In this document: positions 1 through 64,000 of the stretch, piece by piece
Layout of the letters: the number at the start of each line of letters is the position of its first letter
Numbering within the stretch: position 1 is the first letter of the stretch
From: a virus
Length of the DNA stretch: 64,000 bases
Strand: one strand, 5' to 3'
Virus record (IMG/VR): IMGVR_UViG_3300027659_000009
Location: 102,353 to 166,352 of that record
Translations under genes and position numbers: made by a program
The notes under the pieces: model-generated
The model's input: only the letters and a program-made list of their open reading frames with translations
Databases searched by the model: none
What the model was told of the DNA's origin: nothing

Positions 1-41
1 CATTCTTATCTGCCATTAAAAAGTTTGGTTTATATTATTTT

Positions 42-401
42 ATGGAAACAACACAAATTCCATTTACTGATATAATATTAAAAATAGGTGAACCGACAAG
101 AGATATAGTAGAACGATACATTATAGATTTCATAATGGATGAAGGTTCAATAGATTATCCTGGTGATGGAGAGGGATTTTATGTTGATATTGATTTATAT
201 TTGACAGGTTTAAAAGTTATAGATAAAGTAATCAGTGATGGTAATTTACTAGAGATTGAGGTAACAGAATATGAGAGAGGGCGGTACGGTTATAATGAAG
301 AAGTTGCCAATTATATAAATGAATCAAAGGAATTTGATGACAGTGTTATATACGAAATATTTAATACCGTTAGAAAAAGAAAAGAATTTCGAAGACAATA
401 A
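42..401 (+). CDS. hypothetical acidic protein
   Basis: 119-aa ORF, co-oriented with neighbours; no recognisable motif. Confidence 0.6.
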   Translation: METTQIPFTDIILKIGEPTRDIVERYIIDFIMDEGSIDYPGDGEGFYVDIDLYLTGLKVIDKVISDGNLLEIEVTEYERGRYGYNEEVANYINESKEFDDSVIYEIFNTVRKRKEFRRQ

Positions 402-411
402 GAATTAATAT

Positions 412-852
412 ATGAACCTACAAGAATCCATAAGAAGAATATTAAGGGAAGATGAATATACTCCTGCAGGTAAAGAAATAACGCCAAACAAAATTGTTAT
501 ACACAAATCTAATCCAATGTTTAGGGACAATATATTAATGGATGGGTTAAGGGTTAAATCAGGAGAATGTTATAAAATATATGTTGGTTATGGTATCAAG
601 TGTAAACCCGCAATCTTTGCTACCAACTCAACAAATAAAAGAGCGTGGTTTGATTCAACTTATGATGATGATATATGGGAAATAAATACAGAAATGATTC
701 CCGATGTTATGTGGTATAAAGATAGACATTATGATACAAGATCAAAACATATTGTAACATTTCAAGACATACCTTTAAATGCTTTAACTTTAAAATACAA
801 AGGTGAAAGTATTGGTGATAGTACTTTACAAGAATCTATAAGAAGTTATTGA
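412..852 (+). CDS. leader-bearing protein, possible ADP-ribosyltransferase-like fold
   Basis: Leader MNLQESIRRILRE; body VIHKS..I...GL, AIFAT and IP..AL resemble Tpt1/KptA-type ART folds (tentative). Confidence 0.45.
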   Translation: MNLQESIRRILREDEYTPAGKEITPNKIVIHKSNPMFRDNILMDGLRVKSGECYKIYVGYGIKCKPAIFATNSTNKRAWFDSTYDDDIWEINTEMIPDVMWYKDRHYDTRSKHIVTFQDIPLNALTLKYKGESIGDSTLQESIRSY

Positions 853-932
853 ACGATATATACATAGGGATTGAACGATATATACATAGGGATAACGAAG
901 TAAGTATATAAGAAGAATATTTGAACCTCTAT
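851..932 (+). repeat. intergenic repeat: GAACGATATATACATAGGGA x2 plus tail, near-identical copy at 2561-2620
   Basis: 851-870 equals 873-892; 873-932 matches 2561-2620; partial copy near 4459. Confidence 0.9.
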
Positions 933-950
933 GTTGATATAGGGGTTTTT
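924..950 (+). terminator. intrinsic terminator
   Basis: AACCTCTAT...ATAGGGGTT stem followed by a T run. Confidence 0.7.
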
Positions 951-962
951 ATGTTTTTGTCG

Positions 963-970
963 ATATTTAT
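963..970 (+). promoter_or_regulatory. putative phage late promoter ATATTTAT (representative of about 30 copies)
   Basis: (A)TATTTAT lies a few to ~60 nt upstream of most leader-bearing and head genes, oriented with the gene, including minus-strand genes (near 39254, 63265). Confidence 0.75.
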
Positions 971-978
971 TTAATAGT

Positions 979-2559
979 ATGAAGATAATTGTCACAGAAG
1001 AACAAATAAAAAAAATCATAAATAATGTTTATGGTAATATATTATTTGAGGAAACTAAACCAAAACCTAAAAATCAAACTTATACTACAGTTCAAGATCG
1101 GTTGTTAACAAAAAATACTTTGACGGGAGGGGAATTAAAAATACCAAAGGGTACTAGATTTACCGCACACCAAAGTGGTGATAGAAAAGAAACTGGTGGT
1201 GCGGATTTTACGGCATCTGTAGATAGAATTACAAATGGTAAAAATAAACCTTCTACTACTTTTTATTGTAATGGAACAAATGCTGGTAAATTTTGGAACG
1301 TAGCGTCAAAATCTTGGTACTACGATAAAACAAAAGTACTTTCAGGATATCTATCCAAAAATTTGTGTACTAAATCATACGGAGATCAATATTATTGGGA
1401 AAATATGGTCAAATGGAGTGAACAAAAACAAGAGAAAGAAGAAGATGCTTGGGCACTTGAAAATAGTCCGTATGTTGACGCAACTGGTAAAAAAGTTATG
1501 TACGATAAAAGTACTGAATTTAAAAAGAATTACGATTTCTTAAAAAGTCAAGGATTAAATGTTGATGGTCTTATGAGTTCATCAATGCCGCGTCCACTAA
1601 GTGCAAACCATCATTTTAACTTGTGTGCATTATTTAGTATAAAAGATATTACAAATTTTCAAGCCAACAAGATCGGTTGGAATAATAAAGAATGTATGTC
1701 AATTGGTTTGTCTAGTTTAGGTAATGTTAAAATGAAGTCAAAATTATTAAATACTTATGACTCATCGGTGGGGACTCTTATTGATAACCGAAAATCACCA
1801 CTATATACTCAATTTAGTAATACTGTATCTCCATCTTACGCAAATTTCTTCCTATCTGACTTTTATTTCCAATGGGGTAAATTACTTAATGATATTAATG
1901 ATAGTGAGTCTTCCGCTGCTACGGTTTATTTCCCTGATGGTGTTTATAATTTTATGTCAACATATTATGGAACACCAAATGTTAGTAAAATAAAAAAGAC
2001 GATAGAATCAGTAAATGCGGGATGTCAAGGAGGAGGATTAACTCCAGAACAAGGTCATAAAATACTTTCTACACTAACATTTATTAGTACATTTATTCCT
2101 GTTGTTGGACCATTTATTGCCGCTGGATTGGGCACGGTTGATGCTGCAATACTTTATAGTGAAGGTAAAAAAACTGAGGCAGCACTTACTGTTGCTCTAA
2201 GTATAATACCTTTTGTTGGTGAGATTCCTGCGTTAAAAGGTATTGGACAAGAGGTATTTAAAAGTGCTGCTACTAAATTAGCCACTAAAGTCCCATTAAA
2301 TGCTGAGGAAATTTCTGCGTTTGGGAAACTTACAGGAGCCAAAGAGGAATTTGATATTTTAGTAAAACAATGGGTTGCCAGTAAAGTGTCAAGTCCTGCG
2401 GTTCAACAAATTGTTCAAGTTGTAAAGAAAAAAGGTGAGGGGTACTTAGTCGATAAAATGTCGGAAAAAATTGGTGTTCCACTTAAGAAACCCACTGACA
2501 TTGTAAAAAATGTTACAAAAGATGCGGCAAAATATTTGGCAAAGAAAATTGATTCTTAA
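979..2559 (+). CDS. leader-bearing putative virion protein with C-terminal pre-toxin-TG-like hydrophobic hairpin
   Basis: Leader MKIIVTEEQIKKII; C-terminal FIPVVGPFIAAGLGTVDAAILYSEG...ALSIIPFVG. Confidence 0.6.
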   Translation: MKIIVTEEQIKKIINNVYGNILFEETKPKPKNQTYTTVQDRLLTKNTLTGGELKIPKGTRFTAHQSGDRKETGGADFTASVDRITNGKNKPSTTFYCNGTNAGKFWNVASKSWYYDKTKVLSGYLSKNLCTKSYGDQYYWENMVKWSEQKQEKEEDAWALENSPYVDATGKKVMYDKSTEFKKNYDFLKSQGLNVDGLMSSSMPRPLSANHHFNLCALFSIKDITNFQANKIGWNNKECMSIGLSSLGNVKMKSKLLNTYDSSVGTLIDNRKSPLYTQFSNTVSPSYANFFLSDFYFQWGKLLNDINDSESSAATVYFPDGVYNFMSTYYGTPNVSKIKKTIESVNAGCQGGGLTPEQGHKILSTLTFISTFIPVVGPFIAAGLGTVDAAILYSEGKKTEAALTVALSIIPFVGEIPALKGIGQEVFKSAATKLATKVPLNAEEISAFGKLTGAKEEFDILVKQWVASKVSSPAVQQIVQVVKKKGEGYLVDKMSEKIGVPLKKPTDIVKNVTKDAAKYLAKKIDS

Positions 2560-2560
2560 T

Positions 2561-2620
2561 GAACGATATATACATAGGGATAACGAAGTAAGTATATAAG
2601 AAGAATATTTGAACCTCTAT
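2561..2620 (+). repeat. second copy of the intergenic repeat, running into a terminator
   Basis: Matches 873-932. Confidence 0.9.
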
Positions 2621-2669
2621 AGTAAGAGGTTTTTGTTTTTGTCGATATTTATTAATAAATTAAAATATT

Positions 2670-3206
2670 ATGGCAAGAATTATAAGATTAACAGAAAGAG
2701 ATTTAACAAGATTGGTTAGACGAGTTATAAGAGAACAATTAACGGGTGAGGGTAACCAACCCGTAAGTAACGGTAAAAAAAATACAATTATTGAGATAAC
2801 CAACCAATCTCAAGTTCCACAATCTTTGGTTGACAATGCTCCCCCCGTTGGGTATTATGATGCTAATAGGGGTTCTCATGATGAGAAAGGCCAATATATT
2901 GATATTACAGATGAAAATGGTGTAACATACCGATTAAGGAATTTTGATTTCAACTTGGCAGCACATAGTACAAAAGGGATTATCGAAGCGGAATATAATA
3001 GTAACTTATTTCAAGGGGGTAAAGATTCTTCGGGTAGAGAATTGATAGCATATTTTAATGGTGTTCCAGGTTCTGAAGTTGTTCTTAATAACAAAGATAA
3101 ATGGATTGGTTTTACGTCTGACGATAGTTCAATAAAGTTTGCATGTTTTTCAGACAAGACAGGAACCTTCTCTTGTAAAAAATATAAATGGGATATACCA
3201 AAATAA
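2670..3206 (+). CDS. leader-bearing hypothetical (putative capsid cargo)
   Basis: Leader MARIIRLTERDLTRLVRRVIRE; late motif at 2645. Confidence 0.75.
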   Translation: MARIIRLTERDLTRLVRRVIREQLTGEGNQPVSNGKKNTIIEITNQSQVPQSLVDNAPPVGYYDANRGSHDEKGQYIDITDENGVTYRLRNFDFNLAAHSTKGIIEAEYNSNLFQGGKDSSGRELIAYFNGVPGSEVVLNNKDKWIGFTSDDSSIKFACFSDKTGTFSCKKYKWDIPK

Positions 3207-3338
3207 TAATAAAACAGTATTTCAAATTAAATCAGTTTTTTTTTTGAACATAGAAGTATTTATAATAAATTAAAATATTTGGGGGGTTTTTTGTTTTTTT
3301 TTATATATCGAAGTATTTATTAATAAACAAAAAATATT

Positions 3339-3704
3339 ATGGGAAGAATTATAAGATTAACAGAAAGAGATTTAACAAGATTGGTTAGACGAGTTATAAG
3401 AGAACAATCAGAGTCTGCCGTTTTTAACAAACAATATTTTATGGGTAAAAAAACAGGTAAAGTTAATTTTGACAATTCTGGATTCCCCACAACTGTTGAT
3501 GGTGTTGAGATAACTGATTACGATACTCAGTGGAAAAATAATTTTACCGTTAGAAATATTGGGGGTAGAGGTTTCCGTGGAGGGGACTACAATTGGACTT
3601 ATAGTGAAACTGTAGATTCAGGGATAATGGGACCTAACCAGAAAAAACCTGGAATCTCAATTACAGACGCTCAAAATCAAGAAGTCGGCACATTACTATT
3701 TTAA
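3339..3704 (+). CDS. leader-bearing hypothetical (putative capsid cargo)
   Basis: Leader MGRIIRLTERDLTRLVRRVIRE, DNA essentially identical to that of the 2670 gene; unrelated body. Confidence 0.75.
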   Translation: MGRIIRLTERDLTRLVRRVIREQSESAVFNKQYFMGKKTGKVNFDNSGFPTTVDGVEITDYDTQWKNNFTVRNIGGRGFRGGDYNWTYSETVDSGIMGPNQKKPGISITDAQNQEVGTLLF

Positions 3705-3726
3705 AAAAATACTTTATAGAATAAAA

Positions 3727-3758
3727 AACCCCATTCCTAATAAGAGTGGGGGGTTTTT
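3727..3758 (+). terminator. intrinsic terminator
   Basis: AACCCCATTC...GAGTGGGG stem plus T run; similar hairpin near 18900. Confidence 0.7.
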
Positions 3759-3783
3759 TGTTTATAACATATATTTATAATAT

Positions 3784-4419
3784 ATGAACATACAAGAAGA
3801 AATAAAAAGAATGAGACAAATGATGGGATTGAATGAACAAAAAGGTTCAATCACGTTAAGACTTGAAGGCCCTGTACAAACAGATTATACATATAATGGT
3901 CAAGAAGAACAAATATCATATCATATATATTCGGAGTTAAAAAAACTTAATGATGCAACGCAAATAACTAACGAAGATAAAACATATGCTGATTATGAAA
4001 TGCAAGGTTATACAAATACTAAAAACGTTGAAGACACAATCAAAAAAGTAATACCATCGGTCACTTGTACAGTTAACGGTATGGATATAACGTGCACATT
4101 CACATTGAGTAAATCCTTAAACGAACAGGTTGGGTCAGAATATAATTTTAATACTGATGGAATGAAATCCGAAACACACGTATATACAATTACTGACATA
4201 CAAGATTCTTCAAAAAAACAACGAGATCCTGCGGACCCTAAAAATAATACAAGAACAATACCTACAAAAAAAATAACATTGCAATGGACAAATCCACCAC
4301 AAGGATTACCGTCTGAAACTATTGTAATCACTAAAGAGTGTGGAAACAACACAATTACACCTCCGCGTGGGTATACATTAGACAATAAATTTATTGAATA
4401 TGTAAACGGATTGTGTTAA
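3784..4419 (+). CDS. leader-bearing two-module hypothetical
   Basis: Leader MNIQEEIKRMRQMMGLNE/QKGS; internal SLNE/QVGS. Confidence 0.7.
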   Translation: MNIQEEIKRMRQMMGLNEQKGSITLRLEGPVQTDYTYNGQEEQISYHIYSELKKLNDATQITNEDKTYADYEMQGYTNTKNVEDTIKKVIPSVTCTVNGMDITCTFTLSKSLNEQVGSEYNFNTDGMKSETHVYTITDIQDSSKKQRDPADPKNNTRTIPTKKITLQWTNPPQGLPSETIVITKECGNNTITPPRGYTLDNKFIEYVNGLC

Positions 4420-4585
4420 GATTCTCAAAGTCGGCAATAAAATCAAACTACAATAACTAATATTTGAACCTTTATAGTGATATAGGGGTTTTTTTATGAT
4501 ATGTAAAATGAAATCCTTATAATATGTAAAGTAATATCCATCAAGAAGGGTTGGGATGATCGGACAAAAGGGGTATCATTCGTTT

Positions 4586-4614
4586 TTGACATTGTAGTAT
4601 GAAATTATTATAAT
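4586..4614 (+). promoter_or_regulatory. TTGACA-N17-TATAAT promoter
   Basis: Exact consensus with 17-nt spacer; near-duplicate at 5165-5193. Confidence 0.7.
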
Positions 4615-4620
4615 TGTGGA

Positions 4621-5181
4621 ATGGAAAAGAAAGTATGTAATACATGTGATGTAAATAAATCCATTAATGAATATAGGGATAGGAATCAGTGTAAACAATG
4701 TGAAAATAAAATAAGATACCAACGTAATAAAGAACGTAGATTAAATGATTCTGAATACAACGATAGATGGAAAAAGTATGATGTATACAGAAAAAGAAAA
4801 AAAGAGAATGAAGACCCTTATACTATGTTTATACAAATAGTAAGACAAACAATTCGTAGAGGAATAAAAAGAAAAGGGTATACAAAGAAATCTAATGCGT
4901 ATAAGATATTAGATTGTACATACGAAGAATTTAAAACACATATAGAATCACAATTTAAAGAATGGATGAATTGGGATAACTATGGTAAGTATAACGGAGA
5001 AGAAAGATATGGATGGGATTTGGATCACATTATACCGTTATCATCTGGTAAGTGTGAAGAAGATATCATTAGATTAAATCACCATAGTAATATACAACCA
5101 CTATGTTCGTATATAAACAGATGTGTGAAGAAAGATAAAATAGAAAAAGGGATATCAAACGTATTTGACATTGTAGAATAA
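4621..5181 (+). CDS. HNH endonuclease with N-terminal Zn finger
   Basis: CxxC...CxxC; WMNWDNYG, WDLDHIIPLS, HHSNIQPL..N..K. Confidence 0.8.
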   Translation: MEKKVCNTCDVNKSINEYRDRNQCKQCENKIRYQRNKERRLNDSEYNDRWKKYDVYRKRKKENEDPYTMFIQIVRQTIRRGIKRKGYTKKSNAYKILDCTYEEFKTHIESQFKEWMNWDNYGKYNGEERYGWDLDHIIPLSSGKCEEDIIRLNHHSNIQPLCSYINRCVKKDKIEKGISNVFDIVE

Positions 5182-5193
5182 AGTCATTATAAT
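5165..5193 (+). promoter_or_regulatory. TTGACA-N17-TATAAT promoter overlapping the HNH 3' end
   Basis: Exact consensus. Confidence 0.7.
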
Positions 5194-5289
5194 TGTGATA
5201 GTATATAAGATAAAATAAAATAAGAATGATATATAGATTAAGATATAAGTTGTTAAAATATATTCTAAGAAAATTAGTAATAAAATAAT

Positions 5290-5751
5290 ATGTATAATAA
5301 AAAAGGAAAAATAGGTTTTACTGCGGGTAACTTTGATTTGTTACATCCGGGTTATATATACACATTTGAGACTGCGAAAGAAAACTGTGATTACTTTATA
5401 GTATTCTTACAAAGAGATCCATCTGAAACAAGATTCACTAAATATAAACCAGTCGTACCTTTGTATGAAAGATATAAAATTTTAATGTCTATTAAATACG
5501 TTGATGAAGTAGTAACATATCAGACAGAAGAAGATCTTATTAAGTTAATTGAATTCTATAAACCAGATGTGAGAATTTTAGGTGATGATTATATAGGTAA
5601 AAGATTTACTGGAGATCACTTACCTATTGATGTAATATACACAACAAGATCACATAATTGGTCAACAACTAAATTAAAAGACCTTATTACTAAACAGACT
5701 TTAAAACAAAATCCTGATATACTAAAAAAATTGGAATCAGATGAAATATAA
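5290..5751 (+). CDS. cytidylyltransferase (TagD/glycerol-3-phosphate cytidylyltransferase-like)
   Basis: FTAGNFDLLHPGY (HxGH variant), ER..IL.SIKYVDEV, GDDY, RSHNWSTT. Confidence 0.85.
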   Translation: MYNKKGKIGFTAGNFDLLHPGYIYTFETAKENCDYFIVFLQRDPSETRFTKYKPVVPLYERYKILMSIKYVDEVVTYQTEEDLIKLIEFYKPDVRILGDDYIGKRFTGDHLPIDVIYTTRSHNWSTTKLKDLITKQTLKQNPDILKKLESDEI

Positions 5752-5856
5752 TAACGTAATACACATTATAAGTCTATAATCTTATAATCATTTTAAGACC
5801 GTCTAGACACTATCGATTACAGATATATTTAGTTGTTTACTTAAATTAAAATACAA

Positions 5857-6042
5857 ATGATAACAGAAGAAGATTACTTAAAAGCAAAGTGGATAGTTCA
5901 AGAATACGAAAAACAATTGAATATATCTGGTGTTATAAAATCGGTTTGTTCACACCCTAAAGATTGTTTACTTATTAGAGGCAAAAATAAACCATTTCGA
6001 TGTACATTGTGCGGGAAGTTGATTGAACAAACTGTTTTATAA
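5857..6042 (+). CDS. small Zn-ribbon hypothetical
   Basis: CxH...CxxCG; contains a 21-bp inverted repeat. Confidence 0.55.
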   Translation: MITEEDYLKAKWIVQEYEKQLNISGVIKSVCSHPKDCLLIRGKNKPFRCTLCGKLIEQTVL

Positions 6043-6478
6043 CATATCACTATGGTACACTATGATATATAATAAACGATCGTTTAATGTGGTGTACCAG
6101 AAACCACCACAATTAAATCTATAAACTGTACCTTTAGTATAAAATGTATTTGCCTCATTAAAATAACACTAATTTAATAATCGATGTTTACGGTGGTAAA
6201 TTGTGGGAATTTTATTAACGTTTAATCAGAAAGGTATAGAAAACATTGCGTTGACCGTAGATTTACCCTATTTTTTTTCTGAAAATTTTAAGAACTTATT
6301 ACAAATATACTGAAAAAAACTGTAAAAATCAACTTTTTAGAATAAAAGTTATTAACAAAAACTGAACTTTACCACTTTTTACCACAACCATATATTTAAT
6401 AGTATGGGAGACGAAGAACAAGAGTGGGAACACGGGGATAATATCACATTTTAATATGGTTCTCTATATTTATAATAA

Positions 6479-7531
6479 ATGAATAGAGAAACGTATTTAG
6501 TGAGAGTATTAGATATGATTATCAGAGATAGTCAGATAGAAGGAAAGAATATTATATATCCTTTCTCTTTACCCTTGTATTCACTTCAGAACAATCAATC
6601 TTATTCACCGTTACATGATAATTTTATTAAATACTGTAAGGATCAGTATGGATTGTCTGAGGAAGAGTCTAGGTATATGTGGTATGACTATAGTACTATT
6701 ATGGGTAGGACTGTAAAAGATGAAGATACTGAAACACCTGAGGAGGATTATATAGATGGGATGATTTACACACCTTTAGATGAAATATATTTATATGGTA
6801 ATTTAGAACCACAAGAGAGGGATGTAAAAGAATCATTAAGGGTATATGGTTTCAATAGTGAGGGACACTATAAGTTCTTTATGAGAGTATATAATAGAAT
6901 CATTGACTCGATAGAAATAAAACATTTAGGGAATGATAATCATTATGTTTTATTCATTAATGAATTCCGTAGAACTAGAGATGGTTTATTCGGGTTACGT
7001 TTATTAACAGATATTGGTAAATGTGATAAAGACTTTATAACATTTTCTTTAAGTTATACAGAATATATCTTCAGATGTTGTATAGATATATTAACAGAAG
7101 GGTTACCAGATGGTGGACAATATGTGGCGATTACTTTAAGTGATATGATATTAGAATACATCTATAAAAATGTATTTCAAAATAAAATACTTCAAAGGGG
7201 AATTTCATTAAATGGAATTAATGAATCAGAGGTGAGAATGGATCGTTTTATGGAAAAGATATTACAGTTCTTAATTGATGATACATACTATATAGAAGAT
7301 AATTTAATACAACTTCCATTCACTAATAAAACAGTGTCTATTCACTATACAAATACATACACTGAATGGAGTATATTAGATGTTATAACATATATACAAG
7401 AACCACCAAAATCATTTACTAATTACTGTGTAGATACATATGGGTTAGATTCAGAATCCATTAGTTTAGTATGGGATAAGTATAGAGTATTCCTAATGGA
7501 GAACTTCCTTAGTCTAACAAAAAGATATTAA
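6479..7531 (+). CDS. YGL-repeat family protein (two copies flanking a central region)
   Basis: YL.RVLD.II.D...YPF...FIKYCKDQYGL; after INE/S a second copy FLIDDT..LPF..NYCVDTYGL..VWDKY. Confidence 0.75.
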   Translation: MNRETYLVRVLDMIIRDSQIEGKNIIYPFSLPLYSLQNNQSYSPLHDNFIKYCKDQYGLSEEESRYMWYDYSTIMGRTVKDEDTETPEEDYIDGMIYTPLDEIYLYGNLEPQERDVKESLRVYGFNSEGHYKFFMRVYNRIIDSIEIKHLGNDNHYVLFINEFRRTRDGLFGLRLLTDIGKCDKDFITFSLSYTEYIFRCCIDILTEGLPDGGQYVAITLSDMILEYIYKNVFQNKILQRGISLNGINESEVRMDRFMEKILQFLIDDTYYIEDNLIQLPFTNKTVSIHYTNTYTEWSILDVITYIQEPPKSFTNYCVDTYGLDSESISLVWDKYRVFLMENFLSLTKRY

Positions 7532-7570
7532 TTTATTTGTGTATGTCATTTATTATTACTACCTTTGGTA

Positions 7571-7739
7571 TGTTGGTGGTAGTACCGAAACAGGCGTACA
7601 TCTGAAATAGATAGTGTGAAGGGATCAAAGGTCGGTTAGTCTAAGGTTTCCCTTATATAAAAATATAAGACAGGTCGGAGTATACCCTCTTAGAGAAGAA
7701 CCTGTTTCTCTGACCCGTCTCGGTTATTAACCACTGACA
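7571..7739 (-). ncRNA. putative ~170-nt structured ncRNA
   Basis: 5'/3' ends pair (GUGGU/ACCAC; ACCGAGACGGG/CCUGUUUCGGU, where mismatches become G-U only on the minus strand); internal hairpins; promoter-like motif at 7743-7774. Confidence 0.55.
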
Positions 7740-7799
7740 ATATAAAGGTACGAATAATTTTCGACATTACCAAATATTTATTAATATATTATTAAAGAA

Positions 7800-8216
7800 A
7801 TGAAGGTAACCATTAAAGGAATCATTAAGGAATCGAATGATAATAAACAAAGGTATTACGATAAAGTATCTAAGGTAATACATCTACCATATTTAAGGGA
7901 TCTTATATCATTAGGTGTACCACCAGATGAATGGAAACCTATATTATCTATTGTTTTTAAACAACCTGTGGCGATATCTGTTCACTCTATGGGTGATGAA
8001 ATTAAAAGTGGGTATGTAATAGATAAATTTACACAAATCATTTATGATGAAGATTCAAATGGTTATTATATAATAAGAGAATATGATAAGTTCCATAATA
8101 AAACATATCAATATAGAAGTATGGATAATTTTTGGGAGAAATCATTATTTAATGATAAGGGAGACTGTGTATATAAATCAAACTCTAAAGGTATTATATT
8201 TGATTTAAGGTATTGA
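7800..8216 (+). CDS. leader-bearing hypothetical; N-domain shared with the 14464 gene
   Basis: MKVTIKGIIKE/S; SKVI..PY..DL.SL.VP...W; C-terminal EDSNG-type beta repeats. Confidence 0.7.
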   Translation: MKVTIKGIIKESNDNKQRYYDKVSKVIHLPYLRDLISLGVPPDEWKPILSIVFKQPVAISVHSMGDEIKSGYVIDKFTQIIYDEDSNGYYIIREYDKFHNKTYQYRSMDNFWEKSLFNDKGDCVYKSNSKGIIFDLRY

Positions 8217-8265
8217 CTTTTTAATTTATTATAGTTAATATTGTATCATAGTTGTTTGATATATT

Positions 8266-8473
8266 AGTCTACGGGGTTCGTTCCTTCCTCCCCACCCTAT
8301 GGAAGGGAAAGGTGATTCTGGATGAACGAAAGTTTGTCATCACTGAACAACGTAGACTCGATGGGATCAGTAACATATCGTACAAAGGTATGAATACAAT
8401 CCCATCACTATTAAAGGGATAATTTAATCATCGGATACTGTTAAAAGATTCGTAAAAAATTATCCCTTTTTTT
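8266..8473 (+). ncRNA. putative structured ncRNA ending in a terminator-like stem
   Basis: Stems AGTCTACG/CGTAGACT, GATGGGAT/ATCCCATC, AAAGGGATAATTT/AAATTATCCCTTT plus T run; GAAA tetraloop hairpin; TTGACT-N17-TAATAT at 8213-8241. Confidence 0.55.
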
Positions 8474-8552
8474 ATTGTATTAAATTTGACATTGTAATAT
8501 ATAATCACTATATTTGTAGTATGAAAAACATCTAAACCATATATATAGTCCG

Positions 8553-8683
8553 TAGGGGGAGAGGGGTACTTTGTGTACATTAATATACAATACCTCTCCC
8601 CTAGAGGGGAGTCCCCCTCAGGTACCCCTACATCACCCCCCTTCCCTCTGGGGGTGTTTTGACACAAAGGGGGTAGGTGATGT
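8553..8683. other. GC-rich hairpin cluster (ncRNA or DNA structural element)
   Basis: GGGGAGAGG/CCTCTCCCC, GAGGGG/CCCCTC and ACATCACC/GGTGATGT stems downstream of TTGACA-N17-TATATTTG (8486-8516). Confidence 0.5.
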
Positions 8684-8899
8684 TGTCCACAAATTTTCCA
8701 GGAAATTTTAAGGTTTAGAAACAAAGTCTTTTTCCGTTCAGTTTATTTTAATTTATATGAGTGAACTTTGGGTTCATCTATAGTGTCTATAATAAACAAT
8801 TATATCCCCCACAAACAACACCCCTTTCTGGTGAGATAAGGGTACCCTTCAAAATTTTCCAGGAATTTTTTCGTTTCCAAATATTTCAATATTTATAAT

Positions 8900-9514
8900 A
8901 TGTATATGGAAGAAAATAGGAAAAGATTTTTAGATAAGATTTTAAAGTGGTTTGTTAACGATACTGAGGTTCATCCGTATGTTAGAACGTGGTTTCCAAA
9001 GTTCTTAGAAGAAATGGAGAATTATTCTGTCACACTACGTCCCTTAGATATTAGTCTTCTATCCCTTTTTCCAATTACTCGTTTTTACGATTATTGTAGG
9101 ATAACATATGATTTAAGTGTAGAGGAAATAGAATCTTTATGGAATGAGTATGTGATTATTATTATAGATAAATTTGATAATGAGAAACCTCTCAACGAAT
9201 CGGAGGATAAGTTAGACAGATATTTCAACTACGTTGTAGAAGATTTAATTAAGAGAACCAAACACTGGAGAAGATATCCAAGTAATCAGTTACGTGTAGG
9301 TATGGTTTTTCCAATGTATGTTGATGAGGTAGAATATTATTATACGGGAGATGAACTAAAGGGGTGGTTACAGTATGGATGGTTAGTCGGTACTGAAGAT
9401 ATCAAATACCTTACGAATCAATATGGGTTAACAGAAGATGAGTGTAGTAGTGTTATGGATATGTACGGAATAAAAATGGCAACTTTAGTATTATCAAAGT
9501 ATGGAGAAGAATAG
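8900..9514 (+). CDS. YGL-repeat family protein (2 copies)
   Basis: FLDKILKWFVNDT...YCRITYDL; LNE/S linker; second copy with QYGLTEDE. Confidence 0.8.
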   Translation: MYMEENRKRFLDKILKWFVNDTEVHPYVRTWFPKFLEEMENYSVTLRPLDISLLSLFPITRFYDYCRITYDLSVEEIESLWNEYVIIIIDKFDNEKPLNESEDKLDRYFNYVVEDLIKRTKHWRRYPSNQLRVGMVFPMYVDEVEYYYTGDELKGWLQYGWLVGTEDIKYLTNQYGLTEDECSSVMDMYGIKMATLVLSKYGEE

Positions 9515-11348
9515 AAAAAGATTTTTAGATAAGGTTGTAGAGTTTCTTATTAAGGACACTATTATAGACTATGGGGATAACCATATAGATTTTCCTTTTT
9601 TTCCTGAATATGGATTATATATTAATGACGCCAATTTAGATTATTTTTTCCATATGAGTAGATACACTCAATACTGTAAAGACAACTATGGTTTATCTCA
9701 TCATGAGTCACTTTATGTTTGGGGTATTTATATTAAAATAATTAAGGAAAAGATTAAAACCAACGGTGAATCACTCAATGAGTCTGATGATAGAAGAAAA
9801 AACTTTTTAGATAAGGTTGTAGATTTTTTAGTTAAGGATACTAAAGTAGATTATGAGGATAGACAATTATTTTTTCCTTTTACTCAAAAGAGGTCGACTA
9901 GACGAAATACTGATAATTCTACACCGTTCCATAAAATTATTTTTGATAAGGATAGTATTATTCCTTTAGGTGGTTTTATGGAATACATTGAGGAGATGTA
10001 TGGTATAACTGATATAAAAGATGTTTCATATGTATGGGGGAAATATAAGGATGTTATGAGATATACCGTATTTGGTAATGATCCTACCAATGAACCCATA
10101 TATGAATCCATAGAAGGTAAAGAAAGAATATTGTTGGATAGGATTTTGAAATACCTTATTGATGATACCATTGTGGATCATGATAAGGGTAAGGTAACAT
10201 TTCCTTTTTTCCTACAAGTACTACCATCTATGCCTAAACATTGTTTTAATGTTAATAGTACATCTAGTTTAAGTTTCTCTCAGTATTGTAAATATACATA
10301 TGGATTAAATGATGATGAGGTGATATACCTATATTCTAAATATAAGAAACTGTTTTCTGATAAGGTACATGAAAGAAATAGTATTAATGAATCTGATGAT
10401 AGGAAACAAAAATATTTAGATAAGATTCTTAAGTGGTTTGTTGATGATACTATAATTAATTATAAAACTGGTATCATATATTATCCATTTTCTTCCATAG
10501 GACCAACGGGTAATCGGTTACCTAGTTTCTTTGATAATATAAAAAATAAACTTTCGATGACTTACCCATCAGATATTCATATATACTGTAGGGATACTTA
10601 TGGGTTAACCCGTGATGAAACAAAATATATTTGGGATAAGTATAAAAAAATTATTAGGGATAGATACGATAAAGAATCGATGATGTATCATCGAGGTGAA
10701 CCCATAAATGAATCTGATGATAAGAAACAAGTTTATTTAGATAAGGTTGTTGATTGGTTGGTTGGTGATACTATAATTGACTTTGTCTGGGAGGGAGGAA
10801 CGGTAAGATTTCCTTACCTTCCCGTTAATTTTACATTATCTCAGTTATTGAATCACAAGAATACTTTTTTTGGTAAAACCCCTATATATGCATTCACTGA
10901 ATATTGTGATACCTACGGACTCACAAAAGATGAAATAGATTATGTATGGAAAATTTATGTAGATATAATTTGGGATAAATATAATAAAGAATCTGAGATA
11001 AATGATCTTAAACCCATAAATGAATCTGACGATAAGAAACAGGTTTATTTGGACAGGGTTGTTGATTGGTTGTTTAAGGATACCGAAGTTGGTAATAGTT
11101 GGTTTAACCCACCTTATTATTATCCTGGTAGTACCGCAGGTAGAACTGGATTTAGGTCGGTTTATGAACACACATTTGGTTTATTAAAAAATACTTCTTA
11201 CAGGCCTCCTCATAGTGGGTTGGATACTCAGTTAATTTATTTTAATGATTACTGTAAGAATAATTATGGACTTACAGGTGAGGAGACTAAAATTGTTTGG
11301 TACGACTATATGAAGAAATTAAAGGAGTCTTACGATTGGGGATTTTAA
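9501..11348 (+). CDS. YGL-repeat family putative polyprotein (6 tandem copies)
   Basis: Six ~100-aa units LD(K/R)(V/I)..(F/W/Y)...DT...P(F/Y)...Y....YG(L/I)...(V/I)W..Y joined by LNES, IYES, INES, INES, INES. Confidence 0.85.
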   Translation: MEKNRKRFLDKVVEFLIKDTIIDYGDNHIDFPFFPEYGLYINDANLDYFFHMSRYTQYCKDNYGLSHHESLYVWGIYIKIIKEKIKTNGESLNESDDRRKNFLDKVVDFLVKDTKVDYEDRQLFFPFTQKRSTRRNTDNSTPFHKIIFDKDSIIPLGGFMEYIEEMYGITDIKDVSYVWGKYKDVMRYTVFGNDPTNEPIYESIEGKERILLDRILKYLIDDTIVDHDKGKVTFPFFLQVLPSMPKHCFNVNSTSSLSFSQYCKYTYGLNDDEVIYLYSKYKKLFSDKVHERNSINESDDRKQKYLDKILKWFVDDTIINYKTGIIYYPFSSIGPTGNRLPSFFDNIKNKLSMTYPSDIHIYCRDTYGLTRDETKYIWDKYKKIIRDRYDKESMMYHRGEPINESDDKKQVYLDKVVDWLVGDTIIDFVWEGGTVRFPYLPVNFTLSQLLNHKNTFFGKTPIYAFTEYCDTYGLTKDEIDYVWKIYVDIIWDKYNKESEINDLKPINESDDKKQVYLDRVVDWLFKDTEVGNSWFNPPYYYPGSTAGRTGFRSVYEHTFGLLKNTSYRPPHSGLDTQLIYFNDYCKNNYGLTGEETKIVWYDYMKKLKESYDWGF

Positions 11349-11403
11349 TCGGTTGTACGACCGAACTGTCCCATCACCCCAGCCCCTCTTGATGGGGTTT
11401 TTT
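11346..11403 (+). repeat. post-gene repeat with terminator hairpin, second copy at 12818-12875
   Basis: TAATC.GTTGTACGACCGAACTGT.CCATCACCCCA.CCCCTCTTGATGGGGT in both copies; both follow YGL-family genes. Confidence 0.85.
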
Positions 11404-11438
11404 CATTTTTCGCAATATTTATAAATAAAAATATAATT

Positions 11439-11729
11439 ATGAAAAAAATTGTAAGATTAACTGAATCAGATTTACAAAGAATTGTAAAACGTGTGATTAA
11501 AGAAAACGAAGTAATGGGTAATTATGACGATTTTAACTATGATATAAATCCTTTTGATTGTGGTGATAAGGTTGTATCTGGTACGGTAGACATTGATGGT
11601 GATGGGACTATTATGATAAATTATTGTAGTGGTAATGAGGGGGATTTAGAATACCTTAAAGAAAAAGGGCGTGAATTAGTCAAAAAAATGAGATCTGATT
11701 TTAATAAAATCGGAGGAAACCTATACTAA
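11439..11729 (+). CDS. leader-bearing hypothetical
   Basis: MKKIVRLTESDLQRIVKRVIKE. Confidence 0.75.
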   Translation: MKKIVRLTESDLQRIVKRVIKENEVMGNYDDFNYDINPFDCGDKVVSGTVDIDGDGTIMINYCSGNEGDLEYLKEKGRELVKKMRSDFNKIGGNLY

Positions 11730-12214
11730 TGAAAATAATTGTAACAGAAAATCAGGTTAATCGTTTATTCATTAATGAGAATGAGGAATTACTAAATAAG
11801 ATTCTCGATAAGATTGGTGAATACGGTATGGAGTCGTTGACGGACAACGAAAGAAAATTCTTAGACGATATGTCTAAAGATAAGGTTGATCCACATATCG
11901 AAAATTTACTCAGTATGGACTCAGGTTATGAGTTTGATGGTGAAGTGGATGAAGTACCCGTAAAGTTCACCTATGAGTCCACAGAGGAGTGGGATGACAA
12001 TCCTAAAGAATATAAACACATAGGTACTTTTAATTTTATGAATGGTGATGACGAAATAGATTATTACGTTGAGATATATACTGACGCAGATTATAATTTT
12101 ATGCATTTCGATATACACGATGGTAATGACTACGTTAATTTAAATGAGAATCTGGAAGATGAGTTAACACATTTCTTTTTGGATGTGAGTAATAAGTTGG
12201 CACAGTCGATGTAA
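11729..12214 (+). CDS. leader-bearing acidic hypothetical
   Basis: MKIIVTENQVNRLFINE; then LNKILDKI...GMESLT..E..FL helical motif. Confidence 0.7.
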   Translation: MKIIVTENQVNRLFINENEELLNKILDKIGEYGMESLTDNERKFLDDMSKDKVDPHIENLLSMDSGYEFDGEVDEVPVKFTYESTEEWDDNPKEYKHIGTFNFMNGDDEIDYYVEIYTDADYNFMHFDIHDGNDYVNLNENLEDELTHFFLDVSNKLAQSM

Positions 12215-12220
12215 TTCTAT

Positions 12221-12820
12221 ATGGACGAAGGTAGATATATCTTATTAAATAAAATCGTTAATCGTTTGGTTATGGATAGTACCGTTACATATGATAAATA
12301 TGAAGGGGACAATGTGGTAATTACACCTTTTCGTGTTATGGTTGGTTATCTCACAAAAAGTTGGTTTGGTAATAATGCGGTAGGTAGTAGGATGCCATCT
12401 TTTAAATCTTATATAGAATATACCTATGGTATAAAAGATACCGAAGAAATTAATTTTATATACAGTTCTTATGAAAGTATAATCTCAGATAAATTATATG
12501 GTGATACGATAAATGAGAATATCTATCACGATATGTTTGGTGAGAAGGTTTCTAACTATATGGATAAGGTTCTTAAGTATTTGGTGGACGATACCATTGT
12601 TAAGGAAATGTCGGATGGTGAGGTTATGTTAATGGTACCATTTACAGATTCATCGTTTAGTAGAATTCGACATTTTAATGTAGGATTTTTTATTGACTAT
12701 TGTATGAACAATTATGGTTTAACTCGTAAGGAATCTGAATACTTATGGGGAGATTATCTGAATGAGATGAATGGTATTCTTAGATCCGAATATGGTGTCA
12801 GTAATCCTGAGTATAGATAA
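12221..12820 (+). CDS. YGL-repeat family protein (2 copies)
   Basis: Two units joined at TINE/N; YMDKVLKYLVDDT...VPF...YCMNNYGL..E...LW. Confidence 0.8.
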   Translation: MDEGRYILLNKIVNRLVMDSTVTYDKYEGDNVVITPFRVMVGYLTKSWFGNNAVGSRMPSFKSYIEYTYGIKDTEEINFIYSSYESIISDKLYGDTINENIYHDMFGEKVSNYMDKVLKYLVDDTIVKEMSDGEVMLMVPFTDSSFSRIRHFNVGFFIDYCMNNYGLTRKESEYLWGDYLNEMNGILRSEYGVSNPEYR

Positions 12821-12909
12821 TCTGTTGTACGACCGAACTGTTCCATCACCCCAACCCCTCTTGATGGGGTATTTTTGTTAAATCTATTATATTTATATAA
12901 AAACTAAAA

Positions 12910-13539
12910 ATGGGAAAAAATGATAAAAATTTTAATGAGACTATTGAAAGGATGAAATCTCTTTTTACGGAAGAGAGGATGTTTGGTAATTTAGTTGTGG
13001 AAGAAAAATCTTCTGAGGAAGATAAGGGTGAAGATGAGGGTAGTGAAGAGTCTACATCCACAAAACCTGAATGTTGTACAAGTTGTAACTGTTGGGAAGA
13101 TTGTGGTGGATCATCACATTTCAACGGAACCAACGGTAGACCTAAAATTGTTGTATCTAAGAGTAAAACTTATTTTTCGATATCATACGATGGTCCAAAA
13201 TCAGGTTACTTAATTAAACACGCTAAATGTGGTTCTGGTGATTCTTTACATCAGTTATGTAATGTTTTAACATATGAGATAAACAAATACCTTAAAGGTA
13301 AAAAATTAAAACCAAATATTAAAGATATTGAGTTTGAAAGGGAGGGTGGTGAGTTTACCATTGGAGTTCCTTTAACATCTTCTGAAAAAAGTTATAAGTT
13401 GGAAAGAAGAGGGGGAATGGGTCATGATCCTGGACCATCAACAGTTAAGGGAGTCTATGGTGATAGAAGTGGTTTTGAGGGACCAGTAAAACATTCTTCT
13501 GGTGGTATCACAGAATACTTTGTAACATTTTACGAATAA
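12910..13539 (+). CDS. leader-bearing hypothetical
   Basis: NFNETIERMKSLFTEE leader; acidic linker; Cys cluster. Confidence 0.65.
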   Translation: MGKNDKNFNETIERMKSLFTEERMFGNLVVEEKSSEEDKGEDEGSEESTSTKPECCTSCNCWEDCGGSSHFNGTNGRPKIVVSKSKTYFSISYDGPKSGYLIKHAKCGSGDSLHQLCNVLTYEINKYLKGKKLKPNIKDIEFEREGGEFTIGVPLTSSEKSYKLERRGGMGHDPGPSTVKGVYGDRSGFEGPVKHSSGGITEYFVTFYE

Positions 13540-13566
13540 AATTAAAAAAATTAATAAAAAAACACA

Positions 13567-13902
13567 ATGGATAAATTGACAAATAAAGACATTAAAAGGA
13601 TTGTTGAAAACTTAATGAAGGAAGGTATGGATAATGATGAGTCTGCCCACCTATATAGAAGAATACAAAGAAATGGGGAAGAGATAGACTCAATTATAAC
13701 GAAGTTTAGAGGTGCAAAAAATGAGTTAGACGATAAAATTAAAACACATATTAGAAGAGATACTGGTGGCACTATTTTTGATCCAAATCAAAGAACACCG
13801 AATGATGTTTTAGATAGTGTCGCAAATTTAAATAGAGTTTTAAATAATTTAGAAACTTTATTAAACGATTACAAAAATATAATAAGAAAATCAATCTACT
13901 AG
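13567..13902 (+). CDS. leader-bearing coiled-coil hypothetical
   Basis: MDKLTNKDIKRIVENLMKE. Confidence 0.65.
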   Translation: MDKLTNKDIKRIVENLMKEGMDNDESAHLYRRIQRNGEEIDSIITKFRGAKNELDDKIKTHIRRDTGGTIFDPNQRTPNDVLDSVANLNRVLNNLETLLNDYKNIIRKSIY

Positions 13903-13905
13903 AAA

Positions 13906-14451
13906 ATGAAAAAAAGAATTAACGAAAAAAATGAATTAATGAAAAAAAGATCTCTCATTGTTGAGGGTGAAAGAGAGGATTTTAAAATCCCTAAATTTTA
14001 TTTAACAGAAGAAGAAGAAGAATGGAAAAAAGATGTTAACATAGGTATAATTAAATTACTTACAAAATATAGGGCTGGGTTAGAAGGTATAATACAACAA
14101 CTTAGTAGTAATTTAGAAAATGTAGAAGAGTTCTGTAAAAATCCTAAGGTGGCTGGTGAAGAAGCGTCTAAAAAAATTAAAGATTTTTTAGAAAGATTGG
14201 CTGCAGATTCGAAATCTACACCTGCCGCAGTATTAGAAGACTTATATGGAAAATTTGATGGAGGTTTAGGTAAGGCAATTATTAATATTGCATCACCTAT
14301 AGTAAAAAAAATGGATGGTGCGGAAGTTTCTAAAGAAATTATTGACTCTATTGAAGAATTAATGAGGGGTGAATATGGTCAAGGTAAAATAAACTCATTG
14401 CTATCAGAAATATTTCAAAAATTAGGGGTAGAGGTTGTCCCAATATGTTAA
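13906..14451 (+). CDS. helical hypothetical with leader-like N-terminus
   Basis: MKKRINE...LIVE. Confidence 0.6.
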   Translation: MKKRINEKNELMKKRSLIVEGEREDFKIPKFYLTEEEEEWKKDVNIGIIKLLTKYRAGLEGIIQQLSSNLENVEEFCKNPKVAGEEASKKIKDFLERLAADSKSTPAAVLEDLYGKFDGGLGKAIINIASPIVKKMDGAEVSKEIIDSIEELMRGEYGQGKINSLLSEIFQKLGVEVVPIC

Positions 14452-14463
14452 TAATTTTGATAG

Positions 14464-15150
14464 GTGGACAAATCATTAATTGATAGAATATCTAAGGTAA
14501 TAAAAAAACCGTATGTCTCTGATTTATTGAGTTTGGCGGTGCCTCAGGAATATTGGGACACAATATTTAAAAAAATATATGGTGATGTTACTACTACAGA
14601 AATTGAGACTGACTACGCAGATGGGGTAGTTAAACCAGATGAATACTATTTCTTTACAATTAGAAAAATTTTCCCTAATGTCGGAAGTGTAATGTTATAT
14701 TATGAAGCATGGGATGGAGACTGGGTTGAGATGATACTTGATGACAGGGGATATAAAATAGGGTACGAAGACGCAAATGGTTTTGTAGATACAACAGAAA
14801 AAACGGATATAACTGAAAGTAGTGATAAAAAAATAGATGTATATTTAGATAAGGTTGTAGATTTCTTATTGAAAGACACTGAGTTTCGTTTAGAAATGAG
14901 AACATTCGGATTTACACCACATAGAGAAATTAACGTTTTCATTGAATTTCCACAAACGAATGGTTTGGAAGGTAAGTATGAAAAATATGAGGTCGAAAGT
15001 TGGGATTCTGCCGAAGTTAGGGAACACGAGTTTAAATACTTTTACGATACTTACGGTTTAGATTGGGATGAAGCCCAAATTGTGTTTAAAAACTATATAT
15101 TGAAATTAAGGGATGTTATTTTAGATGAAATGAAATTAGCGTATGGGTAA
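14464..15150 (+). CDS. chimeric protein: 7800-type domain plus YGL domain
   Basis: GTG start; SKVIKKPYVSDLLSLAVP; ITE/SSDKKIDVYLDKVVDFLLKDT...DTYGL. Confidence 0.75.
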   Translation: MDKSLIDRISKVIKKPYVSDLLSLAVPQEYWDTIFKKIYGDVTTTEIETDYADGVVKPDEYYFFTIRKIFPNVGSVMLYYEAWDGDWVEMILDDRGYKIGYEDANGFVDTTEKTDITESSDKKIDVYLDKVVDFLLKDTEFRLEMRTFGFTPHREINVFIEFPQTNGLEGKYEKYEVESWDSAEVREHEFKYFYDTYGLDWDEAQIVFKNYILKLRDVILDEMKLAYG

Positions 15151-15194
15151 AAATAAAAAAATAAAACTTTTTAAAGAAAGAATATATTTATATA

Positions 15195-15242
15195 TAAAAT
15201 AATAAAATAATAAAATAATAAAATAATAAAATAATAAAATAA
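15195..15242 (+). repeat. (TAAAATAA)n tandem repeat, about 6 units, in the 5' leader
   Basis: Lies between the late motif at ~15184 and the ATG at 15250. Confidence 0.85.
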
Positions 15243-15249
15243 AAAAAAA

Positions 15250-15837
15250 ATGAAAAAAATAATTAGACTAAATGAATCAGATTTACGAAGAATTGTAAAT
15301 AGAGTAGTTAGAGAAACTACCAATACTAAGAGAGGACGTAGATTATATGAAGGATTAGAGGGAGATGAGACTCTGACTCTTCACTATATTACTATCAATG
15401 AGGGGATGAGAGGTAAATGGGAAGTATCTGATAATACTTTATATGTAACTTTTGATGAAGCCGAAAGAAGTATTGATTCTATGGGTAACCCTGCCTCAAG
15501 TATAACAAACAATAACTATGGTAATACTGATATGATGTGGGAAGTCCTGTGTTCATCAGAAGATGTCAAAAGAACAAGATCGTGGGCGGACGATATTGAG
15601 GAATTATATCCAAATGGAAGGGGAGTGGATGAGTCTAGACGTATTAGAAATAAACGTAGACTATATGAAACATTAGATCAGGAACGATATTCGTTGGGGG
15701 ATGTTAGAGAAATATTTAATGGTTCGAAAGGTAATTATGAAGTTAAACACAATAGTTTATTACTTACTGAGAATAGTAATCGTAATAATGTGATACAGGT
15801 TTTTTGTGATGAAGTTGACCCTGGAAGTTATCGGTAA
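15250..15837 (+). CDS. leader-bearing protein with internal duplication
   Basis: MKKIIRLNESDLRRIVNRVVRE; two modules each preceded by RRLYE and containing G.(W/Y)EV..N.L. Confidence 0.75.
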   Translation: MKKIIRLNESDLRRIVNRVVRETTNTKRGRRLYEGLEGDETLTLHYITINEGMRGKWEVSDNTLYVTFDEAERSIDSMGNPASSITNNNYGNTDMMWEVLCSSEDVKRTRSWADDIEELYPNGRGVDESRRIRNKRRLYETLDQERYSLGDVREIFNGSKGNYEVKHNSLLLTENSNRNNVIQVFCDEVDPGSYR

Positions 15838-15890
15838 TGATTAATTTCTTCTAACATTACAAATTAATGTAAAAAAATAATAAAATTAAG

Positions 15891-16277
15891 ATGAAAAAGA
15901 TTATAAAATTAACAGAATCAGATTTACAAAGAATTGTAAATAGAGTAATTAGAGAAAGTATGATAAGTGAATTGGGTGGTATGGATGACGGACACCCGTT
16001 TTCTGGTAATTTGAACTTTAATGATTTATCATCTGATGACAGAAAAAAAGTTAATAAATATTACCGATTTGATGATGAGGAAGTAGATGATTCTTTTTCT
16101 GAATTAGATAATGATGAAGATGAAAATGAAGATGAGGGATTCCCTGAATGGGAAAAATTAAAAAAGTATATGGATGATCGAGATAAAAAACAAATTGATG
16201 ATCGAAATGAAAAAATGGACAATTTGATGCGTCAAATAAAAAAAGATAATAGTGAACGTCCATTTAATAGAGATTAA
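15891..16277 (+). CDS. leader-bearing acidic hypothetical
   Basis: MKKIIKLTESDLQRIVNRVIRE. Confidence 0.75.
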   Translation: MKKIIKLTESDLQRIVNRVIRESMISELGGMDDGHPFSGNLNFNDLSSDDRKKVNKYYRFDDEEVDDSFSELDNDEDENEDEGFPEWEKLKKYMDDRDKKQIDDRNEKMDNLMRQIKKDNSERPFNRD

Positions 16278-16281
16278 TAGT

Positions 16282-16545
16282 ATGAAAAATTTAATCAGAA
16301 GAATATTAAAAGAAGAAGTCGAAGAGACATCTGGGGAAAAACACCCTAACGCAAAAGAAATAAAAAAAGGGAATTTAACTGGTTGTTATACAGTTAATTC
16401 TGGTGATCAGGCATTGGCGATTGCAAAGGCATTTGGTATTACTTTGGATGATATTAAATCTCTTAATGGGTTAAGAAACGCCAACTCAATACAACCAGAA
16501 CAAAAGTTGAGGGTTAAAAATAGAGTAAAATTTGATGGTTGTTAA
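16282..16545 (+). CDS. leader-bearing LysM-domain protein
   Basis: Start moved to MKNLIRRILKEE; YTVNSGD....IAKAFGITLDDIKSLNGL....IQPEQKLRV. Confidence 0.85.
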   Translation: MKNLIRRILKEEVEETSGEKHPNAKEIKKGNLTGCYTVNSGDQALAIAKAFGITLDDIKSLNGLRNANSIQPEQKLRVKNRVKFDGC

Positions 16546-16596
16546 AAAAAATTTAAGATAAACGGATTAGGACCGTTGTTGTCTACGGACAATTTT

Positions 16597-16632
16597 AAAC
16601 CCACTAGGTTCGCTGCCATAGTGGGTTTTTTT
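16597..16632. terminator. terminator between convergent genes
   Basis: AAACCCACTA...TAGTGGGTTT stem plus T run. Confidence 0.7.
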
Positions 16633-16912
16633 ATCTTAGACGAATTCCCCTAACATCTTCAACCCGTATGTTTTTTAAATTTAAAGAACCGTAACTGTTG
16701 TTTTTAAATACCCCTTGATTGAATAGGTTTAACATAACATAGTAGAGGTATTCTGGTAGAAGTACATCAGTATCAGTCACCTTAATACCAATATGTTCTG
16801 AACTATAATCTTTCACAGGATAACCTACAGTATCTTCACTACCCTTTCTAACTAACCAAAAATCCGCCTCAGGAAAATTAGTTTTAATCTCACACAAATC
16901 ACTTAATTTCAT
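16631..16912 (-). CDS. small protein resembling a type I R-M specificity (HsdS) half-domain
   Basis: MKLSDLCEIKT..., LLPEYLYY.M..., GS..LKNI...D pattern. Confidence 0.5.
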   Translation of the reverse strand: MKLSDLCEIKTNFPEADFWLVRKGSEDTVGYPVKDYSSEHIGIKVTDTDVLLPEYLYYVMLNLFNQGVFKNNSYGSLNLKNIRVEDVRGIRLR

Positions 16913-16913
16913 A

Positions 16914-17069
16914 TTACCCAATTTTAATCCATTTATTATTAACAAAATCTTCTCTAAAGGTTACAGTTTGTAACCATTTCCAACCACCACTAATTTTAGT
17001 AGGGATTAGTAAAAATTTAGTAACCATTCTGTCGGTACCATTAAGATTTCTTAGAACAATTGTTTTCAT
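16914..17069 (-). CDS. small hypothetical (51 aa, absent from the ORF track)
   Basis: MKTIVLRNLNGTDRMVTKFLLIPTKISGGWKWLQ...; TAnnTTTG promoter at 17086-17117. Confidence 0.6.
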   Translation of the reverse strand: MKTIVLRNLNGTDRMVTKFLLIPTKISGGWKWLQTVTFREDFVNNKWIKIG

Positions 17070-17085
17070 ATCTCTTTGTTTTATA

Positions 17086-17117
17086 CAAATATATAAATAT
17101 TATTTAGAATACACAAA
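17086..17117 (-). promoter_or_regulatory. Bacteroidota-type promoter TTTG-N20-TATATTTG
   Basis: Matches the -33/-7 consensus. Confidence 0.7.
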
Positions 17118-17146
17118 TTTTATAAAAAAAATAATATTTATAATAT

Positions 17147-17443
17147 ATGAAAAACTTAATTAAGAGGATTTTAAAAGAGGAATACAATAAAAAGGAACAT
17201 GACATTTGTAACATGATGACTGTCGACACTTATGAGGAGGGTATAAAACTTTTAGAAAAATACTTAGGTACTATAAAAGAAAATCCTGTTGATTGGGGTA
17301 AAATAAAACAACCTTTAAAAATGTGGAAAGAGTCGATTATTGAGATTCGAAAGGAGATTGATAGGGACGGTATGTCTGGAGACTCTGAGGTTGACGAATC
17401 TGATACGTGGTGGGCAACTATACAAGGTTCTTTTTGTAAATAA
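17147..17443 (+). CDS. leader-bearing hypothetical
   Basis: MKNLIKRILKEE. Confidence 0.7.
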   Translation: MKNLIKRILKEEYNKKEHDICNMMTVDTYEEGIKLLEKYLGTIKENPVDWGKIKQPLKMWKESIIEIRKEIDRDGMSGDSEVDESDTWWATIQGSFCK

Positions 17444-17451
17444 TAAAAAAA

Positions 17452-17865
17452 ATGATTAATATCTCTAATCGTAATACGGTGTTATCTCACTATAATAATT
17501 CGTTAACGATTATTGATATTAACACCGATGAGGTTATGGCGTTTGTAGAATTGATTGAGGGTGAAGATTCGTTTTTTTTAAATATGATTACCACAGAAGA
17601 GGGTTACGATACGTCAATATTAGAGGCAGTACTAATGTTCACACACCCAAAAGGGGTTATAGTTAGTAGTGAAGGTGATTTAGGTATATGGGAAAAAATT
17701 AACCATAAAGATGGTATTATAAAAGAAAAATTAGGTTACGAAACCAAAGTAATGATGGTACCTACGGATCAATACGAAAAATTAATTAATCTTACACTTT
17801 TGTTAAATCATGAAGAAATATATAAACAGGGTAAAGATTATTTTAATTTAAAAAATAATAATTGA
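17452..17865 (+). CDS. hypothetical (possibly degenerate GNAT-like fold)
   Basis: 137-aa ORF; only a weak pattern. Confidence 0.5.
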   Translation: MINISNRNTVLSHYNNSLTIIDINTDEVMAFVELIEGEDSFFLNMITTEEGYDTSILEAVLMFTHPKGVIVSSEGDLGIWEKINHKDGIIKEKLGYETKVMMVPTDQYEKLINLTLLLNHEEIYKQGKDYFNLKNNN

Positions 17866-17920
17866 ACTTATATACTACTTTTTTAAGAATAAACACATAT
17901 TTATATAACATAAAAATACT

Positions 17921-18310
17921 ATGAGAAGAATCACAAGATTAAATGAAAACGATTTGAATCGTATCGTTAGAAGAGTTATTAGGGAAGAAGAAGATAGGTC
18001 TATGACAACACAAATGTTTAACACTGCGAAACAAAAGTATGACAACGGACAAAGAAACCCTAGTCTAGAGAAAAAAATTAAAAACTGTATTACCAAAAAC
18101 AGGTTGAAAAGTTTGTTCTGGTTAACAACCGCTCGAGGGGCTTATATATTAGGACTTATCGCAGTGGGTTTTTTAATTCCAGGCCTGGATGGGGTAGAAG
18201 TAGCGGCGCTTGCAGCAATATATATAATCTATGTAATTGCCTCAGAAAGAAACATAATAGAAAACAATATTTCCAACGATGTTAAAAAATTATGTGATTG
18301 TCTTTTTTAA
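17921..18310 (+). CDS. leader-bearing membrane-hairpin protein
   Basis: MRRITRLNENDLNRIVRRVIREE; two hydrophobic segments. Confidence 0.7.
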   Translation: MRRITRLNENDLNRIVRRVIREEEDRSMTTQMFNTAKQKYDNGQRNPSLEKKIKNCITKNRLKSLFWLTTARGAYILGLIAVGFLIPGLDGVEVAALAAIYIIYVIASERNIIENNISNDVKKLCDCLF

Positions 18311-18351
18311 TGGTATTTATAACTAAATAAAATATCTAAATAAAAAAAATT

Positions 18352-18573
18352 ATGAGAAGAATAGAAAGATTAAGAGAAAACGATTTGGATCGTATCGTTA
18401 GAAGAGTTATTAGAGAAGATAATAAACAAACCCCAAAGGTTGGTGATACTGATACTTTAAAAAAACTACAAACCTATTTAAAGGAACTTGTTGATGAAAG
18501 CGTTATAGACAATGATGTAAAGTCCCATATAATGTTTTTAGTAAAAAAGTTAGTTAAGGAAATAAACAAATAA
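18352..18573 (+). CDS. leader-bearing small hypothetical
   Basis: MRRIERLRENDLDRIVRRVIRE. Confidence 0.7.
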   Translation: MRRIERLRENDLDRIVRRVIREDNKQTPKVGDTDTLKKLQTYLKELVDESVIDNDVKSHIMFLVKKLVKEINK

Positions 18574-18577
18574 AATT

Positions 18578-18877
18578 ATGAGAAAAGTTATAAGATTAAC
18601 AGAATCAGATTTAACTCGTATTGTTAAACAATTGTTAAATGAACAAAATATTAAGGATATTCGTAAGGGTAAAGGAACCGATATTGCAGGTGGAGATAAT
18701 AATGAGTATGGTGCCGAGTATGGTAAATGTACAAAATTTTATTCAAGAAAAAAAGGAACTACAAAATGGGTTTTAGGTGATTATTATAATCAATACGCGA
18801 TATGGAAATATTACTTCAGTGATAAAGTCAGTGATAAAGGATGGTCAAAAAGTTGTGCCGATCAAGGTATAAAGTAA
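18578..18877 (+). CDS. leader-bearing hypothetical
   Basis: MRKVIRLTESDLTRIVKQLLNE. Confidence 0.7.
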   Translation: MRKVIRLTESDLTRIVKQLLNEQNIKDIRKGKGTDIAGGDNNEYGAEYGKCTKFYSRKKGTTKWVLGDYYNQYAIWKYYFSDKVSDKGWSKSCADQGIK

Positions 18878-18961
18878 ACTTGACGTATTAATTAATCCTC
18901 CCATTCCAAAAGAGTGGGATTTTTTTGTTTTATCTGATATTTATTAATAAATTAAAATATT

Positions 18962-19234
18962 ATGGGAAGACTATCAATACAAAAAAGATTATCCATTGAA
19001 GGGGCAAATAAAAAGTTATTGGGTGAATCAATAATTGATATTGACAATGTACTCCATATAATGAATTTTAAATTCGGATGGGGTGATTTAACTACCGATA
19101 GAGTGGAGGAATTTGAGAATTGGATTGGTGAAATAAAAGATAGTATGTCCGATGAGGAATATTCGACTTTATTAAACGATTGGTTGCGTAGTGACGATAT
19201 GGGTGAAAATTATGAAGAATACAAACAAAATTAA
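18962..19234 (+). CDS. leader-bearing acidic hypothetical
   Basis: Basic N-terminus ending LLGE/S; upstream 30 nt identical to that of the 2670 gene. Confidence 0.65.
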   Translation: MGRLSIQKRLSIEGANKKLLGESIIDIDNVLHIMNFKFGWGDLTTDRVEEFENWIGEIKDSMSDEEYSTLLNDWLRSDDMGENYEEYKQN

Positions 19235-19235
19235 T

Positions 19236-20021
19236 ATGAAAAAAAGAGTGTTTAGACTTACTGAGAGTCAAATAGAACGTTTAAGTAAAAGATTTTTAAA
19301 TGAATCGTATGGTTTAATAACTTATCAAGACACAATATGTGAAATTGTTTGTAAGGAAAAAGTTGCCAAATACGGATCCAGAGGAGACGTTGTTCAAATG
19401 ATACAACACTTATTATATGCTAATAAATATAATACAAAATACTCAGGTGGTGGAATGAAAGGTGATTACTGTTACAGTGATTTTAGAGAATGTGACGGCA
19501 TATTTAAAGATCAAACCAAAATTGCGGTGGAGGAGTTCCAAAGATTCGTACGTATAAACGTTGACGGTGTAGTTGGTTATGAAACATGGAAGGCTATGTG
19601 TAGTAAGTTAACGTTTACCAAATCATTACCAAAAAATAAATTTTGTGTGGAATGTTTTTGTGAAGATTTTCAGGATGATTTTAAAGACGATTTTAAAGAT
19701 ATAGATGTTTTTGATCCAATTAAGGGAATTGACTCTATTGATTGTGAGAAATTAAAAAAATGTGTTAAAGATCATATCTTAATACCAGGACCAAATTATT
19801 TAGGTTTTGAAAAATGTATCGGTGGAGAGGTAAATGGAAAAAGTAGTTGGTCTTGTATGGTGTGTAAAGATACATTTAAATCGGGTTACATTGATAAACA
19901 ACCTAAGATTATTAATGATCCAAACTATAAAAATACTCCCGCATATTTAGAATTTTTACGAAAATCGGAATTAGGTGATTGGTGTCTGTCTCACTGTGAC
20001 GGTTTTGAACAATTAATGTAA
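19236..20021 (+). CDS. leader-bearing peptidoglycan-binding, Cys-rich protein
   Basis: MKKRVFRLTESQIERLSKRFLNE; GSRGDVVQMIQ..L...DGIF...T..AV..FQ....VDGVVG.ETW. Confidence 0.8.
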   Translation: MKKRVFRLTESQIERLSKRFLNESYGLITYQDTICEIVCKEKVAKYGSRGDVVQMIQHLLYANKYNTKYSGGGMKGDYCYSDFRECDGIFKDQTKIAVEEFQRFVRINVDGVVGYETWKAMCSKLTFTKSLPKNKFCVECFCEDFQDDFKDDFKDIDVFDPIKGIDSIDCEKLKKCVKDHILIPGPNYLGFEKCIGGEVNGKSSWSCMVCKDTFKSGYIDKQPKIINDPNYKNTPAYLEFLRKSELGDWCLSHCDGFEQLM

Positions 20022-20275
20022 TGAAAAAAGTAATTATAACTGAGAAACAATTAATAGGTATAATAGAAGAGTCTTATTATGAAGAGTCATATTATGATTC
20101 TCAAAAATTATATAGTAAACAGTATATAGAGGAAATAACCAGAACTGCACCTTTTAATATTAAAAACATCGCAAGAGGATTAGAGGTTCTTGGGTGTACA
20201 GATAGTAATGGTAATACTATACAGTGTGTAAGAATTCCTGAAGTATTATTTGTTTACATCAGTGGTAGATATTAA
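20021..20275 (+). CDS. leader-bearing small hypothetical
   Basis: MKKVIITEKQLIGIIEE. Confidence 0.65.
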   Translation: MKKVIITEKQLIGIIEESYYEESYYDSQKLYSKQYIEEITRTAPFNIKNIARGLEVLGCTDSNGNTIQCVRIPEVLFVYISGRY

Positions 20276-20455
20276 TTGAGTTGTTATTTTAGAACCATAA
20301 CACTCTAATTTCTTATTCACCACATTCCATAAATCTTTTTTTCCTTCTGTCATATGACAGTTGTGTTTTTTACCAGTCCTAACACCGAACTCCACAATCA
20401 TATCATTATGTCGATTACGGATAAAGTGTGGACACTCTTTACAGGATTTCTTCAT
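20246..20455 (-). CDS. small Cys/His-rich hypothetical
   Basis: MKKSCKECP...HNCH...C; ATGA-coupled to the upstream gene. Confidence 0.55.
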   Translation of the reverse strand: MKKSCKECPHFIRNRHNDMIVEFGVRTGKKHNCHMTEGKKDLWNVVNKKLECYGSKITTQLISTTDVNK

Positions 20456-20850
20456 TTTATTTTCCATACAAAGTAAACACATTTATCTGAACAATCCCAA
20501 GTATCTAAAAGTGTACCACCATCTAACACTGAAACGTGTTTAGATACTCTTATAATATATTTACCTTTAGGATCGATTTTAGATAATGTTTTTGCAGTCA
20601 TCCTACGTTCTCCTTTTACGCCAGGGAATGAAATTCTCTCATAACTGAAACCTAAGTCAACTAAAGTATTTGTTATTTGACTCTCCCAATCTTTGTCAGT
20701 TCTTTTAGATGCCCTCCACCCATTATCGTACATAAGTTTATGTACTTTACCGTATTCGGAATTTGTAATTATGGTTACCGCCCTAACCATACAATCCCCA
20801 TTACTTTTAATGTCGTTTTCTGTCTTTGGTTGTGTGTGTCTAAAAATCAT
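20452..20850 (-). CDS. phage protein with DCxVRA...H...DTWD (possible papain-like fold)
   Basis: GDCMVRAV, KHVSVLDGG..DTWDC; promoter at 20870-20900. Confidence 0.65.
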   Translation of the reverse strand: MIFRHTQPKTENDIKSNGDCMVRAVTIITNSEYGKVHKLMYDNGWRASKRTDKDWESQITNTLVDLGFSYERISFPGVKGERRMTAKTLSKIDPKGKYIIRVSKHVSVLDGGTLLDTWDCSDKCVYFVWKIK

Positions 20851-20869
20851 AATTGTAAGTTTTATAATA

Positions 20870-20900
20870 CAAAGATACGAAAAATTTTCCAAACCACAAA
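20870..20900 (-). promoter_or_regulatory. Bacteroidota-type promoter TTTG-N19-TATCTTTG
   Basis: Consensus match. Confidence 0.7.
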
Positions 20901-20995
20901 AAAAAGTTTTTACATTTGTGTAGAATTTTTTAAAAATTATTGATTTTTAAACTATTTTTTATGATAGTCTACATATTTATATGTAAAATATAGTT

Positions 20996-21433
20996 ATGAA
21001 AATTAGAAAAAACGGAAAAGTTATAGAACTAACTGAAAATGAACTTAAAAAGATTATAGATAAATCCCCTAATAATGTAGAGGAGGGTATCATCTCAACA
21101 TTTAAAGGGCTGGGTGGTATGTTAAAAGGTACTGGTTTTAGTTATACTAAGTACGCATACGAAATGAGTGGAAAACTTAAAGAACTTAATGAGAATTTAG
21201 AGGAGGCAGTCGTTGAACTTGAAAGAATTTTAGATAAATCCAACCAATCTAAAATGTCGAATATATCTTTTGATAGGTTGACTACACATATAACTGACGC
21301 ATTAGATGCCTACAGAATGACTATTGGTACTAACGAAATAATCATTCAGGATTTAGAAAATTCTGTTTCTAATAATAGAAATCAAGGTAGGTCACAACAA
21401 AACCCTAATTCACAGTTTAATAATACCCCTTAA
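20996..21433 (+). CDS. leader-bearing helical hypothetical
   Basis: MKIRKNGKVIELTENELKKII...VEE/G. Confidence 0.7.
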   Translation: MKIRKNGKVIELTENELKKIIDKSPNNVEEGIISTFKGLGGMLKGTGFSYTKYAYEMSGKLKELNENLEEAVVELERILDKSNQSKMSNISFDRLTTHITDALDAYRMTIGTNEIIIQDLENSVSNNRNQGRSQQNPNSQFNNTP

Positions 21434-21696
21434 TCTAAGATTTCATAATAAAAATATAAATCATTACCGTCAATCCCTACATAGAGTTGACGGTATTTTT
21501 TTTGTGAAAGAAATTCCTTCCTTTCTTTATCGTCTGTTTTGAATCTAACGATTTTACCATTAACACCTTTAACTTTATCCCATCTATAATTAGTATCAGA
21601 AGAGGATTTAATAATAGGGCCCTTAGTTTCTTTTACCTCTTCTCTTTTTTTAGGTGAAGAGTCTTTTGGTAAATTACTATCTACTTTTTTTCTCAT
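21430..21696 (-). CDS. basic hypothetical
   Basis: Promoter TTG-N20-TATATTTG at 21704-21734. Confidence 0.6.
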   Translation of the reverse strand: MRKKVDSNLPKDSSPKKREEVKETKGPIIKSSSDTNYRWDKVKGVNGKIVRFKTDDKERKEFLSQKKYRQLYVGIDGNDLYFYYEILD

Positions 21697-21743
21697 ATTA
21701 AGGCAAATATACAAATTTTTAATTTAAAAACCAATATTTATAT

Positions 21744-22304
21744 ATGAATATCTTAAATGAACTGATTATGAATGGTGAAAGTGTAAATAGAGTATTGTTG
21801 AATAAAATATTTATTATTTTAAAAAAAGACATAAGGTTTGAGGATGGTAAAATAGTTTTTAGTATTTACGATGACAGACAAGGTGAATTAACCATCCATA
21901 AAGGATCTGGAATAAATGTACTATTAAAAAATGGGGGATATGTAAACGATTATTTAATCAGTTATTTAACGTATCAATATGGACTTAATATGGAAGAGTG
22001 TGAGATATTATGGCGTGAAATATCTTTATACCTTAAAAAAGAAAATTATGTTTATAATTTAGGTCCAGTTCTCTATGAAGATTATATTGAGTATCAAGAG
22101 GATCCTTATCGTGTTGAAGGTTATGATGGTAAGAAATATAATATGAGGAATTTTGAAACCTTTAAAAAATTTGTAAATTACCACTCACACAGTTTTCATG
22201 ATCCGTACAATGATGAAAGAGTAAATTATTTATCTATGATGGATGAAGAAGATTATAGAGGTGTCTATAATTATATAATGACTACAATAGAACAAAATTT
22301 ATAA
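21744..22304 (+). CDS. YGL-repeat family protein (1 copy plus C-terminal extension)
   Basis: LLNKIF..L.KD...YLTYQYGLNMEECEILW. Confidence 0.65.
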   Translation: MNILNELIMNGESVNRVLLNKIFIILKKDIRFEDGKIVFSIYDDRQGELTIHKGSGINVLLKNGGYVNDYLISYLTYQYGLNMEECEILWREISLYLKKENYVYNLGPVLYEDYIEYQEDPYRVEGYDGKKYNMRNFETFKKFVNYHSHSFHDPYNDERVNYLSMMDEEDYRGVYNYIMTTIEQNL

Positions 22305-22305
22305 T

Positions 22306-23247
22306 ATGCCTACAAGTAGATTATTTAAATATATCTTAAATGAGAATTCGGAAGATAATGAAGATTTAGATTATACTAAGGACAATATTTTTCCTGAAAA
22401 ATTTTATGAGAGGGTTTTTAAGTTTTTAGATAAAAACCCTGAAAGAATGTTTAAAACAATTGAGGACTTACAATTTGCCGGAAACTTTGACGGTGATTAC
22501 GATCAATTTCAAAAAGAATATAATATTGCCTACAAATATTTGTCAGAATATGAAAATAGGACACCGTTTTACATAACATTTGAATACGACAAAAACACTT
22601 TATCTGAATTTTTTAAAGAGGATAGAGATTATGATATACAAAAAATGGTAGGTGATTATTTTGGTAATGACTATGACTATGGTAGTGATTATGATTGTGT
22701 GGATACAGATTCTTGGTTGATTGATAAAATTAATCAAGAAAATATGGAAACACTAAAAAGTAAATATTTACAGGATTTACAAGGAGAAGAGAGTGAAGAA
22801 GATTTTCAAGAATACATTATATCAGAGTATGGTTCAGAAATAGGTTGTTCCGCATCTGAGGCACAATACAGTGCAGATATCGAATACTTACATTCAGATT
22901 TTGAAGAAGGGGTAATGGAGTACCTATCCAACCTTAATGGAAAATTAGTTAGAGACGATAAAGGGGAGATTAAGTTTGTAGGTAGTTTAGAGATAGGTGA
23001 GTTAACAAACAGTGAATGGTTTCAAGATGTAGTAGAAGATGCACTATATAGTTATTATCCAGATTTAATTGATATATTTGCAGGTATAAAAGAAAAAGAA
23101 CAGGATGGTTGGAGTGGACAATATAATTACTTTTTTCCTGACGACTTAATACAAATTAATACGGATAAACATTTTAGATATGGTGGGGCAGGTGACATTG
23201 ATTGGGGATATTTCAATGAAATACTAACGGATAGATTAAATTATTGA
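22306..23247 (+). CDS. leader-bearing, highly acidic hypothetical
   Basis: RLFKYILNE; D/E/Y-rich; loosely similar to the 49830 gene. Confidence 0.7.
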   Translation: MPTSRLFKYILNENSEDNEDLDYTKDNIFPEKFYERVFKFLDKNPERMFKTIEDLQFAGNFDGDYDQFQKEYNIAYKYLSEYENRTPFYITFEYDKNTLSEFFKEDRDYDIQKMVGDYFGNDYDYGSDYDCVDTDSWLIDKINQENMETLKSKYLQDLQGEESEEDFQEYIISEYGSEIGCSASEAQYSADIEYLHSDFEEGVMEYLSNLNGKLVRDDKGEIKFVGSLEIGELTNSEWFQDVVEDALYSYYPDLIDIFAGIKEKEQDGWSGQYNYFFPDDLIQINTDKHFRYGGAGDIDWGYFNEILTDRLNY

Positions 23248-23270
23248 GGTTAAAGTTATATTTATAATAT

Positions 23271-23912
23271 ATGAGAACAAAAGATAAGGTAAGTAATATT
23301 AGAAAAGTTAATCTTCTTATGGAAATGAGAGATAGATTATTAAACGAAACCCCTCCGTATCATCTTAATATGGATGAACCAGTTACCGCACCAAAGGCAC
23401 AAAACGCATATTTAGAGGGTGACTCACCAAAATTGATAGGTAAAGAAGTTTGGTTTCACACAAATAGACACAATATTAAACACAATAAAAACGGTGCGTT
23501 TGGTGTTTATGGGAGAACTAAAAGGGGTAGAAAAAATTCTACACCTGGGATTATCGGTTATACCAATGATATACTATTAGGTGGTGATATAAACTTTGAT
23601 ATAAGTCTTGGGTACCATAACATTATGAGAACAACAAAAGACGCTGGAGAGATGTCTAAAAGAGAACAAGTAGTTGGTGTAGGTGGTGTTGTTCAAGATT
23701 TACCAGATGATCCAATTAACTTAAAAAATATGGCAGAAGAGATAAAATATAATCCATTTTTATCTGATTATTTCTACACTGCCGATGGTGAAAATAAAGT
23801 ATTAGGGGCAGAATTTGTTTACGCAGAATACCGTCCAGATGGTAGTTATTCATTACACGCGATAAACCCATTATTAGAACCATTTAAAATGGGTGAATAT
23901 AATCCTTTTTAA
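23271..23912 (+). CDS. leader-bearing hypothetical
   Basis: ...NIRKVNLLMEMRDRLLNE. Confidence 0.65.
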   Translation: MRTKDKVSNIRKVNLLMEMRDRLLNETPPYHLNMDEPVTAPKAQNAYLEGDSPKLIGKEVWFHTNRHNIKHNKNGAFGVYGRTKRGRKNSTPGIIGYTNDILLGGDINFDISLGYHNIMRTTKDAGEMSKREQVVGVGGVVQDLPDDPINLKNMAEEIKYNPFLSDYFYTADGENKVLGAEFVYAEYRPDGSYSLHAINPLLEPFKMGEYNPF

Positions 23913-23913
23913 T

Positions 23914-24345
23914 ATGACAAAATTTCAGGAGAGAATAATAAATTTGTTAAATAAGGATTATAATAAAAATACATTAGGTCGTAATTTTAATTTCAATTCT
24001 TTTGGGGATATTATGTTAATCGCTAGAAATGATATTTATAATGATTTAATTAATCATTATGGTGTCGATGTAAATAGTCCAGAATATACTTTTATAGTGA
24101 GAAACTGGTGTAGACAAAATTATGGTGATGGTAAATATGCGATAGCAGGGGACACTATACGACTAATAAATATGCCCGATGATCCAAACCCTATTGAACC
24201 AGGTACAGTTGGTGTTGTTAAAGAAGTATCTTCCAATTCCGCGTTTAATGAAGATTATTTAACTGTAAATTGGGAAAATGGGAGAAGTTTAAAGTTGATT
24301 GTTGGTTTGGATAAGTTTGAAAGAATTAAAGATAGTGTAAAATGA
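23914..24345 (+). CDS. DUF4314-like domain protein
   Basis: GDTIRLINMPDDPNPIEPGTVG.V...V.WENGRSL.LI.G.D.F. Confidence 0.7.
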   Translation: MTKFQERIINLLNKDYNKNTLGRNFNFNSFGDIMLIARNDIYNDLINHYGVDVNSPEYTFIVRNWCRQNYGDGKYAIAGDTIRLINMPDDPNPIEPGTVGVVKEVSSNSAFNEDYLTVNWENGRSLKLIVGLDKFERIKDSVK

Positions 24346-25382
24346 AAAAACTAATTAAACATATATTAAAAGAAGAGGTTGACAATAAGGTTAAGAAATA
24401 TCTAGATTATATTGTAAATTCTTTGTTAAAAGACGTTTATCTAAAGGAAAATTCAGGTGAAACTAGATTTGGTAGTGCAGGTGAACTTACGGATATGAAT
24501 CTATTCGGAGATGAGATATATGATTTAGTAAATAATCCTTTAGAATTTAGAAAATTGGGTTGGGATTTTTTAGTAGATGAAGAAGATCCTAACGATATGG
24601 GGTATTTTTTTAGGACAAATAAACCTGATTATGATTATGACTATGATGAATTTTATTATGAGGTTATATATGATTGGTTACACGATTTAACTGACAAAGG
24701 GTTATTAATTTATCATGAGGATTCTGGTGAACACGGTGAATGGGTAGTACCAACAAAGGATTTAATAATTAAATCAAATTCAAATTTATCTTTTAATATA
24801 CCATTATATTATGATATAAATAAACAAAGTTATTATATACCTGATATTGCAAGTACAAGTTTAAGAGTTCAAATAATGACTGATATAGATAAAGTGTACA
24901 GTATTAGTGATACATCTGAAATGGAATATGTTATAGATACTTTTTTAGAATTATTACCACAAAAATTAACTAATCTGGGTATTAATTTTTACATTAAAAA
25001 TGATAGAATATTTAGTAAAGTTAGAAATAATATAAACGAAGGTATTGTCGAAGATTTTATTGAGTTTGGTAAAAGTGAATTGTCATTAGGTGACGATTTC
25101 AAAGTAAATTTAACAGACAATACTGATAGTGTTCAGACATTAGGTAATTATGATATTGACGGTAAAGTGATTACCGTAGTTAAAAAGAATAGGGCAATAC
25201 CAGATATAATTAGATCCATCGCACACGAAATGGTACACCATAATCAAAATGTTAGAGGCGATCTGAGAGGAAGAGGAGACGAAGGTGAGGAGGGTTCTCC
25301 TTGGGAAGATGAGGCTAATTCGAGGGCAGGTAGATTAGTTAGAAGATTTGGGGATAAGAATCCTGAAATTTATGACTTATAG
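24342..25382 (+). CDS. leader + expanded YGL-like domain + HExxH zincin-like domain
   Basis: MKKLIKHILKEE; KYLDYIVNSLLKD; INE/G; IRSIAHEMVHHNQ...EDEANSRAG. Confidence 0.7.
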   Translation: MKKLIKHILKEEVDNKVKKYLDYIVNSLLKDVYLKENSGETRFGSAGELTDMNLFGDEIYDLVNNPLEFRKLGWDFLVDEEDPNDMGYFFRTNKPDYDYDYDEFYYEVIYDWLHDLTDKGLLIYHEDSGEHGEWVVPTKDLIIKSNSNLSFNIPLYYDINKQSYYIPDIASTSLRVQIMTDIDKVYSISDTSEMEYVIDTFLELLPQKLTNLGINFYIKNDRIFSKVRNNINEGIVEDFIEFGKSELSLGDDFKVNLTDNTDSVQTLGNYDIDGKVITVVKKNRAIPDIIRSIAHEMVHHNQNVRGDLRGRGDEGEEGSPWEDEANSRAGRLVRRFGDKNPEIYDL

Positions 25383-25771
25383 AATGTATTTCCTATAGAG
25401 ATATCATTATCTTCACAAAATCCTACATTAACTTCTATATTTCCGTCAGAAAATTCTGAAGGTTTAATTATTGTTTCGTCATTAGGATACGCAGTGATAA
25501 TATCTACAATAGTATCTTTATTGACAAATATCATATCGATAGGAAAATTAACATTTTTCATCCAGAAACCACTACCAACGTAATCGTAATACATACCACA
25601 GTTTTGACATAGATTATCTCTATACATTAAACCAGTGACTTTTTCTTCTTCCGTAGTAGGCATTTCACAATCAATATTAACTTTTTCACCATTATTATTT
25701 GTAATGAATATCTCACATTTAGTTTTAAATGGTATTTGAGTATCCTCCGATATAATATCTAATAATTTCAT
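25370..25771 (-). CDS. DUF192-family protein with short leader
   Basis: GLMYRD.L....GM...FWMKNV.FPIDMIF; N-terminus MKLLDIISE; TATTTAT upstream on the minus strand. Confidence 0.8.
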   Translation of the reverse strand: MKLLDIISEDTQIPFKTKCEIFITNNNGEKVNIDCEMPTTEEEKVTGLMYRDNLCQNCGMYYDYVGSGFWMKNVNFPIDMIFVNKDTIVDIITAYPNDETIIKPSEFSDGNIEVNVGFCEDNDISIGNTFYKS

Positions 25772-25832
25772 AATAATAAATAGTTGACATTTGAATAAAT
25801 TAACACTATAATTAAACTATAAAAAAAAATTT

Positions 25833-26009
25833 ATGCCAAAAAGTAAACACAGAAAAAATCAAAAAGAAAAATCTAAAATCCGAACTCAAAGGATAAAAAG
25901 TGAACAAAATAAATACCAGAAAGCGTTTCAAGAAGAATTTCTTAAGAAGATGCAATCTCTAAAAGATAGGGAATTAGGTATAGAGGAAGTACAAAAAACC
26001 GAAGGATAA
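25833..26009 (+). CDS. small basic hypothetical (58 aa, absent from the ORF track)
   Basis: MPKSKHRKNQKEKSK...; TTGACA-N17-TATAAT at 25784-25812; hairpin terminator at the end. Confidence 0.7.
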   Translation: MPKSKHRKNQKEKSKIRTQRIKSEQNKYQKAFQEEFLKKMQSLKDRELGIEEVQKTEG

Positions 26010-26018
26010 TCTTCGGTT

Positions 26019-26513
26019 TTATTTTTTACTGTGGTAAGATGAATGTTTATTAACTAAAATCACACTAGTTTTGTTGTTTTTATAATAAGTTATATGAGTA
26101 AATTTAACATAATCGTGAAAAATAATTTTAAACTTAATCTTCTTCCCTTTCTCATTAATTGTGATGTAGTATGTATCACCCTTTATTTTAATTTTATCTA
26201 TATCATAAATTCTAAAAGATCCATTACAATCATGTATATCTAATTGTTTAGTGGTAAAATCAAAATAATAAAAGTAAGAACTGTTTCTTTCAGAGTGTAT
26301 GGTGTCTTTTGACAATTTCTCTACTTTTCTAAAACTAGTTCTACCCTTATCTTCCTCTACTTCAGGAAAATGGGATACAATGACAAACCCATCATTATTA
26401 AGTATGTTAACACCATCACTTATATACCACCCATCTTTTTTTCCAATAGAACACTGAGATTGTGAGTTAAAAGATAACATCACTAATACAAATAACAAAA
26501 TTAAATTTTTCAT
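26019..26513 (-). CDS. secreted hypothetical (signal peptide)
   Basis: MKNLILLFVLVMLSFNSQS/Q; promoter TTTG-N20-TACATTTG at 26532-26563. Confidence 0.7.
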   Translation of the reverse strand: MKNLILLFVLVMLSFNSQSQCSIGKKDGWYISDGVNILNNDGFVIVSHFPEVEEDKGRTSFRKVEKLSKDTIHSERNSSYFYYFDFTTKQLDIHDCNGSFRIYDIDKIKIKGDTYYITINEKGKKIKFKIIFHDYVKFTHITYYKNNKTSVILVNKHSSYHSKK

Positions 26514-26601
26514 AACGGTTGTTTTATGTAACAAATGTACGAATAAATATTTAATCCACCAAACTTTTTAATGTTTTTTTTAATATTTATAATAAAAAGG
26601 T

Positions 26602-26828
26602 ATGAAAATTAAGATTACTGAATCACAAGATACTCTTTAAAAAAACTAAATAACTACTTAAAATTACTATATCCAAATAGTTCTACATTGTCATATGATA
26701 TGACTAAAGATGAAATTATCAATGGAATATACGAACAAATAATAATGATGGAAGAATGTATAGAAGAAATGTCAACAATGTTTGGTGTTGTACATTCAAG
26801 ATACAAATCTAAATTAGGATTTGAATAA
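26602..26828 (+). pseudogene. frameshifted leader-bearing gene
   Basis: MKIKITESQDTL* then an open -1 frame SLKKLNNYLKLL...GFE*; late motif at ~26583. Confidence 0.55.
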
Positions 26829-26860
26829 TAATAATAAATAAGGTTTTAAAAATTAAAATT

Positions 26861-27055
26861 ATGAATAACGAAGAAAAAGCAACAATGTACCACACACTTT
26901 TATTGAGACACGATAAACTTGATGGACAAATCGCAGACATTAAATCAGAGGCTGCAGGTGTAGAATTAAATGAAGAACAAAAGAATCAACTTAAACTGTT
27001 AGAATCTCAAAAACAAGTGTTAGTAACCCAAGCCTTGTCATTGATGGGTTCATAA
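26861..27055 (+). CDS. small coiled-coil hypothetical
   Basis: 64-aa ORF. Confidence 0.6.
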   Translation: MNNEEKATMYHTLLLRHDKLDGQIADIKSEAAGVELNEEQKNQLKLLESQKQVLVTQALSLMGS

Positions 27056-27837
27056 TGAATGCAAAAAGTAAAATAAGGAGAATTTTACTAGAATCTACCA
27101 AAGGTTTAATGGATAGGTTTGCTGAAGGCGTGATCAAATTTAAGTATAAAGAAATTTATCACCATAATTTAGAACGTAAAGGTAAAGAATCTGCAGATAA
27201 CGAGTATCCGAAGTCATTTGAGGGGTATGTTGAACACCTTAAAGACTCATTTGGTGAACAAGACTCCTCGTTTGGTATTGAAATAAATCGTATTTTGAGT
27301 GCAGATAACCCTTTAATAGGGGGTATACCCTCTAAAGATGTCGCAGAAAATGTAATTAATTACATTCTAAACTATAATGAACCAAAAAAAAGGTTTAGAA
27401 TACACATTGTTGAAGAAAATGATGTATATAGTTTCATAGATAAAGAAATATTCACTTGTGATGATGAATTTTTTGAGTTTGTATGGGATAAATTAATAGG
27501 TGACGGACGTACTCAGTGGAATGAGAACCTAAAAGATAAATTATGGGGTGAAATTGAGAGTGAAGTAGAGGAAAAAATGAATGATGAAGAGTGGCAAGAA
27601 GAAAATGGTGTCACTTTTGATGGTTTAGAAAGAGAAAAATCTTACTTTACGACATATTGGCACTACCCAATACAGTCTTTAGGGTGGGATAACGATCAAT
27701 TATGTGAATTTTACAAAGATGTTATAGGTGAAGATAGATTATTTAAGGTAATTACAAATTATTATACTAAAAATAAGGATAAAATCTATTTAAATGATAA
27801 ATTTTACTACGTTTTTACTAAAAATTTGTTCTATTAA
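27055..27837 (+). CDS. leader-bearing acidic hypothetical
   Basis: MNAKSKIRRILLE/S. Confidence 0.7.
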   Translation: MNAKSKIRRILLESTKGLMDRFAEGVIKFKYKEIYHHNLERKGKESADNEYPKSFEGYVEHLKDSFGEQDSSFGIEINRILSADNPLIGGIPSKDVAENVINYILNYNEPKKRFRIHIVEENDVYSFIDKEIFTCDDEFFEFVWDKLIGDGRTQWNENLKDKLWGEIESEVEEKMNDEEWQEENGVTFDGLEREKSYFTTYWHYPIQSLGWDNDQLCEFYKDVIGEDRLFKVITNYYTKNKDKIYLNDKFYYVFTKNLFY

Positions 27838-28245
27838 TCACTTTCTCAACCTTTTTATACGTCTTAGGGCGTTCATAGACTCTGTTGTAACCTTAAATCC
27901 CTTATCTAAGTTCTCCGTATAGGGTATAAACCTTAAATTTTTGATATTTCCCACCTTTTTTGGTGGGATTTTTTCTTTAAACCCCATAGAAATGGGGTAA
28001 ATGTGATCCAAATGATGGTTTTTCCACCCTCTTTTATCAAAATTCTCTAAAATATGTAGTGGTTGTGACTCAGTAACCTCCCAAACCATCGCATAATACA
28101 GTTTTTTGTCTAAATCTTTGATGTTTTTGATTTTTTGTTTGATTTTAGGGTGATTTTTACATATTTTTCCAATTTTTTTCCTTATTTCATCAGTTAAATC
28201 TGTTTTTTTGACAATTTTTTTCTTATATTTGGTTGGATTTTTCAT
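27838..28245 (-). CDS. HNH-like nuclease
   Basis: HHLDHIYPIS...NLRFIP..EN..KG; start moved to MKNPTK. Confidence 0.7.
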   Translation of the reverse strand: MKNPTKYKKKIVKKTDLTDEIRKKIGKICKNHPKIKQKIKNIKDLDKKLYYAMVWEVTESQPLHILENFDKRGWKNHHLDHIYPISMGFKEKIPPKKVGNIKNLRFIPYTENLDKGFKVTTESMNALRRIKRLRK

Positions 28246-28287
28246 AAAAGACAGTATATTGGTATATTTATATAATAAATAGATAAA

Positions 28288-29142
28288 ATGCGCATAATTA
28301 TAACGGAAACTCAACTTAAAAGAGTATTACTTTATGAGACTAAACAAGTAGTCATAACGGATGAATACTTAGATAAAGCGAAAAGTACCGTATCAAAATT
28401 ACAAACTAGAGGGTTCACTATTGATGCTGCTTGTGCAATGGCAGGTAATATTTGGGCAGAATCACAATTTGACGCATCAAGTGAGAGCCCCAATGGGGCA
28501 CTTGGACTTTTACAGTGGTTAGGAGATAGAAAAAAGGGGTTGTTGTCTTTTGCTAAACATAAAGAATCTGAATGGTCTAGTGAAAAAATACAATTAGATT
28601 ATACTAAGATAGAATTATTGGATGGTTATAAAATGACTAACGGTAAAGAAGTACCTAATTTACCGGCAGACATTAAATCATCTAATCAATATGAAGTAAA
28701 TCAATTTAATAGTGCAATGGAAGCGGATACTATACCACAAAAAGCACAAAAATTCGCAAAATTAGTAGAAAGATGTGGAGATTGTAACGGTACGATAGAT
28801 ATAAGAAAAGAATCTGCAAAAAGAATTCATGATTATATTAATGGTACATACAAAAAAAGTGGTAATAAAACAACACCAACAGTAACTACTAAAAAAGAAG
28901 ATAGTGGTTCACACTCTGTAGGTAGTACAGTTTACCCTAAAGAGTCTGAGGGGTATGCAAATGTAAGAAAAGACGCGAATAGAGATAGTGATAGAATTGC
29001 TAAAGTAATGTCACCAAATAAAATAGGTAAAATAACTAAAGTAAAAATTGACGGTGATGGAAATGAGTGGTATCAAGTTACTTTAGATAAAAAAGTAGAC
29101 GGATTTACAACTGGTTGGGTAAGATCAGACGCAATTAAATAA
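28288..29142 (+). CDS. leader + phage tail-type lysozyme + SH3b domain
   Basis: MRIIITETQLKRVLLYE; AMAGNIWAES.F...E...GALGLLQWLGDR; ANVRK...WYQV...GWVRSD. Confidence 0.85.
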   Translation: MRIIITETQLKRVLLYETKQVVITDEYLDKAKSTVSKLQTRGFTIDAACAMAGNIWAESQFDASSESPNGALGLLQWLGDRKKGLLSFAKHKESEWSSEKIQLDYTKIELLDGYKMTNGKEVPNLPADIKSSNQYEVNQFNSAMEADTIPQKAQKFAKLVERCGDCNGTIDIRKESAKRIHDYINGTYKKSGNKTTPTVTTKKEDSGSHSVGSTVYPKESEGYANVRKDANRDSDRIAKVMSPNKIGKITKVKIDGDGNEWYQVTLDKKVDGFTTGWVRSDAIK

Positions 29143-29182
29143 ATTTTTAAAAAGAAACTAATATTTATTATAAAAAAATAAA

Positions 29183-30829
29183 ATGAAGTACATTATAACA
29201 GAAAATCAATATAGAATTTTATTAAAGGAAGATAGAGTTGCTTTTTTAAAGACTCAAAATGTTATTGATCCTAAATTATTGGATGGTTTAACTAAAGGTA
29301 ATTTAGAGAAAAAAAGTAAGAGACCAGATGGTGGTATGGAACCTAACAAAATTAAAGTAGAGCCCATAGAAAATCATGAAGGTATTGATATCGCATACAT
29401 TGTAACAAACAATAAAGGTAAACAATCTATAAAATTAACAGATGAAATATTTAATGACATTGTTGAGGCGGATCCATCTAGAAATAAACAATATGTACAA
29501 TGGATGATTCAAGTTTTCCTAAGACATATTAGTGATGGTGATATTGAACAAGCGATTAGATTTTTAACAGAAGATTTACCAGAAGCAAATGAGTTCTTAA
29601 CAATTTTCGATGATGTTAAGAATAAAAAAGTATTTAAGAGAAGTGCACCCAATAGACCAAATGCACCTCAGAATGTAACAGACATTAATCAATACACTTC
29701 ATTGGCACAACTTTATTCTGTGGTTAGTCCATTTATTGGTGCCTCTGATGAAGAAAGTGAAGATGGTGAAAGTCCGTTATGGAAAAAATTAAAAAAGTAT
29801 ATTGATTTAGGTGAGGCTAAATTAGTGTATAGAGATGGTGATGTATTGATATACTCCCCTTTAACGATAGAGTCTAGTTGTGATCCTTTAGGTTCTTTAG
29901 CATCTTGGTGTACTAGAAGAGAAGGTAATACATATTTCGATTCTTATAGAAAAAATAATCCTAAACCCGATGGTACTAATTCAGACTACTATGTGATTAT
30001 GCCTAAAAATCTATTTAATGGTGACGATGAAGGTGACACATACCCTTTACAATTCCACTTTGAGTCTAATCAATTACACGATAAAAATAACACCTCTATT
30101 GAGAGAAGTTCTAAACTTAGTGAGGTACTTAGTAGATTCTCAGGGATGAAAGAATTCTTTAAAAAGGAGTTGGGTAAATTAGTTGAGATGGATGTGGTTA
30201 AAGGTACTGGACTTATGGATAGTTCTTACATTAAATATTTAAATATGTTCGGTGGTAAGGCAGAAGAAGTTATTTCTGGTGAAGTATATCAGAAGGGTGT
30301 TGATAACATTAAAAAATTGGCATCACAACAAAAAGTTCCTTTACAACAAAACAAATACTTAAAGTGGTTGATGGAGAATACTGAGAATGTGGAAATATTA
30401 GATTATTTGGATCCTGATGTTACAGAATCTTTAGACTTTTCTAATATGACTTTAGGTAAATTACCTAATATGTCTAAATTCCATAAGGTGGATAGAATAA
30501 CCGCAAATAATTGTAATTTAAATGTTTTACCATCTGTGGATATGTTACCTGATGGTGGTAGAATGATAAACGTACTTAGTTTTAATGACAACCAAATTAC
30601 TAAGGCACCTTTAGATGGTTATGAAACATTAAAAGAATGTTTTATGATTACACTATTAAACAATCCTATAAAAGAAATTAATGTACCTGTATTGACAAAA
30701 ATGATAGAGGATGAAACATTTATTCGTTTTGGTGTGAACACTGATGTGGTAAATAACTTATCACCTGATAACGCAAAAGAATTCCAAAGTTTAGTGGATG
30801 AAGTAGGTGGGACAATTACATTTAGATAA
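29183..30829 (+). CDS. leader-bearing protein with WCT-motif domain and C-terminal leucine-rich repeats
   Basis: MKYIITENQYRILLKE; SWCT...QFHFESNQ; LDFSNMTLGKLP, ITANNCNLNVLP, LSFNDNQIT, LLNNPI. Confidence 0.7.
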   Translation: MKYIITENQYRILLKEDRVAFLKTQNVIDPKLLDGLTKGNLEKKSKRPDGGMEPNKIKVEPIENHEGIDIAYIVTNNKGKQSIKLTDEIFNDIVEADPSRNKQYVQWMIQVFLRHISDGDIEQAIRFLTEDLPEANEFLTIFDDVKNKKVFKRSAPNRPNAPQNVTDINQYTSLAQLYSVVSPFIGASDEESEDGESPLWKKLKKYIDLGEAKLVYRDGDVLIYSPLTIESSCDPLGSLASWCTRREGNTYFDSYRKNNPKPDGTNSDYYVIMPKNLFNGDDEGDTYPLQFHFESNQLHDKNNTSIERSSKLSEVLSRFSGMKEFFKKELGKLVEMDVVKGTGLMDSSYIKYLNMFGGKAEEVISGEVYQKGVDNIKKLASQQKVPLQQNKYLKWLMENTENVEILDYLDPDVTESLDFSNMTLGKLPNMSKFHKVDRITANNCNLNVLPSVDMLPDGGRMINVLSFNDNQITKAPLDGYETLKECFMITLLNNPIKEINVPVLTKMIEDETFIRFGVNTDVVNNLSPDNAKEFQSLVDEVGGTITFR

Positions 30830-30891
30830 AAATTTTTTCAAAATTTGATATATTTATAATAAGAATAAAAATAATATAAAAACTTAAAAAA

Positions 30892-31056
30892 ATGAGAAGA
30901 GAAAAAAAAGTGATTAGATTGACTGAATCAGAAATGATTAACTTAGTAGAAAGAATTGTTAATGAAGTAAAAAGAGAAAAAAGAGCGCAAGTTACTGAAT
31001 CTTTAAGACAAAGAGAATCTAAAAGATTGTCAGAAAATAGAAATAGAAGAAGGTAA
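30892..31056 (+). CDS. near cargo-less leader peptide (54 aa, absent from the ORF track)
   Basis: MRREKKVIRLTESEMINLVERIVNEVKREKRAQVTESLRQRESKRLSENRNRRR; late motif at ~30851. Confidence 0.75.
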   Translation: MRREKKVIRLTESEMINLVERIVNEVKREKRAQVTESLRQRESKRLSENRNRRR

Positions 31057-31064
31057 TTTATTAT

Positions 31065-32915
31065 ATGAAAAAAATTCAAACCCTTAACGAAGAAATACAA
31101 AAAATGAGAAAATTAATGTCATTTAACATTAATGAAAATTCTCATGATTCACTATCTGAAGAAAATTTTAAAAAGAGTACTGAAGGGACTTACCTTATCA
31201 ATGAACAATCTTACGAAGGTAATTGGGTAATTATTTGGTTGGAATCTAAAGGTAAAGGAAATGACTTACAAAGAAAGAATAACGATAATTCAGGATTTGC
31301 AAATAACATTATCGGTACTATATCTAACGATGTTTTAACATTAAATAAAGATGGTAATTTTATATTTGATACAAGATCTTACCCAAAAACTATAGAACAA
31401 ATTGATGTGTTATTTGATAAGGGGTTAATATCAGTAAAAGAGGATATAGATAACAAAGAGGATATAGATAACAAAAATATTGTTAAAACTTTTACTAATA
31501 AACAAATAAGAATTGCTAAAAAAGACTTTGATAATAAAATGGATAAGTCAATTGATGCCGCAGATTGGAAAAAAGGGTATAGTGGTACTTTACTTATTAA
31601 TCACGTAATGTACCCTAGTGCTAAAAATGTTGGGGAACATGAGGGTCCTGAAGGATACTTATATGGTGGATACTTATGGTATGGGAAAAATGAAAAGTTT
31701 AATTTTTCCCCAGTAAATGATGATGATGATACACCACCAAAGGATGATCCTAAACCTGGTACTAAAATTACTGTTGAAGATTTTAATGTTAATAATATTG
31801 GGAAAACTTACCTTAATAATATGGTAAAACCAAATTTAGTTGGAAAAAACTTAACTGATTTTAATTTACTTGCAGAACAATTTTCTAATTATATTAAAGC
31901 TGGTGGGTTAGAAAAATTAACAAACGTAACAATGCAAGGTAGTGCTGACGCAAGTCCCCCAAGTTGGTCGGGACCTGATGCGGAACCTATTGATCACGAT
32001 TATGGTGATATTAAATATCAAAAATATCCAAAACCTGATGTTCTCGAAAAAATGAATTTATATTTAGCAGAATATAGAGCATTAAATTATTCAAACCTAT
32101 TAATTGCTAAGATTAAAGAATTATGTGGCGAAACGATAACAATAAAACAATTACCACCTATTAGTTATTTGAGTCAACCAAACAAGGTAGGTAAACAATA
32201 TCGATCAGTAATTTTAACCCCTAATGCACCAACAATTGAGATTCATGATACCACTCCAATTGATGGTTCTGAAATTGAAATTTCAGATAAAGAAAAAATA
32301 AAAACGGTATATACTGATACTATTGGCTCTGAGCCAATATCTATTACTATTACAATAGATGGTAAGAGCGTTACCGTAGGAAATAATACAGATGGATCAG
32401 TTAATGCTATCAAAACTAAAAACGGGTTTTATCTTAGTAAACGTTTTATTGAACAATTTAAGATTCCAGAAACCCCTGACAGTGTTATTGATGGAGTTAC
32501 TTATACACCCGGAGGATCAATATCGTTTAATGATGAAAATGGAAATAAACAAACATTTAAAATGAGTAAAAAACCAATGGGAGTGAAACACAATGAAATT
32601 TATTGGAATCTGGAACAAGGAAAAGCTGAAATAAAACCATGGTTTAGTTCTGTAGAGTGTGGGCAGGATTCCTCTTTTTCTGAAGCAGAAGGGTCAGCGT
32701 TTACTGGCATCCCTTTTACGACTTACAAATCTGACGATGAGAAACAATATAAAGGTGAATGGTTTTTTAAAGTTGTAAATTCTTGGTTCGCATATAGTGG
32801 AATTGAATGTGTGGGATCAGACATTTACGGTAAACCAAAGAAGCCACCACGAACTGATTTTAGGAATATGAATAGTTATAAAAACATTCCCCCGAATTTA
32901 GAATCAATGTTTTAA
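31065..32915 (+). CDS. large leader-bearing protein with OmpA-like motif
   Basis: TLNEEIQKMRKLM; TMQGSAD...NLYLAEYRA...YRSV. Confidence 0.65.
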   Translation: MKKIQTLNEEIQKMRKLMSFNINENSHDSLSEENFKKSTEGTYLINEQSYEGNWVIIWLESKGKGNDLQRKNNDNSGFANNIIGTISNDVLTLNKDGNFIFDTRSYPKTIEQIDVLFDKGLISVKEDIDNKEDIDNKNIVKTFTNKQIRIAKKDFDNKMDKSIDAADWKKGYSGTLLINHVMYPSAKNVGEHEGPEGYLYGGYLWYGKNEKFNFSPVNDDDDTPPKDDPKPGTKITVEDFNVNNIGKTYLNNMVKPNLVGKNLTDFNLLAEQFSNYIKAGGLEKLTNVTMQGSADASPPSWSGPDAEPIDHDYGDIKYQKYPKPDVLEKMNLYLAEYRALNYSNLLIAKIKELCGETITIKQLPPISYLSQPNKVGKQYRSVILTPNAPTIEIHDTTPIDGSEIEISDKEKIKTVYTDTIGSEPISITITIDGKSVTVGNNTDGSVNAIKTKNGFYLSKRFIEQFKIPETPDSVIDGVTYTPGGSISFNDENGNKQTFKMSKKPMGVKHNEIYWNLEQGKAEIKPWFSSVECGQDSSFSEAEGSAFTGIPFTTYKSDDEKQYKGEWFFKVVNSWFAYSGIECVGSDIYGKPKKPPRTDFRNMNSYKNIPPNLESMF

Positions 32916-33601
32916 AACATTTTATTGTAATCCTCTTTATATTGGACATCAAGTTTTTTACTTTTTAAATAATACATTCCAAAACTAGTTTCAAATACAC
33001 CAACCGCATATATTTGGTAGGTAACTGTTCCGTTATAGTTTTCAGTCGCATTATACTTTACAGAAAAATATCCTTTTTTGATTGAGGTTTTATTACCAAG
33101 ACTATCTTTTTGATCTCCAGATGACCAAGCCATTATTACATAATGACCTTTAGATTCTACAAAGTTATTTATAAGCATTTTTGATATCTCTTTGTTTGAC
33201 ATAATTTTATTTTTATCAAAAGTCATTTTAACATAAGTGATTATTTCACCATCATAACACCAAACAAACGTTTTTTCGTGATAAGTGTCTTTTGGATCTG
33301 GATAATACAAATAATACTCTTTATTAAAAAAATTATATCTTTCTAAAGGTCTTTCTAATACTTTATCCCCACAGGTTATGGTATTCTGAGTGTGTGTCAC
33401 TAAAGTATATTTTTCAAGATATGTTGCATGTAGTTCTGCCGCTTTTTTACAATTTAGTGAAAGATACCTTTTATTGGAATTAAGTTTAGTTCTTTCTACG
33501 TTATGTAATTCAAACATATATTTAGATATTGAATCACAATTAATTTGAGACATTAAGTTTAATGAAGTTGTGATCATCAAAATTAAAATTAAGTTTTTCA
33601 T
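32912..33601 (-). CDS. secreted CAP/SCP-domain protein
   Basis: Signal peptide ending S/Q; HNVER..L, AAELHA..L...HT, S.GH...M; promoter at 33622-33652. Confidence 0.65.
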   Translation of the reverse strand: MKNLILILMITTSLNLMSQINCDSISKYMFELHNVERTKLNSNKRYLSLNCKKAAELHATYLEKYTLVTHTQNTITCGDKVLERPLERYNFFNKEYYLYYPDPKDTYHEKTFVWCYDGEIITYVKMTFDKNKIMSNKEISKMLINNFVESKGHYVIMAWSSGDQKDSLGNKTSIKKGYFSVKYNATENYNGTVTYQIYAVGVFETSFGMYYLKSKKLDVQYKEDYNKMF

Positions 33602-33696
33602 AGTTATTACGTTTATATTAACAAATATACGACATTTTTTTTAATACACAAACTTTTTTACTGTTTTTTTTATATTTATATAAAAAATAATTTATT

Positions 33697-35661
33697 ATGG
33701 GAAAAAATACGTTAACAGAAGAAATATATAGAATGAGAAAATTGATGGGACACGACTCAAATGAATATAGAGAAAATGTCACTTCGTTTGATAAACTTTT
33801 AGAAGAAAAAATGATAAAAAAATATCTTCTTAAAGAAGAGGATGGTGAAGATCCAAAATTTTCTGATTGGTCCAATGGTGGTAAAGTTAACTGGGAAAAT
33901 GCAAAGTTAAAAAATATAATAGAATATATTAGTGAAGTTGATAAGTATTTTGGTGGTACTTATTTAAATAATCCATCATACACTACAATGATGGATTGGT
34001 TTGAGGAAAATGATAGTCTAAATGTGAGAAATTCATTAAAAGAATGGATGTTTGGTGACATTTATTATGGCATTAAAAAATCCGAAGATGTTAAACAAAC
34101 TAAGAAAAATGCAGTTACACCTGATGAGTTTGATAAGAACCTACAAGTCGAATTGGCAACTATTTTAGATACCGCGTCTAAAATTGATTTAAATAAACTT
34201 AATATAACAGATTCAGAAGGTACGGTTGATAAAACATTAACTAACGATATAGAAACTTTAATATCGTCTAGAACATTAGAAAAATTAAATAAAGAATTAA
34301 TATCATTAAATAAAGGTAATGTTTTCCTTAAAAAAGATATATTGGACCCATTAAAAACTAACCTTAATGTTTTAATAACATACGCTAAAAATACTAACCC
34401 TACGGATGATGACATAGATGCTATTACGGATGTTGTAGATGATTTATTATATTTTGATTTAGAGGATAAGGAAGAAATTGGTTTAGATATATCTGACGAC
34501 GATGTTAAAATAGATGTCGATGCCGACAAAAGGATTGGGATTAAAAATAGTCTAATGAAAAAATTATCTGCCGAAATAAAGACTGTCGGTGAGGATACTT
34601 ATAGTAAATTACTTAAAAGAATTATTAATATAAAAATTACTGATGAACCTAATGAACTTTCACAGTTTAAAGTTGAGGGTGGACAAAAAGGTATTCCTAT
34701 TATGACAGAAGGGGATTCAGAAATGTTCCAATACCCACCAGTAAATACTCCTGAAGGGGAAAGAAATAATTTAGGTAATAACTTCTTCCCCGATGATGGT
34801 ACATCTATGGGTGAGAACGCAATCGCAGGGATAAGAGAACAAGTGAGATTACTAAAAAAGTTTATAGATGATCAAGATTCAGAGGTTGAGGCACAAAGAA
34901 CAGAAAATGGTTTAGATGAAGAATTTAAATTAGAAGTATCTGCAATTGGAATATTCGTATATTCCTCAACTAGTAAAGTAAGAACAACTTATAAAAGTAA
35001 AGATAAAAGTTTTAGTGAAGGTAATAACATAAAATTAGCAGAAGATAGAAGTAGTGCGATAGAAAACACAGTTAGAAATATTTTAAAACAGTTTGGCTTA
35101 GATGAATATAATATAATCTTAGCCTCTAGAATTGAAAAACCGAATACTGGACCGGGTTGGACAAAATTAGATGGTAAATATGCTGACGGTTTAGACGTAC
35201 CTATAACTGCATATGGTACGATGTTTCAAGAAGCATATAAAAAAAATAATAAATTAACCCCTCAATTATTTTACGGTAATAGAGGTAATGATTGGGCGAA
35301 GAAAGCGTCAAAAATATTAGGTAGGGAAATACCACAACAAGAATTATCACAAGAATATAACGATATTTATGGATTATTTAGAATGAATTTGGCGGGAATT
35401 AGTGTTACCTTAAGAAAACCAACTATAGTTACTAAAGAAGAAGTTGGTGAGGATTACTTAGTTATTGCGGTACCAGGAATGGGATTAGAATTTGCGGCAA
35501 ATGAAGAATTTAGTTTTAAGGATACTTGGGATAATTTTAAAAGAGGTGTAAAAAAATTAAAAAAGAAAATAAAGAAAAAATTTAAATTTAACCCACCACG
35601 TAGAAATTATAATAAAATTCCTATAACTACAGACAAACATGGATGCCCTAAATGGGATTAA
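33697..35661 (+). CDS. large leader-bearing protein with OmpA-like motif
   Basis: TLTEEIYRMRKLMG...YLLKE; IFVYSSTS...NIKLAEDRS.AI. Confidence 0.65.
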   Translation: MGKNTLTEEIYRMRKLMGHDSNEYRENVTSFDKLLEEKMIKKYLLKEEDGEDPKFSDWSNGGKVNWENAKLKNIIEYISEVDKYFGGTYLNNPSYTTMMDWFEENDSLNVRNSLKEWMFGDIYYGIKKSEDVKQTKKNAVTPDEFDKNLQVELATILDTASKIDLNKLNITDSEGTVDKTLTNDIETLISSRTLEKLNKELISLNKGNVFLKKDILDPLKTNLNVLITYAKNTNPTDDDIDAITDVVDDLLYFDLEDKEEIGLDISDDDVKIDVDADKRIGIKNSLMKKLSAEIKTVGEDTYSKLLKRIINIKITDEPNELSQFKVEGGQKGIPIMTEGDSEMFQYPPVNTPEGERNNLGNNFFPDDGTSMGENAIAGIREQVRLLKKFIDDQDSEVEAQRTENGLDEEFKLEVSAIGIFVYSSTSKVRTTYKSKDKSFSEGNNIKLAEDRSSAIENTVRNILKQFGLDEYNIILASRIEKPNTGPGWTKLDGKYADGLDVPITAYGTMFQEAYKKNNKLTPQLFYGNRGNDWAKKASKILGREIPQQELSQEYNDIYGLFRMNLAGISVTLRKPTIVTKEEVGEDYLVIAVPGMGLEFAANEEFSFKDTWDNFKRGVKKLKKKIKKKFKFNPPRRNYNKIPITTDKHGCPKWD

Positions 35662-35673
35662 TAAATATATATT

Positions 35674-36198
35674 ATGAAAATTAAAAAAAATAATGTTATA
35701 GTTACACTTACAGAAAGTGATATAACGTCAATTAAAAAATATCTTTTAAAAGAAGAAAAAATATCATTTAAGTTTTGTTTTAAGACATATCCTGAATGGT
35801 TAAGATCCGACAGTACGGAAGCGGGGATTGCGGGAACTAAAGCATCTAGTGATAATACTTTGTGGAAAAAAATAAAAACAGGTGTTACATTTTCAGTCAC
35901 TAATTGTGAAGGGTTGAAAAACGATGAAATTAGCACTGGTATCCTATCAAAAATAACTGACTTTACTTTAAGAGAAAAGGCAGTAGAAAAAACTGTTGAA
36001 TTTTGTAGATCTCACATAAACGGTGTTATTGAGGATATTAAATCTGGTGACGTTAAAAAAAGAAAGATTCACATTAAAAGTGACTTTACACCACCAAATG
36101 ATGAATCAATCGATTCGTGGGTAACTAAACATGACTTCACAACAGAAATTGCAGATTTAGTACAGATTAATAAATGTCTTTACAATACACAGTTCTAA
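35674..36198 (+). CDS. leader-bearing hypothetical
   Basis: MKIKKNNVIVTLTESDITSIKKYLLKE. Confidence 0.7.
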   Translation: MKIKKNNVIVTLTESDITSIKKYLLKEEKISFKFCFKTYPEWLRSDSTEAGIAGTKASSDNTLWKKIKTGVTFSVTNCEGLKNDEISTGILSKITDFTLREKAVEKTVEFCRSHINGVIEDIKSGDVKKRKIHIKSDFTPPNDESIDSWVTKHDFTTEIADLVQINKCLYNTQF

Positions 36199-36211
36199 TA
36201 AACAATGGTGG

Positions 36212-36712
36212 TTAATTAACCACCATTGTTGAAGACTCATCTACCATACCGTTAGGTAATAGTAAAATAGACACTCCGATTTTATTAATACCTTCTGTCA
36301 ACATATTTTTCTTATGTTTTTCAGAAGTCAACCAACTATTGTAAATTCTATTAGTTACTTCAGATACATATTCTTTAGTCATCGGGAAAACACCAAATGA
36401 TTTACTAAAATATACGTTTTCCGCAACAATACTATTACTTTGGATGTCTGAGTGGTAGATTTTATTTTTATCCAACATATTTGATGACCATTTATCTGCG
36501 TAGATAGATAAAGATTCATCCTTAGTAAGAACAATTAAACCTTTACTCACTCTAAAAGAGTTTATCATACCAATCAACACATTCTCCAAAGAATCGATAT
36601 CCATTTGAGAAACTACTTTCTTATTATTTTCAATGGAATAAGAAACCATATCATTTTGAGAGTAACCCTTTACACTCAAAAGAAGACTAAATAAAATCAC
36701 TAAATTTTTCAT
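36212..36712 (-). CDS. secreted CAP/SCP-domain protein
   Basis: Signal peptide ending S/Q; INSFR...GL..L..D..L...A..WS..M, AENV, WL.S..HKKNML...IGV; promoter at 36733-36764. Confidence 0.85.
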   Translation of the reverse strand: MKNLVILFSLLLSVKGYSQNDMVSYSIENNKKVVSQMDIDSLENVLIGMINSFRVSKGLIVLTKDESLSIYADKWSSNMLDKNKIYHSDIQSNSIVAENVYFSKSFGVFPMTKEYVSEVTNRIYNSWLTSEKHKKNMLTEGINKIGVSILLLPNGMVDESSTMVVN

Positions 36713-36768
36713 ATCGTTATAGTTTTATAATACAAATATAAAAAGAAATATTTAATCTGCCAAATTTT

Positions 36769-39234
36769 TTATTCACTTTTTATAATAATTTCATCTTTTG
36801 GTTTGGAATAACTTATTTTGATGGTACCGTTTTCTTTAATTTTACCTCTTAAAATTTCTTCAGATATCGGATCTTCTACGTGTTTTTGTATCGATCTATT
36901 CAAAGGTCTGGCACCATAATCTTCACTATAACCATCTTCAATTAAGTAATCTCTAACAGTTTTATTGATGATTAAGTTATATCCAATCTCACTCACTCTC
37001 TTCTTTAGTTTTATTAATTCTAAATCTACAACTTTACCAATTTCTTCTTTGGTAAGTGTTTTAAATATAATCACATCATCTAATCTGTTAAGAAATTCTG
37101 GTGGAAATTGTTTCTTCAACTCATCAGTTAAAAGACTTTCTTTGATGGAATCTTCCCTATCAATTTTAGATTTAGTTCCAAAACCTACACCTGTCCCAAA
37201 ATCTTGTAATTTTTTTACACCCACATTAGATGTCATAATTACCATACAATTTTTAAAGTTTACTTTTCTACCTGAACTATCTGTAAGTTGTCCATCATCT
37301 AATAACTGTAACAATGTATTATAAATTTCTTTATGTGCCTTCTCTATCTCATCAAATAGTACTATTGAGTATGGTCTCCTTCTTACTTTCTCAGTTAATT
37401 GTCCACCATCTTTATGTCCTACATATCCCGGAGGAGAACCAATAAGTCTAGATATTGAATGTTTTTCTTGAAATTCCGACATATCTAATCTAATTAATGA
37501 ATCTTCATCACCAAAAAGATATTCCGCCAATCTTTTGGCTATATGTGTTTTACCCACTCCAGTTGGTCCTAAAAACATAAAGGTACCTATTGGTTTTTTT
37601 GGGTTACGAATACCTACTCTATTTCTTCTAATAGATTTGGCAATTTTTTCCAACGCAATCTCTTGACCAATAATAGACTTTTTTAATTCCTCTTCAATCT
37701 CCATCATTCTTTTACCCTGATCACCACCAATTCTTTTTAATGGGATACCAGTCATAGATGAAACTACTTCATTAACATCATCAATAGTTACTACAGTTCT
37801 TTCATTATTTAAGTTAGTAATCCATTTTTCTTTTTCAAACACAAGTTTTTCATTTACTTCTCTTTCCTCATCTCTTAATCTGGCAGCCTCTTCGTACTTT
37901 TGTTTTTTCACAACTTCACTTTTTCTGTTTTTTATCTCACCTATTTGTTCCTCTAACTTATTTATAGATACAGGTGGTTTGATAGACAGTTGACTTTTAG
38001 ATCCTATTTCATCCATAATATCAATTGCCTTATCAGGAAACTCTCTATCAGTAATGTACCTATCTGCCATTTTAACACAATGAACAATAGTCTCTAATGG
38101 GTAAGTCACTTTATGGTAAGTTTCGTATGAAGACTTAATTTTATCCAATATTTGAATTGTTTCCTCTATCGTAGGTGGATCAATTAATACTTGTTGGAAT
38201 CTTCTAGCCAATGCACCATCTTTTTCTATGTGTTCTCTATATTCATCTAATGTGGTTGCACCTATCAATTGTATATCACCTCTAGCCAATGCAGGTTTTA
38301 ATACGTTAGCTGCATCCATAGAACCAGATGCGTTTCCCGCACCAACCATAGTATGTAACTCATCTATAAATAAAATAACATTATCAACCTCCATTAATTC
38401 ATCAACTACACCTTTAATTCTTTCCTCAAATTGTCCTCTATATTTTGTACCAGCGACTAAAGATGTTAAATCTAACGATACCACTCTTTTATCTAATAAA
38501 GTTCTTGGGGCATCACCCTGTGCAATTTTTAATGCCAGCCCTTCAATGATTGTAGTTTTACCTACGCCAGGATCACCAATCAAAACAGGGTTATTTTTTT
38601 TCTTTCTCGCTAAAATCTGTGCGACTCTTTGTATTGCCACATCTCTACCAATAACAGGTTCAATTTTACCTTCAGACGCTCTTTTAGTCACATCTACAGA
38701 AAAATTATTTAATATAGGAGTTTCATTAGATTTAGTTTTAATTTTTGGTTTTGGTATTTTACTAAAATTGTCCTCATCATCTCCACTTATTGGCTCAATA
38801 GAGTTTTCGATTGAGGTTCTGTAACTTTTATAATTTATTTTCATTCCTTTTAATATATTAGTTATATCATTTTTTACTTTTAAAGTTGCCAATAAAATGT
38901 GTTCTGTATCGAGATAGTCATTATTTAATAAATCACATTCTTTTTCAGCACCCTTCAAAATATTCTCAGTTACAGGTTCCATTGGATATTCTTTTTTGTT
39001 TAGTAACATAGTATTGTAATCATCCCTATCTTTATGTAATTTCCTCTCAATACCTTTATGTAACTTATCAACATCCACACCCATATCTATTAACACTTTA
39101 ACTGCGTTATTATTATAATCATTTATTAATGAAATGATTATGTGTTCAATCTTTACTTCATTATCCCCATAAAATTTAGCCTGTTTGATGGACATATTTA
39201 ATATTTTATTTACCTTAGGCAAAATCTTTTTCAT
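36769..39234 (-). CDS. clpC: ClpC-type Hsp100 AAA+ ATPase
   Basis: Clp N-domain; GDPGVGKT, LFIDELH; UVR coil QKYEEAARLRD; GPTGVGKT, LFDEIEKAH; GVGFG ClpP-docking loop; PEFLNRLD; YGARPL. Confidence 0.92.
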   Translation of the reverse strand: MKKILPKVNKILNMSIKQAKFYGDNEVKIEHIIISLINDYNNNAVKVLIDMGVDVDKLHKGIERKLHKDRDDYNTMLLNKKEYPMEPVTENILKGAEKECDLLNNDYLDTEHILLATLKVKNDITNILKGMKINYKSYRTSIENSIEPISGDDEDNFSKIPKPKIKTKSNETPILNNFSVDVTKRASEGKIEPVIGRDVAIQRVAQILARKKKNNPVLIGDPGVGKTTIIEGLALKIAQGDAPRTLLDKRVVSLDLTSLVAGTKYRGQFEERIKGVVDELMEVDNVILFIDELHTMVGAGNASGSMDAANVLKPALARGDIQLIGATTLDEYREHIEKDGALARRFQQVLIDPPTIEETIQILDKIKSSYETYHKVTYPLETIVHCVKMADRYITDREFPDKAIDIMDEIGSKSQLSIKPPVSINKLEEQIGEIKNRKSEVVKKQKYEEAARLRDEEREVNEKLVFEKEKWITNLNNERTVVTIDDVNEVVSSMTGIPLKRIGGDQGKRMMEIEEELKKSIIGQEIALEKIAKSIRRNRVGIRNPKKPIGTFMFLGPTGVGKTHIAKRLAEYLFGDEDSLIRLDMSEFQEKHSISRLIGSPPGYVGHKDGGQLTEKVRRRPYSIVLFDEIEKAHKEIYNTLLQLLDDGQLTDSSGRKVNFKNCMVIMTSNVGVKKLQDFGTGVGFGTKSKIDREDSIKESLLTDELKKQFPPEFLNRLDDVIIFKTLTKEEIGKVVDLELIKLKKRVSEIGYNLIINKTVRDYLIEDGYSEDYGARPLNRSIQKHVEDPISEEILRGKIKENGTIKISYSKPKDEIIIKSE

Positions 39235-39240
39235 ATACGA

Positions 39241-39272
39241 TTTGTTTTTTATTATAAATATCCTTATCTTTG
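39241..39272 (+). promoter_or_regulatory. Bacteroidota-type promoter overlapping the divergent late motif of clpC
   Basis: TTTG-N20-TATCTTTG on +; ATATTTAT on - at 39254-39261. Confidence 0.7.
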
Positions 39273-39295
39273 TATTCAAATTTAATAAATAAATT

Positions 39296-40219
39296 ATGAA
39301 AAGTCAATATGATGTTATTTTGGGTGACACCAAAAATGTGTTAAAGGAGATGATTGAAACTGGTGAAAAGGTGGATATGATTTTTACTTCACCACCGTAT
39401 TATTCTATGAGAAAGAACTATAGTGGTAATAATGATGGTGAGGTTGGTTCAATACACGTTGACGATTATGCGGATTGGTTTTTAGAATTTACAGATTTAT
39501 TTCTTAAAGTTTTAAAACCTAACAGTAGTTTTTTCTTAAACATCAACGATAAAATCGATGGTGGGGTGATTCATCCAGTTTTAGATGAGTTAAAGTATAA
39601 AATGCATAAACAGGGTTGGTTTTTGGTTGCGAAACCTTATATATGGTTTAAAAAGAACGCAATCCCAACAAACTGTAAATATAGGGCAATAGATAGATAT
39701 GAATATGTTTTTCATTTCTCCAACTCCAATAAACCTAAATTTAGGGCAGATAACTGTAGAACTGAACATTCGGAAGTAACTAAAAAAAGATTTTTAAAAC
39801 CTGTTACTACGATTGGATCGAGGGATGGTGTCTATGACTCACAAATGAGGGTATTAAACGAAAAAGGTTCATTACCACATAATGTAGTAATTGCGGCTTC
39901 AGAAACAAATCCCAGTGTTTTACACCCAGCACCATTTTCTGTGGAGTTAGTGGATTGGTTTGTAAGAATTGGTAGTGACGAAGGTGATGTAATTATGGAC
40001 CCATTTGCAGGTTCATCAACCACAGGTATTGCCGCACTAAAAAACAATAGAAAGTTTATTGGTGTGGATTTGATACCGTTTAATGTTGAGTTTGGGACTA
40101 AACGATTAAATCACTTTATAGAGACTGGTGACGAATATATCCCTAAAAATCTTTTAGAGGATAAGGGTATTGACTCCAATTATTATAAAATTAAAGGTAA
40201 ACATATTAATAATCCGTAA
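39296..40219 (+). CDS. DNA amino-methyltransferase (beta class, N4-mC/N6-mA)
   Basis: FTSPPY motif IV before DPFAGSSTTG motif I; HPAPF. Confidence 0.9.
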   Translation: MKSQYDVILGDTKNVLKEMIETGEKVDMIFTSPPYYSMRKNYSGNNDGEVGSIHVDDYADWFLEFTDLFLKVLKPNSSFFLNINDKIDGGVIHPVLDELKYKMHKQGWFLVAKPYIWFKKNAIPTNCKYRAIDRYEYVFHFSNSNKPKFRADNCRTEHSEVTKKRFLKPVTTIGSRDGVYDSQMRVLNEKGSLPHNVVIAASETNPSVLHPAPFSVELVDWFVRIGSDEGDVIMDPFAGSSTTGIAALKNNRKFIGVDLIPFNVEFGTKRLNHFIETGDEYIPKNLLEDKGIDSNYYKIKGKHINNP

Positions 40220-40319
40220 CAAAGTGCTACACTTTAAGAATACTTTTTATCTTTACTTATTTTAGTTTTTTTCTATATTAAGAATTGACAAAATAACATT
40301 ATTTAATTATACTTATAAA

Positions 40320-40544
40320 ATGACATCTAGCGCACCAAAATTTAGAAAGATAGTTTTACTTTTAAAAGATAATGAGGGTAAACCTTCAGATAGAGTTGAA
40401 TATTTGGACTCTGCGATGATAATAACTGGTAATTATGTAATTATCACAGAAGAGAAAGAAGTTTCCATTGACGAACCTTCTACTATAGATGGTAGAATTT
40501 ATCAAATGGAAAACATACATTCATATAAATTATATAAAGATTGA
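40320..40544 (+). CDS. hypothetical
   Basis: TTGACA-N17-TATACT at 40285-40313. Confidence 0.65.
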   Translation: MTSSAPKFRKIVLLLKDNEGKPSDRVEYLDSAMIITGNYVIITEEKEVSIDEPSTIDGRIYQMENIHSYKLYKD

Positions 40545-40547
40545 AAT

Positions 40548-40844
40548 ATGGTTTTAAATAAGTACGAAGAAAATGGATCAATAGAATGTTTATACGATTC
40601 ATCGAATATTTTGGGTTCAAAATATATTATGACAGATAAAAAGTTAGCAATAATTTTTGGTTCAGGTAGACAATATGTTTATGAAGGTGTTAAATATGAA
40701 GATTATAAGAAATTTGAATCATCTGAAAGTCAAGGTAAAACCCTACATACCATTCTTAAAAAATACCCGTATACACAATCTAAAGATACATTAGATGTTT
40801 TACCTTTATTAGAACAAATTAATGAAATAAAGAATAATTTATAA
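40548..40844 (+). CDS. KTSC-domain protein
   Basis: SSNI....Y.....L.I.F..G..Y.Y..V....Y..F....S.GK. Confidence 0.8.
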
Positions 40845-40845
40845 G

Positions 40846-41361
40846 ATGAATAGTTTAGATAAAAAATATATAGACTTACTTCAAGACATTTTAGATAATG
40901 GAGTAACAAAAGAAACAAGAAATGGTGAAACACTATCAGTATTCGGAAGACAAATCAGACATAAAATGAGTGATGGGTTTCCATTACTTACAACAAAGAA
41001 AATGGCTTGGAAGACTATGGTGACCGAGTTGTTATGGTTTTTAAGAGGTGATACAAACATCAAGTTCCTTGTGGATAATAATTGTCATATTTGGGATGGT
41101 GATGCTTATAAGAACTACTTACATAAAGTTATACGTGACAAAGACATTGTACAATACTTAAAATCATATTCAAAAGATACAAAAGGAGTCCCTACTATTG
41201 AACTCTATTCAAAAGATGAGTTTATTGAGCGAATTAAAAATGATGATGAGTTTGCAAAGAAGTGGGGAGAGTTAGGTAAAATTTACGGACATGGTTGGCG
41301 TAATTGGAATGGTAAATCGGATAATGAACTTTATGAAGATTATTTGAAAAAAGTTAAATAG
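40846..41361 (+). CDS. thyA: thymidylate synthase, N-terminal fragment
   Basis: [41 protein letters not shown]. Confidence 0.9.
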
Positions 41362-41417
41362 TGTTAGTGTTTTTCCATTTATTACCATATTTATATATAG
41401 TAAACAATTGAAACTAC

Positions 41418-42110
41418 ATGGACTACAAAAAAATACACAACAAGATAATTGACAGAGCAAAAAATAGGGAATTAGAAGGATATGTTGAAAAACATCACAT
41501 TATACCTAAATGTATGAACGGAACTAATGAACCGGATAATTTAGTAAAATTGACTGCAAGAGAGCATTTTTTAATTCATTGGTTATTACACGAAATGTAT
41601 CCAGATAATACTGATTTGAAATATGCTTTTTGGTCAATGTGTCGTAATTCAAATAATCAACAAAGATACAAACCATCTTCTAGAATATACGAATATGCTA
41701 AACATAAAATGTTAGAAATATGGGTTAAATTTAAACCATCTGAGAAACAGATAAGGTCAATTAAAGAAAATTTAACTGGAACTAAATGGTATCATAAACC
41801 TGATGGTAGAAATTTACGAGCATTTCCAAATGACCCTAAAATCATTGAAGAAGGTTGGTTACAAGGTAGGTTTGGTGGGAAATCAATATCTGATAAGGCA
41901 AATAAGGATAAAGAAAAAAAATATAATGGGAAAAAAATACCATCCACATCAAATAAAAAGTGTTCAATTGATGGGGTTGAGTTTGAATCTGCAAAATCAG
42001 CGTCAGATTATCTTAATATAAATGAGTATTCTCTTAGATGGATATTACAGGGTAGAGGTAGTTCGCAAAAGCACAAAGAAAAATATAAAAATTGGTTTTA
42101 CATAAATTAA
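41418..42110 (+). mobile_element. MobE-like free-standing HNH homing endonuclease inside thyA
   Basis: Y.EKHHIIPKCM.GT....NLVKLTAREHFL.H.LL, the T4 MobE-type N-terminus; late motif at ~41388. Confidence 0.85.
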
Positions 42111-42114
42111 AAGT

Positions 42115-42789
42115 ATGAAATATACACACGAAGATGGAACTCTTTTTACAAAAGAAGAGTTTCTACAAAAATTAAAAACAGATAGTGAGTTCAACGATGA
42201 ATTTGGTAACAAAGGAATTGACCAAATATCTGAATTGATTGAACAGTTAAAAGATAATCCTGATTCTAGACGTATGGTTGTGAGTGCATGGTCAGTACAC
42301 GATTTACCAAATCAAGTACTTCCACCTTGTCATTACGGATTTCAAGTTTATACAAGAGAGTTGAGTTGGGAGGAAAGATATGAATATATGTATAACACAA
42401 ATGTTAGAGCAGATGATGGACTTAGACCACCACTAACTCCTGAAATGTTAGAAGAGTATAACATCCCTAAACGAGCAATCTCTTTAATGTGGAATCAACG
42501 TTCATGTGATGTCCCACTCGGGATTCCAATGAACATTGCATCATATGGACTTCTTTTAACGATGATTGCAGATGAAGTTAATATGATACCTGAGGAACTA
42601 ATTGGTAATTTAGGAGATTGTCACATTTATTTAAACCAAATGGATGGTGTTAAAGAACAAATTAATAGAAAACCATTTGAATTACCTACAGTATATGTTA
42701 GAGACGGAATCCACTGTTCATCTGTAAATGACGTTATTTTGGAAAACTATCAATCACATCCTAAGATTTATTTTCCACTCTCTAATTAA
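42115..42789 (+). CDS. thyA: thymidylate synthase, C-terminal (catalytic) fragment
   Basis: IDQI, PDSRR.VVSAW, LPPCH, QRSCD.PLG.P.NIASY, GDCHIY.NQ. Confidence 0.9.
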   Translation: MKYTHEDGTLFTKEEFLQKLKTDSEFNDEFGNKGIDQISELIEQLKDNPDSRRMVVSAWSVHDLPNQVLPPCHYGFQVYTRELSWEERYEYMYNTNVRADDGLRPPLTPEMLEEYNIPKRAISLMWNQRSCDVPLGIPMNIASYGLLLTMIADEVNMIPEELIGNLGDCHIYLNQMDGVKEQINRKPFELPTVYVRDGIHCSSVNDVILENYQSHPKIYFPLSN

Positions 42790-42829
42790 TTTTGAACCCC
42801 CAATTAATGCAGATTTAAATAATTAAAAT

Positions 42830-43162
42830 ATGATAGGAGAAGCGAAAATAGTACATTTAAAGAGTAACGCACAAAAATTAGAGACGTGGATTGCAATGAT
42901 TAATGGTGAGATTGTCGGTCACATTTATATGGAGAGAGAAGATGGGTTAAAAATAAAATTCTTAGACGCTTGGGTACATGAGGATCATAGACGTAAAGGT
43001 ATTTTTAGAATGTTATGGGAGGCTAGATGGAATTATGTGGTAGATAAATATAGTGGGTGGTTAGCGTACGCATGGTGTAAACCAGCATCTTTACCTTTAT
43101 TATTAGAAAAAGGTTTTGATGCAGGTGAAATGTGTACATATGTAGAAAAGAAGATAGATTGA
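42830..43162 (+). CDS. GNAT acetyltransferase
   Basis: WVHEDHRRKGI motif A; LL.KGF. Confidence 0.8.
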   Translation: MIGEAKIVHLKSNAQKLETWIAMINGEIVGHIYMEREDGLKIKFLDAWVHEDHRRKGIFRMLWEARWNYVVDKYSGWLAYAWCKPASLPLLLEKGFDAGEMCTYVEKKID

Positions 43163-43365
43163 TGTCGTTTATAAAATATGTACTTCTTTGGGTATCCCAA
43201 AATTTATCAATTCCTTTTTGGACTGTGGGACATATTCATCTTATGACAACAATATATGAGGATATAATCGAATTAACTATGTCTTTAGGGATGAATATAA
43301 TTGTAGGTGTTGGATTTTACATTGGTTGGTTAGATTATAAAAATGAAATAAAAAATAAAAAATAA
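43162..43365 (+). CDS. small membrane protein
   Basis: MSFIKYVLLWVSQNLSIPFW... two hydrophobic segments. Confidence 0.6.
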   Translation: MSFIKYVLLWVSQNLSIPFWTVGHIHLMTTIYEDIIELTMSLGMNIIVGVGFYIGWLDYKNEIKNKK

Positions 43366-43377
43366 AAAATAAAAAAA

Positions 43378-43650
43378 ATGGAAAAAGTTATATTAAAAGA
43401 AACAGTTGTTAGTGGAGACACTAAAAATAATAAAAAGTATAGTAGAAATAGAAAACCTAAAAACAAAGTAGAAAATGGTGGGGATAATAAACTTGTAAAA
43501 GATGATTATTTTCGTGTCAAAGGAATAAAAATGATAGGTTCGTATAAAATAGGGTTTAATTACTTTATTTATTTACAAAAAAAACCTAATTTTGTTCATA
43601 GATTTTTCACTAAGTTATTATTAGGTTGGGTTTGGAAAGATGCAAAATAA
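43378..43650 (+). CDS. hypothetical
   Basis: C-terminal KKPN..HRFF.KLLLGW.W motif. Confidence 0.6.
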   Translation: MEKVILKETVVSGDTKNNKKYSRNRKPKNKVENGGDNKLVKDDYFRVKGIKMIGSYKIGFNYFIYLQKKPNFVHRFFTKLLLGWVWKDAK

Positions 43651-43719
43651 AAAAACAGATTAAAAAAATAAATAAGAACGGGCGTTCAAAATAACAAATA
43701 AAATAAAAAAATAAAAATT

Positions 43720-44130
43720 ATGGAAACAATTTCATTCGCTTTGGGTGTGGCTTCTGTCTTAGTTGTGCTTTTGGGTACAGTTACAGTATGGGTTACGCTT
43801 AGGGTTAAAAAATTAATTAAAGAAAATTTACATTTAGAAAATGTAATTAACAATTTAGAACAAGTAATAAGTCGTAGATTTGAGAATATGGAACACCATT
43901 ATTCTGATGAAATAAAAGATACACGCGACACTATAAATGTTAGAACTGATGGTGTATATATTAGAATAAAAGAAGAAACAGAAAATATTCGTAGACATAT
44001 GGAATTTTTAGATGAAAAAATTAGTAGAACTAATGATGATTGTCTTAGATACACTGACTCTAGAATAGATAAACTAGTTAATAACCCAAAATTTTGTCTT
44101 AATAAAGATAAAGAATTATTGACTGACTAA
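43720..44130 (+). CDS. N-terminal TM helix plus coiled-coil protein
   Basis: FALGVASVLVVLLGTVTVWV; flanked by an inverted repeat (43670-43686 / 44141-44158). Confidence 0.7.
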   Translation: METISFALGVASVLVVLLGTVTVWVTLRVKKLIKENLHLENVINNLEQVISRRFENMEHHYSDEIKDTRDTINVRTDGVYIRIKEETENIRRHMEFLDEKISRTNDDCLRYTDSRIDKLVNNPKFCLNKDKELLTD

Positions 44131-44202
44131 TAAATAAGATAACGCCCGTTTCTTATTTTAATTGATATTTATCCGTAAGACTATATTTATATAAAAAAGT
44201 TT

Positions 44203-44997
44203 ATGGAGATAAAAAAAATTACAGAACAAGAAGTTAATGATATCATTCAAAAAGAGAAAATTGATTTATCTTCTTTCGAAGTTAGAAGTACGTTAAACCC
44301 TAAAATTTTTGATGGTGATCAACACATGCATGAAGAAGTGAGAAGTAGACTTCTTATGATTGCGGATGATTTTTTTGAGACATTAAACGTAGAATGGGTA
44401 GATATTGATGATATCATATTGACAGGTAGTTTAGCCAACTATAACTGGTCAAAATTTTCAGACGTAGATTTACACATTTTAGTTGACTTTGGGGATGTTG
44501 ATGATAATGAAGAATTAGTAAAAGAATACTTCAACTCAAAGAAAAATTTATGGAATGATAAACACGATATAACTATAAAAGGTTATGACGTAGAGATATA
44601 TATGCAAGATATAGAAGAACCTCACGTTTCTAGTGGGGTTTATTCTATTTTATGGGATGGGTGGGTAGTTAAACCAGATTCATCAAAAAAAGATATCGAT
44701 TCTAAGAAGGTAGAACAAAAGGTTAACAGTATTATAGACTCAATAGATGAAATATATTATATGTATAAATCAGGTGAATATGATAAAACTATCAGAAAAA
44801 TAACCAACCTTAAAGATAAAATTAAAAAAATGAGACAAACTGGGTTAGAAAGAGAAGGTGAGTACTCATTTGAGAATATCTCATTTAAAGTGTTAAGGAG
44901 AACAACGTATTTAGATAAATTAAGTGATATAGAAACTAAGGCATATGACAAATCTTTAACGCTAGACGAATCATTATTAAGAATTAAAAATTTATAA
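44203..44997 (+). CDS. Pol-beta-superfamily nucleotidyltransferase with leader-like N-terminus
   Basis: TGSLANYNWSKFSDVDLHI, DVEIY; MEIKKITEQEV..IIQKE; late motif at ~44183. Confidence 0.8.
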   Translation: MEIKKITEQEVNDIIQKEKIDLSSFEVRSTLNPKIFDGDQHMHEEVRSRLLMIADDFFETLNVEWVDIDDIILTGSLANYNWSKFSDVDLHILVDFGDVDDNEELVKEYFNSKKNLWNDKHDITIKGYDVEIYMQDIEEPHVSSGVYSILWDGWVVKPDSSKKDIDSKKVEQKVNSIIDSIDEIYYMYKSGEYDKTIRKITNLKDKIKKMRQTGLEREGEYSFENISFKVLRRTTYLDKLSDIETKAYDKSLTLDESLLRIKNL

Positions 44998-45052
44998 AAA
45001 TCTAATTTTGTTTTTTTATTAAAACTGCAATATTTATTTAATAAACATAATT

Positions 45053-45373
45053 ATGGCTTCAACTTATTTAACAGGTACTTTTACAGTAATTCATACCACT
45101 GGTAATACTAATTTTAATAATTACATTTACAGTGGAGTCTACTTTAATACAAACGGTACATATACAATAAACGGATCTTCAATAACAGGTGTTGCAGGTC
45201 AAACGATTGACTTATTAATTCAACAGAGCGGCACTACATTAAATAATGGGTTCGCATTATTAGGTAATCCTCAACCTATAGGATTATTTCAAACAGGATT
45301 AATAACATCAACTGGTGGAACAGAACAATATAGGTTTGTCGACATTAAAACTGGATTACCAACTAACGGATAA
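45053..45373 (+). CDS. small Thr/Gly-rich putative virion protein
   Basis: Beta-rich composition; late motif at ~45030. Confidence 0.6.
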   Translation: MASTYLTGTFTVIHTTGNTNFNNYIYSGVYFNTNGTYTINGSSITGVAGQTIDLLIQQSGTTLNNGFALLGNPQPIGLFQTGLITSTGGTEQYRFVDIKTGLPTNG

Positions 45374-45392
45374 AAATAAAAAAAAACAAAAA

Positions 45393-47093
45393 ATGAGAAA
45401 TATAATAAATCCTAAAACATTAAAAGGTCAAGACAAAGTAAACAGAATGTTAGACCTTATGGGTAAAATGAATACACTTAATGAGAGTAAATCATTATCA
45501 GAATTGGAGTTAATAAAAAAAGGTCCAAACGGTGTTGTTTACGGTATTGTTAGAGAAAATCACGATTACTTCATAAAAACATCAAATAAACCTTACGGTA
45601 AGTTTTTATCTGAGGATTTCCAATACGTTGGTGGTTTACAAAATAAAGGCACTGAAAAATATCATTCTTACGCAGAAGCGTTAAAACATTTAAATATTAA
45701 ATTTGATATGTTAAATGAATCATATGGTGTTGAGAATAATAATAATATTTTTGAGTCTGACGGTAAAGCCATCGCAGGTGGTGCAGGATTTGGGTTTGTA
45801 TTAGAAAAAGAAGAGGAAATCATTTTAGATGACGATATTAAAGAACAAAAAAAGGTACTTAAAGTAGACGCACCTGCATCGGCAACTCCTGCGCCACCAA
45901 CAACACCGGAGACACCTGTTGAAGATGATGTTGAAGATGACGAATTTGGGGTTTCTGATGATACAGAAGGTTTAGGTGATGTTGAAGACACAGAAGATAC
46001 AGAAGACACAGAAGATACAGAAGACACAGAAGATACAGAAGATACTGATACTACTGGTGATGAAGGTACTGAAGATTTAGGTGATGATGAAATCACAAAA
46101 AAAATACAAAAATTAACAGGTAAAATTGGTCAGATGTTGAGAGACTCTGAGGATGTTGATCCTAAATTAGAAAAATACGTTATTAACTCAATCATTTCGG
46201 CTTTACACTTAGACGAAATGGATGAAGGTGATAAAGAGGATATAATTTCAAAATTCGAAGGTGAAGATGAAGAAGATTCATTTGGTGACACTGAGGGTGA
46301 TGATTTTGACACTGAAGAAGATACTGAAACACCTGAAACACCTGAAGAAAGTGGAGAAGAGGATATTGAAGCACCTGAAGAAGGTGGTGATGTATTACCT
46401 GAAAGTAGAAGAGTTGTATTTTCTAAGAAACAACTTTTAGAAACTTTTTTTAATAAAAGTACAAAAAACTCAATTAAAAAAGTTTTAAAAGAAAGAAAAG
46501 AAATTTGTGAAGATTGTGGTGGTTATAAAGGTGGTAATATGGTTGAGGGTATGATGTGTGAATGTTCGTCAATGTACGAAGACAAAAATCAAATCGTATA
46601 CGAAATTGAATTAGATGGATTTAGTGATGGTAGAAAAAAGATAGATGTTGCAAAACCTTATGGTAAAATAACTGCAGATGACTTTAGTAAACTAAGAGGT
46701 ATGAAAAGAAAAAGACATATCGATGAAGATGAAATGGGAGTTATGGATGCATTACAAACAAGACAAGGATATTTATCCGCAACAAGAGACTTAGACAGAG
46801 ACTTTGACGGTATACCTAATAGATTAGATTTAGATAATAATAGTGATGGGGAATTAGATTTTTCTATGGATAATAGAAATTCTTCTAATGACGATTTTAT
46901 TGAATTGGACATAGATTTTTTAAGATCTAATGCACCTGTTAAGGAACCGGGAATTAAAACACCTACAACTAGACCAGGAACTGGTACAGATTGGGACAAA
47001 ATAAAGAGACCAAAGGCTGATCCAAAACCTAAGGCGGATGTTGATCAAGAAAGAATCAGACCATCATACAGAAGAAGAGGAATGTTTAGATAA
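45393..47093 (+). CDS. large acidic putative prohead core/internal protein
   Basis: TLNE/S, MLNE/S and LPE/S sites; EDT repeats; CECSSMYE and YEIELD shared with the scaffold. Confidence 0.65.
   Translation: MRNIINPKTLKGQDKVNRMLDLMGKMNTLNESKSLSELELIKKGPNGVVYGIVRENHDYFIKTSNKPYGKFLSEDFQYVGGLQNKGTEKYHSYAEALKHLNIKFDMLNESYGVENNNNIFESDGKAIAGGAGFGFVLEKEEEIILDDDIKEQKKVLKVDAPASATPAPPTTPETPVEDDVEDDEFGVSDDTEGLGDVEDTEDTEDTEDTEDTEDTEDTDTTGDEGTEDLGDDEITKKIQKLTGKIGQMLRDSEDVDPKLEKYVINSIISALHLDEMDEGDKEDIISKFEGEDEEDSFGDTEGDDFDTEEDTETPETPEESGEEDIEAPEEGGDVLPESRRVVFSKKQLLETFFNKSTKNSIKKVLKERKEICEDCGGYKGGNMVEGMMCECSSMYEDKNQIVYEIELDGFSDGRKKIDVAKPYGKITADDFSKLRGMKRKRHIDEDEMGVMDALQTRQGYLSATRDLDRDFDGIPNRLDLDNNSDGELDFSMDNRNSSNDDFIELDIDFLRSNAPVKEPGIKTPTTRPGTGTDWDKIKRPKADPKPKADVDQERIRPSYRRRGMFR
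45984..46046 (+). repeat. 9-bp tandem repeat GAAGA(C/T)AC(A/T) x7 encoding EDT
   Basis: Seen directly. Confidence 0.9.
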
Positions 47094-47491
47094 TGAATTT
47101 AGTCTATATTAATAAAATTGGTCAGAACTGGAAGGGGAATTACGTTTACGAGTTCCTATTTTCTGATGTTTTAGAAGATATAGATGGTGACGGTTGGGAT
47201 TCTTATCCTTCATTGGGTAATCCTGAACCACCAGAAGATAGTATCATTAAGAAAAGTGGTTCTTTATTTACTACATTAAAATTAGATTTGGTTAAAGATT
47301 CAGAATCTTTCGCAATGTGGGATGCAGTTGACGGTATAGTCGCTTTGGCTTGGGAAAATATGGAGGGGTATGATGATTATCCTGAAAAAAGATTGTTCTT
47401 TACATTTGGGGAACCCTTATCTTCGGTAGAGAATAAACTATATGAAAAGGATATGGTTTTAAAATATGATAAAGAAATGGTAAATAGTTAA
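47093..47491 (+). CDS. hypothetical
   Basis: Translationally coupled to the upstream gene. Confidence 0.7.
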   Translation: MNLVYINKIGQNWKGNYVYEFLFSDVLEDIDGDGWDSYPSLGNPEPPEDSIIKKSGSLFTTLKLDLVKDSESFAMWDAVDGIVALAWENMEGYDDYPEKRLFFTFGEPLSSVENKLYEKDMVLKYDKEMVNS

Positions 47492-47495
47492 GATT

Positions 47496-48311
47496 ATGGG
47501 TGACAAAATTAGAATTTATGAATCCGAAATAAAAAGGGCAACTAGACGTAAATTAATGGAACGTTATATCGATACTGTTGATGAGGCTGAGGAAATGACT
47601 GTTTATAATCAAGACGAGTTTGATGCATCTTTCGATAAATTAGATAAAGGTACTTACGGTGTTAAAGGCAAAGAAGGTGAAATACGTTCAGTTACTGTTA
47701 ACGAAGATGAAGAATCAGAAAAAAAGAAAGATGATACTATTCGCACCAAAAAATCTCATAGAAGGAAAAATGTGTCAGTTAATCCTAAAATGAAAAAAAA
47801 AGATTTAGTAGAGTACATTAATTCTAAAAGTAGTGTTAATGAGACTCCCGATAATCAAGGTGAAAGACAATACTTTGTTATAAGAGAAATGCCTGCAGCA
47901 GATAAAGTAAAAATATTTAAATATTTAGAATCCCTTAGAAATAGTGGTTTGATAAATATGTATGGGGCTTCTCCATTATTAAATTGGACTGAGGATGATT
48001 TACAAAGATGGTTATATGGGTTGAAAAAGGACCCAGATTCTTTAAGAGATGAAATAGAAGGGAATGATGATTACGATGAGGATGACGAAGATTATGTGAA
48101 TAGTGATGTCACCCTATTAGAAGAACAATTAAAAGAAATTGAGTATCTTTTGGAACATAAACAAGAAATTAGAGACATTTTGGTAAGGGCTGCTATGACA
48201 AGAATTGAAAATAGTGGTGGTGGAGACTTTGAACTCAGTAAAGTACAAAGAGTATTCGAAAAAATGGCTAGTGAGTCTTTCAAAATGTGGGTAAGTACTG
48301 TATACGGTTAA
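47496..48311 (+). CDS. leader-bearing hypothetical
   Basis: KIRIYESEIKRATRRKLME; YLESLRNSGLINMYGASP.L motif. Confidence 0.7.
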   Translation: MGDKIRIYESEIKRATRRKLMERYIDTVDEAEEMTVYNQDEFDASFDKLDKGTYGVKGKEGEIRSVTVNEDEESEKKKDDTIRTKKSHRRKNVSVNPKMKKKDLVEYINSKSSVNETPDNQGERQYFVIREMPAADKVKIFKYLESLRNSGLINMYGASPLLNWTEDDLQRWLYGLKKDPDSLRDEIEGNDDYDEDDEDYVNSDVTLLEEQLKEIEYLLEHKQEIRDILVRAAMTRIENSGGGDFELSKVQRVFEKMASESFKMWVSTVYG

Positions 48312-48325
48312 AAAATAAATTAGAT

Positions 48326-49750
48326 ATGAGAAGAAAAAATATTATTAACGAAGTAACTAATAGAGTTATAAAAGAAAAATATAGACTTAAAAAATTGATT
48401 GAGGCTATTGAATACGATCCTGAACACCCAGAAAGGATGAATCCAGATTTAGAGGGTAGACTTAGAAGTGGTGAACATTTATTCGGTAAGAGTAAATCTA
48501 TACCTGTGGGTTCTGAGGCTCAGAATTATTCTGAAAAATTGGCAGGAAAAAGGTTTAAAGAAATAGTTAACAAAGTTAAAAGATATCACGGTGTTAGAAA
48601 TATAACACCTAACATGATGCAAACGATGTTCCAAATAATGGGAGAGATTAGTCAAATTGAGACTAGACATAAAGAGGCATTAGAACAATTGGCAGTTGAT
48701 ATAGTATCAGAGGAGTTTGATATCCCTGATCAAATGTTAGAGGCAACTTTAACACCTCCAGGTTCTGAATTAAGTATTGAATCTGATGAAGAGGAAGAGG
48801 AAGATGAGGATGGTGGATTTGAGGTACCTAAAAAACCTAAAAGTGCTCAACGTATGGAAGAGTTAGAAATGGAGGTTGATAAAAGGAGAGTCATTAACGC
48901 ACTTATGCAAGGTGCCGCTAAAAAGGGACACTACATTTTCCATATGGTTGCGGATGAGTTAGATGCTTTAGACCCTAGATTAATGGGACTATATGGTAAA
49001 CTTATGTCATTAGCAGATTTCCAATATTGGATTATACCTGACAGTGTTATGGGTGGACAAGTAGGTGGAGTTGAAAAAATTGAATGGAGAAAGGCAGAAA
49101 AACCTGAAGACAAAGATGAAGAAAATGATATGGAAAGAATCGATGTTGAAGAAGGTGATGATATTCCAGTTGTAGTTGCTAAGGCTTGGATTTTCCCATT
49201 ATTAGTACACGAATTAATTAAAGGTACATTAGAATTATCTGCAATTAACTGGGCTGACGATCATTTAGATTTTGAAGAACAAAAAGAAGTTATTGAAAAG
49301 GCAGATACACCAGAAGGTGAGATATGGGGAATGAGATTAGGTCCTGGTATGTGGGAGAAATTTTTAGAGTGTATCGATTCTGAAAACTATGATATTAAAC
49401 AATGGTTATTTAGAGAATTAACTAAGTTACCCGCAACACAATTTCACGAATTTATGAAAGAAATATTAAGTGGAAGTCAGAGATGTAAAGAGGTTGTAGA
49501 TACATTAAAAGATTTACATAAGGGTGATAGTAGTGATAGTATAGAAGATATGTTTAACGACACAGGATACGATGATATGGGTGATATATTAGACAATTTA
49601 GGTGAAGAACCCAAAGAAGATGATATGGAGATTAAGAATGATGAAGTTGACTATTCTAAAATGTCTAAGAATGAGTTGATGAAATTAATCGATGATGCAT
49701 TGGATAACGGAGACTTCAAAACAGTGGAGGAACTTCACAAATACGTTTAA
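48326..49750 (+). CDS. acidic leader-bearing protein with C-terminal IDEAL/UVR-like motif
   Basis: NIINEVTNRVIKE; ELMKLIDDALDNGDFKTVEEL. Confidence 0.7.
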   Translation: MRRKNIINEVTNRVIKEKYRLKKLIEAIEYDPEHPERMNPDLEGRLRSGEHLFGKSKSIPVGSEAQNYSEKLAGKRFKEIVNKVKRYHGVRNITPNMMQTMFQIMGEISQIETRHKEALEQLAVDIVSEEFDIPDQMLEATLTPPGSELSIESDEEEEEDEDGGFEVPKKPKSAQRMEELEMEVDKRRVINALMQGAAKKGHYIFHMVADELDALDPRLMGLYGKLMSLADFQYWIIPDSVMGGQVGGVEKIEWRKAEKPEDKDEENDMERIDVEEGDDIPVVVAKAWIFPLLVHELIKGTLELSAINWADDHLDFEEQKEVIEKADTPEGEIWGMRLGPGMWEKFLECIDSENYDIKQWLFRELTKLPATQFHEFMKEILSGSQRCKEVVDTLKDLHKGDSSDSIEDMFNDTGYDDMGDILDNLGEEPKEDDMEIKNDEVDYSKMSKNELMKLIDDALDNGDFKTVEELHKYV

Positions 49751-49772
49751 TCTATAACATTATAAAAATTAA

Positions 49773-49798
49773 GATCCCATCAAAAGTGGGATTTTTTT
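49773..49798 (+). terminator. intrinsic terminator
   Basis: ATCCCA...TGGGAT stem plus T run. Confidence 0.65.
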
Positions 49799-49829
49799 AT
49801 TTATTACCAATATTTATTAATAAATAATA

Positions 49830-50846
49830 GTGATGATAAATCAAAGGGTACAAAACGCAATAAATAAAATCACTGAAAAAAAATACGGTGATCTTGAAGA
49901 ATATATTGAGGTAATTGAATATATTAAAGAGTTATTACAATTAAGTTATACTGAGGTAATTGAGGGTGTGTTTACTTACATAATGAATCAAGGTCAAAAC
50001 CCTATTGATGAAGTTGATATAGAATTGGAGTATTATGTGGATAATGAAGATGCGTTCTCAATCCTAACAAATATTGGTTGGTTCGACAAATATCTTAAAG
50101 ATAATAAGGCTTTCTATTCGGATTTTGGAGATATAATTAAATCGGGTGATAGGATTTATATGTTTTGTGGTGATTGGAAGGATTTAAGTGATTTATTTAT
50201 ATCTAGTGACAAAAATTTAGTTGAGGATATATTGGATTCTGATTGGTCAGAAATATTCGGTGATTTCGATATTAGTTTTAAAAATGATGTAACTGAAGTA
50301 TTAAGTGATGAGGCAATAAACCATATAAAAGAACACATCAAAGAAAATAATTTCATTGGTAATGAGATAAATACGTTAGATGATGAGTACGGAGATGTTT
50401 TAACTGAGGAATTATTAGAAGATAAAAACACACTTTTTAATTTGATAGACGAAGAACAAATGTTTGATGACTTAAAAATTGAATTAAAAAATATGTATAG
50501 ATGGTCTTATAATAGTGCCTCTGAGGGTGAACTGTTTAATAGTATAAAAGAAACAATAACATCGTTTTTAGGTTCAGATGGTGAGTGGGATGAGATTAAA
50601 AAAGGTGAAAAAGTGGGTCATATATTAAAATTTGATGTCACTGATATATTTTACACATATTTAAAACTGTATGTTGAGTCCACAGGTAAATTTCCTGGTG
50701 ATAACGCAAACTATTTTTTAGAAGTTTTAGATGAGGTTTTGATTGAACAAGGTAATGAATTGACTGGACCGTATATTGATAATTTTTATCCTGACAGTAG
50801 AAAGGTTGAAGAGGATATGACTGATCATGTAATTTCTAATATATAA
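49830..50846 (+). CDS. highly acidic hypothetical
   Basis: D/E-rich; loosely similar to the 22306 gene. Confidence 0.7.
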   Translation: MMINQRVQNAINKITEKKYGDLEEYIEVIEYIKELLQLSYTEVIEGVFTYIMNQGQNPIDEVDIELEYYVDNEDAFSILTNIGWFDKYLKDNKAFYSDFGDIIKSGDRIYMFCGDWKDLSDLFISSDKNLVEDILDSDWSEIFGDFDISFKNDVTEVLSDEAINHIKEHIKENNFIGNEINTLDDEYGDVLTEELLEDKNTLFNLIDEEQMFDDLKIELKNMYRWSYNSASEGELFNSIKETITSFLGSDGEWDEIKKGEKVGHILKFDVTDIFYTYLKLYVESTGKFPGDNANYFLEVLDEVLIEQGNELTGPYIDNFYPDSRKVEEDMTDHVISNI

Positions 50847-51694
50847 TGAAAGTAATAATTAATAATAGACAACATTTACTTTTGGTTGAGGATAACCAAA
50901 GGTGGGATAGATTTATAGAATATTTTAAAAATAATACTATTAATAAAAATACTGAAGAATGGTTAAATGATTTTTTTAGTACGTTTGGTTTAGATAAAGA
51001 AATTCTATTAAATAATGAAACATTTTATAATATATTTTTAGATTTTTTTAGAGAAAATGTTAATTACCATAGTAATAAACTTATGGAATATGGGGAAAAG
51101 ATTACAGAAATATTTGATTTAATTAGTGAAAAAGAATCTAAACGAATTTTAAGTAGTAAAAGTAATCCATTAGAAAAAATAAAACAGTTAATAAAATTAG
51201 AGATTAAGTTCCCTTGGAAATACGACATCAATAAAGGTTTTACATCTATTATTGATAATTTGGTATATGATGCAGTAGAATACGCAGTTAAAAATTATAA
51301 CCCCATTGATGCAATAACACAATTATCTATTATAAAAGATAATGTGTGGAACGAGAGGAGGGAGATTCTGGTACCATTAGTTAAGGACTTTGCCACTAAA
51401 AATGGTATTACTTTAATACCAAAACACGCAGGTATTACATTCCAAAAAGGTGATGAATCAAGAATTAGAGATTTAATAAATTATATTAAAGATGTGACAA
51501 TCTCACCTAAAAAAACTAAAAGAGGTTTTTTAAATCATATAGGACAAACTGAAAGTGGTGGACAACTTTCTACTTTTTGGAGTGCAGCCAATCAATCTGG
51601 TATCATACAAAAAGTAGGTGGTGGTAATAATGTAACATATGAATTAGGTCCGAACTATAAAGATTGGGAAGAAGGTAAAGTAGTAGCGTTTTAA
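50846..51694 (+). CDS. leader-bearing hypothetical, possible C-terminal winged helix
   Basis: MKVIINNRQHLLLVE; STFWSAANQSGIIQKV...YELGPN. Confidence 0.65.
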   Translation: MKVIINNRQHLLLVEDNQRWDRFIEYFKNNTINKNTEEWLNDFFSTFGLDKEILLNNETFYNIFLDFFRENVNYHSNKLMEYGEKITEIFDLISEKESKRILSSKSNPLEKIKQLIKLEIKFPWKYDINKGFTSIIDNLVYDAVEYAVKNYNPIDAITQLSIIKDNVWNERREILVPLVKDFATKNGITLIPKHAGITFQKGDESRIRDLINYIKDVTISPKKTKRGFLNHIGQTESGGQLSTFWSAANQSGIIQKVGGGNNVTYELGPNYKDWEEGKVVAF

Positions 51695-51705
51695 ATTAAA
51701 AATAT

Positions 51706-53502
51706 ATGGATAGAGGAGAACAACTAAAAATATTCGCACGTTGTTTAGGAGAACCAATTTATGCAATCGAAACTTTTTTAAAGACATTCGATTTAACTCA
51801 AGAAGGTATGGTACCTTTTAAATTGTTTCATAAACAAAAAGAAATTATAAAATCTTACGAAAAATATAATCGTAATTTAGTAACCAAACCTAGGCAGGCA
51901 GGTGTATCGACTACCACCGCAGCCTTTATTGCGGTTAAAACTGCGTTTGGTGATCCAGATAGTCCACATAAAGTATTGATATTAGCCAACAAACAAACGT
52001 TGGCACAAGAGTTCTTAAAAAAAATAAAGGAATTTCTCGATCAAATACCTTATTGGGTGTGGGGATTAGATGAGGGTACTGATTATTTAGAAATTAATTC
52101 TAAAGGACATATAAAATTAAAATCTAACGGTTGTGAAATTAGGGCGTTAGCGACATCAAAAGATGCTTTAAGAGGTTTTACTCCAACATTCCTAGTTATG
52201 GATGAGGCAGCCTTTATCGATAATGGTGCGGATGTGTTTGCCGCAGCAATAGCGTCTTTAGGTACAGGTGGTAAGATTGCACTGATATCGACACCAAATG
52301 GTATGGATCCACTATATTATAAAACTTATGATGGTGCAAAAAATAAAGAAAACAACTTCAATGTAGTTGAAATGAAGTGGTATCAGGATGTTAGATACAA
52401 CAGAGGATTATTTTGGGTTAGGGGTGAAAATGAAAAGATAGAATGTAAAACTTTAACTAGGACTAAATTGAGGTGGGAATATTTAGATAATATATATGAA
52501 ACCGATGAATCTACCATAGAAGATTATGAAGTTATGATAAAGGAGGGATGGAAACCTTTATCCCCTTGGTACGAAGAGATGTCAGCGGATATGGGTGATC
52601 CAAAAAAGATTGCACAAGAACTCGATGTATCATTTATTGGTTCAGGGGGTAACGTTATAGATGATGAATTTATTTCATATCATGAGGAAAATTTTGTTAA
52701 AGACCCTGAATTCTCCGCAGAATTAGAAAAGGCTATGTGGATATGGAAGAAACCTGAGGTAGGTCATAAATATATTATGGGTGTAGACGTTAGTAGGGGT
52801 GACGGTAAAGATAGTTCCACAATAGTTATTTTAGATTTTGATAATTTAGAACAAGTTGCGGAATTTAAATATAAACTACCTCCAGATATGTTGGCAGAAG
52901 TGGTTTTTAAATATGGTAATATGTATAGTGCCTATACGATAGTAGATATCACAGGTGGAATGGGTGTTGCAACAGTTTTAAAACTGTTAGAGATGGAATA
53001 TAACTTCTTACACTACGATGACCCTAAAAGTAGAAAATTGTCTGAAAAATACGCTAAAACTAAATATACAGAGGGTGATAAAGTTCCTGGATTTAGTGTA
53101 GGTAATACCAGACTACAATTAGTTTCTGAATTTGAGGAACATATTAGAGAAAATAAAACAATAATACGATCACATCGTTTAATTTCTGAGTTGAGGACTT
53201 TTGTTTATAAAAATGGTAGACCCGATCATATGGAGGGTTATCATGATGACATAATAATGGCATACGCTATGTGTATCTTTATAGTACAAACATCATTCAA
53301 AAAATTAGAGATGGTTGAAAAACAAACTAAGGCTATGTTAGAGAGTTGGGTAAACGTTAATAGTAAAACAGTTACCCCATTATTGGATGATCAGAAATAT
53401 GTAAATCCATTCTATACTAACACACCAACTTATCACCCTAAACAAGGGAATGATAGTAATAACGACAATGGTGACTACAATTGGTTGTTTGGTATAAGAT
53501 AG
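51706..53502 (+). CDS. terL: terminase large subunit (T4 gp17-like)
   Basis: KPRQAGVST Walker A, LVMDEAAF Walker B, ISTPNG, GVDVSRG, HDD.IMA. Confidence 0.95.
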   Translation: MDRGEQLKIFARCLGEPIYAIETFLKTFDLTQEGMVPFKLFHKQKEIIKSYEKYNRNLVTKPRQAGVSTTTAAFIAVKTAFGDPDSPHKVLILANKQTLAQEFLKKIKEFLDQIPYWVWGLDEGTDYLEINSKGHIKLKSNGCEIRALATSKDALRGFTPTFLVMDEAAFIDNGADVFAAAIASLGTGGKIALISTPNGMDPLYYKTYDGAKNKENNFNVVEMKWYQDVRYNRGLFWVRGENEKIECKTLTRTKLRWEYLDNIYETDESTIEDYEVMIKEGWKPLSPWYEEMSADMGDPKKIAQELDVSFIGSGGNVIDDEFISYHEENFVKDPEFSAELEKAMWIWKKPEVGHKYIMGVDVSRGDGKDSSTIVILDFDNLEQVAEFKYKLPPDMLAEVVFKYGNMYSAYTIVDITGGMGVATVLKLLEMEYNFLHYDDPKSRKLSEKYAKTKYTEGDKVPGFSVGNTRLQLVSEFEEHIRENKTIIRSHRLISELRTFVYKNGRPDHMEGYHDDIIMAYAMCIFIVQTSFKKLEMVEKQTKAMLESWVNVNSKTVTPLLDDQKYVNPFYTNTPTYHPKQGNDSNNDNGDYNWLFGIR

Positions 53503-53555
53503 TATTTAGTTTTTTTCGATATTTATTATAATAGTAATAAAGTATAAAGATAAAA

Positions 53556-55457
53556 ATGGCTAAAAAAACGATATTTCAACAGTTAAATGATTTATTCGGT
53601 CCTGAAGTAAAAAGGGCAGAAAATAAATCTAGATATTCTATTAATGATAAGGAACTCCTTAAAACTAAATCTAAGGAAGATTTTGAATTCGAAAAACTTA
53701 AAAGACAACAAGATTCCTATTTGTCAAATATGTGGCAAAAAGTTGATAATGAAATATATCAACACTCCATATATTATGAAACAACAAGGTTAGCATCTTA
53801 TGCGGATTTTGAGGGTATGGAATTTTTCCCAGAAATTGCAGCAGCATTAGATATTATGATGGAGGAGTCAACAACTTTAAATTCGGAAAATAAAGTTTTA
53901 AATATTTTTTCTGAGAGTAGAAGAGTTAGAAGGATATTAGAAGATTTATTTTTCAATAGATTAGATATTCATACCTCATTACCAATGTGGACAAGAAACA
54001 CTTGTAAATACGGTGATAATTTTTTATTCTTAAATATCGATAGTGATGAAGGTATAACAGGTGTTAAACAACTACCTAACATTGAAATTAGTAGAAAGGA
54101 AAATGAGGGGTTTGGTGATAGTTCTAATGTTTCAGATACAGATAAATTTAACCCAGTTACGTTTATTTGGGGTCAGAGAGACATAGAATTTAACGCTTGG
54201 CAAATTGCCCATTTTAGATTATTAGGTGATGATAGAAGATTACCTTATGGGACATCTATGTTAGAAAAGGCAAGAAGGATATGGAAACAATTATTATTAT
54301 CTGAGGATGCGATGTTAATATATAGAGTAACTAGGGCACCCGAAAGAAGGATATTCAAAATATATGTAGGTAATATTGACGAAAAGGATGTACCTGCCTA
54401 TGTTAATAAAATTGCAGATAACTTTAAAAGGAGTCCAGTAATCGATCAAAAAACAGGACAGATAGACACTAGATACAATCAAATGGCACAAGATCAAGAT
54501 TACTTTATCCCTGTTAGAGATCCAAACGCACCGAGTCCAATAGATACATTGGCGGGGGCAACAAACCTATCTGAGATTGCGGATATACAATATCTTCAAA
54601 AAAAATTATTTACTGCACTTAGAGTACCTAAACCTTTCTTAGGTTTTGAGGAGGCGAATGGTGATGGTAAAAATTTAGCACTACAGGATATTAGATTTGC
54701 TAGAACTATCAATAGAATACAACAGTCAATTATACAAGAACTTAATAAAATTGCGATTGTACATTTATATATTTTAGGTTTAGAGGATGAATTAGAAAAT
54801 TTCACACTTTCACTTAATAACCCATCTACACAGGCTGAGATGTTGAAGGTTGAACAAACTCAATTAAAAGTAACATTGTATAAGGATTCTGTAGCGGACG
54901 CAGGTAATGGGTTTGGTGCAATGTCTATGACTAGAGCCAAAAAAGAAATATTGGGTATGTCTGAAGAAGAGATAAGAAATGACTTAGAACAACAAAGATT
55001 AGAAAAAGCGGCAGCGGCAGAAATGGAACAAACCGCAGAGGTTATTAAGAAAACAGGATTATTTGACAGAGTCGATAAACTATATGGTGACTTTGACGCA
55101 TTATTATCAGGTGCAGGTGAAGCCGAAGCAGGTGCAGGTGGTGACGCAGGTGCGGCAGGTGGAGATATGGGTGCAGGTGGAGATATGGGTGCTGCAGCAG
55201 AACCAGCGGCAGAACCAGCGGCAGAACCAGCAACCACAGAATCTTTTAGAAAAGATGGTACTTTATTGACTGAGGAAAAAAGAAGAATATATGAAGAAAA
55301 AACTAAAAGATATCAAGGAATTTATTTAAGGAGACTTACTGAAAGTTTAAAGAATAATGAACACGTTTATAATTTAGACTCTGTTGAGAAGGATACTGAT
55401 ATATTAAATTCTAAGATCAGTGAAATGACTAAAGAAATAGATAAATTAACTAAATAA
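53556..55457 (+). CDS. portal protein (T4 gp20-like)
   Basis: PEIAAALDI, EDAMLIYRVTRAPERRIF.I.VGN, QDYFIP.R, IDTLAG, YLQKKLF.ALRVP. Confidence 0.95.
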   Translation: MAKKTIFQQLNDLFGPEVKRAENKSRYSINDKELLKTKSKEDFEFEKLKRQQDSYLSNMWQKVDNEIYQHSIYYETTRLASYADFEGMEFFPEIAAALDIMMEESTTLNSENKVLNIFSESRRVRRILEDLFFNRLDIHTSLPMWTRNTCKYGDNFLFLNIDSDEGITGVKQLPNIEISRKENEGFGDSSNVSDTDKFNPVTFIWGQRDIEFNAWQIAHFRLLGDDRRLPYGTSMLEKARRIWKQLLLSEDAMLIYRVTRAPERRIFKIYVGNIDEKDVPAYVNKIADNFKRSPVIDQKTGQIDTRYNQMAQDQDYFIPVRDPNAPSPIDTLAGATNLSEIADIQYLQKKLFTALRVPKPFLGFEEANGDGKNLALQDIRFARTINRIQQSIIQELNKIAIVHLYILGLEDELENFTLSLNNPSTQAEMLKVEQTQLKVTLYKDSVADAGNGFGAMSMTRAKKEILGMSEEEIRNDLEQQRLEKAAAAEMEQTAEVIKKTGLFDRVDKLYGDFDALLSGAGEAEAGAGGDAGAAGGDMGAGGDMGAAAEPAAEPAAEPATTESFRKDGTLLTEEKRRIYEEKTKRYQGIYLRRLTESLKNNEHVYNLDSVEKDTDILNSKISEMTKEIDKLTK

Positions 55458-55499
55458 GTTTTTTTATAAAAGTTTTATATTTATTATATAAACTAACAC

Positions 55500-56267
55500 A
55501 TGAAAAATTTTGGTAATATAAAGGACACTTTTAAACAATTGATAATTGAGTCCATCATTAGTAAAGATGATAAGGGTAAAAAATTGTTTAATAAGTTTCT
55601 AAAAACTGTCGGTGAAAACAAAACATTAAAAGAACAGTATTTAATATATAGTAATTTACAAAACAGAAAGTTTGATGACTATTCTGAGGCTAAGGATTAT
55701 ATTAAAGAAAATATAGGTTTATTAAAATCATTAAATAAAAACCATATTGATAGTGGTAATGAATATTTTTCTAAATTACTTAAAGGAGTAACTTTAGTTA
55801 AAGAAAATCAATCGTTCTATAACGATATCGATTTTTTAATGAAAACCGAAAAAAATGCAACAAACATAGATAAAATACAAGAGTCTATTAATAACATTAC
55901 TAAACGAATGTTAGAAAAAGATGGGGAAGAAACTGTAGTAACTGAATCAATAGGTTTACCACCTAGTATGTTTGCCAATATTTTAGTTTCTAAATTCAAC
56001 TCAAAATATTCTGAAATAAACGAAACAGAAAGAGAAATTATAAAAACAGTTTTAAATGGTAATAAGGATGAAAAGAAATCTTTATTTGAATCTGTGAAAA
56101 GGGAATGTATTGACAATATAGATAAAAAATTAAATGAATCATCAGATGTCGAAATAAAAGATAAGTTATTAAAAGTAAAAGATAAATTATTAAATACTAA
56201 CTTTGAATACGAAAATTTCAACTCACAGATAGGTAAAATTTACAACTTAAAAGAATCGATAGATTAA
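55500..56267 (+). CDS. head-module hypothetical (putative prohead core protein)
   Basis: Between portal and protease; late motif at 55477; IIE/S, VTE/S and LNE/S sites. Confidence 0.6.
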   Translation: MKNFGNIKDTFKQLIIESIISKDDKGKKLFNKFLKTVGENKTLKEQYLIYSNLQNRKFDDYSEAKDYIKENIGLLKSLNKNHIDSGNEYFSKLLKGVTLVKENQSFYNDIDFLMKTEKNATNIDKIQESINNITKRMLEKDGEETVVTESIGLPPSMFANILVSKFNSKYSEINETEREIIKTVLNGNKDEKKSLFESVKRECIDNIDKKLNESSDVEIKDKLLKVKDKLLNTNFEYENFNSQIGKIYNLKESID

Positions 56268-56272
56268 AAATG

Positions 56273-56297
56273 AACCCCTCCGAAAGAGGGGTTTTTT
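56273..56297 (+). terminator. intrinsic terminator
   Basis: AACCCCTC-CGAAA-GAGGGGTT plus T run. Confidence 0.85.
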
Positions 56298-56378
56298 ATT
56301 TATGGAATTTGACTAATCACTATTTTAATAGTATAATTATAAAAACTTTAAAATAACAAAAAATGAAAAATTTTATGA

Positions 56379-56816
56379 ATGAAATTAGGAAAAGAAATCA
56401 AATTAGATTTATTAGGAAACTATAAAACAAAAATCGGCACCGTTAATAATAAAGAATCAAAAAGTTTATATTTAAACTTATGTGCGTGGGGGGAGTTAAA
56501 AGAAGATTATGAGAATTTTAACTACGAATTTTTCTTAAGTAATGTAAGAAAAAAAATAAAACAAAAAATTAATGATACAATCAACAAAGAATTATTTTAC
56601 GAAAATAAATATATAGTTGATTTAGATATGAGAACTTCAGGATTAAATATAAATAAAAGAAGTTTTATGTCTTGTGAGATAACATTATATCAAAAAAAAT
56701 ATTTACCCATTAATAAAATTAATATAGTAGAAAACACTAAAAAAATTATCTACGATGTGGTAAATGAATGTCTAGAAAATAATTCAGTTTTTACTTTCCA
56801 TAAATCTAAAAAGTAA
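56379..56816 (+). CDS. hypothetical
   Basis: TTGACT-N17-TATAAT at 56309-56337. Confidence 0.7.
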   Translation: MKLGKEIKLDLLGNYKTKIGTVNNKESKSLYLNLCAWGELKEDYENFNYEFFLSNVRKKIKQKINDTINKELFYENKYIVDLDMRTSGLNINKRSFMSCEITLYQKKYLPINKINIVENTKKIIYDVVNECLENNSVFTFHKSKK

Positions 56817-56861
56817 TTTTTTAACACAGTGGTATATTTATAATAAAAGTATAACACTGTT

Positions 56862-57551
56862 ATGGAAATTATAAAAAAAAACGAAATAGATAAAAAAGGT
56901 ATTCTAGTCGAATATGACGCAGGATACATTTCCCCAAAAGATAATAGACATTTCGTTAATGAGATGTCAAACTTAACCAAAGGTCAACCTATTATAGAAG
57001 AACCTTTGGTTGTTTATGCCGTATTACAAAAGTATGGTGTAGAAAATAGGAATGGTAGAGTTTACCCTGAGGCAATCTTAAGGAGAGAGTCTGAGAACTA
57101 TTTAAAACTAATCAAAGAGAAAAGGGCATTAGGTGAGGCAGATCACCCAGAATCATCTATAGTTGCAGTAAGTAGAATTTCCCATAACATCGTAGACTTA
57201 TGGTGGGAAGGTAATGTACTTATGGGTAAGTTAGAAATTATAATGTCACCAGGATTTGTTAATCAAGGTATTATTTCTTGTGAAGGTGATAGAGTTGCCA
57301 ATTACATTAGAAAAGGTTTAAAGATTGGTGTATCATCTAGAGGTGTAGGTTCTTTAGAAAAAGAGGGTGGTAAAAATATCGTACAAGATGACTTCGAATT
57401 AATTTGTTGGGATATAGTTACATCCCCATCGACTCCTGGTTCTTGGATTTATAGTAAGGAACCTTCAGTAGAACAACAAATGTCTGAATCTAAAATTAAA
57501 AATGAAGATAAACTTTTAAAAGACTCTTTAAATAATTTTTTACTAGATTAA
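56862..57551 (+). CDS. prohead protease (T4 gp21-like)
   Basis: NRNGRVYP, ALGEADHP, GVSSRGVGS, DIVTSPS. Confidence 0.95.
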   Translation: MEIIKKNEIDKKGILVEYDAGYISPKDNRHFVNEMSNLTKGQPIIEEPLVVYAVLQKYGVENRNGRVYPEAILRRESENYLKLIKEKRALGEADHPESSIVAVSRISHNIVDLWWEGNVLMGKLEIIMSPGFVNQGIISCEGDRVANYIRKGLKIGVSSRGVGSLEKEGGKNIVQDDFELICWDIVTSPSTPGSWIYSKEPSVEQQMSESKIKNEDKLLKDSLNNFLLD

Positions 57552-57651
57552 TAAAAAAATAACACTTTTTAAAAGTATTGTATATTTATTAAGAAATGCA
57601 AAATATTTTGCGTTATTTAATAATAAATAAAAAAAGAAAAAAAAAGAAAAA

Positions 57652-59085
57652 ATGGCTGAAAAAAAGAAATCAATCATCGAAGAGGCTTTACTAGAAGCAA
57701 AGTCTTTAGAGGATGCCTTAAAAGCCAACACGAAAGAAATACTTGCGGCACATATGTCGAAAGAAATTGAAAACATTGTTGAGACATCTTTAAAAAATAA
57801 AGATGTAAAGAAAAAAAACCCAATCTCAGAAGAAGATGATGAGATTAGTGTTAACGATGTAGAAACTAAAGGATCCGATGATGAAGAAGAAGACGTTAAG
57901 TTAGACCTTGACGATGAAGAAAACGATGATGATGACGAACTACAATTTGATAGTGAGGAATCTGATGATGAACCTAATGATGAACCAAAAATTGATTTGG
58001 ACTTAGACACTGACCTAGACTTAGATGCTGGAGAGGGAGATGATGACGATGATGATGATGACGATGAGGTAGGTTTAGGTTTTGAATTACCTATGGGTGC
58101 AGATGATGACGAAGAAATTTTAGACTTAACAGGCGCTTCTGATGAAGAGGTTGTTACAGTATTTAAAAAACTTTCTGACAATGACGAAGTAGAGGTAGTT
58201 AAAGATCAAGGTGGAATTCATCTTAAAGATAACGGTACGGGTGCAGAGTATTACATTAAGGAATCTATGGAAGAAGAATGGGATTCTATGAAAGAAGGTG
58301 AACAATGTTCTGAATGTGGTTCAGGTGCATTGTACGAAGATGAAGAAGGTAAGTACTGTTCTGAATGTGGTTCAGGTATGTACGAAGACGAAGATCGAAT
58401 CGAATACGAAATTGAATTAGACGAACCTTCAAGTGAGAAAGACGGATTTGAAATAAACAATTGGGACGATGCGTCTAGATGGCTTAGAGATACGCCAGAA
58501 GGAAGACACGCAGGAAGTAGACCAATTGAAGATTTTGAAGAAGGTGCTTACATTGAAGAGGATAAATTACAAAGACATTCAAGAACTAACGGTAAACAAA
58601 GATATCACGGTGCTAGATTAGCAACGAGAGAATCTTTAACAACTCGTAACCCTATTGTAAATAGAGAACCGAAAACAAACACAGTTTCCGAATCCAAAAT
58701 AATGAGAGAATACAGAGAGTTAAAATCTAAAAACGAAGAGTATAAGAAAGCACTCAATGTATTCAAAGAAAAACTAAACGAAGTTGCGTTGTTTAACACT
58801 AACTTGGCTTATGTTAATAGACTATTTACTGAGCATTCAACTACTAAGAAAGAAAAAATGGAAATTCTTAAGAGATTTGATAACGCTGAGTCAATTAGAG
58901 AATCTAAAAACATCTACAAAACTATTAAAACGGAATTAGATTCTAAATCCCCTATTAATGAATCTGTAGGAACTAAAGTTAATAAAACAATACAATCTTC
59001 AAAGTCAACTAATTTGAATGAGTCTACTGCTTATGTAGATCCACAAATTACGGCAATTAAAGATTTAATGAGAAGAATCTCATAA
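57652..59085 (+). CDS. prohead scaffold/core protein (gp22-like)
   Basis: Between protease and capsid genes; acidic plus coiled coil; many (I/L)xE sites. Confidence 0.8.
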   Translation: MAEKKKSIIEEALLEAKSLEDALKANTKEILAAHMSKEIENIVETSLKNKDVKKKNPISEEDDEISVNDVETKGSDDEEEDVKLDLDDEENDDDDELQFDSEESDDEPNDEPKIDLDLDTDLDLDAGEGDDDDDDDDDEVGLGFELPMGADDDEEILDLTGASDEEVVTVFKKLSDNDEVEVVKDQGGIHLKDNGTGAEYYIKESMEEEWDSMKEGEQCSECGSGALYEDEEGKYCSECGSGMYEDEDRIEYEIELDEPSSEKDGFEINNWDDASRWLRDTPEGRHAGSRPIEDFEEGAYIEEDKLQRHSRTNGKQRYHGARLATRESLTTRNPIVNREPKTNTVSESKIMREYRELKSKNEEYKKALNVFKEKLNEVALFNTNLAYVNRLFTEHSTTKKEKMEILKRFDNAESIRESKNIYKTIKTELDSKSPINESVGTKVNKTIQSSKSTNLNESTAYVDPQITAIKDLMRRIS

Positions 59086-59125
59086 AAATAATAAAATAAC
59101 AAAATTAAAATAAAAATTTAAAAAA

Positions 59126-60925
59126 ATGGGACATTTGTTAAACTCAGGTGAAGTCGGAAATATCGGACTTGAACACCTAAAACAAATTAGATCTAAAACA
59201 ATTTCTAAATGGAACCAATTAGGTTTCTTAGAAGGTTTAAAAGGTCACGTAAAAGAGAACATCGCTCAATTATATGAAAATCAAGCGTCTGCTTTGTTGA
59301 ATGAATCAACTTCTGCAGACTCATCAGGTTCTTTCGAAACTGTAGTTTTTCCAATTGTGAGAAGAGTATTCTCTAAATTATTGGCTAACGATATCGTATC
59401 AGTACAAGCCATGAACATGCCAATCGGTAAATTATTCTTCTTTGTACCTAAAACATCTGATGGAGCGTTTCCATTGAATGGTTCTAACGACGGTGTTAAT
59501 GGAGCATTACCTGAATGTGTAATTGGTGGATGTGCTGCAGAAGCAGTAACAACATACTACGCAAAAAGTCTTTATGATTTATATTATAACGATGGTTTGT
59601 ATGATGCATCTAAAGGTAAGGCTACTATCAACGTTGAAACTGGTAACACTTCTAATGGTAATACCGTTAGAATCCTTTCAGGATTAACATATGACACTGC
59701 GTATTCTGCTGGTTCACAAAAAGCTTTGGCTGGTGATGGTTCAGTTAGATACCTTAAATTAGGTGTACAAGGATTTCAAGATGCAGGTGCAGGTAGATTA
59801 ACAGGACCGGACGGAAATGAAATGGATACTGAAACATTTTTAGCATCACTTAAAGTTGTTGTTAGAGGTGGAGACATTAAAGATCCAAGCAATAATCTTA
59901 TTGTTGCAAACGGTGGTGAAGTACCTTTTAGACTTATCGCTCAAAAATATGGTAAAGGTATCGTTAATTATAGTAGTATCTGTTCTGCGACTGATGGGAC
60001 TTTAGTATTAGAAGTAGATTTAACACACCCAACTTGTACATCTTGTGCAGAAGCAACACTTGATGGTTACATCGGTGCAAATTCTGGTTTAACTAGAAGT
60101 ACTAATGCTACTTATTCAGCAATTACGTTTGACGTAAGTTGGATGCAATATGCATCTTTAGAATACTCTACAGAAATGGGTGAGGTTTCTTTTGAATTGG
60201 ATGAGGTAGTTGTATCAGTAACTGAAAGAAAACTAAGAGCAACTTGGTCACCTGAATTAGCACAAGACGTTAGTGCATTCCATAACATCGATGCGGAGGC
60301 TGAACTTACGGCTCTTTTATCTGAGCAGGTTGCTGCTGAGATCGATAGAGAGATCTTAAGAGACTTAAGAAGAGGTGCTGCATGGCAATTGAGATGGGAC
60401 TATAACGGATGGAAAAGAGCAAACTCTGGTGGAGGTTTCAACGCATACACTCAAAAAGAGTGGAACCAAACGTTGATTACTAAAGTCAATCAAGTTTCAG
60501 CACAAATTCACAAATCAACTTTGAGAGGTGGCGCTAACTTCGTAGTAGTATCTTCTGAGATATCAGCAATTTTTGATGACTTAGAATACTTCCACGTATC
60601 TAACGCTTCTCCAGAGCAAGATCAGTACAATATGGGTATTGAGAAAATCGGTTCATTAGGTGGAAGATATACTGTATATCGTGATCCTTACGCACCAGCG
60701 AACTCAATCATCATTGGACACAAAGGTAAGTCATTGTTAGATACTGGATACATTTACGCTCCGTATGTACCATTACAATTGACTCCAACATTACAAAACC
60801 CATTCAACTTCGCACCAACGAAGGGGATTATGACTAGATACGCTAAGAAAATGGTTAATAACCGTTTCTATGGTGTAGTAACAGTTGACGGTGTTGTAAC
60901 GTTCAATATTGACGAATTGAGATAA
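59126..60925 (+). CDS. major capsid protein (T4 gp23-like)
   Basis: ENQ...LLNE/S, P.VRRV...LANDIVSVQAM..P.G, RKLRATWSPELAQD..A.H.IDAEAEL, YAPYVPL, GIMTRY. Confidence 0.97.
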   Translation: MGHLLNSGEVGNIGLEHLKQIRSKTISKWNQLGFLEGLKGHVKENIAQLYENQASALLNESTSADSSGSFETVVFPIVRRVFSKLLANDIVSVQAMNMPIGKLFFFVPKTSDGAFPLNGSNDGVNGALPECVIGGCAAEAVTTYYAKSLYDLYYNDGLYDASKGKATINVETGNTSNGNTVRILSGLTYDTAYSAGSQKALAGDGSVRYLKLGVQGFQDAGAGRLTGPDGNEMDTETFLASLKVVVRGGDIKDPSNNLIVANGGEVPFRLIAQKYGKGIVNYSSICSATDGTLVLEVDLTHPTCTSCAEATLDGYIGANSGLTRSTNATYSAITFDVSWMQYASLEYSTEMGEVSFELDEVVVSVTERKLRATWSPELAQDVSAFHNIDAEAELTALLSEQVAAEIDREILRDLRRGAAWQLRWDYNGWKRANSGGGFNAYTQKEWNQTLITKVNQVSAQIHKSTLRGGANFVVVSSEISAIFDDLEYFHVSNASPEQDQYNMGIEKIGSLGGRYTVYRDPYAPANSIIIGHKGKSLLDTGYIYAPYVPLQLTPTLQNPFNFAPTKGIMTRYAKKMVNNRFYGVVTVDGVVTFNIDELR

Positions 60926-60946
60926 TCAATTAAATATAACAACAAT

Positions 60947-60975
60947 AAAAAGGGTAGAGTTTTCTACCCTTTTTT
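60947..60975 (+). terminator. intrinsic terminator after the capsid gene
   Basis: AAAAGGGTAGA-GTTT-TCTACCCTTTT. Confidence 0.85.
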
Positions 60976-61009
60976 GTTTTATAGAATATTTATTATTATA
61001 TTTGTAACT

Positions 61010-61864
61010 ATGAGAATAAAGAAAAAATATGTTTTACTGGAATCGTTATTAATTGACACTAGTAGTGAATTTTCTAATAGTGAAAAAAGAATATTAAGAT
61101 TAATACATAAAAAATATAATGAAGAAAGAGAAAAATATAATTTTAGTGTCTACGAGGTTGCGGCATGGTTAATTGAAGACTTTGAGTTATCATATGGAGT
61201 GGCATTTGAATTATCTAAATCTTATTTTTTGGAGGGTAGTAGATTATTTAGTGAATATGAACCATTAAGAAAAAAATGGCCGATTGCTGAGATATTTTTT
61301 AGTAAGATTGGTGAATTTACTAATGAATTTGTCAAATCATTCCCTAATGATACATATGGTAGTGTAGAAGTTAAAATAAAAGGTGATGAAGGGTTTAATG
61401 ATGTAAGAGATGTTAGAATATGGGGAGGGTATAACTCACTAGCACTTTACTTAAATTTTCCATTTTATAGAATATATGACGGAATTAGAAGTACCTATCT
61501 TGGTGGTGAAAGTTCTGACGCTAGACTTATAAGAGTAGATATTGGTTTTAAACTATTAGATAATGATGGTAATACTGTCGACGCATCTCCTCGATGGAGA
61601 ACTGAAGAATATGAAGATGGTAGTATTAATTTAAATGAATTCTTAGTTTCTGTAAATTATAGGATTGGTTCGGGTGATAGTCGAGTGTCTAAAATTTTAA
61701 TGGAATTAAAAGTTCCGTTCCCACAACCTTTAACTAAACAGTCAGTTATAGATATTTTTAAAAAAATAACAGAAGACACTATTCAAAAAATTCAATCCAC
61801 TACCTTTAAACTACCCGCAGGTATAGAACCCATAGTTGTTAGTGCAGGTAGTCAACTTGATTAA
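61010..61864 (+). CDS. leader-bearing hypothetical
   Basis: MRIKKKYVLLE/S; late motif at ~60986. Confidence 0.65.
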   Translation: MRIKKKYVLLESLLIDTSSEFSNSEKRILRLIHKKYNEEREKYNFSVYEVAAWLIEDFELSYGVAFELSKSYFLEGSRLFSEYEPLRKKWPIAEIFFSKIGEFTNEFVKSFPNDTYGSVEVKIKGDEGFNDVRDVRIWGGYNSLALYLNFPFYRIYDGIRSTYLGGESSDARLIRVDIGFKLLDNDGNTVDASPRWRTEEYEDGSINLNEFLVSVNYRIGSGDSRVSKILMELKVPFPQPLTKQSVIDIFKKITEDTIQKIQSTTFKLPAGIEPIVVSAGSQLD

Positions 61865-63251
61865 CTACATTAAATTTCATCGTATTAGTATATGTTTTAA
61901 CCAATAGATTAGAAGTTAATTTAATATCAATATAATATTCATTTGGTATCATCCAAGAAGTATCCAATACGAAGTAATTTTTAAGATAAGTTCTATTAAC
62001 ATCCATCCAATCAATTACATTAACTTCAGTGTTACCTTCTCTTATCCACAACCTATATTGTAATCCATCGATAACAGATGTTTGGTTAATAGTATAAGGT
62101 TCACGAACATTTACAAATACTTTTCTATAATCACCTCTTTTAATCTTTTCATCTCTTCTAATACCTGATAAATTAATACCGTATTCTATTGGTAAGGATT
62201 CGTCATCACCAAAACGATAATACTCAGTATCATCTTTAATTTCAAATTGTAATGTTACACTTGGACGATTAATACCATTAATTACTATACTCGACCAAGT
62301 ATCTGTGAATATTGTACAATCTGATGTTGTTATTGGTACGAATAATTCTACATAATAAACACCCTTTGTCTGTCTTGTCACATTATTTGATGTAAAGGAG
62401 GAAAATATGGTACCACTACCATTTTTAACAACTACAGATGGTTTAGAATCTAAGTTTGTTGGTTCTCCACCTAAATTGGTATAGAAATATAATCTATTTA
62501 ATTTACCTCTATAAAAATTCTGTCTATCATCTCTAATAGGACTATTAAATACGGTTTCAACAAATGGTTCGTAATATGTTTGAGTGTGCCTAGTGAAGAA
62601 CCCCACATATCTCGCAGGTCTTACCTCCATCATTTCTAAAGTCTCCTCAAAGGCAATTCCATAACCGTTGTTTGTAGTACCAGTACCACCAGTTATTAAA
62701 AGATTAACTTCATCGGTAATATCCATTTCAATATTTTCACTACCCTGATCAAAGTGTTGATATGTTACAGTTATTGCTGAAGGTGATCCTGAATATACAC
62801 CAGGTTGTGTCCAAAGAGTTGCACCGCTAGAATATAACCAGTTACTAGATGACTCAATAAATGTAATATTATCATTAGGTTGTATACCTTCATATTGTTG
62901 GTAATCGTACCCACAACCCTCGTCCCAAAATGTATTAATTTTAAATAATAATAAATTGAAAGAAGAAGTCCTTACTTTTTTATCTAACGCCTCTTGACCT
63001 TGTAAATCCCTATCAAAAAAGGAACTATTAGTCATTCTAAGTGTATGTGTTACTTTAGATAAATCACCTAACTCACCACTATTATATTTATTTTTTAAGT
63101 CCTGTACGTCAAAATAAAATAAATGTCTCGTATAATCTGGTTGAGTCTCTTTACCACCATAATATAATTCAGCAATAGGGTTTTTACCTGTATTTACTAA
63201 TGTATTGTAAATAATAGTATTATCTTTATCGATGTATGTTCTAAATACCAT
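61839..63251 (-). CDS. putative virion structural protein
   Basis: Beta-rich 470-aa ORF; late motif on the minus strand near 63265. Confidence 0.6.
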   Translation of the reverse strand: MVFRTYIDKDNTIIYNTLVNTGKNPIAELYYGGKETQPDYTRHLFYFDVQDLKNKYNSGELGDLSKVTHTLRMTNSSFFDRDLQGQEALDKKVRTSSFNLLLFKINTFWDEGCGYDYQQYEGIQPNDNITFIESSSNWLYSSGATLWTQPGVYSGSPSAITVTYQHFDQGSENIEMDITDEVNLLITGGTGTTNNGYGIAFEETLEMMEVRPARYVGFFTRHTQTYYEPFVETVFNSPIRDDRQNFYRGKLNRLYFYTNLGGEPTNLDSKPSVVVKNGSGTIFSSFTSNNVTRQTKGVYYVELFVPITTSDCTIFTDTWSSIVINGINRPSVTLQFEIKDDTEYYRFGDDESLPIEYGINLSGIRRDEKIKRGDYRKVFVNVREPYTINQTSVIDGLQYRLWIREGNTEVNVIDWMDVNRTYLKNYFVLDTSWMIPNEYYIDIKLTSNLLVKTYTNTMKFNVVNQVDYLH

Positions 63252-63273
63252 TTTTGTTTTTTAAATAAATATC

Positions 63274-63999
63274 TTAATTACTATTAATATTCTTATTTAG
63301 AATTTTATTTAAATCAAAACTTAATACATCAGTGGTTATAGTACTAGGATCCGCACTTAATCCATGATATGGGTGAACGTGTAGTTGGACGTATTTTTTA
63401 ACTAATTCTAAAAAATTTAATAAAACATCACCATACACTAAAGGATGTGCCTCATTATTTATTTTTAGTTGTTCATCATCCGTTATCAATTCTTTAGGAT
63501 TCGCCAATTCAAAGGTATGTTCTCCGTCATGACTAATTAAATTAATTTTACTTGCGACAATATTAACTACACTACTTTTCTCACTTTTATTTTTAACAAC
63601 TTTTAATTCCTTAATTTTTTTCTTAACCTCAACTGGAACCGCATCAAACATCGCAATACCATCATTACCTTTATATATTTTAATTAAATCAAATGCCTTT
63701 GTTTTTATTTTCCATTTTGTACCTTTATTTGCGTCAATAAATACTTTTGCAGCAGATAGGGATTGATCTCTAGATGTTGATCCTAAAAAACCATTCTCAT
63801 TTTCAAAAGAAGTTTTTAAACTACCTGTATTGGCATCGGTTATTGTTATAAATAATTCTGTTCTGTTAATATCATTCTCACTATATCTACTTTGTGGTAA
63901 GTCTCCCGATAATACAATATTAGAGTTAGTTATGGTGTCCATAGTGACAGTTATTAGTGTATCAGGAGAAGGTGTAATATAAGTAACAACTTCTTTTTC
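63274..63999 (-). CDS. partial baseplate hub/spike-like protein (C-terminal part; runs off the window)
   Basis: Frame open to the window end; C-terminal LVYGD.L...L....HVHPYHG, an HxH apex-type motif. Confidence 0.55.
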   Translation of the reverse strand, partial: EKEVVTYITPSPDTLITVTMDTITNSNIVLSGDLPQSRYSENDINRTELFITITDANTGSLKTSFENENGFLGSTSRDQSLSAAKVFIDANKGTKWKIKTKAFDLIKIYKGNDGIAMFDAVPVEVKKKIKELKVVKNKSEKSSVVNIVASKINLISHDGEHTFELANPKELITDDEQLKINNEAHPLVYGDVLLNFLELVKKYVQLHVHPYHGLSADPSTITTDVLSFDLNKILNKNINSN

Positions 64000-64000
64000 T

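Follow-up and report, generated by a model that had tools for sequence, protein, structure and literature searches.

What links the many otherwise unrelated proteins that begin with the same few short peptides in this phage genome? The window analyzed here is a 64,000-nucleotide stretch, the last 64 kb of a 166,352-bp contig from an uncultured T4-type jumbo phage; the contig is ~51% complete, i.e., about half a genome. The peptides, hereafter leaders, are 7-25 aa long and fall into two related pairs of classes, LTESDLxRIVxRVIxE (A1) with IITExQ (A2), and IRRILKE (B1) with EEIxRMRxLM (B2). Six-frame ORFs of the whole contig yielded 24 matches to a 19-aa LTESDL-class profile (coreA, cut-off at least 12 bits), while an 11-aa IRRILKE/EEIxRMR profile (coreB, at least 8 bits) matched 15 times; reversed-sequence controls gave zero matches with either profile. 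Every strong match on the contig begins within a few residues of the initiator methionine. Six weaker leaders added by eye bring the contig total to 45 leader genes. The window contains 27, of which 26 lie within 412-36198, and others are found well outside it, in the 18-102 kb part of the genome. A preliminary description of this DNA had proposed some 30 unrelated proteins with common N-terminal leaders. The idea of unrelated cargo holds, while the count now stands at 45 contig-wide. Each start that it listed is an ORF start with the leader that it assigned, although its further examples at 44203, 47496, 48326, and 50846 are missed by both profiles.

All leader genes in the window lie on the plus strand (slashes mark candidate cut positions). 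Class A1 leaders occur at 2670..3206 (RLTERDLTRLVRRVIRE/Q; coreA 26.0 bits), 3339..3704 (26.7 bits), 11439..11729 (29.6 bits), 15250..15837 (25.3 bits), 15891..16277 (30.3 bits), 17921..18310 (23.2 bits), 18352..18573 (16.0 bits), 18578..18877 (28.9 bits), 19236..20021 (23.6 bits), and 30892..31056 (23.0 bits), the last encoding only 54 aa. Class A2 leaders open the genes at 979..2559 (MKIIVTEEQ, 526 aa; 19.4 bits), 11729..12214 (17.4 bits), 20021..20275 (19.9 bits), 28288..29142 (found with the leader profile), and 29183..30829 (MKYIITENQYRILLKE/D, 548 aa; 5.5 bits). Two class A variants, at 20996..21433 (VIELTENELKKII; 20.4 bits) and 35674..36198 (VTLTESDITSIKKYLLKE/E; 18.4 bits), are accompanied by a weak class A-like leader at 13567..13902 (DIKRIVENLMKE; 12.5 bits). 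Class B1 comprises 412..852 (MNLQESIRRILRE/D; coreB 13.2 bits), 16282..16545 (13.1 bits), 17147..17443 (13.6 bits), 24342..25382 (LIKHILKE/E; 8.7 bits), and 27055..27837 (KIRRILLE/S; 8.2 bits). Class B2 comprises 3784..4419 (EEIKRMRQMMGLNE/Q; 12.3 bits), 31065..32915 (EEIQKMRKLMSFNINE/N, 616 aa; 10.4 bits), and 33697..35661 (EEIYRMRKLM, 654 aa; 13.0 bits), and a weak B2-like leader at 12910..13539 (ETIERMKSLFTEE), recognized by eye only, is without the [LI]-x-E site. Sec or lipoprotein signal peptides were rejected as an identity for the leaders, which have a charged residue every 2-4 positions and lack the run of ~10 or more hydrophobic residues that follows a short basic N-region in such peptides.

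Beyond the leader, similarity ceases. Compared with each other, the cargo parts (after residue 35) showed no blastp similarity at E < 1e-4, and by Pfam and PHROG comparison most of them are orphans with no obvious structural character; the one of 979..2559, for example, had zero matches in either collection. Part of the cargo list in the preliminary description was recovered by Pfam, namely phage tail lysozyme with SH3 (28288), LysM (16282; 6e-12), PG_binding_1 (19236; 6e-12), and a weak NTase (44203), and the gene at 11729 encodes DUF6576 after its leader. The zincin, LRR, and ART-like assignments were not confirmed: the zincin evidence consists of bare HExxH motifs in four leader proteins (24342 alone in the window), and a search of the leader proteins for the LRR pattern found none. 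Tagged cargo also includes a 1006-aa three-domain murein hydrolase, and a PG-binding protein with the same domain as tagged ones occurs without a leader.

The leader peptide itself appears to be under selection. Its conserved residues are encoded by several synonymous codons, including TCN and AGT for serine and AGA and CGT for arginine, which argues for selection on the peptide. When 266 windows of 19 aa were ranked by conservation among 43 orthologues of the lysozyme protein (28288; identities down to 52%), the leader came first, so that purifying selection appears stronger on the leader than on the cargo. In an AlphaFold2 model of this protein, the leader is unpacked, with pLDDT below 50 as against 83-98 for the adjoining domain. 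A segment that is conserved and yet predicted to be unpacked would be behaving as a linear docking motif. A homologue at 38% identity has a different short leader ending in ITE/G, which looks like a leader swap.

The head genes lie downstream in the same window. A portal protein of T4 gp20 type (53556..55457; PF07230, 2e-76), an S77 prohead protease of gp21 type (56862..57551; PF03420, 9e-25), a scaffold in the gp22 position (57652..59085), and a gp23-type major capsid protein (59126..60925; PF07068, 3e-72), all on the plus strand, form a head module in T4 gene order. The protease aligns with T4 gp21 (5JBL; 9e-19) and is intact, the His of GEADHP and the Ser of GVSSRG matching their T4 counterparts; it is the presumed leader-processing enzyme. 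As the preliminary description had noted, the capsid protein carries a cleavage-type motif at the right place: an alignment with five relatives of 62-65% identity bears out a conserved [LI][LI]NE/[SA] at residues 57-61 (~residue 60), which matches the position of the propeptide cut in T4 gp23. The two [LI]NES sites of the scaffold, PINE/S and NLNE/S, are invariant in 32 homologues.

The same motif recurs in the leaders. The proteome contains 42 copies of the tetrapeptide [LI][NT]E[SA] against 7.7 expected (5.5-fold), and the leader proteins 17 against 1.6 expected. An [LI]-x-E within residues 6-32 is present in 44 of 45 leaders, as opposed to 70 of the 182 remaining proteins (p = 2e-14). Two such sites occur in 25 leaders. 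The motif is of low information, and as it helped to recognize classes A1 and B1, its presence there is in part circular. For B2 it is independent, with [LI]-x-E placed past the defining motif in seven of nine cases. In the class A alignment Leu7, Glu9, and Glu22 are the most conserved positions, which yields two L/I-x-E units.

Upstream sequences also group the leader genes with the head genes. A promoter-like element, ATATTTAT, is common to the portal, the protease, other head genes, and most leader-operon heads, and precedes 17 of 45 leader genes vs. 31 of 182 others. The preliminary description placed it before nearly all leader genes; this is too broad for the full set but applies to those preceded by a gap of 40 nt or more (17 of ~20). 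A host-type promoter pattern (TTG-N17-21-TAnnTTTG) was found upstream of none of the 45 leader genes, as compared to 17 of 182 others. The leader genes thus have upstream patterns consistent with late-type rather than host-type promoters.

We suggest that the leaders act as T4-like propeptides for capsid targeting, a reading to which we assign a probability of roughly two in three. Each leader, a short N-terminal segment made of a beta-like MKKIIRL piece and an amphipathic helix, would let proteins made late bind the scaffolding core while the prohead assembles. After enclosure, the gp21-type serine protease would cleave [L/I]-x-E behind its Glu, in many leaders at two places, freeing mature cargo inside the head. 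Some of this cargo (peptidoglycan hydrolases, binders, and many orphans) probably exits with the DNA at infection; calling it a set of injected effectors, as the preliminary description did, would take the argument a step further. The portable tag tied to a T4-type prohead protease that was proposed there is partly supported, being consistent with every indirect test run.

The principle is established for T4, where CTS propeptides of 10-19 aa with L/I-X-E cleavage sites occur on diverse internal proteins that have only the CTS in common (PMC9026906, PMC3012670). According to those accounts, IPI, IPII, and IPIII bear the CTS and Alt and gp24 bear short propeptides, all removed by gp21 (Mullaney and Black, 1996, as cited there). 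The system described here is an expansion of this known mechanism. It likewise combines a short N-terminal tag ending in L/I-x-E, a gp21-type protease, cargo unrelated beyond the tag, non-core genes in variable regions, and the same motif at the presumed capsid and scaffold cuts. The likeness of the tags themselves is one of pattern (amphipathic, with an L/I-x-E end), as peptides of this length have too few residues for a telling homology comparison. Unlike the handful of tagged genes in T4, ~45 are found here on half a genome; the tags form four classes, are mostly longer (11-25 aa), and often have two cut motifs flanking the amphipathic helix, and relatives of this phage carry internal tag copies. 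T4 internal proteins are basic, whereas the cargo here spans net charges from -29 to +26, which counts against a T4-like reading.

At least 120 viral contigs matched the leader DNA pattern, while 596 Gb of cellular genomes contained it in only one 3.3-kb MAG contig; the leader is thus restricted to phages, with next to no occurrence in cellular genomes. No such leaders are present in the nearest isolates, Flavobacterium phage immuto and Microcystis phage Mel-JY01. Of 15 large IMG/VR records with leaders, 12 have the S77 protease, among them seven of the eight with a completeness of 90% or more. The single near-complete record that lacks it ends ~1 kb past the gene for a ClpC-like ATPase, and in its near-identical relatives the distance from that gene to the protease is 11-13 kb. 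In the window, this ATPase lies directly after the leader block on the minus strand (36769-39279), and it occurs in 13 of the 15 records and all eight near-complete ones. True signal peptides of the same genome, carried by minus-strand genes such as 36212-36712, look quite unlike the leaders.

The adjoining ATPase raises the alternative that the leader is an interaction tag for a non-virion partner, either a phage ClpC/ClpB-like AAA+ unfoldase or, as an amphipathic helix, a membrane or condensate. A disordered, unpacked tag would suit this, as would the internal copies of the motif between domains, which occur two to three per chain and without start codons in other metagenomic proteins; these fit polyprotein processing and equally a general interaction helix. 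Co-occurrence does not discriminate, since the association of leader and protease is clade-level only and the ATPase co-occurs just as well. We know of no Clp degron of such a form, the conserved acidic residues would be odd in a membrane helix, and neither version accounts for the match to the cut motif or for the promoter pattern that ties leader genes to head genes. We consider a non-virion partner unlikely.

Alternatively, the leader could be a docking peptide for the virion's tail, baseplate, or capsid exterior, displaying binding and lytic modules there rather than entering the head. The identified cargo does consist mostly of cell-wall binding and lytic domains, and cultured phages have homologues of the 28288 lysozyme whose annotation reads tail lysin or tail protein, so that some cargo could sit in the tail. 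As an account of the whole family, exterior docking leaves unexplained both the near-invariant Glu with L/I at P3 and the identity of the leader motif with the capsid and scaffold cut sites, and it sits poorly with the mostly orphan cargo. To our knowledge, T4-type tail assembly proceeds without such proteolysis. This explanation therefore seems quite improbable to us.

A RiPP-like arrangement, in which the leader is the recognition sequence of one peptide-modifying maturase for many substrates, is highly improbable: radical-SAM domains (PF04055) had zero matches on the ~51% complete contig (controls matched in 14 of 14 genomes), the sole CxxxCxxC motif on the contig is in a 2720-aa structural-type protein, and the cargo includes folded enzyme domains and chains of up to 1006 aa. 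Barely credible is the notion that the genes share their promoter and start region as a nucleic-acid cassette, for recombinational shuffling or translation, with a functionless peptide, since, despite the identical leader DNA of 2670 and 3339 in the codon comparison and the shuffling of genes via short regulatory cassettes in T4-type genomes (PMC2839356), it is already largely refuted by the codon variety, the internal copies, and the conservation across orthologues.

Capsid-targeting propeptides, our preferred reading, have further parallels. Encapsulin cargo-loading peptides illustrate that a short conserved peptide suffices to bring varied cargo into a shell of HK97 fold; unlike the leaders, these are usually C-terminal, attach to the shell itself, and are not clipped off by a protease. 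Phage heads also carry variable effectors as polymorphic toxins fused to MuF (SPP1 gp7-like) head domains. The Dar proteins of P1 are head-carried anti-defence proteins (PMC9024508, PMC12810830). In both of these cases, targeting relies on a folded domain or ordered assembly, not on a short clipped leader. A further parallel comes from the jumbo phages phiKZ, 201phi2-1, and SPN3US, with propeptide-bearing inner-body and ejection proteins that are cleaved at S/A-X-E by a diverged gp21 homologue (PMC9026906, PMC5694885, PMC10052503). As proposed for the phage studied here, their head-internal proteins number in the dozens and are cut behind Glu by a gp21-like protease, the propeptides having redundant cut sites, but these phages belong to another capsid lineage and their propeptides are not a common short portable tag on unrelated cargo.

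The tag family found here, and its scale, appear to be undescribed. In metagenomes, the tag stands at the head of at least 7,609 protein clusters; among the best 150 matches listed from 1.84e9 representatives, nearly all single-stretch matches start at residue 1. We tentatively envisage, as a possibility somewhat short of even odds, a peptide address code with several classes, by which a large clade of T4-type jumbo phages (~290 kb, probably of Bacteroidota) fills each virion head with dozens of interchangeable proteins. About a fifth of the coding capacity on this contig would then serve such loading, and nature would contain at least 7,600 uncharacterized cargo families. If so, a short signature would mark thousands of uncharacterized proteins as virion-delivered. 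These would be the first phage proteins that the host encounters, and anti-defence and takeover functions would most likely be found among them. The T4 CTS principle, known from few proteins, could then reach about a fifth of a genome's coding capacity, making the phage head a major effector-delivery organelle, and the tags would provide new and perhaps orthogonal handles to package foreign proteins into phage heads.

The different leader classes, and the internal copies (by which fusions would become polyproteins that divide themselves), might set copy number, position, or release order.

The window forms the final 64 kb of a single viral contig of 166,352 bp (30% G+C, almost every gene on one strand), which CheckV rates as ~51% complete; near-complete relatives measure ~290 kb. 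It carries a T4-type head module with the gene order of T4: the large terminase is followed by a gp20-type portal (53556; PF07230, 2e-76), two small orphan genes, an S77 prohead protease (56862; PF03420, 9e-25), an acidic scaffold (57652-59085, + strand) and a gp23-type capsid protein (59126; PF07068, 3e-72). PHROGs holds no family for the core proteins surrounding the protease, and the Pfam Gp23 model gave zero matches everywhere, controls included, and is thus uninformative. The closest cultured capsid proteins, those of Rhodothermus RM378, Flavobacterium phage immuto and Microcystis phage Mel-JY01, are just 30-41% identical. The scaffold combines a long, low-complexity poly-acidic stretch with a small, strongly conserved mid-domain at about residues 155-205 (LDLTGASDEEV...IHL...EYYI), which could be a docking site.

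Leaders, the short conserved N-terminal tags of otherwise unrelated proteins (the remainder of each being its cargo), fall into class A (LTESDLxRIVxRVIxE, A1; IITExQ, A2) and class B (IRRILKE, B1; EEIxRMRxLM, B2). Two small profiles built from the contig's own proteins, 19 aa long for class A and 11 aa for class B, were run against six-frame ORFs of the whole contig with cut-offs of at least 12 and at least 8 bits, respectively. They returned 24 and 15 matches, all starting a few residues or less from the first Met, while reversed control sequences gave 0 matches for either profile. Together with six weaker cases, this brings the leader genes to 45 on the contig, 27 of them in the window, and to ~11,400 codons in total, about one-fifth of the contig. 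At every position where the preliminary description had reported a leader motif, an ORF with that leader was found; its further examples near the head genes, at 44203, 47496, 48326 and 50846, are recognized by neither profile. Its observation that similarity stops at the leader end also held, since past residue 35 no similarity was detectable between any two leader proteins. A phage-encoded pterin-4a-carbinolamine dehydratase outside the window (genome 97513-97962, L138:7513-7962; Pfam 5e-23) was dropped as a class B gene because neither profile calls it. Its Pfam domain begins inside the leader-like segment, which is presumably native to this enzyme family, making it a false positive of leader calling by eye.

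Among the cargo, Pfam identified LysM (leader gene 16282), PG_binding_1 (19236), phage tail lysozyme with SH3 (28288) and, outside the window, a 1006-aa protein with glucosaminidase, VanY and M23 domains. Lysozyme, LysM and PG-binding cargo had thus been named correctly beforehand; the proposed zincin, LRR and ART-like types were not confirmed. The same PG-binding domain also occurs untagged, in a leaderless protein at genome 35269. Other cargo had no Pfam or PHROG family, and PHROGs searches with 10 leader proteins gave no family apart from two matches of unknown function. A 654-aa cargo scored 0.80 to OmpA-like clusters in an Atlas feature search, which is chance level.

At conserved leader positions, synonymous codons vary among paralogues (Ser TCN/AGT; Arg AGA/CGT/CGA; Leu TTA/TTG/CTN), which indicates selection for the peptide rather than for a nucleic-acid (RNA or DNA) signal; a role as RNA signal or cassette only was rejected on this codon evidence. 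The one pair with identical leader DNA, genes 2670 and 3339, points to recent duplication or exchange. For the lysozyme gene 28288, all 43 orthologues keep MRIIITExQ..LLxE at identities down to 52%, and across them the 19-aa leader window ranks 1 of 266 for conservation, above the catalytic region. An AlphaFold2 model from the same 43-orthologue alignment has pLDDT <50 at residues 1-19, with a loose helix at 7-18, and 83-98 in the neighbouring lysozyme domain. Highly conserved yet outside the modelled fold, this leader has the character of a motif that docks onto another protein. In the most distant homologue, at 38% identity, the short leader is a different one, ending in ITE/G (slash, predicted cut after Glu), and alignments to untagged cultured-phage homologues start only at residue 29-38, from which the tag appears to be a swappable graft on the lysozyme cargo.

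The preliminary description had read the leaders as head-packaging tags that the protease at 56862 cuts off. This protease aligns to T4 gp21 (5JBL) at 9e-19, with His and Ser in place. The capsid protein, here and in four relatives (62-65% identity), has [LI][LI]NE followed by S/A at residues 57-61, in agreement with the LLNE/S reported earlier at the expected position; we take these residues to correspond to the site of propeptide loss in T4 gp23. In the scaffold, the sites PINES and NLNES are invariant among 32 homologues. Composition predicts 7.7 occurrences of the tetrapeptide [LI][NT]E[SA] across the proteome, and 42 are present; for leader proteins the figures are 1.6 expected and 17 present. 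The sites are concentrated in the scaffold, in a 592-aa head-proximal protein, in the repeat protein at 9501 and in the leader proteins. The repeat protein (9501-11348, +; 615 aa) belongs to a leaderless repeat-domain family with members at 6479-7531, 8900-9514 and 12221-12820 (all +) and shares its internal repeats with these neighbours. Its four [LI][NT]E[SA] sites lie ~100 aa apart, against 0.03 sites expected, and the head protease may process it as a polyprotein.

In T4, gp21 cleaves after the Glu of L/I-X-E, and internal proteins, which are diverse among T-even phages with only this tag conserved, carry an N-terminal capsid targeting sequence (CTS) of 10-19 aa that ends in L/I-X-E and is removed in the prohead (PMC9026906, PMC3012670). 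Class A leaders are most conserved at Leu7, Glu9 and Glu22, with I/V/L two residues ahead of Glu22, giving two L/I-x-E units, one on each side of the helix. For class B2, [LI]-x-E lies a few residues beyond the defining motif in seven of nine cases, a count that is not circular. Overall, an [LI]-x-E site is present in 44 of 45 leaders versus 38% of other N-termini. A complex prediction pairing scaffold (32-row alignment) and leader (12-row alignment) scored 0.00, had no controls and counts neither way. We infer that the leader proteins are packaged, cleaved and ejected, by a mechanism that, on analogy, would be the already known CTS principle of T4.

Promoter motifs bear on timing. Of all 8-mers in upstream regions, ATATTTAT is the most enriched; it has 66 plus-strand copies and lies at most 60 nt upstream of 46 genes, among them the portal gene, the next gene after it, the protease gene and other structural-type genes. 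Among leader genes, 17 of 45 have this 8-mer upstream, versus 31 of 182 others (p=0.004); the earlier statement that nearly all leader genes follow it was too broad, holding for most of the ~20 with an upstream gap of their own. The host-type promoter TTG...TAnnTTTG stands ahead of 17 genes, none with a leader (p=0.03). Tags equally frequent on early genes would have spoken against head packaging; this enrichment and the zero host-type promoters suggest no such pattern, and we infer that leader genes are not of the early type. Two proteins outside the window (genome 24758-25555 and 89770-90279), whose N-termini resemble sigma-factor regions by eye, are each encoded either at a host-type promoter or shortly past one (genes at 24271 and 89770) and are candidate readers of ATATTTAT. 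Inside the plus-strand leader block, minus-strand genes at 36212-36712, 32912-33601 and 26019-26534 encode classical hydrophobic signal peptides; one is of the CAP/SCP family, two follow host-type promoters, and they look like morons under host promoters.

Leaders extend well beyond this contig. With the class A profile, word-indexed searching of 5.8e9 sequences yielded >7,000 proteins, and HMMER run exhaustively on 1.84e9 representatives yielded 7,609 cluster representatives (E<=1e-3), every one of these an unnamed metagenomic protein; among the best 150 of these, nearly all single-stretch matches begin at residue 1. A degenerate leader DNA pattern occurred in at least 120 IMG/VR contigs and in one contig alone among 596 Gb of prokaryotic genomes. 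With a class A1 protein, tblastn of 50,697 phage records at E<=1 gave no match, a result of limited reach owing to the low-complexity filter and to the hiding of near-identical records; the cultured relatives immuto and Mel-JY01 have zero leaders. The number of class A leaders per relative ranges from 4 to 22, and the S77 protease is present in 12 of 15 large leader-bearing viral records and in seven of the eight at least 90% complete. The exception, G010, ends ~1 kb past its Clp gene, and since in the near-identical G011 and G012 a distance of 11-13 kb separates this gene from the protease, the head module of G010 is probably in its missing end. The host is likely a member of Bacteroidota: the sole cellular match of the leader DNA pattern is a Bacteroidetes MAG contig, one relative has CHU_C/SprB-type domains, and the TTG...TAnnTTTG promoter is of Bacteroidetes type.

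Many top-scoring metagenomic proteins (among P0001-P0138) contain two or three ESDLxRIVKRVIxE cores, the later ones internal and Met-less, with each domain preceded by its own tag; a profile search of six-frame ORFs found no internal copies on this contig. Such copies argue against a role linked to the start codon. They fit fused leader-cargo units that would be separated by the protease, and a general interaction helix would also fit.

Cell-wall-directed cargo and distant homologues of 28288 annotated 'tail lysin' suggest instead a docking tag for the tail or virion exterior, which leaves the Glu-centred motif without explanation. The leader may also be read by an unfoldase, or be a membrane- or condensate-binding helix: directly past the leader block lies an 836-aa ClpC/ClpB-like double AAA+ protein (36769-39279, -; Clp_N, AAA, AAA_lid_9, UVR motif, AAA_2, ClpB_D2-small), with homologues in 13 of 15 leader-bearing relatives and all eight near-complete ones, a co-occurrence at clade level only. 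This protein may serve virion assembly, or act on tagged proteins, as a chaperone or unfoldase. A radical-SAM recognition leader finds no such enzyme on the ~51% complete contig, and the idea of a pure DNA cassette conflicts with the synonymous codons, the Met-less internal copies and the top peptide conservation in 43 orthologues.

With regard to packaging by a CTS-like tag, a review has already suggested that T4-like phages use the CTS principle to incorporate varied proteins (PMC9026906). Literature searches with the motif strings gave nothing relevant, and a broader search returned no description of expanded CTS families. We found no published account of the tag family, of its four classes, paired cut sites and internal copies, or of its extent, with 45 genes on half a genome and no fewer than 7,609 protein clusters. 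Elsewhere in the window are a DUF192 protein (25370-25771, -), an N6/N4 DNA methylase (39296-40219, +) and, at 40846-42789 (+), two ORFs with N-termini that resemble thymidylate synthase by eye, between which lies an HNH-motif ORF (41418-42110).

Follow-up and report, generated by a model that had tools for sequence, protein, structure and literature searches.

A 64-kb window (the whole stretch of DNA analysed here) carries, at positions 7536-7774, a locus that probably consists of two separate small non-coding RNA genes, arranged tail to tail and each equipped with a host-type promoter. The two-gene reading is based on the promoters, on covariation within each arm, on the separability of the two units and on the opposite strand preference of their wobble pairs. 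The pair, designated RNA-L (left unit, plus strand) and RNA-R (right unit, minus strand), most likely represents undescribed, new convergent phage small-RNA genes. An earlier note on this DNA had proposed a phage non-coding RNA locus between two convergent promoters; this is supported, with part of the locus being read from the minus strand.

The window belongs to a virus record of 166 kb (CheckV completeness 51%, GC 29.7%), in which T4-type portal, capsid and terminase genes are present. The record also contains a tmRNA gene, for which an unusual tag (AKEEVVFA) is predicted, together with three tRNA genes (Glu, Met, Arg), found at record positions 53548-53916 and 60728-61022, both beyond the window; ARAGORN detected no tRNA or tmRNA within the window. 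A bS21 gene (74129-74284 of the record, minus strand; 44 bits, above the Pfam cut-off) likewise lies beyond the window and does not adjoin the capsid module. Bacteroidetes phages that encode bS21 and have genomes of ~300 kb have been described (PMC9723584), and by its T4-type genes, its tmRNA and tRNA genes and its bS21 gene the record therefore resembles these phages. Judged from this gene content, the record most likely derives from a giant T4-like phage of Bacteroidota. Within the window, positions 36769-39279 (minus strand) hold a phage gene for a full-length ClpB-like double AAA+ chaperone.

The locus is flanked by two open reading frames (ORFs) from the ORF list:

6479-7531, plus strand, ORF of the upstream flank
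7800-8216, plus strand, ORF of the downstream flank

No credible ORF was found between these two, and the GC content is 0.38-0.39 in the block versus ~0.25-0.30 in the flanks. The earlier description of an ORF-less, GC-enriched segment was therefore borne out. The upstream ORF of the window and small ORFs in the related loci L023, L025 and L028 belong to a repeated family of ~100 amino acids with the ending YC..(Y/F)GL..E..(V/Y)W, and the RNA units stand at the borders of shuffled modules of these family genes.

For the protein encoded upstream, 79 relatives were found, with identities down to 48%. In all 15 loci fetched via this protein the upstream gene is followed by the same gap of ~269 nt, and a nearly unchanged element occupies the gap in 14 of the 15; the gap of L007 is mostly unresolved sequence. 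An exact 18-mer retrieved one more divergent IMG/VR copy and 105 metagenome stretches, of which ~90 are true homologues (72 distinct), all of uncultured origin. Identity to the window copy is 74-99% in the left half and 77-100% in the right half, and about half of all RNA columns are invariant, the 18-mer itself being so by construction. Conservation of the block far exceeds that of the flanking genes, the neighbouring protein falling to 48% over the protein-found part of the set. Searches of GenBank phages (megablast and blastn) revealed no copy of the RNA part, and an 18-mer search of GTDB genomes likewise gave no copy, all 32 matches being chance or coding.

Two promoters face inward from the ends of the block:

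7536..7567, plus strand, RNA-L promoter, TTTG-N20-TACCTTTG, an exact match to TTTG-N19-21-TAnnTTTG
7536-7539, plus strand, RNA-L -33 box TTTG, followed by a 20-nt spacer with a conserved ATGTC
7560-7567, plus strand, RNA-L -7 box TACCTTTG
7743..7774, minus strand, RNA-R promoter, TTTG-N20-TACCTTTA
complement of 7771-7774, minus strand, RNA-R -33 box TTTG, then a 20-nt spacer
complement of 7743-7750, minus strand, RNA-R -7 box TACCTTTA

Both fit the Bacteroidota sigma-A consensus (TTTG, 20 nt, TAnnTTT[G/A], 4 nt, G). The inward-facing, promoter-like motifs noticed earlier were thus confirmed at exactly 7536-7567 (plus) and 7743-7774 (minus). The final base of the RNA-R -7 box is A instead of G; 42 of the relatives have A at this position and 12 have G. 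The -7 box of Flavobacterium psychrophilum lies at -12 to -5 (PMC9723704), a placement that puts +1 at G7572. The predicted starts should be G7572 on the plus strand and G7738 on the minus strand. The left promoter pattern is present in 58 of 73 distinct homologues, all 58 having a spacing of 20 nt and then 4 nt to the G. With identical spacings, the right pattern is present in all 54 window-type homologues. Its start-base clause missed 19 sequences with another right-hand partner (variant B, see below); inspected by eye, these carry TTTG, 20 nt and TATCTTTA or TACCTTTA. The relatives retain the boxes and the ATGTC element, with variation in the other spacer letters.

In the window as a whole, the strict sigma-A motif occurs nine times versus 2.2 expected. 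Most of the other copies lie directly 5' of ORFs in the same orientation, and one precedes another RNA. A sigma-70-like sequence, TCGACA-N18-TATATT at 7761-7790 (plus strand), was considered as a promoter of the downstream gene and rejected; it mirrors the conserved ATGTC spacer element and overlaps the RNA-R promoter, and it is doubtful that such a site would function in a Bacteroidota host.

Further non-coding blocks follow downstream. A second non-coding gene, conserved in L002, is located at 8212-8473 (plus strand). Its promoter is ATTG-N20-TAATATTG, from which a start near 8248 is predicted, and it has a multi-helix body followed by a clear terminator (13-bp stem and U-run, ~8413-8473). 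Its Rfam match, glutamine-riboswitch-like and on the opposite strand, is weak and sub-threshold (E 0.41). A third conserved non-coding block, almost identical in L002, extends over 8485-8870 (plus strand). Here an exact TTTG-N20-TATATTTG promoter at 8485-8516, with a predicted start near 8521, is accompanied by very G/C-rich hairpins (GC up to 0.53) and by two near-identical AAATTTTCCAGGAA palindromes ~160 bp apart.

The left unit is predicted to adopt the following fold:

7572 to ~7660, plus strand, RNA-L, ~85-90 nt predicted, with a covariation-supported fold
7572-7591, plus strand, stem-loop SL1
7595-7603 with 7609-7618, plus strand, hairpin P2, 9 bp, bulged
7619-7624 with 7649-7654, plus strand, helix P3o, purine strand AAGGGA with UCCCUU
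7630-7633 with 7638-7641, plus strand, hairpin P3, nested inside P3o

Pair counts for RNA-L were taken from alignment A6 with 49 distinct sequences, in which 88.7% of cells are paired, versus 32-55% with the partners slid. Pair 35/46 of P2 is CG in 27 sequences and AU in 19, the pairs of P3o alternate between GC and AU, and SL1 and P2 were recovered independently by RNAalifold. The helices need the plus strand, as indicated by invariant G-U pairs and by P3, which is 97% paired on the plus strand versus 59% on the minus strand. A structure model of RNA-L (R1) scored 109.7 bits at the locus and had no other match in the 166-kb record. Invariant columns number 44 of 86, a figure in which the invariance of 7584-7601 is partly by construction because most homologues were retrieved by the exact RNA-L 18-mer. 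The AAGG-GAAA-CCUU hairpin of the earlier note is lost in relatives. Several variants have a U-run, and the window's own RNA-L lacks a clean one after its last helix. Since, in addition, a simple terminator scan called no site in 7536-7774, read-through of RNA-L is possible and may give rise to longer, overlapping transcripts.

The right unit and the centre of the block comprise:

7738 to ~7655, minus strand, RNA-R, ~80-85 nt predicted, starting at G, with a covariation-supported fold
7738-7717, minus strand, stem-loop SL1'
7716-7712 with 7676-7672, minus strand, closing helix of a three-way junction, GGGUC with GACCU
7711-7706 with 7697-7692, minus strand, hairpin B
7689-7687 with 7680-7678, minus strand, hairpin A
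7671-7659, minus strand, U-rich tail
7655..7671, unstranded, AU-rich centre and meeting point of the two predicted 3' ends, U-rich on the minus strand (RNA-R tail)

In alignment A8, with 40 distinct sequences, 93.9% of the RNA-R cells are paired, versus 35-50% with the partners slid, and the covariation score is 0.170 versus at most 0.091 in the slid controls. Six pairs, half of them in SL1' and half in hairpin B, show two-sided changes. Three to four pairs of SL1' covary, among them 10/28 (CG 33, UA 7), 15/24 (GC 26, AU 8, UA 6) and 16/23 (UA 25, GC 8, UG 7). RNAalifold alone recovers SL1', the junction and both hairpins. RNA-R pairs better on the minus strand, the closing helix scoring 0.895 there versus 0.762 on the plus strand; a few substitutions in the right half favour the plus strand, namely C to U in the inner junction-helix pair (7 sequences) and A to G at 122/170 (13 sequences). 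The earlier assignment of the whole element to the minus strand, made from its G-U pairs, thus holds for the right half and fails for the left half, where the helices need the plus strand.

The model of RNA-R (R2) scored 118.1 bits, on the minus strand only, and found a single copy in the 166-kb record; 37 of 73 columns are invariant. Columns 76-84 of A8 (UUAUAUUUU, 3' of the last RNA-R helix) are at least 90% conserved, and a short form of RNA-R, described below, has a run of ~7 U in place of UUAUAUUUU. As to the remaining hairpins that had been read from the sequence, AGAGAA/UUCUCU displays two-sided changes in three of its six pairs and stands, whereas CUUAUAU/AUAUAAG coincides with the AU-rich centre where the two predicted 3' ends meet, with only 78% pairing. 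Also considered was a pseudoknot joining ACAGG to the loop of hairpin B. It fits the data on the plus strand, but competes with the junction helix and is baseless if RNA-R is a minus-strand RNA, and it was not retained.

The two units are separable among the relatives. In 19 distinct sequences RNA-L is combined with a different, unrelated convergent partner. In this variant B (L023, L025, L028, L042 and others) another convergent RNA with the same kind of promoter replaces RNA-R. On the plus strand of variant B, a 9-bp stem followed by seven U encloses the right-hand promoter in a loop of ~48 nt, and this structure may stop plus-strand transcription before the next genes. Conversely, at least 17 distinct sequences, of which 11 were aligned and folded, contain a solitary short RNA-R that lacks SL1. 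It is preceded by a separate TTTG-N20-TATCTTTG promoter and, on the minus strand, shows a run of ~7 U; in some relatives it is located hundreds of bases from RNA-L, past small ORFs, and in L057 it lies directly beyond a plus-strand terminator. The relatives are mosaic, with the breakpoints at the unit boundaries.

The short RNA-R is ~57 nt long and stands tail to tail with small ORFs belonging to the YC..YGL-type family. It was observed in L021, L023, L025, L028, L042, L043, L057, L076-L078 and L081, and further in L084, L094, L101, L102 and L107. Its hairpin B occupies the same place with another sequence and covaries (GGU/ACC versus GAU/AUC).

Both RNAs start with the same stem-loop SL1 of 20-22 nt, where a GGU-loop-ACC hairpin is enclosed by the pairing of GUY with RAC. 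Beyond SL1 the bodies differ, RNA-L having a bulged 9-bp hairpin, a purine-rich strand and a nested 3' hairpin, and RNA-R a three-way junction and a U-rich tail. Only the promoter and the initial 20-30 nt are alike. RNA-R gives no match to the RNA-L model, and the idea that the two are copies of one gene was rejected on this ground.

According to the mechanism we propose, both RNAs would be made early by the host polymerase, both transcripts would stop in the AU-rich centre and both would act in trans. The most likely mode of action, to which we give somewhat less than an even chance, is that the RNAs bind a conserved protein, of either host or phage, and that SL1 serves as a shared handle or 5' stabiliser. 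Strong conservation, together with the lack of a complementary target in phage or host-type genomes, weakly favours such protein binding. We think it unlikely that SL1 is a dedicated protein handle carried by at least two RNA bodies, delivering or titrating a conserved host factor early; candidates for this factor are ribonucleases, RNA chaperones and RNA-sensing defence proteins. If true, the pair would represent a new, RNA-based class of tool with which Bacteroidota phages take over the host or counter its defences. To our knowledge, the small RNAs of these phages are almost unstudied, and we know of no Hfq-type small-RNA biology in Bacteroidota as known from E. coli.

Action by base-pairing, either with host or phage mRNAs or of the two convergent RNAs with each other via overlapping 3' ends, is in our estimate improbable. 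Conserved unpaired stretches are present, for example GAAGRRAUCARAGG in RNA-L and the 8-nt hairpin B loop, and a few bases at most lie between the two 3' ends. However, the stems are as invariant as the loops, which is unusual in a seed-pairing RNA. Outside AU-rich runs, no complementary stretch of at least 11 nt was found in the 166-kb phage record, and the counts of 10-mers are within the shuffle range. Searching 401 Bacteroidia genomes with both RNAs by BLAST gave two matches, both at chance level and none repeated; as a measure of likeness to CRISPR repeats this result covers those 401 genomes, and short repeats may be missed. In 151 Flavobacteriaceae genomes, model R1 found no significant match (best E 0.047 per genome) and R2 none at E up to 0.1. 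Four weak matches to the SL1 region in one Saprospiraceae MAG were discarded, both of those inspected being coding sequence. Antisense control, which had been suggested as a possibility, would be conceivable only if the convergent transcripts overlapped briefly at their 3' ends or read through.

It is very unlikely that the block encodes one RNA of ~170-190 nt from one strand, with its ends joined in a long closing stem around a multi-branch core and with a role as a 6S-like or other decoy. The block ends do form an inverted repeat, with arms complementary over ~9 + 5 bp and G-U pairs on the plus strand, and a single plus-strand model of the whole block has 92% of its cells paired, versus 41-47% in slid controls. 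The lack of a clean terminator in the window's RNA-L would also suit a single transcript, and single-sequence folding is modestly better than shuffles on either strand (z ~-2). The apparent long closing stem is, however, explained by the promoter and SL1 being present twice in opposite orientation. Per-pair counts in 49 distinct sequences revealed covariation within each arm and none between the arms. The cross-arm pair 21/188 is A.C in 7 of the 49, pairs 33/176 and 34/175 are broken in 15-16, and mismatches at four positions affect 7-16 sequences. The outermost 'helix', P0 (7560-7567 with 7743-7750), consists of the two -7 boxes, and its free middle positions vary independently (columns 7/201). 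The model with the closing stems P0, P1 and P1b was rejected on these counts.

Hence the block ends, which the earlier note had paired into an RNA helix, form an inverted repeat in which two-sided changes across the arms are lacking and the same bases covary locally. The covariation among homologues that it had put forward as a check was found inside each arm and is absent across the supposed stem. Its single closed-end RNA of ~170 nt is not upheld either, since each arm has its own 5' stem-loop, the halves are found apart in related phages with their own promoters, and the left and right helices favour opposite strands. Rfam gave no match, 6S included, for the whole window at the gathering score, and none that was credible for 7400-7900 with permissive filters and E up to 10, the best matches being mt-tmRNA (E 2.4) and an RT-6 hairpin (E 0.44). 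With no Rfam match to 6S up to E 10 and the closing stem free of covariation, the suggested 6S-like polymerase decoy was abandoned. An inverted repeat of a promoter and a first hairpin can mimic one large closed RNA, which calls for caution with similar candidates.

In T4-type phages, PeSLs (promoter-early stem-loops) are conserved blocks of promoter and terminator; they insulate neighbouring genes and provide sites for crossover (PMC4122927, PMC2839356). We give little credence to the block being a DNA-level regulatory or recombination cassette of this type, acting as insulator and crossover point with functionless transcripts. The phage is T4-like, the block stands among small shuffled genes without known function, its mosaic relatives break at unit boundaries, and it is far more conserved than its flanks, as PeSLs are (PMC4122927, PMC2839356). 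Against this, BLAST and both models find one copy in 166 kb, whereas PeSLs are multi-copy and short, and the promoters point inward, each onto ~85 nt of non-coding sequence, whereas a PeSL promoter drives the next ORF. Moreover, compensating changes keep the helices paired, which DNA-only selection does not explain. A riboswitch or attenuator was rejected, there being no Rfam aptamer and the half that adjoins the downstream gene being read from the opposite strand. The same applies to variant B as a riboswitch or antiterminator (closing helix versus terminator): its 3' arm is a promoter plus a different minus-strand RNA, and its terminator encloses the right-hand promoter instead of standing 3' of an aptamer, which speaks against a riboswitch.

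The two predicted convergent RNA genes are conserved nearly letter for letter across widespread, very large T4-like aquatic phages whose adjoining proteins diverge by half, which points to strong constraint. For further work the locus offers exact predicted starts, folds and a shared 5' hairpin.

Among known systems, 6S RNA (RF00013) has a length similar to that of the block taken as a single RNA, and it shares the complementary ends. It differs in that the locus gives no match to its model, has no supported closing stem or central bubble, and probably comprises two genes of opposite polarity. The likeness to PeSLs lies in the T4-like genome and in an intergenic block of host-type promoter and stem-loops that outconserves accessory genes and sits at mosaic breakpoints; unlike a PeSL, the present locus is a single copy of ~240 bp with two inward promoters onto non-coding sequence and with covarying multi-helix folds. 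Phages are also known to express decoy small RNAs from promoters, as in the RNA anti-CRISPRs (Racr) and the pseudo-ToxI of phage PhiTE, and these RNAs copy a recognisable host repeat. For the pair described here, in contrast, BLAST against 401 Bacteroidia genomes and the structure models applied to 151 Flavobacteriaceae genomes revealed nothing similar or repeated. What RNA-L and RNA-R have in common with Racr and pseudo-ToxI is that they are short, structured, protein-less phage genes with their own promoters, and that their extreme conservation suggests a protein partner.

Follow-up and report, generated by a model that had tools for sequence, protein, structure and literature searches.

How does a phage make thymidylate synthase from a thyA gene in whose middle a homing endonuclease gene has settled? 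The locus that raises this question lies in a 64,000-nt stretch of viral DNA (the window; positions 102,353 to 166,352 of the IMG/VR record IMGVR_UViG_3300027659_000009), and all its features, given here in window coordinates, are on the plus strand. The first ORF, thyA-N (40846..41361; 171 aa), includes a small-domain insert of the L. casei type and ends in a tail (41308..41361) of 17 extra residues plus stop codon, which is not present in intact relatives; it is followed, after 56 nt, by a free-standing gene for a Mob-family HNH homing endonuclease (41418..42110; 230 aa) and, after another 4 nt, by thyA-C (42115..42789; 224 aa), which has its own start codon and begins with a head of 34 extra residues (42115..42216), a diverged copy of a small-domain helix pair. 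Whereas thyA is contiguous in relatives, here it is distributed over separately framed ORFs around the endonuclease gene, and intact homologs lack the extra termini found at the break. The sequence was found in 14 DNA runs from freshwater, which belong to at least 12 studies; judged by what it encodes, the thymidylate synthase of this freshwater phage is the product of two separate genes with a homing-endonuclease cassette in between.

Together the two ORFs give a full-length match to the Pfam profile PF00303, as expected of a ThyA family member; thyA-N matches profile positions 1–108 (119 bits) and thyA-C positions 105–264 (170 bits), so that nothing is missing between the two halves. A normal one-chain enzyme might nevertheless result from group I splicing, intein splicing or translational bypass, as group I introns with endonuclease ORFs are found in phage thyA genes, T4 td among them, and a true intein is present at another position in the thyA of the relative P0003. 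However, Rfam models gave no match to a group I intron or other relevant family at E<=10 in 40500–43200, and 17 related loci were likewise without a group I match; nor was a Hint or intein domain found at the split thyA with Pfam, a search that does detect inteins, since P0003 shows Pfam intein families. The endonuclease gene is an ORF of its own, outside any detected intron or intein, and leaves only 60 nt of the insertion to other sequence; the in-frame stops and the separate start codon are conserved among relatives, in which the gap between the thyA halves is taken up by cargo ORFs of various kinds. The unspliced junctions 41247–41397 and 41385–41535 are matched by contigs from RNA libraries, none of which joins across the insertion; this is weak evidence, as depth is low (about 2) and DNA may have been carried over. 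Six metatranscriptome runs contain small shares of the sequence, and stretches without coverage are uninformative. Restoration of a single chain by any of these routes is hardly credible.

The catalytic equipment appears complete. thyA-C contains the motifs DSRR, PPCH (with the catalytic Cys), QRSCD, NIASY, and GDCHIY; alignments to solved structures indicate that the N-terminal Arg, DSRR, the Cys of PPCH, QRSxD, the N of NIASY, and GDxHxY are all retained, and in three alignments the catalytic and substrate-binding motifs of ThyA are invariant across relatives. It could still be argued that the fragments are decaying pseudogenes and that the phage uses the enzyme of the host or another enzyme, as one relative (L092) has truncated thyA fragments and a broken endonuclease, and the virus record is only about half complete. 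This is very unlikely, because every catalytic motif is kept in both fragments, purifying selection acts on them, and they are intact in some 20 contigs with diverged backgrounds; neither a second thyA nor a thyX was found in the 166-kb record, estimated to be 51% complete. The earlier note had proposed a two-chain ThyA, split by a free-standing MobE-like gene in the manner of nrdA of phage Aeh1, with a start and stop for each half, gaps of 56 nt and 4 nt, and neither intein motifs nor an intron. The ORF coordinates match this description exactly, the Hint search bears out the lack of an intein, and the group I match named beforehand as speaking against the proposal was found neither in the window nor in the 17 related loci; with all catalytic motifs kept, and with an arrangement that is conserved in some 20 contigs and outlasts exchange or loss of the endonuclease, the two-chain enzyme is probably real.

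The present tail-head junction, labeled the W site after WRxW, is shared by about 20 other IMG/VR contigs; a second split type, which lies inside the small-domain insert, is labeled the S site. W-site relatives carry the same endonuclease at 76–89% identity, two loci (L105 and L117) a different HNH endonuclease that is 36% identical, and one (L123) a GIY-YIG endonuclease; in another (L110) the endonuclease is gone except for the final 16 codons of the second HNH gene. The cassette was found in no cultured phage of the GenBank set, in which the closest phage, Flavobacterium phage immuto, has an intact ThyA of 423 aa.

Single-chain proteins with traces of the same junction are also found. Four have the tail-head module in cis (P0002, P0003, P0005, and P0006), in three it is partly deleted (P0004, P0007, and P0009), and in three it is reduced to a scar abutting IDQI (P0011, P0012, and P0019). 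The linker of P0002 is an alternative reading frame of the 3′ end of the second HNH gene; being endonuclease-derived, it indicates that fused forms descend from split ones. The module is intact in all 12 split loci that were found through their endonuclease versus 4 of 12 single-chain genes (Fisher p 0.0013, with relatedness ignored), and its loss from the latter fits the idea that it is needed only while the enzyme is two-chained. Fused forms were found only in a larger protein collection; a DNA pattern search of IMG/VR for the tail gave none.

The inserted unit itself can be delimited as a mobile cassette (41310..42246) of tail codons, spacer, endonuclease gene, head codons, and about ten codons of the IDQI helix, bounded by the points at which homology to two different intact thyA lineages stops, that to L066 on the left and that to L006/L008/L009 on the right; among split loci, identity reaches a higher plateau within the cassette. 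Outside it, thyA-N is 83% identical in nucleotide sequence to the intact thyA of L066 over 40855–41309, and thyA-C is 82–85% identical to that of L006/L008/L009 from 42247 on. Phylogeny agrees: the N-half groups with the intact L066/L050 (SH-aLRT 99), the C-core with the intact L006/8/9/19, with L066/L050 in a separate 99-supported clade, and the DNA breakpoints of this chimera are at about 41309 and 42247. A single clade comprising every split N-half was not rejected by an AU test (p 0.32), so that the N-half tree is no formal proof of repeated independent invasions; for this reason the argument for mobility rests on the two-lineage chimera and not on polyphyly. Besides these mosaic flanks, mobility is indicated by intact alleles in close relatives and by an endonuclease-free allele from the same metagenome, a DNA contig of which joins 41312 to 42256.

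The endonuclease matches PHROG 655, "homing endonuclease" (E 2.4e-46), and scores 16.6 bits with the Pfam HNH profile, the cut-off of which is 21.4; its N-terminal 100–124 aa are 40–47% identical to Mob-type genes that adjoin nrdA, topoisomerase, and helicase genes in T4-like phages, and its pN/pS among 11 copies is 0.18. It is preceded by a spacer (41362..41417) that is almost invariant in a 10-locus alignment and forms an imperfect palindrome, within which lies a late-promoter-like motif, CATATTTATATA (41386–41397), 21 nt before the endonuclease ATG; the window contains 11 copies of this motif versus 3.5 expected, several of them just upstream of gene starts. A single-sequence fold of the spacer is no more stable than those of shuffles (z -0.84), covariation is nil as the sequence is invariant, and a scan for sigma-70 promoters and terminators gave nothing above chance. 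Upstream of the cassette, the conserved YGKQWR is changed to YGHGWR (41284..41301), a candidate endonuclease-resistant polymorphism of the target: of the 15 W-site loci listed whose endonuclease is intact, 13 have Gly instead of Gln, and the Gln is retained by intact genes and the endonuclease-free L110. The exchange may protect against self-cleavage, an idea put forward as a lead only.

Where, then, did the new ends come from? The native small-domain insert (41095..41277) consists of helix a1′ (residues 84–97), a variable linker, and helix pair a2′ (residues 120–144), and is of the known L. casei/S. aureus type, its best PDB matches being 4dq1, 3uwl, and 1lca; in an AF2 model of the N-half the insert helices are at 84–97, 123–132, and 134–140 (pLDDT 80–95). 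The ThyAs of L. casei, S. aureus, and E. faecalis (1lca, 4dq1, and 3uwl) have a homologous helical insert of roughly 50 residues, the second helix pair of which is copied by the head; unlike the enzyme described here, they are single-chain and have one copy of the insert. In an AF2 model of the C-half the head has helices at 13–22 and 24–30 (pLDDT 75–79). By BLASTP, residues 10–34 of the C-half align with residues 120–144 of the N-half (40% identity, 76% positives, E 4e-5), whereas the tail aligns in the correct register with a profile of 62 native a1 segments but only marginally so (empirical p 0.027). The proposal of the earlier note that the new ends are copies of the internal insert thus holds for the head and is borderline for the tail.

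The same note, which placed the split at a duplicated subdomain, implied that the ends were copied in place. According to such a scenario the small-domain helices of the gene were duplicated and the endonuclease then inserted there, for which speak the alignment of the head with residues 120–144 of its own gene and the occurrence of single-chain genes whose W loop contains the module. This part of the proposal did not stand. The head is identical to the window's own a2 at 13 of 33 positions but to S-site heads at 17–22 of 34; a profile of W-site heads scores S-site heads with 33–47 bits and native a2 helices with 3–28 bits, all four S heads outranking the 40 native a2 segments. L123 encodes an E. 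coli-like thymidylate synthase, which has no small-domain insert to copy and yet has tail and head, and its GIY-YIG gene resembles that of an S-site endonuclease (41% identity, E 2e-38). The closer resemblance to S-site heads and the insert-free L123 argue that the ends were imported with the cassette, and the fused form P0002, its linker being endonuclease DNA, is secondary. Duplication in place is therefore quite improbable; instead, the head appears to descend from the N-termini of S-site C-fragments.

More serious is the objection that tail and head are passengers that do nothing for the enzyme, either hitch-hiking with the cassette or conserved because their DNA is of use to the endonuclease (as a promoter, for regulation, or for recognition). 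The last eight codons of the tail are nearly invariant in DNA and, like the spacer, hardly vary at synonymous sites, so the conservation of the tail (pN/pS 0.20) may partly serve the promoter or regulation of the endonuclease; in the model of the N-half by itself, the tail helix predicted at 159–170 has a pLDDT of only about 40; and the fragments of Aeh1 NrdA pair without their tails. The head, however, is under strong purifying selection as protein: with a pN of 0.065 and a pS of 0.61 (pN/pS 0.10) it has many synonymous and few amino-acid changes, and the enzyme halves, at similar pS, are under weaker constraint (0.33 and 0.49) than either the head or the tail. Moreover, the module outlasts replacement or loss of the endonuclease while the gene remains split, and is deleted stepwise after re-fusion. 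A mere passenger is unlikely on these grounds, though the idea retains some weight. A role of tail and head in packing together and aiding assembly of the halves is what we infer instead. A three-chain complex prediction of N-half, C-half core, and head as the scored partner gave no verdict (0.38 versus 0.22 for one control) and counts neither for nor against binding. For Aeh1 NrdA, the tails that arose from the mobE insertion are essential; they are dispensable for pairing of the fragments and required for dimerisation (Crona et al. 2011, PMC3045599). Because these tails are needed only for dimerisation, a clasp may be the wrong picture.

All in all, the locus is probably best explained by a ThyA that was split into two chains by a cassette, without splicing, and whose new ends derive from the S site; its junction would have served as a landing pad, and re-fusion would be followed by decay. 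An older endonuclease insertion at the S site would have left helix a1 closing the N-fragment and helix pair a2 opening the C-fragment; the present tail and head would be the flanks of that insertion, moved with the endonuclease to the W site. There, the cassette of about 940 bp (41310–42246) sits in a surface loop flanked by WRxW and the IDQI helix and contributes the Mob-family HNH gene with its own conserved late-promoter-like leader, a tail and stop for the upstream fragment, and a start codon and 34-residue head for the downstream one. The two fragments would be translated separately and reassemble non-covalently, with neither RNA nor protein splicing involved, to a ThyA, presumably an (N.C)2 dimer, that we infer to be enzymatically active. 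Once established, the W junction could have had its endonucleases swapped or lost, and in-frame deletion of the endonuclease would re-fuse the gene, whereupon the tail-head module decays.

The closest known system is nrdA of Aeromonas phage Aeh1, which, according to Friedrich et al. (2007, as cited in PMC2988022), is split by mobE into nrdA-a, mobE, and nrdA-b ("genes-in-pieces"). In both cases a free-standing Mob-family HNH gene divides an essential gene of nucleotide metabolism that is contiguous in relatives, and the fragments have their own starts and stops and unique short tails at the break, with no intron or intein. Here, however, the enzyme is ThyA, and the split is found in about 20 contigs, as compared with the one phage described for Aeh1; the junction has four states of endonuclease occupancy as well as re-fused and decayed descendants. 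Crona et al. (PMC3045599) left open the source of the tails and their occurrence in other fragmented genes; unlike those of Aeh1, the thyA head can be recognised as a derivative of the small-domain helices of the enzyme, by way of another split site. That the tails are essential is an experimental result for Aeh1 and would be a prediction for the split thyA. Other splits in the T4 family are those of topoisomerase gp39/gp60 with mobA and of polymerase gp43 A/B with a seg-like gene (PMC2988022), and tail-like extensions have been noted for gp39/gp60 (PMC3045599). There, too, an endonuclease-associated break separates an essential gene into separately translated polypeptides, but without evidence of ends copied from another site of the same gene and without a documented re-fusion series. 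T4 td with I-TevI shares with the present locus only that a phage homing endonuclease targets the thymidylate synthase gene; td has a self-splicing intron and yields one polypeptide, whereas no ribozyme core, another insertion position, and two polypeptides are found here. A literature search retrieved no paper on a split or fragmented thymidylate synthase, which, coverage being incomplete, is weak evidence of novelty.

thyA would thus be a second enzyme with tails due to splitting by an endonuclease, with many natural variants and a tail origin that can be traced. It may also provide a small enzyme, easily assayed by thyA complementation in E. coli, with which the rescue of split proteins by short interaction peptides could be tested, the tail-head pair being a candidate natural split-protein adaptor. 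For annotation, it is of consequence that phage pangenomes call such halves two "thymidylate synthase" genes, or miss them. It is possible, if tentative, that tail and head together constitute a portable, self-associating adaptor, the halves of a helical subdomain which travel with homing endonuclease genes and make their insertion into a new loop of an essential enzyme neutral for the phenotype; if so, cassettes would bring along an "antidote to fragmentation" when they move to another site, even to unrelated versions of the enzyme such as that of L123, and the adaptor would be discarded after the gene re-fuses. What appears to be the full life cycle of a homing endonuclease can be followed in one gene, from a sensitive empty site through invasion with splitting and exchange of the endonuclease to its decay or loss with the split kept, in-frame re-fusion, and erosion of the tails to a scar.

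The split thymidylate synthase gene belongs to a 166-kb IMG/VR virus record, and among cultured phages the Flavobacterium "immuto" myophages come closest to it; the window sequence is contained almost entire in 14 runs of freshwater metagenomes, spread over at least 12 studies. thyA-N (40846-41361, 171 aa) is followed after 56 nt by an HNH ORF (41418-42110, 230 aa) and, 4 nt further, by thyA-C (42115-42789, 224 aa), the three ORFs and gaps being as the earlier note described them. The Pfam thymidylate synthase profile is covered at positions 1-108 by thyA-N and at 105-264 by thyA-C. In alignments to solved structures, all catalytic motifs of ThyA are retained across both halves, and thyA-N contains a small-domain insert of the L. 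casei/S. aureus type, with a first helix (a1') at residues 84-97 and a second helix pair (a2') at 120-144. PHROG 655 ("homing endonuclease") is hit by the middle ORF at E 2e-46; the N-terminal half of this ORF is 40-47% identical to HNH genes of Mob type from T4-like phages, many of them adjoining nrdA, topoisomerase or helicase genes. The absence of intron and intein, claimed from reading the sequence, was borne out: no Rfam family, group I introns included, matched the locus even at E<=10, no intein domain was found with Pfam, and 0/17 related loci have a group I intron; apart from 60 nt, the insertion consists of the endonuclease ORF. Two independently framed fragments together constitute a complete ThyA, with no splicing signals.

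The split gene is flanked by genes for an N6/N4 DNA methylase (39296-40219), a KTSC-domain protein (40548-40844; in the related contigs L080 and L095 likewise located upstream of thyA) and a small GNAT acetyltransferase (42830-43162); close to thyA in other related contigs are a phage-borne tmRNA gene (L096:959-1349, 88.6 bits) and a tRNA gene (L110:3215-3287). A variable insert of 30-80 residues between the FQVYTRE and ISLMWNQRS strands (42358-42468, C-half residues ~82-118) occurs throughout the phage clade but not in cellular ThyA; the immuto phages have an additional ThyA insert of ~45 residues close to the C-terminus.

The DNA of the N-half is 83% identical to the intact thyA of L066 as far as 41309, while from 42247 on the C-half is 82-85% identical to the intact genes of another lineage (L006/L008/L009). 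Likewise, the window groups with L066/L050 in the N-half tree (support 99) and with L006/8/9/19 in the C-core tree, where L066/L050 form a separate clade (support 99). As flank identities and trees differ in this way, the split gene is a chimera in which two thyA lineages meet at a cassette of ~940 bp (41310-42246), made up of tail codons, spacer, endonuclease gene, head codons and about ten codons of the IDQI helix. In an endonuclease-free relative from the same metagenome, 41312 is joined to 42256. An AU test on the N-half tree did not reject a single clade of all split N-halves (p 0.32), so no repeated invasion is claimed from that tree. Most alleles with an intact endonuclease read YG(H/A/Y)GWR, intact genes and the endonuclease-free L110 YGKQWR, which may be a target-site immunity polymorphism.

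Searches with C-half, endonuclease and tail DNA recovered about 20 more viral contigs with the tail and head junction at this position (W site). Its occupant is the window's endonuclease (76-89% identity), frequently followed by additional cargo ORFs, a second HNH endonuclease with 36% identity (L105/L107/L119 and L117), a GIY-YIG endonuclease (L123), or no endonuclease; of the second HNH gene, L110 keeps only the final 16 codons, thus having lost the endonuclease with thyA still split, and L092 is a decayed form of the split locus. The cargo ORFs, varied and small at 78-142 aa and in one case bearing an HExxH motif (L012:1904-2140, L086:3198-3542, L093:3198-3473, L090:1671-2516), lie between endonuclease gene and C-half. 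The split junction is a hot spot for insertions.

In intact relatives the loop between WRxW and IDQI is variable (3-40 residues); in the window, its place is taken by a tail of 17 residues and a stop, which close the N-half, and by a head of 34 residues, starting from an ATG of its own, on the C-half. Among split genes, pN/pS is 0.10 for the head (pS 0.61), 0.20 for the tail, 0.33 for the N-half, 0.49 for the C-core and 0.18 for the endonuclease; the head, with the lowest ratio at near-saturated synonymous change, is therefore the protein segment under the strongest constraint at this locus. In the final eight codons of the tail and in the 56-nt spacer, conservation extends to the DNA level. 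This spacer, an imperfect palindrome, contains CATATTTATATA, a motif of which the window has 11 copies (3.5 expected), several shortly upstream of gene starts; it might be a late-type promoter or a regulatory leader that belongs to the endonuclease gene itself. Written as (C/T)ATATTTATATA, the motif lies on the + strand in 9 of these 11 copies (12888, 15183, 17896, 20972, 21733, 28263, 33671, 41386, 44182), several copies being 10-25 nt upstream of start codons, and is a candidate late promoter of this phage.

The ends had been read as copies of the internal insert. The likeness holds for the head, which aligns with a2' of the same gene at E 4e-5 and in AlphaFold2 models repeats its helix-turn-helix pattern (H13-22 and H24-30 versus H123-132 and H134-140); for the tail against a1' the register is correct and the likeness marginal (p 0.027). 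A duplication within the gene as their origin is disfavoured, since the head is closer to those of a second split type, inside the small-domain insert (S site), than to native a2. There, the N-fragment stops right after a1 and the C-fragment opens with a short leader, after which comes a2; the occupants are GIY-YIG genes (L018, L055, L081), a DUF7487 nuclease-like ORF (in L124 and others) or, in L131, a Mob-like HNH gene. Against a profile built from W heads, the four S heads reach 33-47 bits and all 40 native a2 segments 3-28 bits, the match to the S heads reaching into the leader (H-x-D-G-x-P-x-T-K-E-E-F); W heads share 17-22/34 residues with S heads, versus 13/33 between the window's W head and its own a2'. 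L080 has both breaks, its thyA lying in three pieces (L080:1439-4741; 109-aa N-, 65-aa middle and 246-aa C-fragment), with a GIY-YIG/NUMOD endonuclease gene between the first two and a window-type HNH gene plus two small ORFs between the last two. L123 is the decisive case: its thymidylate synthase, of the short E. coli type, has no small-domain insert, yet the break lies at the W site, the tail is that of the other W-site loci (…NELYEEYLKKVK…) and the head is S-like (22-23/36 identical to S heads); its GIY-YIG gene shares 41% identity (E 2e-38) with the endonuclease at the S site of L081. This argues that tail and head moved with an endonuclease cassette from S site to W site and into a foreign thyA; such cassette-borne transfer was proposed by Crona et al. 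for the NrdA tails of Aeh1, who could not document it (PMC3045599).

Something similar occurs at the 3' end of thyA, where one HNH and one GIY-YIG endonuclease ORF directly downstream (L005:4780-5460; L093:4266-5105) finish with a copy of the enzyme's last 13-15 residues (…NYQSHP.I.APL…), as if the cassette had inserted in frame near the gene end and brought a replacement. Directly upstream of thyA are conserved "mini-TS" ORFs of 95-134 aa (L012:316-666, L081:2498-2875, L133:1456-1860, L092:4283-4570), which end in …IESYE, match no Pfam family and seem to consist of the two phage-specific inserts of the enzyme, small-domain helices and RELS…IPTK hairpin, without the catalytic core; that of L092 has itself been hit by the cassette.

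Searching 5.8 billion proteins with the N-half end, longer proteins only, yielded single-chain thymidylate synthases with cassette hallmarks: the whole module (tail plus head) in cis (P0002, P0003, P0005, P0006), in-frame partial deletions of it (P0004, P0007, P0009, P0010), or only a scar of 11 residues abutting IDQI (P0011, P0012, P0019 and others). The linker of P0002 (…NLKSGIM…) is the 3' end of the second HNH gene in another reading frame, the one entering the C-half start in L105 and L110; hence the fused forms descend from split ones by endonuclease deletion. In P0003 (779 aa), an intein bearing a LAGLIDADG endonuclease additionally interrupts the enzyme right at the catalytic cysteine (PPC/…/CHYG). 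Split loci found by endonuclease alone have an intact module in 12/12 cases, single-chain descendants in only 4/12 (Fisher p 0.0013, relatives counted as independent). Such a pattern, with strong constraint in the two-piece state and loss after the chain has become continuous, is what an assembly aid would show.

The cassette is mobile, its ends are imported, and selection acts on them. The fragments likely associate into an active (N.C)2 enzyme; the record, although only ~51% complete, has no other thyA or thyX. There is about an even chance that helix 159-170 of the tail packs with helices 13-30 of the head in the manner of a1/a2 and that they stabilise the assembly. Within incomplete coverage of the literature, no paper was found in which a free-standing endonuclease splits a thymidylate synthase gene. 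In anatomy and absent splicing signals the locus is of the same kind, and the same working, as the mobE-split nrdA of Aeh1 (PMC3045599; PMC2988022), the parallel drawn in the earlier note; it differs in the enzyme, in the demonstrable tail origin, in a junction that swaps endonuclease families and in a natural series of loss, re-fusion and decay. As the Aeh1 tails act in dimerisation and not in fragment pairing (PMC3045599), the detailed role of the window tails may differ. An endonuclease cassette would bring tail and head from S site to W site, the N- and C-fragments, translated in their own frames, would pair as (N.C)2, and deletion of the endonuclease would re-fuse the chain, the module then decaying to a scar.
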